Positions 1 through 37,737 of a stretch of DNA of 37,737 bases are shown here, in pieces (positions within the stretch are counted from its first letter, which is position 1; each line of letters opens with the position of its first letter). The notes under the pieces are model-generated. The model made no database searches. It saw only the letters and a list, made by a program, of their open reading frames with translations, and had not been told where the DNA came from. The position numbers were made by a program, and so were the translations under genes. The stretch lies in the NCBI RefSeq assembly GCF_020745735.1, contig NW_026867842.1, positions 62,001 to 99,737 of the forward strand, written 5' to 3'. Source of the DNA: Hemiscyllium ocellatum. Taxonomy: Eukaryota.

Positions 1-685
1 GAGCGATAGTGAGAGGATATTTGAGAGTGAGGGCATCGATAGGTGTTTCTGCAGCTGCAGATGGGAATCCAGGATGGTGTGTTGTCTCTCTGATGCCAAG
101 GTCAAGGATGTCACTGAGCGGCTGCAGAGCACCCTGAGGGGAGAGGGGGAACAGCCAGCAGTCATAGTCCACATTGGTCCCAGTGATGGATGGAGAAAAA
201 GGAACGTGGTCCTGCAGTCAGAAGGTTGGGAGCTCTGGAGGGAATTAGCAGCAGGAACTGAAAAGGAGGAATCTCCGGATGACTCCCAGTGCTACATGCA
301 GGTGAGAATAGAATCAGGAGGTGAGCACAGGTGACTGTGGGGCTGGAAAGAGGATCCATGAGGGAGGTCTTTGGATTTTTGTGAGGTGGTTTACTCATGC
401 AGTTAGAGAGGGTTTAAACTAACTTGGCAGGGCTGTGCGAACCAGGAGAGAATGTCAAAGAGGAACACAAAGGAACACAGAATCCTCAGTTCAGTCAATA
501 AGTCACCTCCCAGTGGGAAGGATGTGGAAGAATACAAATGCATGAATTTACAGAGACCTGCAAATATGATAGAGTTGTTATAAATGGGCGGGGCGGTCTT
601 TAGCTTCTGAATATAGACTGGGATAGTAGCAGTGTAATGGGCAGGAAGGGCCCAGAGTTGTGAGAGTGTGTTCAGGTGAATTTTC
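1..685 (+). mobile_element. Decayed CR1 LINE 5' portion (ORF1 SGNH/esterase-like remnant running into ORF2 start)
   Basis: ORF 74-334 contains EGEQPAVIVHIGPSD, resembling the CR1 ORF1 esterase motif VVVHIGTND; frames are broken downstream. Confidence 0.65.
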
Positions 686-1038
686 AGGTGGCATCGGTGG
701 CTCAGTGGTGGCTCAGGTGGGGCAGCACGGTGGCTCAGTGGGTAGCACTGCAGCCTCTCAGAGCTAGGGTCACAGGTTCGATTCCAGCCTTGGGTAACTG
801 TCTGTGTGGAGTTTGCACATTCTCCCTGTGTCTGCGTGGGTTTCCTCCGGGTGTTCTGGTTTACTCCCATGGTCCAAAGATGTTCAGGTTCAGGTGAATT
901 GGCCATGCTAAATTGCCCACAGTGTTAGATGCATTACTGAGAGGGAAATGGGTCTGGGTGGGTTACTCTTCGGAGGATCGGTGAGGACTTTTTGGGCAGA
1001 AGGGCCTGTTTCGACCCCGTAGAGGCTCTAATCTAATC
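686..1038 (+). mobile_element. tRNA-derived elasmobranch SINE (HE1/V-SINE-like)
   Basis: A-box-like GGTGGCTCAGTGG, B-box-like GGTTCGATTCC, V-domain TGTGTGGAGTTTGCACATTCTCCCTGTGTCTGCGTGGGTTTCCTCCGGG, LINE-like 3' end GAAGGGCCTGTTTC and CTAAT tail. Confidence 0.85.
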
Positions 1039-3470
1039 ATTGGCAGTGAAGAAGGCTGTCTAAGAATACAATGGAATCTTGATCAACTGGGCCAGTGGGC
1101 TGAGGAATGGCAGATGGAGTTTAATTCAGATACATGTGAGTGCTATATTTTGGTAAGACACAAGACATGGGTGAGATCCCAAACAAATATTTCAGGTCAG
1201 TATATATTGTGGAGAAAGCTAGGGAATTTGGAAAAATAGTGATGTCTTGAAAAGAGACCACACACAAATGAGGAGACGCTCAAGATCTGAAAACACATAA
1301 AAGTAGTAGATAAACCCTAGGACCTGATCAGGTGTATCCCAGAACATTGTGGCAAACTAGGGAAGAGATTGCTGGGCCCCTTACTGAGATATGTGTATCA
1401 CTGACAACTATGGGTAAGGTGCTGGAGAACCAGAGAGGTTGGCTAATGTTATGCCATTATTTAAGAAAGAAAGACTGTAAGGAAAAGCCAGGGAATTATA
1501 GACCAGTGAGCCTGATGTCAGTGTTGGGTAAGATGTTGGAGTGGATTCTGTGGGATAGGATTTACATTCTTTGGATAATCAATGTGGTTTTATGCATAGG
1601 AAATCATGTCTCCTGAATTTGATTGAGGAGGTGACAAAGAAGATTTATGGAGATAGAACAATAGACATTGTCAATATGGACTTCAGTAAAGTTTTTGACA
1701 AGGTTCCACATGATAGACTGGTTAGTAAGGTTAGACCACATGGGATCCAGGGGGAGTGAGCCATTGGGATAAAAAAATTGGATTGAAGATAGGAGACAGG
1801 AGTGGTGGTAAAAGGTTGCTTTTCAGACTGGAGATCTGTGAATAGCTGTGTGCCACTAACATTGGTGCTGGATTCACTATTTTATAGAAATGATTTGGAT
1901 GTGAATATAGGAGTTACAGTAAGTTTGTAGATGATATCTAAATTGGTACGATAGTGGATAGCGAAGAAATTCATCTCAGAGTACAGCGGGACCTTCATCA
2001 GATGGGGCAATGGGCAGAGGTGTAGCATATGGAGTTCAGTTTAGATAACTGTGAGATGTTGCATTTTGGAAAGGCAACCCAGGGCAGGAGTTAGACAGTT
2101 AATGGGAGGGCCCTGTGGAGTGTTGCTGAACAAAGAGACCTCGGATTGAAGATGCAAGTGCATTATTACTTGAAAGTGGGGTCACAAGTAGACAGGGTGA
2201 TGAAGAAGGTGTTGGGTACACTTGCTTTTATTGGTCACTATTTTGAGTATAGGAGTTGGGACATCATGTTGCAGCTGTACAGGAGATTAGTGAGGCCACT
2301 TTGGCAATAATGTGAACAATCCTGATCACCTTGAAAATAGGAAGGATGCTGTTAAACTTATAAAGCTGCAGAAAAGATTTACAAGGACATGGCCAGGAAT
2401 TGGAGGGTTTGAGCTATAGGGAAAGGCTGAAGAAACTGGGTCTATTTTTCCTACAGCATCTAAGGCTTCGGGGTGACCTTATAGATGTTTATACAATCAT
2501 GAGGGGCATGGACAGGGTGTATATCCAAGGCCTTTTCTTTGGGAAAGGGAGTCCAAAACAAGATGGCATAGGTTTAAGGTGAGAGGCAAAATATTCAAAA
2601 GGGACCTGAGGGGTAACTTGTCACACAGAGGGTGGTATGTGTCTGGATCGAGCTGCCAGAGTAAGTATTGGAGGCAGATACTATTACAGCATTTAAAACG
2701 CATTGGGATGGGTACATGAATCGGAAGGGTTTTGAGGAATGTAAGCAAAATGCTGGCAAATGGGATGAGGTGATTTAGGATATCTGGTTAGTATGGACAA
2801 GTTGAACTGAAAGGTCTGTTTCCACGCTGTATGACTCCATGACGATGAGAAGCTGGAAAAGCTGAAACTTTTTATTCTGACACGTAAGAGTCTGAGGAGT
2901 GACCTTGTAAAGGTTTATAAAATCATGAGGGTCATAGAAAATGTGAATAATTCAGGAAGGAGCTGAAGTTTTGTAGAAATGGCAAAAAATATTCCTGAAG
3001 ATCCTTCCAGGGATGAGGAACATCAGTTATACAGATTGATTGGAGAATTGGGGACTGTCTTCTTTGGCGAAGGCTGAGAGGAGATTTGTTTGAGGAATTA
3101 AAACCAGGAGGGGCCTGGACAGGGTAAATAGGGAGAAAATGTTCCCAATTGAGAAAGGATTGAGACCGAGAGAACACAGATTTAAAGTAATAAGTAAAAG
3201 TAACAAAAGTGAGAGGGGGAACAACATTTTCAGCCAGTGGGTGGTTAAGGTGTGGAATGCACTGCCTAAGAGTGTGGTGGAGGCAGCTTCAATTAAAACA
3301 TTCCGAAGGGAATGAGACTGTTATTTGAAAAGGAACAATGTGCAGGGTGACAGGGAGAAGGCAGGAGAATGACACTCAGTGAATTGCTCAGTCGGAGAAC
3401 CATGACAGACAGGATGGACGGAATGGCCTCCTTGTGCACTGTAACTATTCTGTGATTGTGTGATTGAGCA
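1039..3470 (+). mobile_element. Several stacked CR1 ORF2 (RT) fragments and 3' ends
   Basis: Translations NYRPVSLMS, NMDFSKVFDKVPHDRL, YRERLKKLGLF; 3' UTR motifs; many stops and frameshifts. Confidence 0.9.
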
Positions 3471-3510
3471 GAGTTAAAGCTGGGGGAGGTGGGAGCTCGG
3501 TGTCTCACTG

Positions 3511-3542
<32 letters not shown>
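3511..3542. repeat. (TGC)10 trinucleotide microsatellite
   Basis: Directly visible. Confidence 0.97.
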
Positions 3543-3915
3543 AGGTCAGTGAGATCAGAGACTGGGACAGGGAGCCAGAGCTCACATCAAACTCTGCCCC
3601 GTGTCCGTCACACTGAGACTGGCAGGAGGCTACTCACTGATTTCACTCCATGCTGCAGGAATGGGACCACAGGCTGCAAATGGACAGAGCTCCTCCACAC
3701 GGTGAGTAAAACTGACTGACTTATATCTTGCTTCTTAAAGGGGGCAATGGAACTGAAGTGGTACGGTTGGACAACTGTTAGACACAGTGCTCCTTAATCA
3801 ACCATTTCGTTCACTGCAGCTCCCCACTAACACCTTCAACAAATCAGTAACTGTATTTTAGAAAGTGTGTTTCAGTATTGAAAGGGTTAATAACAGAGGA
3901 TTGAGGTTTACTTAC

Positions 3916-3950
3916 TCAGTCTGAGCTTGGTTCCTTTACCGAACGTGTCC
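3916..3950 (-). CDS. IGKJ: Ig light-chain (kappa-type) J segment, DTFGKGTKLRL
   Basis: FGXG motif; phase-1 splice donor A|GTAAGT at 3915; flanked by a consensus 23-RSS. Confidence 0.95.
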
Positions 3951-3989
3951 CACAGTGAGAGTTCCCAGTGCAGAGGCTGTACAAAAACC
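3951..3989 (+). other. 23-bp-spacer RSS of J
   Basis: CACAGTG 3951-3957, 23-nt spacer 3958-3980, ACAAAAACC 3981-3989; perfect consensus. Confidence 0.98.
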
Positions 3990-4421
3990 TCTGCTCTCTG
4001 CTTCCCCCCCATCACTCTCAACCTCTCCCTGTCTCCCAGTCTCTCGTTCACTCTCAACTTCTTTCTGCCCCTCTCTGTCTCTCCCTCATTCATGTGTCTT
4101 TCTGTCTCTGTCTCTCTCTGTGTCCAGCTGGGCTTGGGAGCTTTGTGAAATTTATTTTTCGATATTAAATCTTGCAGCTGTTCTTCACGCGTGGTCATGG
4201 AGTGTCAGAGGGAAACTTGAGGCCTTCAGTGAGCGGTGGACACCACAGGGACTGGAGTGTGTCATGGACAGTTACAATCCCAGCATGGGGTAATTTGTTC
4301 AGTTTCATTTGTATCTAATTGTGGATGTGTCAGTTCAGGCTGTGGGACTGTGTGTCCATTATTATACATTTTATATAACTGATTGATGTGTCAGTGCATG
4401 AGGTGGTGCTGTGTGTCTTGA

Positions 4422-4449
4422 GGTTTTTGTATGGCTCTGTATCACTGTG
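4422..4449 (-). other. 12-bp-spacer RSS of V (cluster 1)
   Basis: Minus strand CACAGTG (4449-4443), 12-nt spacer, ACAAAAACC (4430-4422); perfect consensus. V-12/J-23 is the kappa configuration. Confidence 0.98.
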
Positions 4450-4754
4450 TTGAGCGGAGCTGCTATACCAGTTGTTCTGACAGTAATAGTCAGCGACATC
4501 CTCATTCTGAACGTTGCTGATTGTCAGGGTGTAACTGGTCCCTGATCCACTGCCGGTGAATCGCTCGGAGACTCCTGTGAATCGAGATGTTGCAGCATAG
4601 ATCAGGAGAGAGGGTTTCTGACCTTCTCGCTGCTGGTACCAACTGAGGTAGCTGCTAATGTCTTGACTGGCCGTACAGGTGAGTTTTGCGGTCTGGCCCA
4701 ATCCCACTGACAACACCGGGGGAGACTGGGTCATGATAATCTCCCCATTGATAC
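4450..4754 (-). CDS. IGKV: Ig kappa-type V exon, unrearranged, open frame ([27 protein letters not shown]...WYQQ...[17 protein letters not shown])
   Basis: Conserved Cys, Trp and YYC; FTGSGSGT; acceptor CCTCAG at 4760-4755; resembles shark kappa (NS4/type III-like) V regions. Confidence 0.96.
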
Positions 4755-4940
4755 CTGAGGGGTCAGAGAGAAACACAGTGAAGTCAGAACTGTCACAGAA
4801 AGAGCCGGTCAAATGAGAGATTGTTGGAGACACTGAGCATTCCTCTGGTTTCAGCATTTTCCCTTCAATCACAAGTCAGTGGAATTGGAGTGAAATGGAG
4901 AGCAGCTAAAGATTCAAGGTGGAAGGAGAGAGATTTGTAC

Positions 4941-4988
4941 CTGCGACACAGAATGCCAGGGGCCAGATCAGCTGGATGTGTGAATCAT
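4941..4988 (-). CDS. V leader exon, frameshifted as given (ATG ATT CAC ACA TCC AGC TGA)
   Basis: 48 nt from ATG to GT donor at 4940; 186-nt intron. Restoring one T (present in cluster 2) gives MISHIQLIWPLAFCVA+G in phase 1. Confidence 0.9.
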
Positions 4989-5046
4989 GGTGTGTGCTCC
5001 TGTCCCTGTGCCTGGTTCCTGATAAACTCTCCCTTCACTGGGCTCT

Positions 5047-5141
5047 GCTTTATAAAGCTGCAGCCTGTGAGAGTCTGACTGGGTGTTCCTCAGTATGTAA
5101 ATGGCATCAGGCAGAGAGAGCCACGTCAGCCCCTCACACTT

Positions 5142-5145
<4 letters not shown>
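5047..5145 (-). promoter_or_regulatory. V promoter of cluster 1
   Basis: TATAAA within GCTTTATAAAGC (5047-5058), octamer variant ATTTACAT (5102-5095), TGACGTGG (5128-5121), ETS-like GAGGAAGTG (5145-5137). Confidence 0.8.
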
Positions 5146-5172
<27 letters not shown>

Positions 5173-5520
5173 ATCCTTTCTTTTCTTTCTCCCTTTTCCC
5201 TTTTTTCTCTTTCTCACCCTTCTCTTGTATACGTTCTTGTTATTCGTTGACTTTCTCTCTCTTTTTCTATTTCCGTCTCCAACTCTGTCCTCTCCCAATT
5301 ATATAACCACTTCTATCTTTCCTTTTTTCCATGTATGTTTGACATTCTGTTTATCTCCCTCCCTTCTGTTTTGGTTGGTCTCTCTCTCTCTCTCTCTCTC
5401 TCTTTCTTATCATTCATTCTTCTCCTTCACTTATATTACTACCTAATTCCTCACTCATTCTCTCCTTATACCCTCAATCTCTAATTGCCTCACTCTCTCT
5501 TTGTTTCCCTCCCTCCAGTC
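5146..5520. repeat. (CT)n and pyrimidine-rich low-complexity tract
   Basis: Directly visible. Confidence 0.9.
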
Positions 5521-5803
5521 ACTCTCTAGCAGGCATTATTCCAGGACATTGGAACAGTGAGTCCTGGGGCAGCAATTAAATGCCTCGCCCTCTCTCACTC
5601 AATCTCACAATGTACACTTGCTCTCTGTCTCTGTCTGTGTGTGTCTTCTGTGTCTCTCTCAATCAAAAGTTCAATGACATGAACAGCATTTAACAAGTCT
5701 CTACTGATCATCAATGATCTAGCAACATCAATCCCAGCTTGGCATTGAGGGAGAGGATCAGCCATGGTCATATTGAATGGCAGAACAGACTCACAGGGCC
5801 AAT

Positions 5804-5845
5804 CCCTAACCCTTACCCTAACCCTAACCCTAAACCTAACCCTAC
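5804..5845. repeat. Interstitial telomere-like (CCCTAA)7, imperfect
   Basis: CCCTAA CCCTTA CCCTAA CCCTAA CCCTAA ACCTAA CCCTAC. Confidence 0.85.
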
Positions 5846-5869
5846 TCCTGCTCTCTATTTCTATCTTTG

Positions 5870-6135
5870 TATGTCTGTGTAATCTCCAATCTCTGTCCCT
5901 GGATATTGATCCCTCTATTCATGGAAAAAGTTGCCTTCCTGTCCACTCTATCCCTGCCTCTCATAATCTTTTTGCCCTTCAGCAGGTTCCCTCTCAACCT
6001 TCACTGCTCCAAGAGAAACAATCCCAAACTTTCCAATCCTTCCTCATAGCTCACACCCTCCAGGCCAGGCAGCATCCTGGGAAATCTTTGCACCATCTCG
6101 AGTACAGTCATATCTTTCTCATAATATGGTGACCA
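5870..6135 (-). mobile_element. CR1 3' fragment (counterpart at about 35810-36060)
   Basis: FWSPYYEKDMTVLEMVQRFPRMLPG; same junction with a GA-rich tract as in the other arm. Confidence 0.8.
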
Positions 6136-6414
6136 GAACATCTCTGCACGTCTGTCTCTCTCTTTCACTGGATTGCCTCTACTCTTTGTCTCACACCTAC
6201 TCTGTCTGTCTCTCTCTCTCTCTGTCCCCTCTCTCTCAGTCACACTGTCTCATACTCTATCTCGCTCTATCTCTATTCTTCAACTCCACCATCTCTACCT
6301 CTCTCTACCTCTCTCTCTCTCCCCCGCTTTTACTCATCTTACACTGCCTGAGATTCTTTATCCTGCTCTCTCTCACTTTCACACCCTGCCCTTCTATGTC
6401 TCTCTCGTCAACAT

Positions 6415-6454
<40 letters not shown>

Positions 6455-6465
6455 TCTCTGCCTTT
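6136..6465. repeat. CT/CA-rich low-complexity tract
   Basis: Directly visible; mirrored by the GA-rich tract at 35230-35800. Confidence 0.85.
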
Positions 6466-6929
6466 CCAACAAGGTCCCAAGTGGTAAAAGTTAAATACAG
6501 GTTATATCTCCTCCAAATCTAATGGATGTTAACCCTTGACACCAGGAGTATGTCTACTCCTGGAATAAAGGCCCATTTCCCACATTGACCAGGGTTTGGC
6601 CTCTCTCAGGAAGACGGTCAGATTCTTGTCAAATGAAGGGCAATTCTGTGCTGTTGGCCCATTCTTCCTGGGGACTGGTTTGGACACAAACCTCATTCCA
6701 TGAAAGCCCAGCAGAGGGAGGAGATCCTCAGGCCATCAGTATGACCTGGAGGGATAGGACAGGATCTGACCCATTGACCCATCCTATCCATTCACAACAT
6801 GTTCCAATCCTTTCCCCTCACCTTTCCCTTCCATGGTCAAGCTCCAGTTTTATTGGTATGAGGATTGGACCATCACACAGTTACTACAGAAAGGAAATGA
6901 GCCCCACACTCACTACAGTATCCATGTCC

Positions 6930-7280
6930 CACTGGACTGTCCAGTGGAGACCAGTAAGCATGGAATTCATTCCCACAGAACTCTCCAGTAGAGACCATTA
7001 AACATAGGCATCTTTGCTGCTGGAGCCTCCAATGGAGACCAGTAAATATGGGTCTATTTCCCACTGAATACTCGAGCAGAGCCTAGTTAACATGGACCTT
7101 ATTCCTACTGGGCCCTCCAATAGAAACCAGGAGAGAAAGGCCTCCATTTCTTTGAACTCTCCAGTGCAGACCAGTAAATATAGACGAGCTTCAAACTGGC
7201 TCCTCCAATACAGACCAGTAAAGATGTGACTCTTTGTGAATGGATCCTCCAATACAGACCAGTAAACAAGGATCTCATTG
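6930..7280. repeat. Degenerate 44-bp minisatellite, about 8 units; remnant continues at about 8340-8470
   Basis: ACCAGTAA-like core at 6950, 6994, 7038, 7082, 7126, 7170, 7214, 7258 (exact 44-nt period). Confidence 0.9.
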
Positions 7281-7289
7281 CAAGATTGA

Positions 7290-8310
7290 ACTTCGGAATG
7301 AGGAGCAGGAATAGGTAATCAAACCCGTTTCCTATTTAACATGATCATGGCTGAACTTAACCTCCTCTCCACTTTCCAGACGGCTACCTATTGCCCTCTA
7401 TCCTGCTTTTCATCAGAAAGATATCTGTTTCTTTCTTGAATCTGTTGATTGATTCTGCCTCCACTGTGCTTGAGGAAGGGGGTGGGGAGGGGGGGGGGAG
7501 TGGGAGGGGGGTGGAGATGATGGTGCGCACTGACATCCACAGATTCGCAACCTTCTGCGAGAAGTAGTTGGAATGGAACAGATTCCATACAGTATGAAAC
7601 CAGGCCATTCAGCCCAATAAGTCCACACCAACCCTTCAAAGAGCATTCCACCCAGAGCCATTCTGGAACCTTTTCCCTGTAACCCTATATTTCCCATGAC
7701 TAATGAATCTAACCTACACTTTCCTGGACACTATGGGTAAATTAGCATGGCCAATCCTCTGAACGTGTACATCATTAGACTGTGGGAGGAAATCAGAGCA
7801 CACAGATGAAGCTCACACAGACAGGGGGAGAATGTGCAAACTCCATTGCCTGAGGGTGGAGTCGAACCTGGGGCCCTGGCACTGTGAGGCAGCAGTGCTC
7901 ACCACTGCACCACTCTGTCACCTGTAGTTTCTCCTCATCTCAGTTTTAAACATACCTCCTCTCACTCTATGTCTATGACCTCTTGTTCGAGACTGGCCCA
8001 CAAGAGAGTACATCTGTTCAATGCTTGCCCTATCAATCTCCTTTAGCATCTTATATACTTCACTCAGATCTCCCCTTCATACAACTGAATTCCAGTGAGT
8101 ACAAGCCCTAGCTATTCAACCATTCCTCATATGGCAGCCCTTTCATCCGGGGAATCAGTCTGGTGAACATCCTCTGAACTGAATCCAGTGCCACCATATC
8201 CTTCACCAAGTAAGGAGACCACAACTGGACACAATGCTTCAGATGTGGTCTCACCAATGCCTAATAGAATTGTCACAATATTTCTTTATTTCTGTAATTC
8301 AGTCCTTTTA
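7290..8310 (-). mobile_element. CR1 3' fragments with a nested HE1-like SINE (about 7560-7922)
   Basis: Reverse-complement SINE head and V-domain (GAGAATGTGCAAACTCC; GCAGCAGTGCT); CR1 tail motifs. Confidence 0.8.
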
Positions 8311-9059
8311 TAATAAATACCAAGATTCCAATTGCTGCAAGAAATGCCAACATTCCAATTCCATGGGACTCAATTGGAACCTCCAACAGAGATCAGGAAA
8401 CATGGGCCTCCATCCCACTGGAATGTCCAATGGACAGCAATAAGCCTGAGCTTCTTTCCCACTGGACCCTCCAGTATTGGAGCTTCAAACCCCACTTCCT
8501 CTCCATCACCTAGGTCTCTTATTTCAATCTCCACTACATTGTTTGTCTCTGCACTACATCAGCCCCTTGACCACAGAAACTCTTATTCCTGCTCATCCCA
8601 CCTCCAAACTCCAACATTCTGATGTCCTCTCTCAGCTTACTCCATCTGTGCTCCATAAATTCCAAATTGTCTGGAATGAAATGGCCCCTTCCCTGTCTCA
8701 TACCAAGGAGGAGATTGACAGATTTGATTTTAGTAATTAGTTGAAAGTTTACGGAGAGTGGGTGTGGTCAGAATTGGTCAAATTGATGACGGCTCCTGCA
8801 GTTGAATATCCTGCTGGCAGGCTCCAGCCTTTTACACACAGAATGGAGAAGTGTGTATTGTAGGCATATATTGTAAAGTTCCATAGAATTAAACCTCAGC
8901 ATCAAATGTCCCTCAGGAGGGGAGAGGGAATGTTCAGGGTCCTGAGCTCCATTTCCCAGCCCAGGCAGTTTGCCTCCCAATGAATGAATGAGATGCCAGC
9001 TTGGAGCCCAGGTTAGGGACAGTCTCTGCTGTGGACCCAAGTCAACAAGAGGCAGCTGG

Positions 9060-9430
9060 AGATCGAGCTGAAAGGAAAGATTTGCTGGGTTATGGGGAGA
9101 GAGGGGGCAGTGGGAATAATTGGATCACTCACAGACACCACAGGTGGGGGGGGGGGTGCAGGTTTAGGACTAAATAGAGAAGGAACTTCTTCACCCAGAG
9201 GGTGGTGAATCTATGGAATTCCCTGCCCAGCGAAGTCGTTGAGGTTTCCTCAGTAAATGTTTTTAAAGCTGATTTAGGTAATTTTTTGAACAGTAAATGA
9301 ATCAAGGGTTTTGGTGAAAAGGTGGATAAGGGGGAGCTGATGCCATGAAAAGATCAGCCATGATCTTACTGAATGGCAGAGCAGCCCAAGAGGCCAGAGA
9401 GCCTGCTCCTGCTCCTGGTTTTAATGTTCT
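9060..9430 (+). mobile_element. CR1 3' UTR fragments
   Basis: TTCACCCAGAGGGTGGTGAATCTATGGAATT...GATCAGCCATGATCTTACTGAATGGC tail motifs. Confidence 0.8.
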
Positions 9431-9780
9431 TATGTGCTGTCAGATTCCAGGGAGTGCAGACAGTTCACAGTTTTCTCCCGTCTCAGTAACAAATGTGCAG
9501 CTGCTCCGAGCTCCTTCTTTCACTTCCTCACTTGGTGAAGTTTCAACCTTGCGATCTGACAGCCTTTGCAGTTATTTTTTACACTGGGGCTTTCTGCTGT
9601 GGTCAGAATCTCTAATAATAAGTGTCCAATCAGTGACAATCACAGCAGCTAAGAGCAGTCAGGACTGAGTAGCCAGGCTCACTGGGAAACACATTGGGAA
9701 GATCAAAGCCATCCCCTTCAGGTCCCGGTACAACCTCCATCCCTCTCCCTGAGCACTGTCTGCTGCTCAACCAGACTCTT
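9430..9780. promoter_or_regulatory. Conserved non-coding element, candidate B-cell enhancer (copy 1)
   Basis: Inverted homolog at 30850-31200; 96-nt core 9573-9668 has 1 mismatch; motifs CAGCTG 9498-9503, TTTCACTTCC 9518-9527, TGTGGT 9598-9603. Confidence 0.6.
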
Positions 9781-9783
9781 TAC

Positions 9784-9995
9784 AAAAACAGAATACCTCA
9801 GCAGGTCTGGCAGCATCTGGGGAAAGAAATCAGAGTTAACCTTTCAGGTCGAGTGACCCTTCCTCAGAACAGTTCTGAGAAGGTTCACGTCCCAAAATTT
9901 TAACTCTGCTTTCTCTCCACAGATGGTGCCAGACCTGCCGAGCTTTTCCAGCAATTTCTGTTTTTGTTCCTCATTTGCAGCATCTGCAGCTTTTT
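9784..9995. mobile_element. Inverted pair of Penelope-type terminal fragments forming a palindrome
   Basis: Centre CTCAGAAC-A-GTTCTGAG (9863-9879); about 90-bp related arms; hammerhead-like core in the left arm (minus strand). Confidence 0.7.
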
Positions 9996-10079
9996 CGGCT
10001 TTTATTTCATACCAGATTCCTTAAAATCTTGGCCTCATCTTTGAGGCTGATCTGAGCCCCAAATCCTCCACAGCACAGA

Positions 10080-10370
10080 GATCACTCACTGAAAGTCCCA
10101 CTCGTTGCTTTGGGACTCCAAACATGACCATTCTAATGTTGTCTTGGGCCACATCACAGCCACTGCCCTCTGTAAACTTCAGCTCACCCCAAAACTCTGC
10201 TGCCCGTATCCGAACTCGCAACAAATCCCATCCCCATCCCCCACCGTCCTCACTGAGCGACATTGGCTCCCGGTCCAATAACACCTCGATTTTCAAATTC
10301 TCGTCCTTGTTCTGAAGTCCCTCCCTGTCCATCGACCCTCCCCATCTCTGTAACCTCCTCCTGGCTGCCT
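10080..10370 (+). mobile_element. L2-type LINE RT C-terminal fragment
   Basis: ORF 10124-10315 PQNSAARIRTR...IFKFSSLF resembles the L2 motif QNAAAR...W...RIxFK. Confidence 0.6.
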
Positions 10371-13080
10371 CACTCAGTGTGGTCAGCAATCTTGGATATA
10401 TGGCTCTCTATTCCTTCATCCAAGTCATTCAGAAATATTATGAAATGCTAAAGTCCCAGGACGGATCCCTGGCACACCACTATTCACCTCTTGCTCATTG
10501 GAGGACACACACATTATTCCCTCACTCTGTCTCCTATCTCCAAACTAATTCCTAACCCAAGGCAAATGTTTTTTCTCTTATTCAATATGGTTCCACGTTG
10601 ATGAACAATCTCTCAAACAGTGAAACTCGGAGCAGGAATAGGCCATTCAGCCCTTCGAGCCTGTTCTGCCATTCAATATGATCATGGCTGATCATCCAAC
10701 TCAGTTGCCTGTTCCTGCTTCATCCCCATAACCTTTGATCCCTTTCATTCTAAGAACTGTATTGTGCCCTTTCTGGAAAACATTCAGTGGTTTGAGCTGA
10801 ACTGCTTTCAGTGACAGAAACGTCTACAGGCTTCCTGTAGAATGAAAATATTTCTCTCCATCTCAGCTCTAAATGTCCTTTCCCGTATCCTTAAACTTTA
10901 ATCCTTGATTCTGGACTCCTTCGTCATCAGGAACATCCTGTCTTGTCCTGTTAGGATTCTAGAGTTTTCAGTGTGACTCCCCATAATCTTCTAACCTCCA
11001 GTGAATATAATCCTAACTGATCCAGTTTCTCATCAGATCTAAGTCTAATTGCTGTCATCCCAGGAGTCAGCCTGGTAAACCTTCGCTGCCCTCCCTCCAC
11101 AGCCAGAACATCTTTCCTCAGATAAGTAGACCAAAACTGCACACAATACAATCGTAAAATCGCACAGTACAGAAGAGGCCCTTCGACCCATTGTACCTGT
11201 ACCATCCAAACTACAGTAAACCTGCATTCATCCAAATTTCCAACACAAGGCCCATAGCTTTAAATGTTATGATATTTCAAGGGTTAATCCAAGTACTTTT
11301 AAAAGTCCTCCTCAACTACCAGCCCAGACAATGCAAACCAGACCCCCACCACCCTCTGGGTGAAAATCTCCTCTTCAAATCCCCTATGAAGCTCCTGTCT
11401 TTCACAGTGAATGTGTGCCAACTCCGAAGAAGAGGAACAACTGCTTTCTATTCATTGTGTCCATTCCCCTCATAGCCGTTTACACCTCTATCAGGTCCTC
11501 TCAACCTTCTCTGCTTCAAAGAAAACAACCCGAGTTTATCCAGCCTCTCTTCATCGCTGAAATGCTTCATCCCAAGCAACATCCTGGTGACTATTCTCTG
11601 CACCCCCTCCAATACAATCCCATCCTTCCGATTGCGTGGTGACCAGAACTGCACACAGTACTCCAGCTGTGGCCTAACAAAAATTCTGAATAGCTCCAAC
11701 ATATCTTCCCTGGTCTTCTCATCTATACCTGAAATGATAAAGGCAAGTGTCCCATATGATTTCATCAATACTTTATTCACCTGTTACATTGTCCAAAGTT
11801 CATCACCTCACATTTATCAGGGGTAAGTTCCATCTGACTCTGATCTGCCCATCTGACCAATCCAGTTAGATCCTCGTGTCACCCAAGACCTTCTTCCTCA
11901 TTGTCAACCATCTGCCAAACCTCGTGTCATCCAAAAACTCAGTCATCATCCACTCACCCCCACCCCTCACCTCTCACATTCTCATCTTCATTGTTTCAAT
12001 ACATCCTGAACAATAAGGGACCCAGCACTGATCCCTGTGGTATCCCACTGCACACTGGGCCCAGTCACATAAACAAATTTCTGCCTCCACCCTCTGTCTC
12101 CTGTCACTGAACCAGTTTTGGTTTGAATATTCAGGAGTGGACTCACTAAGGCCCCATACAATTACAGCAAGACATCCCTGTTCCTGTACGCAAATTCTCT
12201 CACTATAAAGGTAACATATCATTTACCTTCTGCACTGCCTGCTGCACCTACACGCTGACTTTCAGTGACTGGTATACACGGACACAGGCATCTCTGCATC
12301 TTCTTCACTGCTCCCCCTCCCACCCAGCTTTGTGTCATCTGCAAATTGGAGATATTACTCTTAAGTTCCCTCATCTAAACCATGAACAAATATGAACATT
12401 ACTGACATGAATAGAGAAGTGGTTGGCAGGCTGGAAACAAAGAGTAAAAAAAACAGACCTTTTTCTGAAAAGGTCTGTTTTTTTTTACTCTTTGTTTCCA
12501 GCCTGCCAACCACTTCTCTATCCATGTCAGTACACTGCCCCAGTCCATTGAGTCTTACTTTTACTCGCTAATTTCTACTGTGGGACTGTTTAAAAGCCTT
12601 CTGAAGGTTCCAGATAAACCACATCCGTTGGCTCCCCCTTGTCAAATCTGCTCATTCCATCCTCGAACAATTCCAGTCAATTTGTTCTGCATGATTTCCC
12701 TTTCCACAAACCATGCTGACTCTGTCTAATCCTATCACTGTCTTCCACGTGCCCAGTGATTAAATCTTTCACAACGAACTTGACTATTTTTCCCAATACC
12801 AATGTCAGGCTGACTGGTCCAGGTTGCCCACTTTTCTCTCTCCCTCCCATTTTAAACAGTGATGTTACATTCGCAACTCTCCAGTCACTGGGAAAGTTCC
12901 AGAATCAATAGAATCTTGAACACCAATGTTCCCAAAATTTTTGGGCAATTCCTGAAGTAATCTGAAATGTAGGTTATTGGTCCCTGCGGATTTATCAAAC
13001 TTTAATCCCATAAATTTTCCAAAACCATTTCCCGAATAAAACTAATTTTCTTCAGTTCTGCCCTCAGTCTATACCCTGAC
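10370..13080 (-). mobile_element. Stack of old CR1 fragments, largely shared with the other arm
   Basis: CVQFWSTYLRKDVLAVEGGQRRFTR; RPQLEYCVQFWSP; RT motifs; junctions mirrored at 28040-30540. Confidence 0.85.
12400..12532. repeat. Near-perfect inverted repeat (64/65-bp arms, 4-nt loop)
   Basis: Arms 12400-12463 and 12468-12532 differ by one substitution and one homopolymer base; loop TCTG. Confidence 0.97.
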
Positions 13081-13319
13081 GTCCCAACATGTTTCAAATG
13101 GATTTGAGTTTTCCTTTGTGTACAAAGATCCAGAATGCAGCAAAGGCAGAAATTTCCTTGTCAGCTTTTGTCAGCGATACTTGTCAATATACTTTCATCA
13201 AATCAATTTTCAATAGGAATGACACACTACCCACCATTTCAATGCAATCTTCTGACCTGGGAATAGGTTACAAATCCATCTTTGTGACTACATTCACTTT
13301 CCTATAGTGTACACAGAAT

Positions 13320-13960
13320 CGAATTGAAACATCTGGCTGAGTCACCAAACAAGAGAACTCCAACTACTCTTAACAGTTCAATCAGGGGACCCTCTCTTGT
13401 TTGTGATCAGTAATTTGCTGATTTTTAGGTGGTTTGAATCACCCCCAGATCCCTGGTTCCACAAATGGGCTGATTTAAAACTGTGAAATTAAGAAGGCAA
13501 TAGACAGGTGTTTCAGGGCAAAAGAATCTCTGTGTTTATTCAGAACAGGCCTGTGTCTGGAAGCTCTTGTTCAGATAGCGTTTGGTTGGTGTTCCTGCTC
13601 TCGGGTGTCCTTTGTTACGATGATGCTCTTGGTTTGGTGTCTGGATTCAGCTTCTCTGTTCAGCCTCTGTAGTTGTTGGTTCTAAAGCTGCTTGTTGGTA
13701 GTGTGTGTTAGTAGGCCGAGGTTGTAAAAGTTAGTTTTAGTCAAGAGATTGTGTTCTGGTTGGTGTCCCTTTCAGAGTTGAGGTGTGAACTGGAATTCCA
13801 GGCAGAACAATAGTTCCAGGCAGCCATTTTTTACAAAAAATCCAGGGTTTTAGATGATAGTGACTTTTGCTCAATCCTACACAAGAGAACTCCAATTACG
13901 CTGACAATTCAATCAATTGATTCTCCAACATGAATTGAGCTTCATTTGTTACTTTGACTT
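13320..13960 (-). mobile_element. Possible decayed LTR-like sequence
   Basis: No CR1 similarity seen; minus-strand AATAAA near 13535; about 35-bp direct repeat at 13349 and 13881. Weak support. Confidence 0.3.
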
Positions 13961-14059
13961 ATTTCTCTGGTTTTAATCAAAATGGATTTTGTTTTATTGG
14001 GTCTGAATAACCTACATCCACATCATGTTCGATTAATCTGGGACACCTAAGTGTATCTT

Positions 14060-14620
14060 TTAAAGACCATGTATCAGTGTAGAGTTAGGCCATTCAGCCC
14101 ATCACGTCTGCCCTGCCATTCGATCATAATTGATTTGTTTGTCAACCCCATACTCCTGCCTTTTCTCCATTACCCTTGATCCCTTTACCAATCAAGAATC
14201 CATCTATCTCTGTCTTAAATACACTCAATGACTTGGCCTCCACAGCATTCTGCAGCAATGATTAATCCACAGATTAACCACTCTCTGGATGAAAAATCTC
14301 CTCCTCATCTCAGTTCCAAAGGATGGTCCCTTCACTCTGAAGCTGTGCCCTCAGTCTCTCTGCCAAGTGGAAACATCTTCTCCATGTCTACTCTATCCAG
14401 GCCTCTCAGTATACTGTATGTTTCACTGAGATTCTCCCTCATCCTTCCAAACTCCATCAAGTACAGATCGAATACAGGCCCCAACCACTCCTCACACAAA
14501 CTTCTTTGTATTCTCTGAGCAATCTCACTCTGTCCCTCTGTTGATCTTCCTCCAGATGCAAAAATACAGTGTCTGAATTCTCTAATATCTCTGAATTTGT
14601 TCACCTCATAGGAGGAAGTT
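14060..14620 (-). mobile_element. CR1 3' fragment
   Basis: EFGRMRENLSETYSILRGLDRVDMEKMFPL; 3' UTR motifs. Confidence 0.85.
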
Positions 14621-14809
14621 CACTTTGGAAATTGTCCAATTGCCTTTGGATCTCATGCTTTTTCTCATCCCCTCCTCCATTATACTCACTACTTGACACA
14701 CCTGTACACGACTGAATGGTTCCTCAAAAACTGAGAGAGGAATTAAGGATGCTGGTTCAATCACATGTTGAGGTTTACCTATAACTTGACAAGTGTTTTT
14801 AAAAAATTA

Positions 14810-16150
14810 TTCATTTTGTGTAATGTGAGCATCACTGGCTGGCCAGGATTTGTTGCTTATCCCCAGTTGCCCAAGGCCAGCATTTATTGCTCATCCCTAA
14901 TTCAACTCTTTTGTCCACGTTTGAACCAATCTGTAATGAAGCCAGGAGCTGAGTGACCCTGGTGGAACCCAAACTGGGCATCACTGAGCAGGTTATTGCT
15001 GAGCAGGTGCTGATTGATAGCACTGTTGATGACACATTCCCTCACTTCGCTAATGACCGAGAGGAGACTGATGGGGCGGTAACTGGCTGGCTTGGATTTG
15101 TCCTGCTTTTTATGTATAGGACATTGTTGGGCAATTATCCACATTGTCGGGCAGATGCTAGTGTTATAGCTTTCCTGGAACAGCTTGGCTAGGGAAGTGA
15201 CAAGTTCTGGAGCACAAGTCTTCAGTATTATTACCAGAATGTTGTCAGGGTCCATAGCCTTTGCAGTACCCAGTGCCTCCACCCATTTCTTGATAACACG
15301 TGGAGTGAATCAAATTGACTGAAGATGGTTATCTTTAATGCTGAGGACCACTGGAGGAGGCCAAGATGGATCATCCACTCAGGACTTCTAGCTGAGGATT
15401 TCTGCAAAAGCTTCAGCCTTATCTTTTGCCCTGATGTGTTGGACTCTTCCATCATTGAGGGTGGGGATATTTGTGTGGAGCCCGCTCATCCAGTGAGATG
15501 TTTAATCGTCTACCAGTACTCATGACTGGATGTGACAGGGCTGCAGAGCTTAGACCTGATCCATTGGTTGTGTGTTGTCTAATACTGTCTGTCAATTGCT
15601 GCTTGTGCTGCTTGCCATGCAAGTAGTCATGTTTGGTGGTTTCACCAGGTAAATACCTCATCTTGGTAAAAACAATGACTGCAGATGCTGGAAACCAGAG
15701 TCTAGATTAGAGTGGTGCTGGAAAAGCACAGCAGTTCAGGCAGCATCCGAGGAGCAGTAAAATTGACCTTTCGGGCAAAAACCCTTCATCAGGAATGCAG
15801 GAATACCTCATCTTGATGAATGACTGGTGCTGCTCCTGGTACGCCCTCCTGAATTCTCCATTGAACCAGTGTTGATTCCCTGGTTTGATGATAATGGTCG
15901 TGTCGGGGCTGGAGCACAATTCTGCTGCTGTTGATGGCCCACAGTACTTCATGGATGCCCAGTCATGAGTTGTGAGATTGGTTGTAAGTCTGTCCCAGTT
16001 AGTCTCGTGAAAGTGCCACACAACACGATGGAGGCTATTCTCAATGAAGGCGGGTGTTGGTCTTCACAAGGACTGTGCGGTGGTCACCCTTACTGGTACT
16101 TTCGTGGACAGAAGCATCTGCAGCTGGCAGATTGGTAAAAATGAGTTCAA
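14810..16150 (-). mobile_element. Decayed non-LTR retrotransposon (CR1/L2 group, distinct family) with endonuclease and RT remnants
   Basis: KAMDPDNILVIILKTCAPEL...YRPISLLSVIS...QFGF; ELIFTNLP...GDHRTV (endonuclease SDH motif). Confidence 0.85.
15666..15801 (-). mobile_element. 136-bp Penelope-type insertion with hammerhead-like motif and 14-bp TSD
   Basis: TSD AATACCTCATCTTG at 15652-15665 and 15802-15815; minus strand CTGATGA-A-GGG-TTTTTG-CCC-GAAA-G-GTC. Confidence 0.8.
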
Positions 16151-16154
16151 GTAT

Positions 16155-18000
16155 GTTACATTTATAAAACTGTGCCACATCTTTATATAATTTTGGCTCA
16201 ATAAAACACCTGATTCTGGATGCCTGTGGACAATTGGACAATTTCCAAATCCCCACGGTCCTGTCATGGAAATCTGATGTGCTCCTCACGATATCTCCCT
16301 GTGATAGCTGGATGGTACCACGAGCCAATATCTAACCAACCATTCTTCATCTGGGGGTCCATGGAGGGGCGGTGGGGTGGGGGGGGGGTGGTCTCCACTT
16401 CCTCATCAGTGCTCCATTCTGAAGATAATAGCATTCTGAAACCCCTCCAGCCTCGACCTCAGTATGAACTGACAGTGCTCATTTATTTCATTCGGGATCT
16501 GCTTTTTGGATCTGCTGTAATTAGGGACATCATACCAACCACTCCACCTGGATTATCTTCACCCTTTTGGAAAGTTTCAGCGATCCTTTCACTTGCTGTG
16601 ATGTCACATCAACCCTTATTGATGGATTTTGTTTAACCATTGCTCTGGTTACCTCACACGAAGGAGAGAGACCAGGAACCTGTTCCTGTCATTGTTCTGT
16701 TTCTTGGCCCTCCTTTGGACATTCTGTAATTATCGGGGAAGATACTGCCTTTAATCCTGACAAAATATTCCCCAGAAGAAAATCAACTCCCTCAACAGGG
16801 AATATTTTCCCCACTCCGACAATTACTTCTCCTGATAACAAATCACATTCCAGTTGTACTTTATGAGTGGAAGTGGAATATATTCTCCACCAATCCCATT
16901 GATGAACACCTTAGAATCCATTGAGCTCTCTGGAGGGAAAATCGATTCTTTCTCCAGTAAAAGTGATTGTATTGCCCCTGTATCTCTCAGTTTGATTCTG
17001 GGTTTAGCTGAAGAAAAAGGAGTCACCATTCCTTTTGATAAAAATCCTGTCCACCTCTCATCTATTTTACAACTTCCTTTACTGATGACAGAATTCACCT
17101 CCAGCCTTTTTGTTATAGTTACAGCTACAACCTGCTCCGTGGGATTATCTGTTTGCATTCCCTCTTCTGACTCATTTTTACTAACTCCCATAAATCTCCT
17201 GGGTCTTACCTCACAGCTTCCAACATTCCATACGCACATGGCCCACCTTATTCCAAGAGAATCGTTTCAACTTCTGATCATCGCTTCCAGCCTCAGCAAT
17301 TTCTTTCTTAATCTGAAGAGTAGTTCTTGGGCAGGTCCCTCCTGTCCATTCTCTCCCCTGTCTACCTGCCTTCCACACACACTCCCAATTTTTATTTTTC
17401 TCCCATTTCTGGGCCTGATGGGAAAAGGTTTCTGGATTAATCTCCCATCAGGTGACTTCTCCACCTCCTGATGCTGCTTGGCTTGTTGTGCTCTTCCAGC
17501 CTCCTGTTTGTCGACTTTGGATTCCAGCATCTGCAAGGTTTTGGCTTTAATGAAGACTATAATCATTAACCATTCTAGCTGCTTGTCATGCTGTTCTTCC
17601 CCTTCAGGCTTTTACATGAATTCTGATTCTAGAAGGGAAGAAAGTTTTAAATCCTTCTCAGAGAATAATTTCTCCGACAGCATTGTAAGTATTCTCAGCT
17701 GTTAATGCTCTATCCACCTGTCAACATTATTTTGCTGAATTCTCTCAAACTCAGTAGAAGTTTGTGGAGGCTGTTTCTGTAAGTTCTGAAACATCTGTCT
17801 GTTTGTTTCTGGGATCGATGCATATGTGCTTTTCACCTTTTCACTTCCTTGTGATCCTGAGAATGTTCCTCTGGCAGGGATGTAGAAACTTCTTGTGCTT
17901 CCCAAGTTAATTTTGCATGGGCAAACTCCATTGTTTTTCCTCGCCTCACTTGTTTAAATATCTTCTCAAAAGGCATGAAAAATGTCTCCACCTCCTTCTC
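16155..18000 (-). mobile_element. Gmr1-like Gypsy LTR-retrotransposon remnant: gag (SCAN-like capsid), Zn knuckle, protease, then integrase N-terminus
   Basis: EVETFFMPFEKI...FDRW-like gag; W(C)NKVGHVRMECWK knuckle; LRDTGAIQSLL protease; CYYLQNGALMRKWRP...VPSSYHREI.GAH...KDVAQFYKC integrase zinc-finger region. Confidence 0.8.
17410..17535 (-). mobile_element. Penelope-type terminal fragment inserted in the Gypsy gag
   Basis: GATGCTGCTTGGCTTGTTGTGCTCTTCCAGC...GATTCCAGCATCTGCA is similar to the other Penelope-type copies; no hammerhead core. Confidence 0.6.
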
Positions 18001-18004
18001 TTCA

Positions 18005-19607
18005 TAGTCATAGAGTCATAAAGCAAACAAACAGGCCTTTCTGCCCACCATGTTGATGCTGATCAGTAAACACCAAACTGCACTAATCCCATTTACCTGC
18101 ACTTGGTCCATAGCATTCCATGCCCTGGCATTTTATGTGCTCATCTGGATGTGTCTTAAATGTTGTGAGAGGAGCTGCCTCCATCACCTTCTCAAGCAGC
18201 ACATTCCATATTTCTACCACCCTCTGGGGTAAAAAAAATCCTCAATTCCCTCTCAACCACCTTTTCATCACATTAAGCTTATTTCCTCCGGTCATAGACA
18301 TGTCTGCCATGGGGAAAAGATGATCACAATTGACTTTGTCTATGTCCCTCGGAATTTTGTATATCTTAATCAGATTCACCACCCCCTTCCACCACGCCCC
18401 CCCCCCGCCACCCCTACACTCTTCATCTGCTCCACAGGAAACAAACTCAGTTGATCAAGTCTCTCTCCTCATAACTAACACTTTCCATCCCAAGCAACAT
18501 CCTGGTGAATCTACTCTCCACCCTCTCCAGTCCAATCATGTTTGTCCAACAGTGATATGTACACAGTGTTCCAGATATGGCCTAACCAATGCTCTGTAAA
18601 TTAACAATGAGACTTCCTTACTCCGATATTCTACACACTGGCTAATGATGGCAAGCATCCCATTTGCCTTCTTCACCACCCTGTCTAGCTGTGCTGATAC
18701 CATCTGGGATCGGTGGACTTGTACACCAAGGTCCCTTTGTTCCTCACTACTCCCAAGAACATGAGAACATAAGAGCCAGGAGCAGGAGTTGGCCATCTGG
18801 CTCTTCGAGCCTGCTCCACTGTGCAATAAGATCATGGCGGATCTTTTCCTGGACTCAAATCCACATACCTGCACTCTCATCTTATCTCTTAATTCCTTTA
18901 TTTTTCAAAAAAAAAATCTGAGCTCTAAAAATATTTACTGAAGAAACATCAACTACTTCATTGGACAAGAAATTTCATAGATTTTGACCGTCTGGGTGAA
19001 GAAGTTCCTTCTCAATTCAATCCTAAATCTGCTCCCCTTAATTTTGAGGCGATGCCCTCTTGTCCAAGTTTCACCTGCCAGTGGAAATATTCTCTCTACT
19101 TCAGTCTTATCTATTCTCTTCATAATGTTATATGTTTCTATAAGATCCCCCTCATTCTTCTAAGTTCCAATGAATATATGCCAGTCTACTCAGTCTCTCC
19201 TCATAAGCTAATACCCTCAACTCTGGAGTCAACCTTCTCTGCACCCCTTCTAGTGCCAGTACATCCTTTCTCAAGTAAGGAGACCAAAACTGCACAAAGT
19301 ACTCCAGGTGTGGCCTCACCAGCACCCTGTACAGCTGCAACATAACCTCTCTGCTTTTTAAACTCAATCCCTTTAGCAATGAAGGACAAAATTCCATTTG
19401 CCTTCCTAATTGCTTGTTGTACCTGTAGACCAACCCTCTGTGATTCATGCATAAGGACACTCAAGGCACATGCCTTTCATTGTGTATATCCTTCCCTTAT
19501 TAGACCTCCCAAACTGGATCACCTTACACTTGTCAGGATTAAATTCCATCTGCCATTGTTCTGCCCAGTTACCAGCTGATCAATATCAGACTGTAGCCTG
19601 AGACCCA
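18005..19607 (-). mobile_element. Nested CR1 3' fragments
   Basis: VRPHLEYFVQFWSPYLRKDVLALEGVQRR; RPYLEHC; tail motifs. Confidence 0.85.
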
Positions 19608-20348
19608 GTAATCCAAGATGGCAGCAGAGTAGGACTCTTCAGACCAAGTTCATCTGCTCCGTCTGTTTCCTTTTCTGCTTTTTCTTCCACTGGTTTTTAT
19701 TTTCTTTTGTGTTTTTCTTTTGTCATTCTCTCTTCTTTTCTCTCCCAGCCACGGACTTCCAGCCTCACTCGCCAGGCCTCTGACCAGTGCAGCCCCAGTG
19801 TTGCGGCCTCTTGACTTGGTGTGGCAGAGTCCTAACCTGGCAGAGAGACCTCCCAGCTCGGTGAGGCAGACTCTCGGTCTGACGTGTTGGGCTCTCAGTT
19901 TAATGTGGAGGCCTCTCGGCTCAGAATGCTCGACTGTCACTCCAGCGTGACGAACTCTCGGCCTAGCATGGCGATCTCTCAATGGACCAACGTGGTTGTC
20001 TCTCGGCCCACAGTGTGGTCTTTTGCTGTATATAGTGGTCTTTCAGCCCAGCACAGCCTCAGCTTGCCTTCCGGTCTCGAAGTGAATGATTCAAAGTATG
20101 ATCCCACGGTAGCTAAGCACTTAAGAAAGACTGGAATGATTGAACTTCCAGATTTATTTCTTTATTTTATTCTTAAAACTAAAAAGGTAAAAAAGTCTGT
20201 AACGTGTAACTTTTAAATTTATTCTTTCTTTATACCTTGTTCTTAAGATTCTGTATCTCGGTCCTTGTACCTAAGATGGCTCCTTCCAAGGTGACATCAC
20301 ATACTTTTGTATTTGAGTCCATGTAACAATAAAATAAAATAAAATCAA
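19608..20348 (+). mobile_element. About 740-bp non-coding interspersed-repeat-like element inserted in CR1
   Basis: Starts near CCAAGATGGCAGC, has internal 42-45-bp repeats, ends GTAACAATAAAATAAAATAAAATC; CR1 sequence resumes on both sides. Confidence 0.6.
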
Positions 20349-20790
20349 TATCAACAACACCACCAATTTACGTGGCATCTGAAAACTTTCTAATTATACA
20401 ATCACAGTCAATTCATTAAGGTACATTACAAACAGAAAGGGTCGCAGCCCCAATTCCTGTCATACACCACTGGTCACAGGCTTCCAATTACGAAGACAAC
20501 CCTTCACCAACTTGTCAACTTGCCTTGGATCCCATGGGCTCTGACCATCTGGACCAGCCTTCCATGTGGGGCCTTTGTCAAACAAATCAATACTGGCATC
20601 CCGACCTCTTCAAGTATTGCTTAATCCTGTACTTCAGGATTTTTTCTAATAATTTCCCTCACACTGACATCAGACTAACTGGTCTGGAATTGCCTGGCCT
20701 ATCCCTGCTGCCCTTCTTGAACAAAGGAACCACATTGACAATCCTCCAGTCTGGCACTTCACCTGTGGCCAGCGAAGTATTCATCAAGGA
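20349..20790 (-). mobile_element. CR1 RT fragment (continuation of the interrupted element)
   Basis: ACTGGTCACAGGCTTCCAAT; ACTGACATCAGACTAACTGGTCT (NYRPVSL, antisense). Confidence 0.8.
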
Positions 20791-21699
20791 AAAGGCAATT
20801 AAACTTTCAAGACAATGAAATGAAAACTACAGTTAAGTTAAACCTAAAGACACGTTAGAGAAATGAACGCCTTCTCACTGTTATTTCAATACAATAAAGC
20901 TATAATGTTTGAATAGAAAGGATTTTATTTTGCCGTGTTTTGAAATTGTGTTTTCTGTCAGTATGTTTTATTTTATCTTCATTTCTTTTGTGCACTGAGG
21001 TCTTATTATTCAATCTAAATCATCAGCATTGCGTACTTATGCTCTGCAGATGCTGCAGACCAACTGCATTTCTTCAGCAGTTTCTGTTTGTGTTTCAGTC
21101 TGAGATCTGTGTTGTCCAATAATACCAGCAGTTGGGATGGGAATAGTTGGCTAGCATCATGATTGTCACTCTAATTAGAAATTGACACTTCGTATTTGAT
21201 GAATCCAACAAACCCTTACACTGTTTTCACATCTGTCCGTCACCACATCACTGCCACCGCTCTTACCTTTCCAGAATCCAGGCAAATCCTTTTGCTCTCA
21301 GTATGTGACTGAGGTACTTAACTTGGGCATCTTTAATTGCAAACTTTCTTGTTCAGCCTAATGACTCTTTCTTTCTTGTTCAGCTCCTGACAAGCTACAC
21401 CCAGCAGGCCACTAGATGATGGTTGTGGTCAGCAATGCTTTGTATCTAGAATAGCCCACTTTGTCCCCATATCCTTCTCACTCACACTCTCAACTGATTA
21501 CCCATCGCGGCAGCTTGCCGTGTTTGAGGAGAAATTGACTCGAAATTGAATCAACTGTTGGTATTTCATGTGGCCATTCAATTGGAAAACAAGTATATTT
21601 ACACTGAAGTTAATAAATTATAAATGTATAATAATTGGACAGAATGATATATTAAACTTTGCAGCATTTGAGGGATATAACTTTTGCTGGTTTGTCAAG

Positions 21700-22970
21700 A
21701 ATGCCGGTTCATAAGGCACAGGTTACAACAACATTTGCTGCGTATCTTTTATAATAGACTCCCGTATTTCTCCCACTACTGATGCCAAGCTAACTGGTCG
21801 ACAAAAACCACTGTGTTCTATCTGTCTTCCTTCTTAAATAGTGGGGTTATTTTAGCCACTTTCCAGTCCATAGGAACTGCTCCTGAGTCTAGATTTCTGA
21901 AAGATGACGACGAGTGCATCTATTCTTTCTAATACCACTTTCCTAAGTATTCTGGGGTGAGGGGATCAGGCTGCCAAAGATATTTTATGGCCCCTCTTTG
22001 TCCTCCTATTTTTTAAGTACCCCCCCACACTTTCGCTTCTCCCGAAGGGCCTCCCCTCTTTTTAAAGCTCTGTACTTGGTATGTGCTTATTCCTTTTTCT
22101 TTCACAAACTATCCATGTCCTTTGACATCCAGGATCCCAGGAGCTGCTGTCCTTGCCTTTCTTTCTGAGCTGGCCCTGAACTACATTAAAAAGATCCCCA
22201 TTTTCCAAATGTAGACTGACCTCCAAGTAACTGATCCCAGTCTATATTTGCCAGATCCTGTCTAATGAAATTGAAATTGGCCTTGAAGAAGGGCTTATGC
22301 CCGAAGCGTTGAATCTCCTGTTCCTTGGATCCTACCTGACCTGCTGCGCTTTTCCAGCAACACATTTTCAGCTCTTGACTCACTTTAGACACTTAACTTC
22401 TGCGCTACCCTTATTCTTATCCATAATAATTAGGAAACGTACGAAGTTATGTTCCCTATCTCCAAAATGCTCACCCATTGACTCTTCAACATTACTCGGA
22501 TTGAGCCCAGCACTGCCCATGTCTAGTGGGACTATCTACGTACTGGCACCAAAAGCTCTCCTGGATGGACTTTAAAAATTCCATTCACATGAAGTCAAAC
22601 ATAAAGTTTATGTTAGAGAAGTTGAAATTCCTTGCTAATATAGCCCTATTCCTCTCACGCCTCTCAGTGATTTGCCGACATATCTGCTCCTCTCTCTCCA
22701 TCTGACTATTGGGGAGGCTGTAGTATAATCCCAGCAAAGTGATTGTCCTTTTGTCTAGCTCTACCCAGACGGCGTCATTTGAAGACCCTTCCAAGAAATG
22801 CTCCTTCAGTAGCAATACTGCAGTCATGGTTTCTTTTATCAATAATGCAACACACCCACCTCTCTTGCGCCCTGTCTATCCCACCTCAGACTTGTCTACC
22901 CTGGAATGTTGAGTGGCCAGTCCTATCTTTGTTCAATCTTGTCTCAGCAATTGCAACAATATGATATTCC
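21700..22970 (-). mobile_element. CR1 endonuclease/RT-linker fragments
   Basis: AVWVEL...TLLGLYYSLPNSQ...NFNFSNIN; NFNFIRQDLANIDWDQLL. Confidence 0.85.
22283..22375 (+). mobile_element. Penelope-type fragment with a degenerate hammerhead motif
   Basis: TTGAAGA-A-GGGC-TTAT-GCCC-GAAG-CGTT; roughly 90% identical by eye to the reverse complement of 23104-23197. Confidence 0.75.
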
Positions 22971-23071
22971 AAAAAGACAATGCAACAGCATATGAAATAG
23001 CATAAGAGATATGGTTAGTAAGTTTGCAGATGACACCAAAATTGGAGGTGGAGTGGACAGCAAAGAAGGTT

Positions 23072-23209
23072 CGGAGAAAGTGAGGACTGAAGTTGCTGGA
23101 GATCAGAGCTGAAAATGTGTTGCTGGAAAAGCGCAGCAGGTCAGGCAGCATCAAAGGAGCAGGAGAATCGACGTTTCGGGCATAAGCCCTTCTTCAGGGA
23201 TTTCTTTTA
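23072..23209 (-). mobile_element. 138-bp Penelope-type insertion with 13-bp TSD
   Basis: TSD AGCAAAGAAGGTT at 23059-23071 and 23210-23222, interrupting CR1 just after FADD. Confidence 0.85.
23164..23204 (-). ncRNA. Minimal type I hammerhead ribozyme motif
   Basis: CUGAAGA-A-GGGC(UUAU)GCCC-GAAAC-GUC; loopless palindromic stem III (ACGU); predicted cleavage after 23170; stem I imperfect. Confidence 0.65.
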
Positions 23210-24249
23210 AGCAAAGAAGGTTACCTCAGATTACAACGGGATCTTGATCAGATGGGCCAATGGGCTGAGAAGTGGCAGATGGAGTTTAATTCAGATAAAT
23301 GCGAGGTGATACATTTTGGGAAAGCAAACCTTAGCAGGACTTATACACTTAATGATAAGGTCCTAGAGAGTGTTGCTGAACAAAGAGACCTTAGAGTGCA
23401 GGTTCATAGCTCCTTGAAAGTGGAGTCACAGGTAGATAGGATAGTGAAGAAGGTGTTTGCTATGCTTTCCTTTATTGGTCAGAGTATCGAATAGAGGAGT
23501 TAGGAGGTCATGTTGTGGCTGTATACGACATTGGTGAGGCCACTGTTGAAATATTCTGGTCTCCTTCCTATCGAAAAGATGTTGTGAAACTTGAAAGTGT
23601 TCAAAAAAGATTTATTAGGATGTTGCCAGGGTTGGAGGATTTGAGCTAAAGTGAGAGGCTGAACAGGCTGGGGCTGTTTTCCCTGGAGCGGCAGAGGTTG
23701 AGGGGTGACCTTATAGAAGTTTACAAAATTATGAGGAGCATGGATAGGATAAATAGTCAAAGTCTTTTCCCTGGGGTTGGGGAGTCCAGAACTAGAGGGC
23801 ATAGGTTTAGGGTGAGAGGGGAATGATATAAAAGAGACGCAAGGGGCAACTTTTTCACACAGAGAGTGGTATGTGTATGGAATGAGCTGCCAGAGGAAGT
23901 GGTGGAGGCTGGTACAATTGCAACATTTAAAAGGCATTTGGATGCACACATGAATAAAAATGGTTTGGGGGGATGTGGGCCGGGTGCTGGCAGGTGGGAC
24001 TAGATTGGGTTGGGACATCTGGTCGGCATGGACAGGTTGGACCAAAGGGTTTGTTTCCACGTTGTACATCTCTATGTCTCGCTGACTCTGTATTCCCAAG
24101 TGCCGTTCAATGTTCTCAGTTCAACCACATTACTGGTCAAGCTCCTTACATTGAAATAGCTACAATTCAGCTTTCTGATCCTCCTGTATTCTGGATCGTG
24201 TCCTAGTGGTCACTCAGTGGTTTTCTGCATTGCCCTTACTTTCCCATGA

Positions 24250-27200
24250 AGGGAAACATTGAGCATTAACTTTAGGGAATGTTAGACCAATTAGTCGGAC
24301 ATCAGCAGTGGAGAAAAAGCTCAAATTCATTATAAAATATTTTATAGCTTCGCACTGAGAAAACAGTGACAGAATTGGACAGAGTCAGCATGGATTGTCA
24401 AAAGAAAAATCATGCTTAACAAATCGACTGGACTTGTTTGAGGATGTAGTGAATGGATTTAACAAGGGGGAGCCAGCGGATGTGGTTTATTTGGACTTTG
24501 TAAGGGGAATAGATAGGTGGTTCTGTGGTCAAAAACGAGACTCCTGAATAGCTCTGAAGGGGGAGGGTGAACAGATAGCTGTGATGGTGCATGTAGGCCG
24601 CAATGATATACATAATAAACGGGATGAGGTCCAACATGCAGAATTTAGGGAGTTAGGAACCACATTAAAAATAAGGACCTCAGAGGTAGTAATCTCAGGA
24701 TTGCAACCAGTGCCGCGTATTAGTCAGAATAGACATGGAAGAATAGGCAGGATGAATGAGTGGCTTGAGAGATGGCGCAGTGGGGGGGGGGGGGGTTCAG
24801 ATTTTTGCGACATTGGGATTGGTTCTGGGGAGGTGGGACTATTACAAATCAAGAATGCCTGCACCTGGGCAGGACTGGAACCAATGTCCTCCAGGCTACT
24901 TTTGCTCACGTTCTTGGGGACGGTTCAAAATAATGTAGCTGAGTGATGGGAACCAAATGAGGAGGTTAGTGGACAGTAAGGAAGTAGTAACTAAAGCCTG
25001 TAAGGAACTAAGTAATGAAATGGAAGGGTAAGAATAGGTAAATGATGAGTGAAGAAAGTGTAAGAAGTGTAGAAGAAATGAAATGTAAAGGGTGAAAATG
25101 TATAGTAGATGAAAGCAGAGGTAAGGTAATTAGGTAGATTGGCTTGGACTTGTTGGGCCGAAGGGCCTGTTTCCACATAAGTAATCTAATCTAATCTAAT
25201 CAAAAAGTGTCGTAGGTAAGGCAGAGGAATTTAGGGCTTGGATTAGTATCTGGGAGTATGATGTTATTGCTATTACTGAGACTTGGTTGAGGGAAGGGCA
25301 AGATTGGCAACTAAATATCCCAGGATACAGATGTATCAGATGGTTTCGAGAGGGAGGTAAAAGGGGTAGAGGAGTAGCATTACTGGTCAGAGAGGACATC
25401 ACAGCTGTGCTGAAGGAAGGCACGATGGAGGACTTGAGCAGAGGGGGAATTTGGGCAGACCTCAGAAACAGGAAGGGTACAGTAACAATGCTGGGGCTGT
25501 ACTATAGTCCTCCCAACAGCCAGCACGAGATAGCGGTCAAATATGTAAACAGATTACAGAAGATGTAGGAGCAACAGGGTGGTGGTGATGGGAGATTTTA
25601 ATTTTCTCAACATTGACGGGGATTCATTTAAAGTTATAGGTTTAGACAGAGCAAAATTTGTAAGGAGCACCCAGGAGGATTTTACATAGTATGTAAATAG
25701 TTCAACTCAGGAAGGGGCCATACTGGACCTGGTGTTGGGGAATGAGCCCAGCCAGGTGGTTGAAATCTCAGTCGGGGATTACTTTGGGAACAGTGATCAC
25801 AATTCCGTAAGTTTTTAGAATGCTAATGGACAAAGACAAGAGTGGTCCGAAAGGAAGAGGGCTAAACTGGGGGAAGGCCAACTATAGCAAAATTCGGCAG
25901 AAGCTGGGGAATGTGGATTGGGAGCAGCTGTTTGAGGGTAAATCCACATTTGATATGTGGGAGGCTTTGTAAGAGAGGTTGATTAGAATGCAGGACAGAC
26001 ATGACCCTGTGACAATGAGGGATTGAAATGACAAGATTAGGGAACCCTGGATGACAGGTGAAATTGTGAGACTAGCTAAGAGGAAAAAGGATGCATCCAT
26101 AAAGTCTAGGTGGCTGACAACAGGCAAAGCTTTGGAAGAATATTGGGAAACTAGGACCGATCTGAAATTAGGAATTAAAAGGGCTAAAAGGGGTCACAAA
26201 ACATCATTATCAAAATGGGTTAAGGAAATCCCAAAGCCTTTTATTCATATATAAGGAGCAAGAGGGTGACTAGAGAAAGGGTTGGCCCACTCAAGGACAG
26301 AGGAAATTTAAGCATGGAGTTAGGGAAAATGGGAGAGATTCTAAATGAGTGGTTTGTTTTGGTACTCACCAAGGAGAGGGAAAAGCTGGACATTGAAGTT
26401 GGGGATAGATGTTTGATTACTCTTGGTCAAGTTGGTTTAAGGCGGGAGAAAGTGTTGAGTATTCTAAAAGGCATTAAGGTGGACAGGTCCCCAGGTCAGG
26501 ATGGAATCTATCCCCGGGTACTGTGGGAAGCAAGAGAGGAGATAGCTGGGGCCTTAAGAGATATCTTTGTAGCAATCTTGAACATGGGTGAGGTCCCAGA
26601 GGACTGGAGAATAGCTAATGTTGTCCCCTTGTATAAAAAGAGTAGCAAAGATAATCCAGGTAATTATCAAGCGGTGAGCCTGACGTCAGTGGAAGGGAAG
26701 CTGCTGAAGCAGATACTGATTTGGAAGAAAATGGATGTATCAGTGATAGGCAACATGATTTTGTGCAGGGAATTTCATGTCTTACCTACTTCATAGAATT
26801 TTTTGAAGAAGTGACAAAGTTGATAGATTAGGGAAGAGCTGTAGATGTCATACACATGGACTTCAGTAAGGTGTTTGATAACATTCCCCATGTAGCCTGA
26901 TAGAGAAATTAAAGTCGCATGGGGTCCAGTGTATACTAGCTAGATGGATATAGAACAGGCTGGGCAACAGGAGACAGAGAGTAGTAGTGGAAGGGAATTT
27001 CTCAAAATGGAGAACAGGAATCTGTGCTGAAAACACTCTTGTTTATATTATAGAAATATAAATGATCTGGAAGAAGGTATAGGTGGTCTGATTAACAAGT
27101 TTGCAGATGACACTAAGATTGGTGGAGGAGCAGGGGACTATCAGAGAATGCAGCAGAATATAGATAGATTGGAGAGTTGGGCAGAGAAACAGACAGATGG

Positions 27201-27960
27201 AGTTCAATCCGGGCAAATGTGATCTGATGAATTTTGGAAGATCCAATTCTGGAGTAAACTAGATGCTGAATGGAAAGCCCTGGGGAAAATTGATGCACAG
27301 AGAGATCTGGATGTTCGGGTCCATTGTACCCTGAAGGTGGTAATGCAGATGGCATGCTTTCCTTCATCGGTTGGGGTACAAGAGTAGGCAGGTCATGTTA
27401 GAATTGTATCAGAATTTGGCTTGGCCACATTTGGAATACTGCATACAGTTCTGGTCGCCACATTACCAAAAGGATGAGGATGCTTTGGAGACGGTGCAGA
27501 GGAGCTTAACCAGGATTGTCTCATATGGAGGGCATGAGCTATGAAGAGAGGTTGAGTAGATTAGCATCATTTTCAATAGAAAGTTGAAGATTGAGGGAGG
27601 ACCTGCTAGAGGTCTACAAAATCACGAGAGCTATAAACATGATGGATAGCAAGAAGATTTTTCCCAGAGTGAGGGTTCAATTACTAGGCACCATGGGTTC
27701 AAGGTGAGAGGAGAAAGGTTTAAGGGAGATATGCGTGGAACGTTCTTTACGCAGAGAGTGGTTGGTACCTGGAACACGTTGCCAGCGGAAGTGGTAGAGG
27801 CGGGCATGATAGCATCATTGAGATAGATGCATGAATGGGCAGGGAGCAGAGGGATACAGATCCTTGGAAAATTGATGATAGGTCTAGATTGAAGCTATGG
27901 ATCAGTGCAGGCTTGGAGGGCCGAAGGGCCTGTTCCTGTTTGTAATTTTCTTTGTCCCTT
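24250..27960 (+). mobile_element. Old CR1 RT fragment (24250-24510) followed by a long decayed CR1 (ORF1 esterase, endonuclease, RT, 3' UTR)
   Basis: MVHVGRNDIH...VVISGL; GYRCIR...GRGVALLVRE; GIYPRVLWEAREEI...NYQAVSLTSV; FADD; 3' tail near 27960. Confidence 0.9.
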
Positions 27961-29220
27961 GTTCTTGGACCTGAGAAAGCTCAAAGGAACAGAATGATCT
28001 TGGGGTACTTGTCCACTGATCCCTGAATGTGGCAAGACAGGTTAACAGAGCAGTTATGAAGGCACAGGTCACTTGCCTTGGTCATTTCAGGAGGTATTGA
28101 TTAAGCAGAACATTGGTGAGGCCACAGCTGGAGTACTGTGTGCAGTTCAGGTCACCACACCATAGGAAGGATGTGATTGCACTGGATGGGGTGCAGAGGG
28201 GGAATCACCAGGATGTTGTGTGGGATGGAACCTCTTAGTGATGAAGAGAAATTGGATCAGCTCGGTTGTTTTCTTCAGAGCAGAGAAGGTGGAGGGGGAC
28301 CTGATCGAGGTGTATAAGGTTATGAGGAGAATGGACAGGGAGGAGACAAAGCAGCTGTTCTCCTTCATGGGAGGGTCAATAAAAAGTTGGTTTACATTCA
28401 TTGTGAAAGATAGGAAGTTTCAAGATGTTTTGAGGAAAATGTTTTTAACCCAGAGGGTGGTGGGGGTCTGGAACGCACAGCCTGGGAGAGCAGTTGACGT
28501 GGGAAACCTCAAAAACTTTAAAAAGTACTTGGGTGAGCAGTTGAAATGTCATAACATTCTAGCTATGGGCTCATATTGGAAAGTGGGATTGGTGCAGGTT
28601 TAGTGTAGTTTGGCTGGTACACAGTTAATGGGCTGAAGGACCTGTTCTGTACTGTGTGATTTTATGATTGTATTGTGTACAGTTTTGGTCTCCTTATCTG
28701 AGAAAGGATGTTCTGGTTGTGGAGGGAGGACAGCGAAAGTTTACCAGACTGATTCCTGGGATGACAGCACTTAGATCTGTTGAGAAACTGGATCAGTTAG
28801 GATTATATTCACTGGAGGTTAGAAGATTGAGAGGAATCACGTTGGAACCTTTAAAATCCTAACAGGACAAGACCGGAAAAACACAGGAAGTATGTTCCTG
28901 ATCATTGGAGAATCCAGAACCAGGAATTACAGTTTAAAGAAAAGGGAAAGGTTATTTCAGACTGAGCTGAGGAGACATTTCTTTAGCCAGAGAGTGGGAA
29001 GCTGATGGAATATTCTATCACAGAAAGCAGTTGAGACCAAAACATTAAAAGTTTTCAAGAAGGAGATAGGTCTAAAGGGACTTAGGACGAAAGGGATTAA
29101 GGTTATGGGAAAAAAGTGGGAATGGGGACTAAGTTGAATGATCAGCCATGGTCATATTTAATGGCAGACCCCACTCGAAGGGCTGAATGGCCTAGTCCTG
29201 CTGTTCGTTACTTTGTTTCT
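27960..29220 (+). mobile_element. Two stacked CR1 3' fragments, counterpart of 10620-11800
   Basis: Shared junction ACTGTG(C/T)GATTTTA(C/T)GATTGTATTGTGT(A/G)CAGTTTTGG. Confidence 0.85.
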
Positions 29221-29263
29221 GCGTTTGAGAGACTGTCCGTAAACATGGAAACATATGGAATTA

Positions 29264-30314
29264 TAGAGTCAAAGAGTCATCGAGTCCTACAGCACAGAGA
29301 CAGGCTTTTTGGTCCACACTGGTCCATGCTGACCAAAATGTCCATCCATGCTAACCCCATTTCCCTGCACTTGGCCCATATCCTTCGGAGCCTTTCCTAT
29401 CCATGCATTTGTCCAAATGCCTTTTTAAAGTTGTTAATATACCCGCCTCAATCACTTCCACTGGCAGATCATTCCATATGCGTGCCACCCTCTGTGTAAA
29501 AAGTTGTCCCTCAGGTTCCCTTTTATTCTTTCCCTCTAACCTAAAACCCCTCTCATCCTCAATTCCCCAACCCTGGGAAAAAGACTGAGTGCATTCACCC
29601 TATCCATGTCTCTCAAGGTCTTATACACTTCTAAAAAAAACCCTCAGTCTCCTACACTCTCTGAAAAAAGTCCTAGCTTGTCCAACCTCTCACAAAAACT
29701 CAGACTGTTGAGTCCTGGCAACATGCTTGTACATTTCCTCTGAACTTGTTCCAGTTTAATAATGTCCTTCCTATAACAAGGTGACCAAATACTCCAAGTG
29801 CGACCTCACCAACGTTCTGTACAATGGTAACATAACTTCTCAACTTCTATACTCAATGCCCTGACTGATGAAGGCCAGTGTGTCAAAAGCCTTCCTCACT
29901 GCCCTGTCGAATTGTGACTCAACTTCCAGAGAACCGTGTACCTGAACTCCAAGATCTCTCTGTTTCACTACAGTCCTTAAGGCCTTACCATTCACCATGG
30001 TACTCCCACCTCGATTAAACTTCCGAAAGTGCAAGACCTCACAATTATCTCTCTGAACTCATTTTGTCATTTCTCTGCTCATTTCTCCAGCTGATCAAGG
30101 TCCTGCTGCAATTTCTGATAACCTCCCTCAATGTCTACTGTAATGTCATCTGCAAACTTACCAATCATTCCTTGCAGATTCTCATCCAAGTTATTGATGT
30201 AAATAGCAAAGAGTAATGGGCCCAGGACCGAGCCCTGAGGCGCTCCACTAGACACAGGCCTCTAGTCTGACAAGCATCCTTCCACTGTTACCCACTGCTT
30301 CGTACCATCAAGCC
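29264..30314 (-). mobile_element. CR1 insertion specific to arm 2
   Basis: Flanks join seamlessly in arm 1 (about 10560-10620); AATTA at 29259-29263 and 30315-30319 may be a short TSD. Confidence 0.75.
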
Positions 30315-30849
30315 AATTAAAGAAAAGTATTTGTCTTTGGTCAGGAATTAGTTTGGAGGTAGGAGGCAGAGAGGAAGAATAGTGAGTGCATCCTCCAGTG
30401 AGGAAGATGTGAATAGTGGTATCCCCAGGGATCTGTGCTGGGAGCTCAGCATTTTATGATATTTCTGAATGACTTGGATGAAGAAACAGAGAGCTGTACA
30501 TCCAAGATTGCTGATCACACTGACTGAGGCAGAGATAGGGAGGGTGGAGGGCAGAGAGGGTTTTGCGAACAAGGATGAGAACTCGACAATCAAGGAGTTG
30601 CTGGAGAGGAGCCAATGTAGATACAGGGTGCAGGGGGTTGGGGGAACAGGACTTGATGCAAGTTTGAATACAGGCATCAGAATTTGGGATGAACTGAAGG
30701 TTATGGAGGGCGATTGCTGTGATGTGTGCTAGCACAACATTGGAATGGTCATGTTTGGAGTCCCACAGACATGATTGAGATTTTCAGTGGCTGGTCTGTA
30801 TAATATGGAGGATATAGGGGTCAGATCATTCTCAGAGATGTGGCCACGT

Positions 30850-31200
30850 TTGTAAAGGGTCTGGTTGTGCAGCAGACCCCCAGGGAGAGGGATGGAGTTT
30901 GGAGCAGGAGATGAAGAGGATGGCTTTGATCTTCCCAATATGTTACACAGTGAGTCCGGGCTTTTCAGTCCTGACTGCTCTTAGCTGCTGTGATTGTCAC
31001 TGATTAGACACTTATTATTAGAGATTCTGACCACAGCAGAAAGCCCCAGTGTAAAAAATAGTTGCAAGACTGTCAGAGCACAAGGTTGAAAATTCACCAA
31101 AAGAGGAAGTGAAAGAAGGAGCTCGGAGCAGCTGGGTGTTTGTTACTGAGAGGGAGAAAACTGTGAACTGTCTGCTCTCCCTGGAACCTGACAGCACAGG
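30850..31200. promoter_or_regulatory. Conserved non-coding element, candidate enhancer (copy 2)
   Basis: Core 30965-31060; ACCACA 31030-31035; GGAAGTGAAA 31105-31114; CAGCTG 31129-31134. Confidence 0.6.
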
Positions 31201-31479
31201 AGGCTGGTTCTGGGATTTTTCTTTTTCAGAAACAGCACATTGATGGAAAAGTGTCAGTCACTCTCTCACAAACACACACGCCTGCACTTCGAGATTAGAA
31301 ACAGAATCCAGCAGCAGCTCTGTCTCCAAGCTGTGAAACCTGCACAGAATTGTTCCCTCATTCAGTTTTAAACTGGCAGGATAGACCAAGCAGGGAAAGC
31401 AACACAGTGGTGTGTACAGTCAGAAGGGAGTTGCCCTGGGAGTCCTCACCATTAACTATGGAACCCATGAAGCCTCATG

Positions 31480-31890
31480 ACAGCAGGTCAAACATGGGGA
31501 AGGAAACCTCCTGCTGATTACCACATAGCACCGCCCTCCGCTCCAACCTCAACTGAGCAGTCAGTCCTCCTCCATGTTTGACAACACTTGGAGGGAGCAC
31601 TGAGGGTGGGAAGGATGCAGGATATACCCTGAGTAAGGGACTTCAAAGTCCACCATCAAAAGCTGCTCAGAAGCATCACTACTGAGCAAGCTGGTCAGGT
31701 TCCACCTGATTCAGCTGCTCGACTGGACCTGGGGCAGGTGGTGAGGGAACCAACAAGAGGGAAAAACACACTCACTATCACCCTCACCAACCTGCCTGCT
31801 GCTGGTGTATCTGTCCATGACAGTATCAGTAAGGGTGACCACCGCACAGTCCGTGTGGAGACAAAATCCCATCTTCACATTTAAGTTACC
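31480..31890 (+). mobile_element. LINE endonuclease fragment (same family as 14810-16150)
   Basis: QVVREPTRGKNTL...LTNLPA...VHDSISKGDHRTV. Confidence 0.75.
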
Positions 31891-33129
31891 TTACATTTTG
31901 TTGGGCAAGAGATTCGGGATGTCAGGAAGAAATTTGTGTTTAGCAGCAATTGGTAATGACTTGGAAATTAGTGCCCATTCAGGTGACAGGTGAAGACACT
32001 CAGTGATTGCAATGGCAGATTGGATGGGCTCTTGATGGAAATAAACCTGCAAGGCTCTGGGGGTCGAGTAGGGGAGGGGGTGGGACTGACTGGATTGCTC
32101 CATGAAATGACAGCATTTACCTGACAGGCTGAATGTTCTCCCCCTGTGCTGGAAATAGATCTCACTCAATGAGGGGTTCACAATTAGAGAGTTTGGATGC
32201 AGTAAATACAGGACAAATTGTTTCTCCAGGCAGGAGGGTCAGTAACCAGAGGGCACACATTTCAGAAAGGGTCTGAAGAACAAGAGAGAAGATAGGAACA
32301 TTTTTATCCAGCGAGTTTATGATGACTGTCTGCAAGGTGAGTGGGAGTGGATTCAACAGCAACTTTCAAAAGGGCCTTTGGAGAAATAGCTGTAAAGGAA
32401 ACAATTGCAGGGTTATACAGGAAGGGCTGGGGAAATGGGACTCATTGGATTAATTTGACTAACAGTCACAATAGGCCCAGTGACCTCTGTCTGTGCTGTA
32501 TAAGAACTTACACACACTTAGTCTCACCTTTACACAAAGACTGGGAGAAACAGACAACCCAGTTTACAGAAGAATGCTTTCTCAAACACTCTGAACCAAC
32601 TCAGGGAACAGGCCCAGACTAGATTTACTAGAGTAAGTCAGCAAATCAATGACAAGGGAACAGTAAACCAAAAGCAATGGGACTGAACAATATATTCAAT
32701 AGCACACCAATCGAGAGGAGGAGGGATGAAGGGCAGGAGGTCAGAGAGCCTGAAGGCTCTGCTGTCAATGGTGGGATGGAGGAAGCAGCAATGGACAGGA
32801 GACCAGAGACAGAAGATGGAAGGGGAGGGAGGGAATGTGAGTCTGCAGCAGGACACAGATTGAGGGAGGAGGGAGGCCATGGAGGCAATTGGCTGGCAGT
32901 GAGCTCATTCTTGAACGACTTCAGATGTCAGACAAGGAAGGGACCACTCCATATCAGACAAGTTGGGGTTTATGGAATGTGACTTCAGGAAGCTGGGAGA
33001 GGACATTGGAATCAATAGTTAGGACAAGCAGGAATTAGTGTTTCTGTGGCCAGGGGACTGAAGTCGTGCAGAGACAGACAGTGTTGTTGAGACTGAAATA
33101 AGAGAACTTCATGATGGAGTGGATTTGGG

Positions 33130-33295
33130 GTTTGCAGCTCAAGTACTGGACAGTCCAGTGGGAAGTAGGCCCATGTTTACTGGTCTCTCCTGAAGCATCC
33201 AGTGAGAAGGAGGTCCATGTTTATTGGTGTCTGTTGGAGGTTCCAGTGGGTCAGAAGTCCATGTTTACTGGTCCTGTGGGAAGGTGGCTCATGTA
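33130..33295. repeat. 44-bp minisatellite, arm 2, first part (continues at 34545-34770)
   Basis: TTTACTGGT-like core at a 44-nt period (33184, 33228, 33272). Confidence 0.8.
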
Positions 33296-33299
33296 TACA

Positions 33300-34540
33300 T
33301 CATCATAGAGTCATAGAGGTTTACAGCATGGAATCAGGCCCTTCAGCCCAACTCATCCATGCCCACCAAGTTCCAAAACTGAACTAATCCCATTTGCCTG
33401 TGTTTGGCCCAAATCTCTCTGAATCCTTCCTATCCATGTTGCTGTAAAAATCTCCTTGAAATGTAGTAACTGTACTCCCCCTCTACCACTTCTCTGGCAG
33501 CTCATTACACATACACACCAACCTCTGTGTGAAAAGGTTCGCTCTCAGTTTCCTTCTAATTCTTTCCCCCCTCAACTTAAACCTATTCCTTCTAGTACTG
33601 GATTCTCCTACCCTGGGGAAAAGACTTTGGCTATTTACCTTATCTATGACTCTCATGATTCTATAAACCTATATAAGGTCACCCCTCAATCTCCTGCATT
33701 CACTGGAAAAACATCTTGGCATATCCATCCTCGCCTTATAATTCAAACCCTCCAATCTTGGTAACATCCCTGTTAATCTTTCTTTTATTCAAACCAGCGT
33801 AATAACTTCCTTCCTATAGCAGGGTGAGCAGAAAAATACACAGTGACCAAACGTGGCCTTCCCAATGCCTTGTACAGCTGTAACATGATGTCCCAGCTCC
33901 TGTACTCCCTGCTTTGACCAGTGAAGGTGAGCGTGCCAAATACCTTCTTCACCACCCTGTCTACCTGTGACACCATTTTCAAGGAACTATGTACCTGTAC
34001 CCCTCGGTCTCTCTGTTCAACAACACTCCCCATGGCTCTACCATTAATTGTGTAATTCCTGCCCTGGTTTGTCTTACCAAAATGCAACTCCTTCTTTTAT
34101 CAAAATTTCCATCTGGATTTGTTGACTCACTGGCCCAGTTGATCAAGATGACATTGCACTTTTGGATAACCTTCTTCCCTGTCCACGATGCCAACAATTT
34201 TAATGTCAGCCAAAAATGTCCTGACCGTTCCTGCTATTTTCTCTCCAAATTGTTCATATAAATGACGAACAACAGTGGATCCAGGATCGATTCTTGTGGC
34301 AGACGGCTGGTCACTGGCCTCCAGTCTGAAGAACAACCCTCTCTCACAGCCTCTGCCTCCTATCATCAGGCCAATTTTATATCCAATTTGCTCGGTCTCC
34401 TTGGATCCTATGTGATATAATCTTACTGAGCAATCTACCATGAGGAACCTTGTCTAAGGCCTTGCTAAAGTCCAAGTAAACAGAGTGTACTGCTCTAGCT
34501 TTATCTAGGTTTGTGATTACTTCTTCAAAAACTCAGTCAT
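33300..34540 (-). mobile_element. CR1 RT-to-3' end inserted into the minisatellite of arm 2
   Basis: MHFGKTNQGRNYTING...DIMLQLYKALGRPRL; tail near 33305. Confidence 0.85.
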
Positions 34541-35229
34541 CTACTTGTCTGAATTGGAAAGTGCAATGAATAGGAGGCCCATGTTTACTGATTCTCTTGG
34601 AGGATCAAATCAGAAGTAGGCCAATGTTTACTGGTTCTGTTGGAGATCCAGCAGGGAAGAAGCCATATTTACTGGTCTCTTCTGGGAACTTCAGTGGAAG
34701 GAAGCCCATGTCTCTCTATCGAGCAGCCTTGTGAACTGAATTCCATGTTTAGTGGACTCTGTTGGAGAGTCCAGTACGTCATGAACACATGGTGGGTATG
34801 GGATCAGTTCCTTTCTGTTGTAACTGTGTGATGCTCCAGCCCTCATCCCAGTCAAACAGCCTGATTCAGAGACTGATCATGGAAGGGGAAGGAAAGGGAA
34901 AAGGATTGGAACATGTTGTGGATGGACAGGCTGGGTCACTGGTCAGAAATTGTCCTTTTCCTCCAGCTCACACTGATGGCCTGAGGATCTCCTCTCTCTG
35001 CTGGGCCTTCATGGAATGAGGTCCAAACCAAACCAGTCCCCAGTGAGAATAGGGCAACAGAACAGAACTGCCTTTCATTTGACAAGAATCTGTCCATCGT
35101 CCTGAATGAGGTCAAACCCTGGTCAGTGTGAGAAATGGGGAGTTACTCCAGGAAAAGACATGTTTTGGGTCAAGGGTTAACATCCATTAGTGGGGCAGAG
35201 CAGAGGGAGATTTATCCTGAATTCAACTG

Positions 35230-35800
35230 TCACCACCTGGGACACTGTGAGAAAGACAGAGAAGCAAGACAAAGAGAGAGGTAAAGGCAAATTGTGTGTG
35301 TGATCGAGCGATAGAGGGAGGGGCATCTGAGACAGTGTGTGATATGTGAAGGGGCCAAGAGAGAGGTAGAGGGAGGTAGACGTGGTGTGATTGAGGGATA
35401 GAGAGAGAGAGAGAAACAAGATGTGATTGATCGGGATGGATAGAGAAAAAGAGATAGGATGGGTGTGATACCAAGAGTGAAGGGAATCAAGAGAGAGTGG
35501 GTAGGGTTGAGTGTGTGTGAGAGAGAGAGAGACATGAGTATGGTAAGAGACAGAATGACAGAGATGGAGGGAGAGAGACTGTAGATTGGGATGCAGAGAG
35601 GGAGGGATAGACAGAGAGAGGAATAGAGAGGGGCAATTAACATTTGGAGGTTTTCAATTGAAGTGAGCAATGGAGCGAGTGATGGTGAGAGAGAAAGATG
35701 CAGAAATAGAGATTATAGAACGGAGTGAGGAAGTGTAAGTTGGAGAGAGTGGCTTTGAGACAGAGTGAGAGAGAGAGAGAGAGAGAGAGACAGAGGGAGG
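35230..35800. repeat. GA-rich low-complexity tract
   Basis: Directly visible. Confidence 0.85.
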
Positions 35801-36720
35801 GGACAAGTCCTGGTCACCACATTCTTGGAAGGATGTGATTGTACTTGAGAGGGTGCAGAGATTTACCAGGATGCTGCCTGGGATGGAGGGTCAGCTGTGG
35901 GGAAAGATTGGAATGGTTGGGGTTGTTTTCCTTGTAGCAGTGAAGGCTGAGAGGGGACCTGATAGAGGGGGATAAGATTATTCAGGGCAGTGATAGGGTG
36001 AGTAGGAAGGCACTTTTTACAAGAGTCAAGGACTCACTAACCAGGGACAGAGATTGAAGGAAAAATAGACATGGACACAAAAAAACTGCGGCAGGAGTAG
36101 GCCATTCGGCCCTTTGAGACTGTTCTGTCATTCAGTATGATCATGGCTGATCCTCTCTCTTGAATTCACCTTCCTACTTTCTCCCCATTCCCTTCATGCT
36201 GTTAAAATGCAAAACAAATATCTCTCTCTTTCTCTTAAATATATTCAGTTCCTTGTCCTCCATAGCCTTCAGTGGAAGATAATTCCACAGATCGACCATC
36301 CTCTGAATGAAGAAATGTTTCCTCATCTCAGTCTGAAATGGTCTTCCCCATATCCCCCTGAGACTGTATCCCCCGGTTCCAGACTCCCCAACCAGGGGAA
36401 ACCTCCTCCCTGCCCAGCCCTGTTAGAATATTATACATTTCAATCAGATCCCCTCTTATCCTTCTGAGTCCAGGCCCAATCGAGTTGGAGAGTGAGAGGA
36501 GAGTTAGGGAGAAATGTTTTCACTCAGAGGGTGGTGGGAGTCTGGAACTCACTGCCTGAAAGGCTGGTTGAGTCACAAACTTCATGACATTGGAGCAGTG
36601 TTTTTAGATATTCCTTTGTTGCTGTAGCCTCCAGGGTAATGGGCCAAGAGCTGGAGGATCATCAGATCTTTGTTTACAGCACAGACACAATGGGCCAAAT
36701 GGCCTCATTCAGTGCTGTCC
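35800..36720. mobile_element. Mixed-orientation CR1 3' fragments
   Basis: GGTCACCACATTCTTGGAAGGATGTG (+); GGAGTAGGCCATTCGGCCC (-); CACTCAGAGGGTGGTGGGAGTCTGG (+). Confidence 0.75.
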
Positions 36721-36741
36721 ACATCAATGATTCTCTGAGAC

Positions 36742-36772
<31 letters not shown>

Positions 36773-36773
36773 A

Positions 36774-36872
36774 GAGGAAGTGTGAGGGGCTGACGTGGCT
36801 CTCTCTGCCTGATGCCATTTACATACTGAGGAACACCCAGTCAGACTCTCACAGGCTGCAGCTTTATAAAGC
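36774..36872 (+). promoter_or_regulatory. V promoter of cluster 2
   Basis: GAGGAAGTG 36774-36782, TGACGTGG 36791-36798, ATTTACAT 36817-36824, TATAAA 36865-36870; identical to cluster 1. Confidence 0.8.
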
Positions 36873-36930
36873 AGAGCCCAGTGAAGGGAGAGTTTATCAG
36901 GAACCAGGCACAGGGACAGGAGCACACACC

Positions 36931-36978
36931 ATGATTTCACACATCCAGCTGATCTGGCCCTGGAATTCTGTGTCGCAG
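36931..36978 (+). pseudogene. V leader exon with a 1-nt deletion (MISHIQLIWP, then shifted; donor in phase 0)
   Basis: GGCCC instead of GGCCCC; GT donor at 36979; 186-nt intron to 37164. Confidence 0.88.
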
Positions 36979-37164
36979 GTACAAATCTCTCTCCTTCCAC
37001 CTTGAATCTTTAGCTGCTCTCCATTTCACTCCAATTCCACTGACTTGTGATTGAAGGGAAAATGCTGAAACCAGAGGAATGCTCAGTGTCTCCAACAATC
37101 TCTCATTTGACAGGCTCTTTCTGTGAAAGTTCTGACTTCACTGTGTTTCTCTCTGATCCCTCAG

Positions 37165-37454
37165 GTATCAGTGAGGACATCATCATGACCTAGTCTCCCC
37201 CACTGCTGTCAGTGGGACTGGGCCAGACCGCAACCATCACCTGTAGGGCCATTAGCAGCTACCTTGCTTGGTACCAGTAGCGAGAAGGTCAGAAACCCTC
37301 TCTCCCGATCTATGCTGCAGCAACTCAACTCACAGGAAGTCTCCGAGCAATTCACCGGCAGTGGATCAGGGACCAGTTTCACCCTGACAATCAGCAACAT
37401 TCAGAATGAGGATGTTGCTGACTATTGACTGTCAGCAGCATTACAGCTGGCCTT
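37165..37454 (+). pseudogene. IGKV: Ig kappa-type V pseudogene
   Basis: TAG stops at 37191 and 37278; 9-nt CDR1 deletion at 37250/37251; +1 insertions near 37337 and 37427; CDR3 start CQQHYSWP. Confidence 0.95.
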
Positions 37455-37482
37455 ACCGGTGATACAGGGCCATCCAAAAATC
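37455..37482 (+). other. Degenerate 12-RSS of the V pseudogene
   Basis: ACCGGTG, spacer ATACAGGGCCAT (homologous to the cluster-1 spacer), CCAAAAATC; the essential CAC is lost. Confidence 0.8.
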
Positions 37483-37737
37483 TCAATTGCACAGCACCAC
37501 CACCTGTCTAACACATTCCACATTTTGTGACATAAGACACAGTTCCACCTCCTGCACTGACACATCCACAGTTATATGTAAATGAAATTGAACAAATTAC
37601 CGCCAAACCGGGATGTCCACGTACATGACCACACTCCAGTCCCTGTGGTGTCCACCGCTCACTGAAGGCCTCACAAGTTTCCCTCTGCATTCCATGGCCA
37701 CATGTGAAGAGCAGCTGCAAGATTTAACATCGAAAAA
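37483..37737 (+). other. V-J intervening sequence of cluster 2 (truncated by window end)
   Basis: Homologous to the reverse complement of 4150-4421; J predicted about 200 bp beyond the window. Confidence 0.85.

What the first reader, a model, noticed from the sequence alone, without database searches (positions are those of the whole stretch)
4150..37737. Two Ig kappa clusters head-to-head as arms of a large inverted duplication
Seen: collinear inverted homology of V, leader, promoter, CT/GA tracts, the unique block 6520-6770 (vs 34960-35190), the 44-bp minisatellite, the conserved element and old CR1 fragments. It includes identical junctions between unrelated CR1 pieces (about 11130-11170 vs 28640-28690). 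Arms span at least 4150-11800 and 28040-37737; shared derived bases at 12600-12830 vs 24290-24500 may extend them. Arm-specific insertions postdate the duplication (29264-30314, 33300-34540, 9784-9995, probably 24510-27960). Known: shark light chains are multiple V-J-C clusters. Inference: a local inverted duplication made this pair, with V leaders only about 32 kb apart, and the TE layers date it.
Basis: partly seen in the sequence, partly recalled or inferred. Interest (0 to 1): 0.72.

Follow-up and report, generated by a model that had tools for sequence, protein, structure and literature searches.

The report
Head-to-head shark kappa light-chain clusters
Two copies of a shark antibody kappa light-chain gene unit face away from each other about 32 kb apart; they are old relatives, not a fresh duplicate, both V genes look damaged, and the same layout recurs in this gene family, so it is an ordinary feature of it.

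Summary
A collinear reverse-complement chain (10 blocks, 4.9 kb aligned, 4103 bits) links 4155-11688 to 37737-28106. The best same-strand chain scores 757 bits. Arm 1 holds a split NS4/kappa-type V-J on the minus strand. Arm 2 holds a dead V on the plus strand. The two leader ATGs lie 31,943 bp apart.

Neutral upstream DNA differs by K2P 0.26-0.31 between the arms. Each arm has closer kin among Chiloscyllium punctatum contigs, at 0.08-0.18. A 1-kb upstream tree splits into lineage A (arm 1, L001-L003) and lineage B (arm 2, L004, L007, L009), each with 100/99 support. The arms are therefore not each other's nearest relatives.

The features called shared, including the LINE-fragment junction, are family-wide. 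Two "arm-specific" insertions are lineage-wide. The 390-bp promoter-leader-intron tract is 95-99% identical in all seven units compared.

A second head-to-head pair in C. punctatum (L008) also combines an A-type arm and a B-type arm. This suggests an old two-cluster module copied as a unit. The evidence is suggestive, not proof.

The scan has already noted this layout on other pieces of this genome (s1-228448, s1-236454, s1-216823, s1-223295).

The parts
4155..11790 (-). Arm 1, a lineage-A kappa cluster unit: V1 plus about 6.8 kb of 5' flank. The firm BLAST limit is 11688.
   Evidence: It is collinear with C. punctatum contig L001 from window 13413 to 2934 at 79-91%.
28040..37737 (+). Arm 2, a lineage-B kappa cluster unit: 5' flank plus pseudogene V2. 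It runs off the window end. The firm BLAST limit is 28106.
   Evidence: It is collinear with C. punctatum L009 from 31314 to 37737 at 79-86% by BLAST, and with L004 and L007.
4450..4754 (-). V1 exon. The reading frame is open (101 codons read in frame) and it encodes a V-set domain.
   Evidence: Pfam V-set E 1e-16. The best protein hits are C. punctatum kappa-like chains at 89%.
4941..4988 (-). V1 leader exon. It is 48 nt long, where six compared units have 49 nt (arm 2 lacks a different base). One T is missing from a TTT run, so the ATG is out of frame with the signal peptide.
4755..4940 (-). V1 leader intron, 186 bp. It is part of the tract 4755-5146 that is 95-99% identical in all seven units compared.
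   Evidence: Nurse-shark NS4 genes have the same 186-bp length (PMC2193156).
4422..4449 (-). V1 recombination signal: heptamer CACAGTG, 12-bp spacer, nonamer ACAAAAACC.
3916..3989 (-). J1: nonamer GGTTTTTGT, 23-bp spacer, heptamer CACTGTG, then J coding 3950-3916 (FGKGTKL motif) and a splice donor. The V-J interval is 499 bp.
5048..5102 (-). V1 promoter: octamer-like ATTTACAT at 5102-5095 and a TATA box at 5057-5048. Arm 2 has the same motifs at 36817-36824 and 36862-36871.
36931..37482 (+). V2 pseudogene. The leader exon 36931-36978 lacks one C. The intron is 36979-37164. The V exon 37165-37454 has two TAG stops, a 9-bp CDR1 deletion and two +1 insertions. The heptamer has decayed to ACCGGTG.
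9433..9786 (-). Conserved upstream element E in arm 1. K2P is 0.10 to arm 2 and 0.047 to L001.
30849..31198 (+). Conserved upstream element E in arm 2.
8698..9153 (-). Segment Y, downstream of E. It is specific to lineage A: found in arm 1, L001 and the sense arm of L008, and absent from arm 2.
31199..32930 (+). Segment X, downstream of E. It is specific to lineage B: found in arm 2, L009 and the inverted arm of L008, and absent from arm 1 and L001.
29268..30322 (+). INS-1, a LINE 3' piece inserted in arm 2 with a target-site duplication of about 8 bp. The empty site in arm 1 is at 10573/10574.
33274..34539 (+). INS-2, a LINE piece inside the arm-2 minisatellite. It is also present in L009, so it marks lineage B and is not private to arm 2.
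9787..10010 (-). INS-3, a palindromic element in arm 1 with a target-site duplication of about 17 bp. It is also present in L001.
24500..27960 (+). INS-4, a decayed LINE of about 3.4 kb next to the inner end of arm 2. The Pfam matches (OSK-like, endonuclease) are weak.
11791..28039 (.). Spacer between the arms, made of LINE fragments. No gene was detected. L001 extends the lineage-A unit to 13413.
6920..7280 (.). 44-bp minisatellite in arm 1. The arm-2 counterparts are 33145-33273 and 34555-34700.

Best explanation
The window holds two units of the shark kappa (NS4/type III) light-chain cluster family in divergent orientation.

Shown:
- The units are homologous by descent over V, the promoter and at least 7.5 kb of 5' flank.
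- They belong to two old lineages of that flank, A (arm 1) and B (arm 2). Each lineage has several closer relatives among C. punctatum contigs.
- After the A/B split, each lineage gained its own LINE insertions and its own segment downstream of the conserved element (Y in A, X in B).
- V2 decayed to a pseudogene, and V1 acquired (or was assembled with) a 1-nt leader deletion.
- Different segments give different trees. The V exon and V-J interval do not follow the upstream tree, so units have exchanged segments.
- The promoter-leader-intron tract is held nearly constant across the whole family.

Inferred: an inverted duplication, or an inversion of one unit, happened once, long ago. The resulting A+B head-to-head pair was then copied as a two-cluster module. 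On this view the pair is a descendant copy and not the product of its own private event.
For: - Collinear inverted chain.
- Gene anatomy. It matches nurse-shark NS4 split genes (186-bp leader intron, V-J of about 500 bp; PMC2193156).
- K2P by segment: arm 1-arm 2 is 0.26-0.31 in the flanks. Arm 1-L001 is 0.14-0.18 and arm 2-L009 is 0.08-0.17.
- Upstream trees: clades A and B each have 100/99 support.
- Mosaic histories: in the V-exon tree arm 1 pairs with L006 (96/95) while L001-L003 form a separate clade. In the V-J interval arm 1 pairs with L004, whose upstream is lineage B.
- Promoter-leader-intron tract: 95-99% identical among seven units.
- Second pair: L008 carries two copies of element E in opposite orientation, 3.6 kb apart. 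The inverted copy continues into X and the sense copy into Y.
- Scan notes report the same layout at other places in this genome.
Against: - The tree of element E alone groups the two window arms together against both L008 arms (72/89). That is the opposite of what an old A/B module predicts. However, the AU test does not reject arm 2 + L008-inverted (p 0.24), and E is constrained.
- Only one other pair could be examined, and its partner V lies outside the fetched locus.
- The species of the window is unknown. The C. punctatum contigs may therefore be orthologues or same-species paralogues.
- L009 lacks E next to X, although that scaffold has gaps.
Confidence: 0.55

Rival explanations
1. Lineage-A and lineage-B units multiplied separately. 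They ended up head to head here, and in L008, through unrelated rearrangements such as inversions of single units. On this view no pair module exists.
For: The element-E tree does not support pairing A with L008-sense or B with L008-inverted. Segment trees are mosaic, which shows frequent exchange among units. A single additional heterotypic pair has a 50% chance under random pairing.
Against: Both pairs that could be read are heterotypic X/Y with the same geometry, E elements facing each other. Scan notes say the layout recurs at several pieces of this genome.
Confidence: 0.25
2. One reading: one local inverted duplication created exactly this pair. The arm-specific transposon insertions then date it. 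The C. punctatum relatives are orthologues of each arm in another species.
For: Collinear inverted homology with shared LINE-fragment junctions. INS-1 and INS-3 have target-site duplications. The nearest relatives of the two arms lie at roughly similar distances.
Against: C. punctatum has at least three A-type units and at least three B-type units. The B clade is a star that includes arm 2, so both lineages multiplied after the split. The shared junction is also in L001 and L008. INS-2 and INS-3 are not private to one arm.
Confidence: 0.15
3. Assembly artefact: a false inverted join, or a fold-back, somewhere in the spacer.
For: The stretch 13413-24285 is not corroborated by any other assembly.
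Against: The arms are 75-89% identical and carry different insertions. They are not the near-identical copies expected of a haplotig or a fold-back. The window has no N. Each arm is matched over 6-10 kb by independent C. punctatum contigs. The same layout is present in L008.
Confidence: 0.04

Closest known systems
Nurse-shark NS4 (kappa/type III) split light-chain clusters (Lee et al. 2000, PMC2193156)
   Same: One V and one J in the same orientation. The leader intron is 186 bp and the V-J interval is about 500 bp (499 bp here). V carries RSS12 and J carries RSS23. The family mixes usable genes with pseudogenes that have stops and decayed heptamers.
   Different: That work cloned inserts of 2.5-2.8 kb and did not map neighbouring clusters or their orientation. 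Here 7-10 kb of 5' flank and the neighbour are visible. The C exon is not in the window.
Teleost IgL cluster arrays with opposite orientations and inversional joining (zebrafish, PMC3014032; torafugu, PMC5241823; review PMC5192425)
   Same: Closely linked V-J-C units occur in both orientations on one chromosome.
   Different: In teleosts V is often inverted relative to its own J-C, and joining between clusters has been documented. Here V1 and J1 share one orientation, so joining would be deletional. V2 has lost its heptamer, so it cannot take part in cross-joining.
Human IGK locus, with proximal and distal V-kappa copies as a large inverted duplication (from general knowledge, not checked here)
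   Same: An inverted segmental duplication inside a kappa locus.
   Different: The human case has hundreds of kilobases per copy, a translocon organisation, a recent origin and high identity. Here the units are about 10 kb, the organisation is miniclusters, and the arms are old (about 75% identical).
Other head-to-head kappa pairs noted by this scan in the same genome (s1-228448, s1-236454, s1-216823, s1-223295)
   Same: Two kappa units head to head, with arms of about 16 kb in one note and V genes about 28 kb and about 41 kb apart in two others. An upstream conserved element occurs in each arm.
   Different: In this pair V2 is dead and V1 has a leader frameshift. I could not read those other windows, so I could not compare sequences.

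Membership tests
Cartilaginous-fish kappa (NS4/type III) split V-J-C minicluster | V exon encodes a kappa-type V-set domain | tested here: met
   Pfam V-set E 1e-16. The best hits are 'immunoglobulin kappa light chain-like' proteins of C. punctatum at 89%; other sharks score 80-84%.
Cartilaginous-fish kappa (NS4/type III) split V-J-C minicluster | V with RSS12 and J with RSS23, both in the same orientation and a few hundred bp apart | tested here: met
   Arm 1 has CACAGTG-12-ACAAAAACC at 4449-4422 and GGTTTTTGT-23-CACTGTG at 3989-3951, with a 499-bp interval. In arm 2 the V heptamer has decayed to ACCGGTG, and J2 lies beyond the window.
Cartilaginous-fish kappa (NS4/type III) split V-J-C minicluster | Split leader with the family's 186-bp intron | tested here: met
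   The introns 4940-4755 and 36979-37164 are both 186 bp. This equals the length reported for nurse-shark NS4.
Cartilaginous-fish kappa (NS4/type III) split V-J-C minicluster | One C exon downstream of J | not testable with these tools
   No C-domain ORF lies in 1-3900. C1 and C2 lie outside the window. In L009 the related gene model spans 18.8 kb.
Cartilaginous-fish kappa (NS4/type III) split V-J-C minicluster | Open reading frame from the leader ATG through V (a usable gene) | tested here: inconclusive
   The V1 exon is open, but its leader is 48 nt instead of 49 nt (TTT to TT). This may be real or a homopolymer error, and reads were unavailable. V2 clearly fails: two stops, three frameshifts including one in the leader, and a broken heptamer.
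Inverted segmental duplication (arms homologous by descent) | Collinear reverse-complement homology that extends beyond genes and single repeats | tested here: met
   10 blocks, 4.9 kb aligned, 4103 bits, against 757 bits for the same-strand control.
Inverted segmental duplication (arms homologous by descent) | Shared junctions of older transposon fragments at homologous positions | tested here: met
   The junction near 11150/28670 aligns in both arms. It also aligns in L001 and L008, so it is inherited by the whole family.
Private local inverted duplication that made this pair | The two arms are each other's nearest relatives | tested here: not met
   The upstream tree places arm 1 with L001-L003 and arm 2 with L004, L007 and L009, each at 100/99. 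K2P is 0.26-0.31 between arms and 0.08-0.18 to those relatives.
Private local inverted duplication that made this pair | Insertions present in one arm only postdate the event and are private | tested here: not met
   INS-3 is present in L001 and INS-2 in L009. INS-1 and INS-4 could not be tested, because no lineage-B contig covers them.
Inversional inter-cluster V-J joining (teleost type) | Functional RSS on a V and on a J of neighbouring, oppositely oriented units | tested here: inconclusive
   The V1 RSS12 is intact and the V2 heptamer is broken. J2 lies outside the window.
Assembly false duplication | Near-identical arms without private differences | tested here: not met
   The arms are 75-89% identical and carry different kb-scale insertions.

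The most novel reading that the evidence does not exclude
The real repeat unit of the shark kappa array may not be one V-J-C cluster. It may be an old two-cluster module: a lineage-A unit and a lineage-B unit head to head, with their conserved upstream elements facing each other. On this view the module arose once by an inverted duplication, predates the split of the V subfamilies, and has been copied as a pair ever since. It could form one shared regulatory domain.
Probability: 0.4. Interest if true: 0.5.

Novelty: new member of a known kind. Interest (0 to 1): 0.3.

Why it matters
Shark light-chain genes are the textbook example of the minicluster organisation. How the clusters are laid out along chromosomes, and how the array grows, is barely described in the papers I could search.

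This window adds one well-resolved head-to-head pair. It shows that such pairs are old and heterotypic, not fresh duplicates. It also gives simple markers to test whether the array expands by copying pairs: the X or Y segment next to the upstream conserved element, and the 1-kb upstream tree.

By itself the pair is ordinary. Both V genes look damaged. Inverted neighbours are common in multigene families, and the scan has met the same layout repeatedly in this genome.

Tried and rejected
I therefore ran no read laying, made no read check of the spacer or the two leader homopolymer deletions, and ran no expression test.
- The chromosome-level assemblies of C. punctatum (GCA_047496795.1) and H. 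ocellatum (GCA_020745735.1), and the S. torazame contig, returned no DNA. I could not look for the orthologous pair, and the species of the window stays unknown.
- The search of earlier findings does not accept places outside the window. Word searches for pair-unit analyses returned nothing further.
- Rfam at gathering thresholds found nothing in the window.
- Pfam scans of spacer ORFs gave only sub-threshold RT, endonuclease and OSK-like hits. The CR1 label is therefore unverified.
- The element-E tree could not resolve the module question.
- No second kappa protein is annotated on the L008 scaffold, so the partner V of that pair could not be fetched.
- L009 showed no inverted partner within 8 kb upstream, and its scaffold has gaps.
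- Rejected: the idea that the near-identical promoter-leader-intron tract is a private gene-conversion tract of this pair. The tract is 95-99% identical in all seven units.
- Rejected: the idea that the matches are only transposon-family hits.


Full report
**1. Observation**

A self-comparison of the window against its reverse complement gives a single collinear chain:
- 4155-5172~37737-36747 (87.9%)
- 5748-5800~36160-36108
- 5841-6206~36101-35743 (75%)
- 6455-7179~35262-34539 (75%)
- 8375-8698~33245-32930 (74%)
- 9433-9786~31198-30849 (89%)
- 10011-10573~30865-30323 (76%)
- 10574-11688~29267-28106 (75%)
- 12609-12819~24495-24285 (77%)

The chain scores 4103 bits over 4.9 kb. The best same-strand chain between the two halves scores 757 bits and is essentially one LINE match. 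The window contains no N. The 44-bp minisatellite, the mirrored CT/GA skew and the conserved element are all present. The leader ATGs lie at 4988 and 36931, 31,943 bp apart.

**2. Gene anatomy**

Arm 1 carries these features on the minus strand:
- An octamer-like ATTTACAT (5102-5095) and a TATA box.
- A leader exon (4988-4941) and a 186-bp leader intron.
- An open V exon (4754-4450). Pfam scores it as V-set at E 1e-16.
- A canonical RSS12 (4449-4422).
- After 499 bp, an RSS23 and a J segment with the FGKGTKL motif and a splice donor (3989-3916).

The 186-bp intron and the roughly 500-bp V-J interval match those reported for split nurse-shark NS4 (kappa) genes (PMC2193156). The best protein matches are kappa-like chains of Chiloscyllium punctatum at 89%. 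Hemiscyllium, Cetorhinus and Ginglymostoma proteins score 80-84%.

The V1 leader exon is 48 nt, where six compared units (L001-L005 and V2) have TTT and V1 has TT. This puts the ATG out of frame with the signal peptide.

V2 on the plus strand is clearly dead:
- a missing C in the leader;
- two TAG stops;
- a 9-bp CDR1 deletion;
- two +1 insertions;
- a heptamer decayed to ACCGGTG.

No C exon lies in the window.

**3. Are the arms each other's duplicates?**

I fetched nine loci from the 2018 C. punctatum assembly through their annotated V proteins.

- L001 is collinear with arm 1 from window 13413 to 2934 at 79-91%. That is 1.7 kb beyond the arm.
- L009 is collinear with arm 2 from 31314 to the window end at 79-86% by BLAST.
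- L004 and L007 also follow arm 2 upstream of V.

K2P distances in presumably neutral upstream blocks:

| Comparison | K2P |
|---|---|
| arm 1 - arm 2 | 0.26-0.31 |
| arm 1 - L001 | 0.14-0.18 |
| arm 2 - L009 | 0.08-0.17 |

A maximum-likelihood tree of the 1-kb block upstream of the promoter gives two clades, each with 100/99 support. Lineage A is arm 1 with L001-L003. Lineage B is arm 2 with L004, L007 and L009.

The arms are therefore not nearest relatives, and both lineages multiplied after they split. I could not establish the species of the window. The contigs may be orthologues or same-species paralogues, but the conclusion holds either way.

**4. What the 'shared' and 'private' features really are**

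- The LINE-tail/internal-LINE junction near 11150/28670 aligns in both arms, and also in L001 and L008. It is inherited by the whole family.
- INS-1 (29268-30322) is a clean insertion with a target-site duplication of about 8 bp.
- INS-3 (9787-10010) has one of about 17 bp. INS-3 is also in L001.
- INS-2 is also in L009.
- These insertions mark lineages, not this pair.
- The match 12609-12819 vs 24285-24495 is a LINE reverse-transcriptase fragment. It is collinear and in the right orientation, but it is weak evidence for longer arms.
- The spacer holds only decayed LINE pieces.

**5. Mosaic histories and constraint**

- The promoter-leader-intron tract (4755-5146) is 99% identical between the arms. 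It is also 95-97% identical to every C. punctatum unit. It is therefore a family-wide constrained or homogenised tract, not a private conversion tract.
- V exons are closer between the arms (K 0.138) than arm 1 is to L001 (0.21).
- In the V-exon tree arm 1 pairs with L006 (96/95).
- In the V-J interval arm 1 pairs with L004, whose upstream is lineage B.
- Units have clearly exchanged segments. No single divergence value or transposon layer can date the pair.
- Element E (9433-9786 / 30849-31198) evolves about 2.5-3 times more slowly than its flanks.

**6. A second pair**

L008 lies on a 1.65-Mb C. punctatum scaffold and holds a kappa gene of a different V subfamily. It carries two copies of element E in opposite orientation, only 3.6 kb apart and 65-67% identical.

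Immediately downstream of E there are two mutually exclusive segments:
- X (31199-32930) occurs in arm 2, in L009 and in the inverted arm of L008.
- Y (8698-9153) occurs in arm 1, in L001 and in the sense arm of L008.

Both head-to-head pairs therefore combine an X arm with a Y arm. The simplest account is one ancient inverted duplication, divergence into A and B, and then copying of the pair as a unit.

Three caveats apply:
- The E-only tree groups the window arms against both L008 arms (72/89). The AU test does not reject the alternative (p 0.24).
- Only one extra pair was readable.
- The partner V of that pair lies outside the locus, and no protein is annotated for it.

**7. Context**

Reviews state that shark light-chain genes are miniclusters that rearrange within a cluster (PMC5192425, PMC12227049). 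Oppositely oriented clusters and inversional joining are documented in teleosts (PMC3014032). I found no paper describing the orientation of shark kappa clusters along chromosomes.

The scan's own notes report the same head-to-head layout on several other pieces of this genome. One follow-up calls it routine in a roughly 200-copy array.

**8. Verdict**

This is a real, old pair of inverted kappa cluster units. It is an ordinary member of a known gene organisation. The claim of a private local duplication dated by its transposons is not supported. The pair-module idea is the only part with some novelty, and it needs a genome-wide census.

A mis-join in the spacer and the two single-base leader deletions therefore remain unchecked.

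Noticed in passing
window 4755-5146 and 36773-37166; L001-L005: The promoter, leader exon and the whole 186-bp leader intron are 95-99% identical in all seven units compared. The adjoining V exons are only 80-90% identical and the flanks about 75%. The intron is better kept than the coding exon, which suggests a regulatory role or family-wide homogenisation.
   Followed up: partly
window 4981-4983 (V1) and about 36956-36959 (V2): Each leader exon has its own 1-nt deletion in a homopolymer run. V1 has TT where six compared units, V2 included, have TTT; V2 has CCC where six units, V1 included, have CCCC. These could be real inactivating mutations or long-read homopolymer errors.
   Followed up: partly
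L008:985-1366 and L008:4945-5293 (C. punctatum BEZZ01000502.1): A second head-to-head arrangement. Two copies of the upstream conserved element lie in opposite orientation, only 3.6 kb apart and 65-67% identical. The gap between the two copies in the window is about 21 kb.
   Followed up: partly
window 5000-23000 vs 23000-36000: GC skew and LINE orientation switch sign near 23 kb. LINE-like ORFs are on the minus strand to the left of that point and on the plus strand to the right, so they run in the same direction as the nearest V gene. In the J-C intron (1-3900) the LINE runs antisense to the gene.
   Followed up: no
window 5804-5844: A short telomere-like (CCCTAA) array of about 7 units is private to arm 1. 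It appears to have grown out of the GGCCTA tail of an old LINE. Arm 2 has the unexpanded tail, and none of the nine loci has three or more perfect units.
   Followed up: partly
L009:7600-8330 (C. punctatum BEZZ01001156.1): This lineage-B unit has segment X but no recognisable conserved element E in front of it. A stretch similar to L001:7581-8244 lies there instead. The scaffold has gaps nearby.
   Followed up: no
window 23059-23222, 15677-15796, 22281-22375: These are copies of a small mobile unit of about 120-140 bp, up to 92% identical within the window and also present in L007 and L009. Another note claims it has a hammerhead core. Rfam at gathering thresholds found no ribozyme anywhere in the window.
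   Followed up: partly
window 1-3900; L007:7217-9050; L009:15400-24643: The J-C intron downstream of J1 is collinear at 75-88% with two C. punctatum units whose upstream regions are lineage B. This is another sign that the units are mosaics.
   Followed up: partly

Follow-up and report, generated by a model that had tools for sequence, protein, structure and literature searches.

A near-identical promoter-leader-intron cassette is shared by the kappa light-chain clusters of Hemiscyllium ocellatum and lies beside diverged V exons

Why should two immunoglobulin gene copies that have diverged over most of their length still share a few hundred nearly unchanged nucleotides of promoter, leader and intron, and is this resemblance private to the two copies? 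The question arises from a window of 37,737 nucleotides (the whole stretch of Hemiscyllium ocellatum DNA analysed here, contig NW_026867842.1, positions 62,001 to 99,737), in which two inverted arms, A (minus strand) and B (plus strand), carry V segments of shark-type kappa (NS4/type III) V-J-C clusters, head to head and about 31–32 kb apart. The original prediction for this locus attributed the near-identity to an ectopic conversion that recently homogenised the regulatory cassette of the two arms while their V exons diverged or decayed. As described below, the near-identity is a property of the whole kappa family and not of this pair.

The shared tract belongs to an immunoglobulin kappa (NS4/type III-like) V segment, of which it takes in promoter, 5′UTR, leader exon and leader intron, and the two arms are laid out as follows:

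5147..5172, minus strand: (GA)n microsatellite of arm A, the upstream boundary of the low-divergence island
4989..5146, minus strand: promoter and 5′UTR of arm A, identical to arm B
5095-5102, minus strand: octamer-like motif of arm A, ATTTACAT
5048-5057, minus strand: TATA box of arm A, CTTTATAAAG
4941..4988, minus strand: leader exon of arm A, 48 nt, with a 1-nt deletion that puts the ATG out of frame
4755..4940, minus strand: leader intron of arm A, 186 nt, its first ~120 nt (4821-4940) lying in the core island
4450..4754, minus strand: V exon of arm A, open, a kappa-like V-set domain (Pfam V-set, E = 1e-16)
4422..4449, minus strand: V recombination signal sequence (RSS) of arm A, CACAGTG, a 12-nt spacer and ACAAAAACC
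3916..3989, minus strand: J segment of arm A with its RSS, ~0.5 kb beyond the V RSS
3951-3989, minus strand: J RSS of arm A, nonamer GGTTTTTGT, a 23-nt spacer and heptamer CACTGTG
3916-3950, minus strand: J coding part of arm A (TFGKGTKLRL)
3910-3915, minus strand: J splice donor of arm A, GTAAGT, just beyond the J part
36747..36772, plus strand: (GA)n microsatellite of arm B
36773..36930, plus strand: promoter and 5′UTR of arm B
36817-36824, plus strand: octamer-like motif of arm B
36862-36871, plus strand: TATA box of arm B
36931..36978, plus strand: leader exon of arm B, with a 1-nt deletion in a CCCC run and one private substitution
36979..37164, plus strand: leader intron of arm B, 186 nt
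37165..37455, plus strand: V pseudo-exon of arm B, with frameshifts and in-frame stops, 9 nt deleted from CDR1 and a degenerate RSS

Arm B is thus a decayed pseudogene, with its ATG at 36931 (a correction to the earlier annotation), while arm A has an intact V exon and a leader with a 1-nt deletion; the family consensus leader exon is 49 nt long and encodes MISHIQLIWPLAFCVA. The top PDB matches of the arm A V domain are antibody light-chain V domains, and its closest database proteins are V domains of Chiloscyllium punctatum (76–89% identity). RNA-type contigs from a related species agree with this gene model: they show the 186-nt splice joint, V joined to J with insertions at the junction, a splice leaving J at 3916|3915, and a climb in depth at ~5000-5030. 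By open reading frame pattern and by a motif taken from spliced RNA, no C exon was found in the window or in the 8.8 kb downstream of the J segment of a paralogue. In neighbouring clusters, the C-exon start motif lies ~10–12 kb downstream of the V-J units, so the C exon of arm A is expected just outside the start of the window.

The arms also carry several unrelated features. A telomere-like interstitial (TTAGGG)n run at 5815-5865, upstream of arm A, has no counterpart in arm B. The J-C intron of arm A contains a LINE reverse-transcriptase fragment (1332-1759 on the plus strand, and 1651-2843), with LINE-related copies also at 23214-24093, 29269-30318 and 33310-34500. A block at 9433-9786 is 89% identical to 30849-31198 amid arms that are ~75% identical, and had earlier been put forward as a candidate enhancer.

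When arm A, on its reverse strand, was globally aligned to arm B, the predicted contrast between tract and surroundings was borne out. Only 4 substitutions and two 1-nt indels separate positions 4755-5146 (minus) from 36773-37164 (plus), as had been counted. The 185 columns that run from the (GA)n repeat up to the ATG contain a single substitution, located within the repeat, and the last 178 nt before the ATG show no difference. The leader exons differ by 1 substitution and the two 1-nt indels, namely a base missing in A after ATGA (~4982/4983) and one C of the CCCC run missing in B (A 4962; arm B 36957). The 186-nt introns differ by the three expected substitutions (A 4807, 4792 and 4762), two of which (A 4792 and 4762) align with positions where arm B has alleles typical of a pseudogene group. 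Beyond the tract, identity falls to 88.8% in the V exons (303 columns, of which 32 are substitutions and 17 gaps) and to 87.3% in the RSS and the sequence downstream of it (308 columns, with 35 substitutions and 32 gaps). On the other side, the ~580 nt that precede the (GA)n repeat cannot be aligned between the arms, and further upstream come blocks of ~75% identity. The tract has fewer differences than its flanks (P = 3e-12 for ≤4 substitutions falling in 390 of 952 sites that carry 71 substitutions).

To place the pair within its family, we searched the genome for short patterns. A promoter 40-mer was found at 185 sites with ≤1 mismatch and an intron 40-mer at 180 sites, about 20% of clusters lacking these 40-mers at that threshold; the C-exon start motif occurs 233 times genome-wide, which implies about 230 kappa V-J-C clusters. 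One chromosome-scale contig carries clusters across roughly 5.6–24 Mb, and several small contigs carry others. Among the first 100 promoter matches listed (contig C9, 9.3–19.8 Mb) there are at least 25 head-to-head (minus, plus) promoter pairs 28–38 kb apart, and the pairing of an A-type with a B-type arm recurs at least 7 times in the sampled loci. The inverted arms of the window are one copy of a recurring two-cluster module. The numbers and genomic distribution of shark Ig clusters have been called "not well known", with up to about 100 loci per isotype cited (PMC12227049); the 233 kappa C-exon starts exceed the "as many as 100 loci" per isotype given there.

The module partners share one further block, in the J-C intron at 3461-3620 (minus strand), where ~160 nt are identical between the A-type and B-type lineages and 3–6% off group C. 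This block, of which the arm B copy would lie beyond the contig end, is a candidate for either arm-to-arm conversion or an intronic regulatory element.

The tract itself is common to the family. When the arm B tract was compared with its own genome, 225 candidates were obtained, and all 40 that were scored are 98–100% identical to it. We then aligned 51 distinct loci, of which 30 had been picked by tract similarity and 30 by similarity of the V-J and J-downstream flanks (9 in both); these are the best-scoring matches and not a census. In nearly all clusters, a core of ~325 nt from the (GA)n repeat to the middle of the intron lies within ~1% of a single consensus. Across the 51 loci, tract divergence is 0.5% where the flanks differ by <1%, and only 1.2–1.5% where the flanks average 6–16% (flank p-distances being possibly inflated by alignment near indels), so that cassette divergence is independent of duplication age and stays at ~1% whatever the flank divergence. 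Divergence between the three large flank-defined groups, region by region, was:

Directly across (GA)n, upstream: a jump from ≤1% to 5–9% (groups B vs C) or unalignable sequence
Promoter: 0.4–0.7% (0.2–0.7% over between-group comparisons in general)
Core island (A 5146-4821): 0–1.7%
Framework synonymous sites: 8.3%
V-J spacer: 13–17%
J-downstream: 8–11%

Old, diverged flanks therefore lie on both sides of the cassette, which forms a valley between them, and the family is not uniformly young. The upstream limit of this valley is the (GA)n repeat, as predicted for the tract of the two arms. The predicted downstream limit, at the V splice acceptor, does not hold family-wide: the sharp island stops ~65 nt earlier (core A 5146-4821), and its 3′ boundary is a gradient running through the last ~65 nt of the intron, where group-specific variants occur in arm A, and into FR1. 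Within the V exons, CDR pN/pS reaches 1.5–2.1. The concept of a concerted regulatory cassette decoupled from its V exon is thereby upheld at the level of the family, with a cassette at ~1% beside diverged V exons and flanks.

The decoupling is also seen in a deep V subfamily, whose V exons (17–19%) and V-J spacers (15–19%) are highly diverged and whose upstream sequence is unalignable, but whose promoters and introns lie only 0.6–2.6% and 0.5–2.2%, respectively, from the main consensus. The cassettes of these loci form a star around the main consensus, with no changes common to the subfamily, and in its youngest pair (L071/L072) the cassette differs by 2.1% versus 0.4–2.5% in the flanks. The subfamily consists of loci L069–L072 (C9, 19.4–24.0 Mb, and C10), with Chiloscyllium punctatum counterparts on contigs L064, L066 and L067.

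V exons show a finer pattern of their own. Among clusters with 98–100% identical flanks (L032–L045), V exons are 3–6% apart, with differences in clustered patches. Such differences include an FR1 patch of ~7 changes in 35 nt, which in the sample only arm A has, a dinucleotide change in CDR1 and a 6-nt indel in CDR3. The patches, for which no donor was found, could reflect conversion of V-exon patches, a mutation cluster or selection.

What holds the cassette so close to one consensus? We favour, with a probability of roughly 0.6, family-wide concerted evolution by recurrent short-tract ectopic conversion together with selection on the family, a mechanism that we infer from the patterns of variation rather than having observed it. 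The strongest competing account, which we consider unlikely, is that purifying selection alone keeps promoter, leader and 5′ intron ultraconserved in every copy, with no exchange between copies. It gains from the fact that the island spans the octamer, the TATA box and the leader, from an excess of rare variants in the cassette (19 singletons versus 18 shared sites), and from conservation between species. The consensus cassette occurs verbatim under at least five other organism labels (share of words 0.98–1.00), as strong constraint would predict, whereas related species keep just 35–38% of the words of the surrounding 2.6 kb, a comparison for which neutral divergence between the species is only roughly estimated. 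Several species thus have one main consensus in common; the C. punctatum contigs compared are divergent and probably biased to easily assembled copies.

The dead members of the family speak against constraint on each copy. A 14-member pseudogene lineage, which includes arm B, has a common CDR1 deletion and a WYQ* stop in 11 of its 14 members, the site being removed by deletion in the other three; the lineage was therefore dead before it multiplied. Its flanks are 3–7% diverged internally and 10–17% diverged from those of other clusters, yet its leader is intact in all members except arm B, and its cassettes match those of the functional groups at 98.6–98.8% identity. Relative to the flanks, the cassette shows an equal deficit of private substitutions in pseudogenes (7/59) and in functional copies (12/109). 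Pseudogene cassettes are thus as conserved as functional ones, with no relaxation of constraint in dead copies. Living copies tolerate some variation: apparently intact D-type genes have introns 4–5% diverged, and an apparently intact E-type gene has a distal promoter 3.5% diverged. Moreover, any one of ~230 redundant clusters should feel only very weak selection.

The tempo and distribution of cassette variants point the same way. In recent duplicates of group A the cassette differs by 0.54% versus 0.06–0.6% in the flanks; since the cassettes of the youngest duplicates diverge about as their flanks do, the tract is not intrinsically slow to change. On a tree built from the flanks, cassette sites have a consistency index of 0.38 versus 0.59 for control V-J sites, and three transversion sites in the cassette need 7–9 changes each, the same alleles being scattered across the tree. 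Four-gamete violations occur within 186 nt, and identical intron haplotypes are found in flank groups A and C, whose flanks are 8–13% apart. In one locus (L027), majority alleles fill a patch of at least 100 nt within an otherwise subgroup-typical copy. Together with the deep V subfamily, these observations argue that constraint on each copy does not suffice to explain the cassette.

A highly improbable account would make the family the product of a recent burst, with V exons and flanks mutating faster, for example by germline hypermutation-like targeting downstream of the promoter. Very recent duplicates do exist (15 copies with 99–100% identical flanks), their V exons are 3–6% diverged in clustered patches, and across intron and V exon divergence climbs with distance from the start site. 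On the upstream side of the promoter, however, the sequence is as diverged as downstream (5–9% or unalignable), the region >2 kb downstream is 11–20% diverged, and the groups differ in transposon and indel content; divergence on both sides of the island indicates that the flanks record old splits. A simple recent expansion of the family is accordingly excluded by flanks that are 8–17% diverged, and a germline hypermutation-like cause of the diverged V and V-J sequence was rejected on account of the equally diverged upstream flank.

The exchange originally proposed, in which a recent conversion between the window arms homogenised just these two, deserves even less credence. Taken alone, 4 substitutions in 392 nt within arms that are 75–88% identical look like its signature. 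But essentially all kappa paralogues are equally high in promoter and intron identity, an outcome that the original prediction itself had named as its refutation, and since ~180–230 clusters have the same promoter-leader-intron cassette there is no private exchange between A and B to explain. Arm A is only the 34th-best match to the arm B tract, which loci L002 and L003 match at 100%, and the A and B introns carry different group-typical alleles. Across eight head-to-head modules, partner arms differ in the tract by a mean of 5.7 substitutions, versus 5.5 for non-partner A × B pairs of the two lineages of those modules. A GENECONV-style test on family-polymorphic sites, with gaps excluded, detected no significant A-B fragment in the tract, and no private variants common to A and B and absent elsewhere were found among the aligned copies. 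With partners no closer than non-partners, arm-to-arm (palindrome-like) conversion of the cassette was rejected as well.

Least credible is an assembly or polishing artefact that copied the sequence of one paralogue onto others, a concern raised with the original prediction and invited by two leader indels that are each private to A or B and could be consensus errors: the cassette is present at high depth in independent short-read contigs of other individuals and species, which therefore show that it is not an assembly artefact, it recurs in a separate public assembly of Chiloscyllium punctatum, and the unique flanks around the island would anchor long reads. The two private 1-nt leader deletions themselves are suspect, being either real lesions or consensus errors; no contig of an independent individual shows that of arm A (place 4982).

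Returning to recurrent conversion among the clusters, such a process would work as follows. Ectopic (non-allelic) short-tract conversion would repeatedly reset copies to the majority sequence, purifying selection would act on the family consensus, and the extension of tracts would be limited both by diversifying selection on the CDRs and by the turnover of indels and transposons in the flanks. With ~200 copies, a majority-rule process of this kind would hold the consensus nearly static. Selection on the family as a whole probably accompanies conversion, and the mechanism has to be read with the caveat that the island largely coincides with a functional unit (promoter and leader).

Seen in this light, the kappa cassette resembles the concerted families (rDNA, U2 snRNA and histone arrays), in which copies stay near one consensus whatever their age, dead copies are corrected and the consensus changes slowly. 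In contrast to those arrays, just ~325–390 nt of each kappa unit of at least ~12 kb are homogenised, and birth-and-death evolution governs the adjoining V exon, whose CDR pN/pS is 1.5–2.1. A closer parallel in scale is the gene conversion between the human fetal globin genes HBG1 and HBG2, which Slightom, Blechl and Smithies reportedly described in 1980 as bounded by (TG)n in IVS2. There too, a short tract of near-identity lies within older, diverged duplicates and has a microsatellite at one boundary; HBG1 and HBG2, however, are two tandem genes sharing coding exons, while here ~200 dispersed clusters in both orientations share regulatory sequence and an intron. Birth-and-death evolution, which Ota and Nei are said to have set out in 1994 for immunoglobulin V genes, fits the kappa V exons, the pseudogene lineages and the flanks. 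The 5′ cassette differs in that its divergence is decoupled from duplication age.

The nearest described relatives are the nurse shark NS4 (type III, kappa-like) clusters, in which V and J are split, the leader intron measures 186 bp, the V-J spacer 502–524 bp, and an octamer stands upstream of the leader; they comprise many clusters including pseudogenes, with V genes up to 99% alike (PMC2193156). The clusters described here share the 186-nt leader intron, the split V and J, the octamer-bearing promoter and a V-J spacer of ~500 bp. Unlike the present data, the NS4 study, based on phage clones (Lee et al. 2000, PMC2193156), reported no discrete identity island, no set of ~230 clusters and no head-to-head modules. 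Our literature searches found no description of such a promoter-leader-intron island.

These findings bear on the antibody genes of sharks, a system of hundreds of independent mini-clusters whose uniform regulation and evolution are poorly known. At this locus, concerted evolution of a cassette can be followed beside birth-and-death diversification of a V exon, with a boundary between them that can be mapped. There are practical consequences, too: the 5′UTR, leader and intron are unusable for assigning transcripts to clusters, leader primers would amplify functional and dead clusters alike, and perfect repeats of ~400 bp are to be expected at some 200 sites in assemblies. A bolder and more tentative reading, about which we remain rather doubtful, is that every kappa mini-cluster may have a fixed conversion hotspot at its (GA)n repeat and promoter, which would keep the ~325-nt cassette near-identical in ~200 clusters, including those that are dead, and static in several species of carpet shark, while the nearby V exon diversifies under positive selection. 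If so, two opposite modes of multigene-family evolution would be split by a boundary within one intron, and uniform promoters would perhaps be needed for stochastic choice or exclusion among clusters.

What the first reader, a model, noticed from the sequence alone, without database searches (positions are those of the whole stretch)
9430..9780. Candidate upstream light-chain enhancer with ETS-IRF composite, E-box and RUNX motifs conserved in both arms
Seen: non-repetitive block about 4.5 kb (arm 1) and 5.8 kb (arm 2) upstream of each leader. Its 96-nt core (9573-9668 vs 30965-31060) has one mismatch while neighbouring DNA is much more diverged. Both copies keep GGAAGTGAAA, CAGCTG and TGTGGT. 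Known: GGAAnnGAAA is the PU.1/Spi-B-IRF4/8 composite element of mammalian Ig lambda and kappa 3' enhancers; E-proteins and RUNX are B-lineage regulators. Inference: each cluster carries its own enhancer 5' of V, rather than in the J-C intron or 3' of C as in mammals.
Basis: partly seen in the sequence, partly recalled or inferred. Interest (0 to 1): 0.74.

Follow-up and report, generated by a model that had tools for sequence, protein, structure and literature searches.

The report
Conserved upstream block of shark kappa genes
A 350-base non-coding block a few kilobases upstream of each shark antibody kappa light-chain gene changes two to three times more slowly than its surroundings and carries the binding-site set of bird and mammal light-chain enhancers, so it is a credible but untested candidate on-switch for these genes.

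Summary
The window holds two divergently oriented kappa V-J clusters. The block 9431-9785 (- strand) matches 30850-31201 (+ strand) at about 89%, while colinear flanks match at 76-81%. The 96-nt core differs at one base (9627).

A profile of the block finds only these two copies in the window. It finds four more in about 122 kb of DNA fetched from Chiloscyllium punctatum and Stegostoma tigrinum. Every copy with a visible V gene lies 2.4-6.4 kb upstream of a kappa V, in the V-sense orientation.

Among the four closer copies the block diverges 0.33-0.58 times as fast as its flanks. GGAAGTGAAA is kept in 5 of 6 copies and CAGCTG in 6 of 6, always 24 nt apart start to start. TGTGGT is kept in 5 of 6.

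I found no sign of a repeat, a coding exon or a structured RNA. The best reading is a cluster-linked cis-regulatory element, most likely a B-cell enhancer (about 50%).

Caveats:
- The composite site and the E-box lie outside the 96-nt core.
- The arm 2 V is a pseudogene, and the arm 1 leader is one base out of frame.
- One C. punctatum pseudogene cluster lacks the block.

The scan has noted this same module before on other pieces of this genome.

The parts
9431..9785 (-). Conserved block, arm 1 copy, written in the sense of its V gene. It lies 4.4 kb upstream of the leader ATG.
   Evidence: nhmmer profile hit, E 2e-127; blastn 89.3% to the arm 2 copy; 94.9% to C. punctatum L001 and 89.9% to Stegostoma L004.
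30850..31201 (+). Conserved block, arm 2 copy. It lies 5.7 kb upstream of the arm 2 leader ATG.
   Evidence: nhmmer profile hit, E 1e-116; alignment A2.
9573..9668 (-). 96-nt core, arm 1. The arm 2 partner is 30965-31060. The sub-stretch 9620-9576 is identical over 45 nt even in the distant C. punctatum cluster L002a.
   Evidence: One mismatch between the arms, at 9627. A 45-nt identical run inside a 74-77% identical alignment has P about 1e-4 to 7e-4.
9518..9527 (-). Ets-IRF composite motif GGAAGTGAAA, arm 1.
   Evidence: Kept in 5 of 6 copies; L002b has GGAAATGAAG.
31105..31114 (+). Ets-IRF composite motif GGAAGTGAAA, arm 2.
9498..9503 (.). E-box CAGCTG, arm 1, separated from the composite motif by a 14-nt spacer.
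   Evidence: Present in 6 of 6 copies. The start-to-start distance from the composite motif is 24 nt in the five copies with an exact composite motif, and the spacer is also 14 nt in L002b, whose composite motif is degenerate.
31129..31134 (.). E-box CAGCTG, arm 2.
9598..9603 (+). RUNX-type motif TGTGGT, arm 1, inside the core.
   Evidence: Kept in 5 of 6 copies.
31030..31035 (-). RUNX-type motif, arm 2 (reads ACCACA on the + strand).
9612..9621 (.). AT-rich match to the MEF2 consensus YTAWWWWTAR, arm 1. The arm 2 match is 31012-31021.
   Evidence: The consensus is met in arm 1, arm 2 and L001 only (3 of 6), so it is not a conserved feature of the module.
9626..9630 (+). CCAAT box, arm 1 only in this window. 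The single core mismatch (9627) removes it in arm 2.
   Evidence: Present in arm 1, L001 and L004 and absent in arm 2, L002a and L002b.
4443..4988 (-). Arm 1 kappa V gene: leader ATG 4988-4986, leader exon to 4941, V exon 4754-4450, heptamer 4449-4443, 12-nt spacer, nonamer 4430-4422.
   Evidence: Sequence read; ORF; V domain 89% identical to C. punctatum kappa chains. The ATG is 1 nt out of frame relative to the canonical MISHIQLIWPLAFCVAG leader: a T run of 2 where other clusters have 3.
3912..3989 (-). Arm 1 J segment with a 23-spacer signal: nonamer 3989-3981, heptamer 3957-3951, J coding about 3950-3912.
36931..37450 (+). Arm 2 kappa V pseudogene.
   Evidence: Two in-frame TAG codons, a 9-nt CDR1 deletion, two 1-nt insertions, a 1-nt leader deletion and a lost heptamer.

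Best explanation
The block is a cis-regulatory module that belongs to each kappa V-J-C cluster of orectolobiform sharks, most likely a B-lineage enhancer.

Proposed mechanism (inferred, not shown). A PU.1/Spi-B-type Ets factor and IRF4/8 bind cooperatively to GGAAGTGAAA. An E-protein binds the CAGCTG box that sits 14 nt further on. RUNX/CBF and other factors bind the invariant 45-nt stretch about 75 nt upstream of the composite site. The complex then acts over 2-6 kb on the highly conserved V promoter, opening the cluster for V-J joining and driving expression.

A one-V cluster keeps its 5' DNA after V-J joining. An enhancer can therefore sit upstream of V here, whereas multi-V loci of tetrapods need theirs in the J-C intron or 3' of C.

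Shown: the conservation, the linkage to kappa V genes, the fixed orientation, the motif retention and the fixed spacing. Inferred: factor binding, enhancer activity and the target gene.
For: (1) The block is discrete and cluster-linked. A profile of it finds 2 copies in the 37.7-kb window and 4 in about 122 kb of fetched shark DNA. Every copy with a visible V gene lies upstream of a kappa V in V-sense orientation.
(2) It evolves more slowly than colinear flanks:
- arm 1 vs L001: 94.9% vs 84.7%
- arm 1 vs Stegostoma L004: 89.9% vs 78.7%
- arm 2 vs L001: 89.1% vs 78.6%
- L001 vs L004: 89.4% vs 79.4%
The p-values for these four pairs run from 1e-5 to 1e-8, and the divergence ratios across all closer pairs tested are 0.33-0.58.
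(3) In a 100-nt profile of the whole 5' region, the block is the only stretch apart from the promoter-leader-intron that aligns in every locus with enough upstream DNA. It is also the best conserved.
(4) The pairwise tree order is the same in block and flanks (arm 1 nearest L001). The high identity is therefore not a conversion patch between the two arms.
(5) Conservation is patchy in a footprint-like way. A 45-nt run is identical between the arms and the distant L002a copy (P about 1e-4). Motif columns are 18 of 22 invariant against 166 of 345 others (p = 0.003).
(6) The composite motif and the E-box keep an exact 24-nt start-to-start distance in the five copies with an exact composite motif, and L002b, whose composite motif is degenerate, keeps the same 14-nt spacer. 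RUNX to composite motif is 74-76 nt.
(7) The distance to V varies from 2.4 to 6.4 kb through transposon insertions that spare the block.
(8) Chicken, human and mouse Ig-lambda enhancers share an E-box and NF-kB, MEF2 and PU.1-IRF4 sites, and mutating the PU.1-IRF4 site cripples them (PMC3972084).
Against:
- Against the distant C. punctatum copies L002a and L002b, the block is no better conserved than the alignable flank pieces (divergence ratio 0.9-1.1). That flank figure is biased upward, because only alignable pieces are counted.
- L002b has degenerate composite and RUNX sites.
- The arm 2 V is a pseudogene, yet its block is as well kept as its V exon. So part of the signal may be shared history rather than present selection.
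- L005, a pseudogene cluster, lacks the block.
- The motifs are short and were chosen after the fact. The composite motif alone occurs 5 times in the window against 2.4 expected.
- Only one shark order could be sampled.
Confidence: 0.5

Rival explanations
1. The block is constrained regulatory DNA of another kind. It could be an upstream promoter for sterile (germline) transcripts through the cluster. It could be a hypermutation-targeting element like the chicken DIVAC sequences. Or it could be a boundary or silencer element.
For: The same conservation and linkage evidence applies. Ig enhancers with E-box, MEF2, NF-kB and PU.1-IRF4 sites target somatic hypermutation largely independently of transcription (PMC3972084). 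In three copies the core has a CCAAT box about 45 nt upstream of an A-rich TATA-like stretch.
Against: The CCAAT box is lost in arm 2, L002a and L002b. No gene model starts or has an exon at the block in L001, L002 or the RNA-supported Stegostoma annotation of L004. These roles overlap with 'enhancer' and cannot be separated by sequence alone.
Confidence: 0.2
2. The block has no function. It is old unique DNA that happens to change slowly, or that is homogenised among clusters by gene conversion, and its motifs are chance matches.
For: The arm 2 block is conserved although its V is a pseudogene. The promoter-leader-intron tract is 96-100% identical among clusters, which shows that patchy homogenisation or strong constraint exists in these loci. 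Against the distant L002 copies the block is not clearly better kept than its alignable flanks. Short motifs are common.
Against: Conversion within a genome does not raise identity between species, yet the block is about 90% identical to Stegostoma against 79% for flanks. Block and flanks give the same order of relatedness. Conservation inside the block concentrates in discrete islands that coincide with the motifs. Transposons have landed on both sides of the block but not inside it in any of the six copies.
Confidence: 0.2
3. The block is an exon or a small RNA gene of another transcript.
For: A 107-codon ORF (9345-9668, + strand) crosses it. An 8-bp inverted repeat, CTGCTGTG / CACAGCAG, lies in the core.
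Against: The copies differ by 1- and 2-nt indels that break any reading frame. Rfam gives no hit at the gathering threshold, and only a chance-level snoRNA hit outside the block at E about 1. Folding z-scores are -0.3 and 0.0. The covariation term is unfavourable, and L002b breaks the stem without compensation. No called gene overlaps the block in three annotated loci.
Confidence: 0.05
4. The block is a fragment of a transposable element or another dispersed repeat.
For: The window is full of LINE, Penelope and SINE debris, and the block is flanked by such debris in arm 1.
Against: There are only two copies in the window and none elsewhere in the fetched loci, even at E up to 10. The known transposon families in the same DNA recur many times and in both orientations. 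The block always has the same orientation and the same neighbours.
Confidence: 0.05

Closest known systems
Ig-lambda enhancers of chicken, human and mouse (cIgλE, hIgλE, mouse Eλ2-4 / Eλ3-1)
   Same: Both are compact modules of a few hundred bp with a PU.1-IRF4 composite site and a CASSTG-type E-box downstream of it. PMC3972084 reports conserved E-box, NF-kB, MEF2 and PU.1-IRF4 motifs, and in mammals an extra E-box about 50 bp downstream of the PU.1 site. From memory, unchecked: the shark decamer GGAAGTGAAA is the same as the mouse lambda-B core.
   Different: The position differs: 5' of V rather than 3' of C. The shark E-box starts 24 nt after the start of the composite site, not about 50 bp from it. 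The MEF2 consensus is met in only 3 of 6 copies. The kB-like GGGGCTTTCT misses the consensus by one base. No sequence homology was tested and no activity is known.
Mouse Ig-kappa 3' enhancer (κE3')
   Same: It has a PU.1-IRF4 composite site plus E-box and NF-kB sites (PMC3972084, legend of its Figure S5). From memory, unchecked: IRF4 (Pip) and E47 bind adjacent sites there and synergise.
   Different: It lies 3' of C-kappa and serves a locus with many V genes, rather than one V per cluster. No homology has been shown.
Enhancers of teleost cluster-type light-chain genes (Atlantic cod; recalled from Bengten et al. 2000, not retrievable in the paper library)
   Same: They are enhancers that belong to individual V-J-C clusters in a fish with a multi-cluster organisation.
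   Different: As I recall, the cod elements lie 3' of C and between clusters. I could not check their sequences or motif sets here.

Membership tests
Ets-IRF-composite-containing Ig light-chain enhancers (λ, κ3') | An Ets-IRF composite element GGAANNGAAA | tested here: met
   GGAAGTGAAA is present in 5 of 6 copies from three genomes. L002b has GGAAATGAAG.
Ets-IRF-composite-containing Ig light-chain enhancers (λ, κ3') | An E-protein E-box (CASSTG) close to the composite site | tested here: met
   CAGCTG is present in 6 of 6 copies, always after a 14-nt spacer.
Ets-IRF-composite-containing Ig light-chain enhancers (λ, κ3') | MEF2 and NF-kB sites, as conserved in the chicken, human and mouse λ enhancers | tested here: inconclusive
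   The MEF2 consensus YTAWWWWTAR is met in 3 of 6 copies. No exact GGGRNWYYCC is present. The kB-like GGGGCTTTCT has one mismatch (PMC3972084).
Ets-IRF-composite-containing Ig light-chain enhancers (λ, κ3') | Location in the J-C intron or 3' of C | tested here: not met
   Wherever the V gene is in view, the copy lies 2.4-6.4 kb 5' of the leader.
Ets-IRF-composite-containing Ig light-chain enhancers (λ, κ3') | B-cell-specific enhancer activity and open chromatin | not testable with these tools
Ets-IRF-composite-containing Ig light-chain enhancers (λ, κ3') | Sequence homology to the tetrapod enhancers | not tested
   No tetrapod enhancer sequence was available from a tool. Only the motif grammar was compared, through PMC3972084.
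Transposable element or dispersed repeat | Many copies in unrelated contexts and in both orientations | tested here: not met
   The profile search at E up to 10 finds 6 copies in about 160 kb, and all five whose V gene is in view lie upstream of kappa V genes in V-sense orientation. A whole-genome census was not possible.
Structured non-coding RNA | A match to a known family, stability above shuffled sequence, or compensatory changes | tested here: not met
   Rfam gives no hit. Folding z-scores are -0.31 and 0.03. The covariation term is +1.81, with broken pairs in L002b.
Protein-coding exon | A reading frame kept among copies | tested here: not met
   1- and 2-nt indels occur between copies inside the block.

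The most novel reading that the evidence does not exclude
The block is the light-chain enhancer of cartilaginous fish. Under this reading it preserves an ancestral site grammar: an AT-rich MEF2-like site, a kB-like site and a RUNX site, then a PU.1-IRF composite site, then an E-box. Tetrapod lambda and kappa 3' enhancers inherited that grammar, but here it sits 5' of V, one per cluster. It would both switch on a single cluster per B cell and target somatic hypermutation to it, acting like a DIVAC element. That would place the Ig enhancer code at the origin of jawed-vertebrate antibody genes.
Probability: 0.18. Interest if true: 0.8.

Novelty: new variant of a known kind. Interest (0 to 1): 0.58.

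Why it matters
To my knowledge, no enhancer of an antibody gene has been defined in cartilaginous fish, and three full-text searches found none. How a shark B cell activates only a few of its many small Ig clusters is an open question. The heavy-chain exclusion paper proposes infrequent formation of a promoter-enhancer complex, but no enhancer is known (PMC2435157).

A short, well-delimited candidate with testable sites makes that question directly approachable through ATAC-seq, reporter assays and site mutation. It would also show whether the PU.1-IRF plus E-protein logic of tetrapod light-chain enhancers predates the split of cartilaginous and bony vertebrates.

Tried and rejected
- **Reads.** I could not run read laying, check expression, measure copy number from depth, or check the arm 1 leader T run.
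- **Other shark orders.** The look-up of encoding contigs returned no DNA for the chromosome-level assemblies of C. punctatum, Hemiscyllium, Cetorhinus and Scyliorhinus, because the files were too large. Only C. punctatum (older assembly) and Stegostoma could be compared.
- **Loci with too little upstream DNA.** L003 and L006 hold too little sequence upstream of V.
- **Earlier findings by sequence.** The search of earlier findings by sequence returned nothing.
- **Gene conversion between the two arms as the cause of the near-identical core.** Rejected. The core is equally conserved in L001 and Stegostoma, and arm 1 is nearer to L001 than to arm 2 in both block and flanks.
- **Structured RNA, coding exon, transposon.** All rejected.
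- **CCAAT box and MEF2 site as parts of the conserved module.** Rejected. Each is kept in only 3 of 6 copies.
- **Papers.** I found no paper on a shark or skate Ig enhancer.

Full report
**What is in the window**

The window is an inverted duplication of two shark kappa-type light-chain clusters placed head-to-head.

Arm 1 runs on the - strand. Its leader ATG is at 4988-4986 and its V exon at 4754-4450. A canonical heptamer, 12-nt spacer and nonamer follow, and a J segment with a 23-nt spacer signal lies at about 3989-3912. Arm 2 runs on the + strand from about 36931.

The V domain is 89% identical to annotated kappa chains of Chiloscyllium punctatum. It is 77-85% identical to those of Hemiscyllium, nurse shark, basking shark and catshark.

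The arm 2 V is a pseudogene. It has two in-frame TAG codons, a 9-nt CDR1 deletion, two 1-nt insertions, a leader deletion and a lost heptamer. Arm 1 is intact except that its ATG is one base out of frame with the canonical leader MISHIQLIWPLAFCVAG, because a T run has 2 bases instead of 3.

**The observation**

- blastn aligns 9433-9786 with 31198-30849 at 89.3% over 355 nt. The colinear neighbours reach only 76-81%.
- The 96-nt core, 9573-9668 versus 30965-31060, has a single mismatch at 9627.
- GGAAGTGAAA is at 9518-9527 (-) and 31105-31114 (+).
- CAGCTG is at 9498-9503 and 31129-31134.
- TGTGGT is at 9598-9603 and 31030-31035.

The composite site and the E-box lie outside the near-identical core. 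The single core mismatch destroys a CCAAT box that arm 1 has.

**Is it a repeat, an exon or an RNA?**

It is not a repeat as far as I could sample. A profile built from the copies finds only the two copies in the window, even at E up to 10. It finds none elsewhere in the fetched loci apart from those upstream of kappa V genes. The true transposon families in the same DNA recur many times and in both orientations.

It is not a coding exon. The copies differ by 1- and 2-nt indels, so no reading frame is kept.

It is not a recognisable RNA gene. Rfam gives nothing at the gathering threshold and only a chance-level hit outside the block at E about 1. Folding z-scores are -0.3 and 0.0. The alignment fold has an unfavourable covariation term, and the most distant copy has uncompensated breaks.

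No called gene overlaps the block in three annotated loci.

**Related loci**

Chromosome-level assemblies gave no DNA. The older C. punctatum assembly and Stegostoma tigrinum did.

| Locus | Species | Block position | Distance to leader |
|---|---|---|---|
| L001 | C. punctatum | 3264-3617 | 6.4 kb |
| L002a | C. punctatum | 4945-5296 | 4.7 kb |
| L002b | C. punctatum | 993-1356, opposite strand | V outside the locus |
| L004 | S. tigrinum | 7295-7632 | 2.4 kb |

L002a sits upstream of an intact, germline-joined V-J kappa gene. L002b is 3.6 kb away from it on the other strand, so L002 holds another head-to-head pair. In the five copies with V in view, the block has the same orientation relative to V. 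The differing distances come from transposon insertions that spare the block.

One C. punctatum cluster, L005, lacks the block. Its colinearity with arm 2 stops 113 nt from where the block should end, at a transposon junction. Its V is a pseudogene with frameshifts and a 22-nt deletion.

**Constraint**

Among the four closer copies the block diverges at 0.33-0.58 of the rate of its colinear flanks.

| Pair | Block identity | Flank identity | p |
|---|---|---|---|
| arm 1 vs L001 | 94.9% | 84.7% | 9e-9 |
| arm 1 vs L004 | 89.9% | 78.7% | 9e-7 |
| arm 2 vs L001 | 89.1% | 78.6% | 4e-6 |
| L001 vs L004 | 89.4% | 79.4% | 1e-5 |

In a 100-nt profile of the whole 5' region, the block is the best-kept non-coding stretch apart from the promoter-leader-intron tract. 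It is also the only one that aligns in every locus with enough upstream DNA.

The order of relatedness is the same in block and flanks, with arm 1 nearest L001. A conversion patch between the two arms therefore does not explain the near-identical core. The core is simply conserved in all close copies.

Against the distant L002 copies, overall block identity (71-80%) is no higher than that of the alignable flank pieces. That comparison is biased, because unalignable flank is not counted. Even so, a 45-nt stretch (9620-9576) is identical between both arms and L002a, with P about 1e-4 to 7e-4.

**Motifs**

- The composite site is kept in 5 of 6 copies, CAGCTG in 6 of 6 and the RUNX site in 5 of 6.
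- The composite site and the E-box are 24 nt apart start to start in the five copies with an exact composite site. L002b, where that site is degenerate, keeps the same 14-nt spacer. RUNX to composite site is 74-76 nt.
- The 22 motif columns are 18 invariant, against 166 of 345 other block columns (p = 0.003).
- All three motifs fall together in only 4 of 2866 350-nt windows of the remaining DNA.

These figures overstate significance, because the motifs were chosen after reading the sequence. The composite motif alone is not rare: 5 occurrences in the window against 2.4 expected. The MEF2 consensus and the CCAAT box are each kept in only 3 of 6 copies, so I do not count them as part of the module.

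**Interpretation**

The best reading (about 0.5) is a cluster-linked enhancer. It would use the Ets-IRF composite site and the adjacent E-box, with RUNX and unidentified factors on the invariant 45-nt stretch, and act on the V promoter 2-6 kb away.

A one-V cluster does not lose 5' DNA when V joins J, so an upstream position is workable here. That position is the main difference from tetrapod light-chain enhancers.

Chicken, human and mouse lambda enhancers share an E-box and NF-kB, MEF2 and PU.1-IRF4 sites, and depend on the PU.1-IRF4 site. The same elements also target somatic hypermutation (PMC3972084). A hypermutation-targeting or germline-promoter role is therefore a live rival (0.2).

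A non-functional, slowly changing segment remains possible (0.2). The arm 2 V is dead while its block is well kept, and the promoter-leader-intron tract shows that patchy homogenisation or strong constraint occurs in these loci. Exon, RNA and transposon readings are unlikely (0.05 each).

**Novelty and earlier notes**

Three full-text searches found no described Ig enhancer in cartilaginous fish. The shark heavy-chain exclusion paper invokes a promoter-enhancer complex without a known enhancer (PMC2435157).

The scan has already noted this same module on other pieces of this genome, in notes s1-228462, s1-216793, s1-228455, s1-223324 and s1-219793. Follow-ups there reached a similar conclusion. 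My tests on this window and on independently fetched loci agree with them.

My tests add four points. The composite site and E-box are outside the near-identical core. Both V genes in this window are damaged. One pseudogene cluster lacks the block. And constraint is clear only among the closer copies.

Noticed in passing
window 4800-5150 (arm 1) and about 36770-37120 (arm 2): The promoter-leader-intron tract is 96-100% identical between the arms and among C. punctatum clusters, and 92-96% identical to Stegostoma. That is clearly higher than the V exon itself (65-95%). It includes an octamer-like ATTTACAT and a TATA-like TTTATAAA. It suggests either strong constraint on the leader intron or recurrent homogenisation.
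   Followed up: partly
window 36931-37450: The arm 2 V is a pseudogene: two TAG codons, a 9-nt CDR1 deletion, two 1-nt insertions, a 1-nt leader deletion and a lost heptamer. Each arm's leader has a different 1-nt homopolymer deletion. The arm 1 deletion (T run at about 4984) is its only defect and could be an assembly slip.
   Followed up: partly
window 6520-6970 (arm 1) and 34733-35190 (arm 2): A second colinear island lies 1.5-2 kb upstream of the leader. It aligns at 75-92% in arm 2, L001, L002a, L003, L005 and L006. In Stegostoma L004 no alignment covers it in the profile. It could be another regulatory piece or an old shared insertion.
   Followed up: no
L002:993-5296 and L002:9839-11198: The C. 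punctatum contig BEZZ01000502 carries a germline-joined V-J kappa gene with an intact 237-aa product, P0044. It also carries two copies of the block, head-to-head and only 3.6 kb apart. The divergent-pair layout seen in the window therefore recurs in another cluster family.
   Followed up: partly
L005:7659-8327 and L005:14270-14850: A C. punctatum cluster whose V is a pseudogene (22-nt deletion removing the FR2 Trp, plus frameshifts) lacks the block. A transposon sits exactly where colinearity with arm 2 stops, 113 nt from the expected end of the block.
   Followed up: partly
window 9787-10010 and 9300-9430: Transposon-derived insertions abut both ends of the arm 1 block. They are shared with C. 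punctatum L001 but absent from arm 2, L002 and Stegostoma. The arm 1 lineage is therefore closer to L001 than to arm 2, and the inverted duplication is older than that split.
   Followed up: partly
window 17839-17848: A third exact GGAAGTGAAA lies in the transposon-rich middle of the window, with no similarity to the block around it. This shows that the decamer alone is not diagnostic.
   Followed up: no
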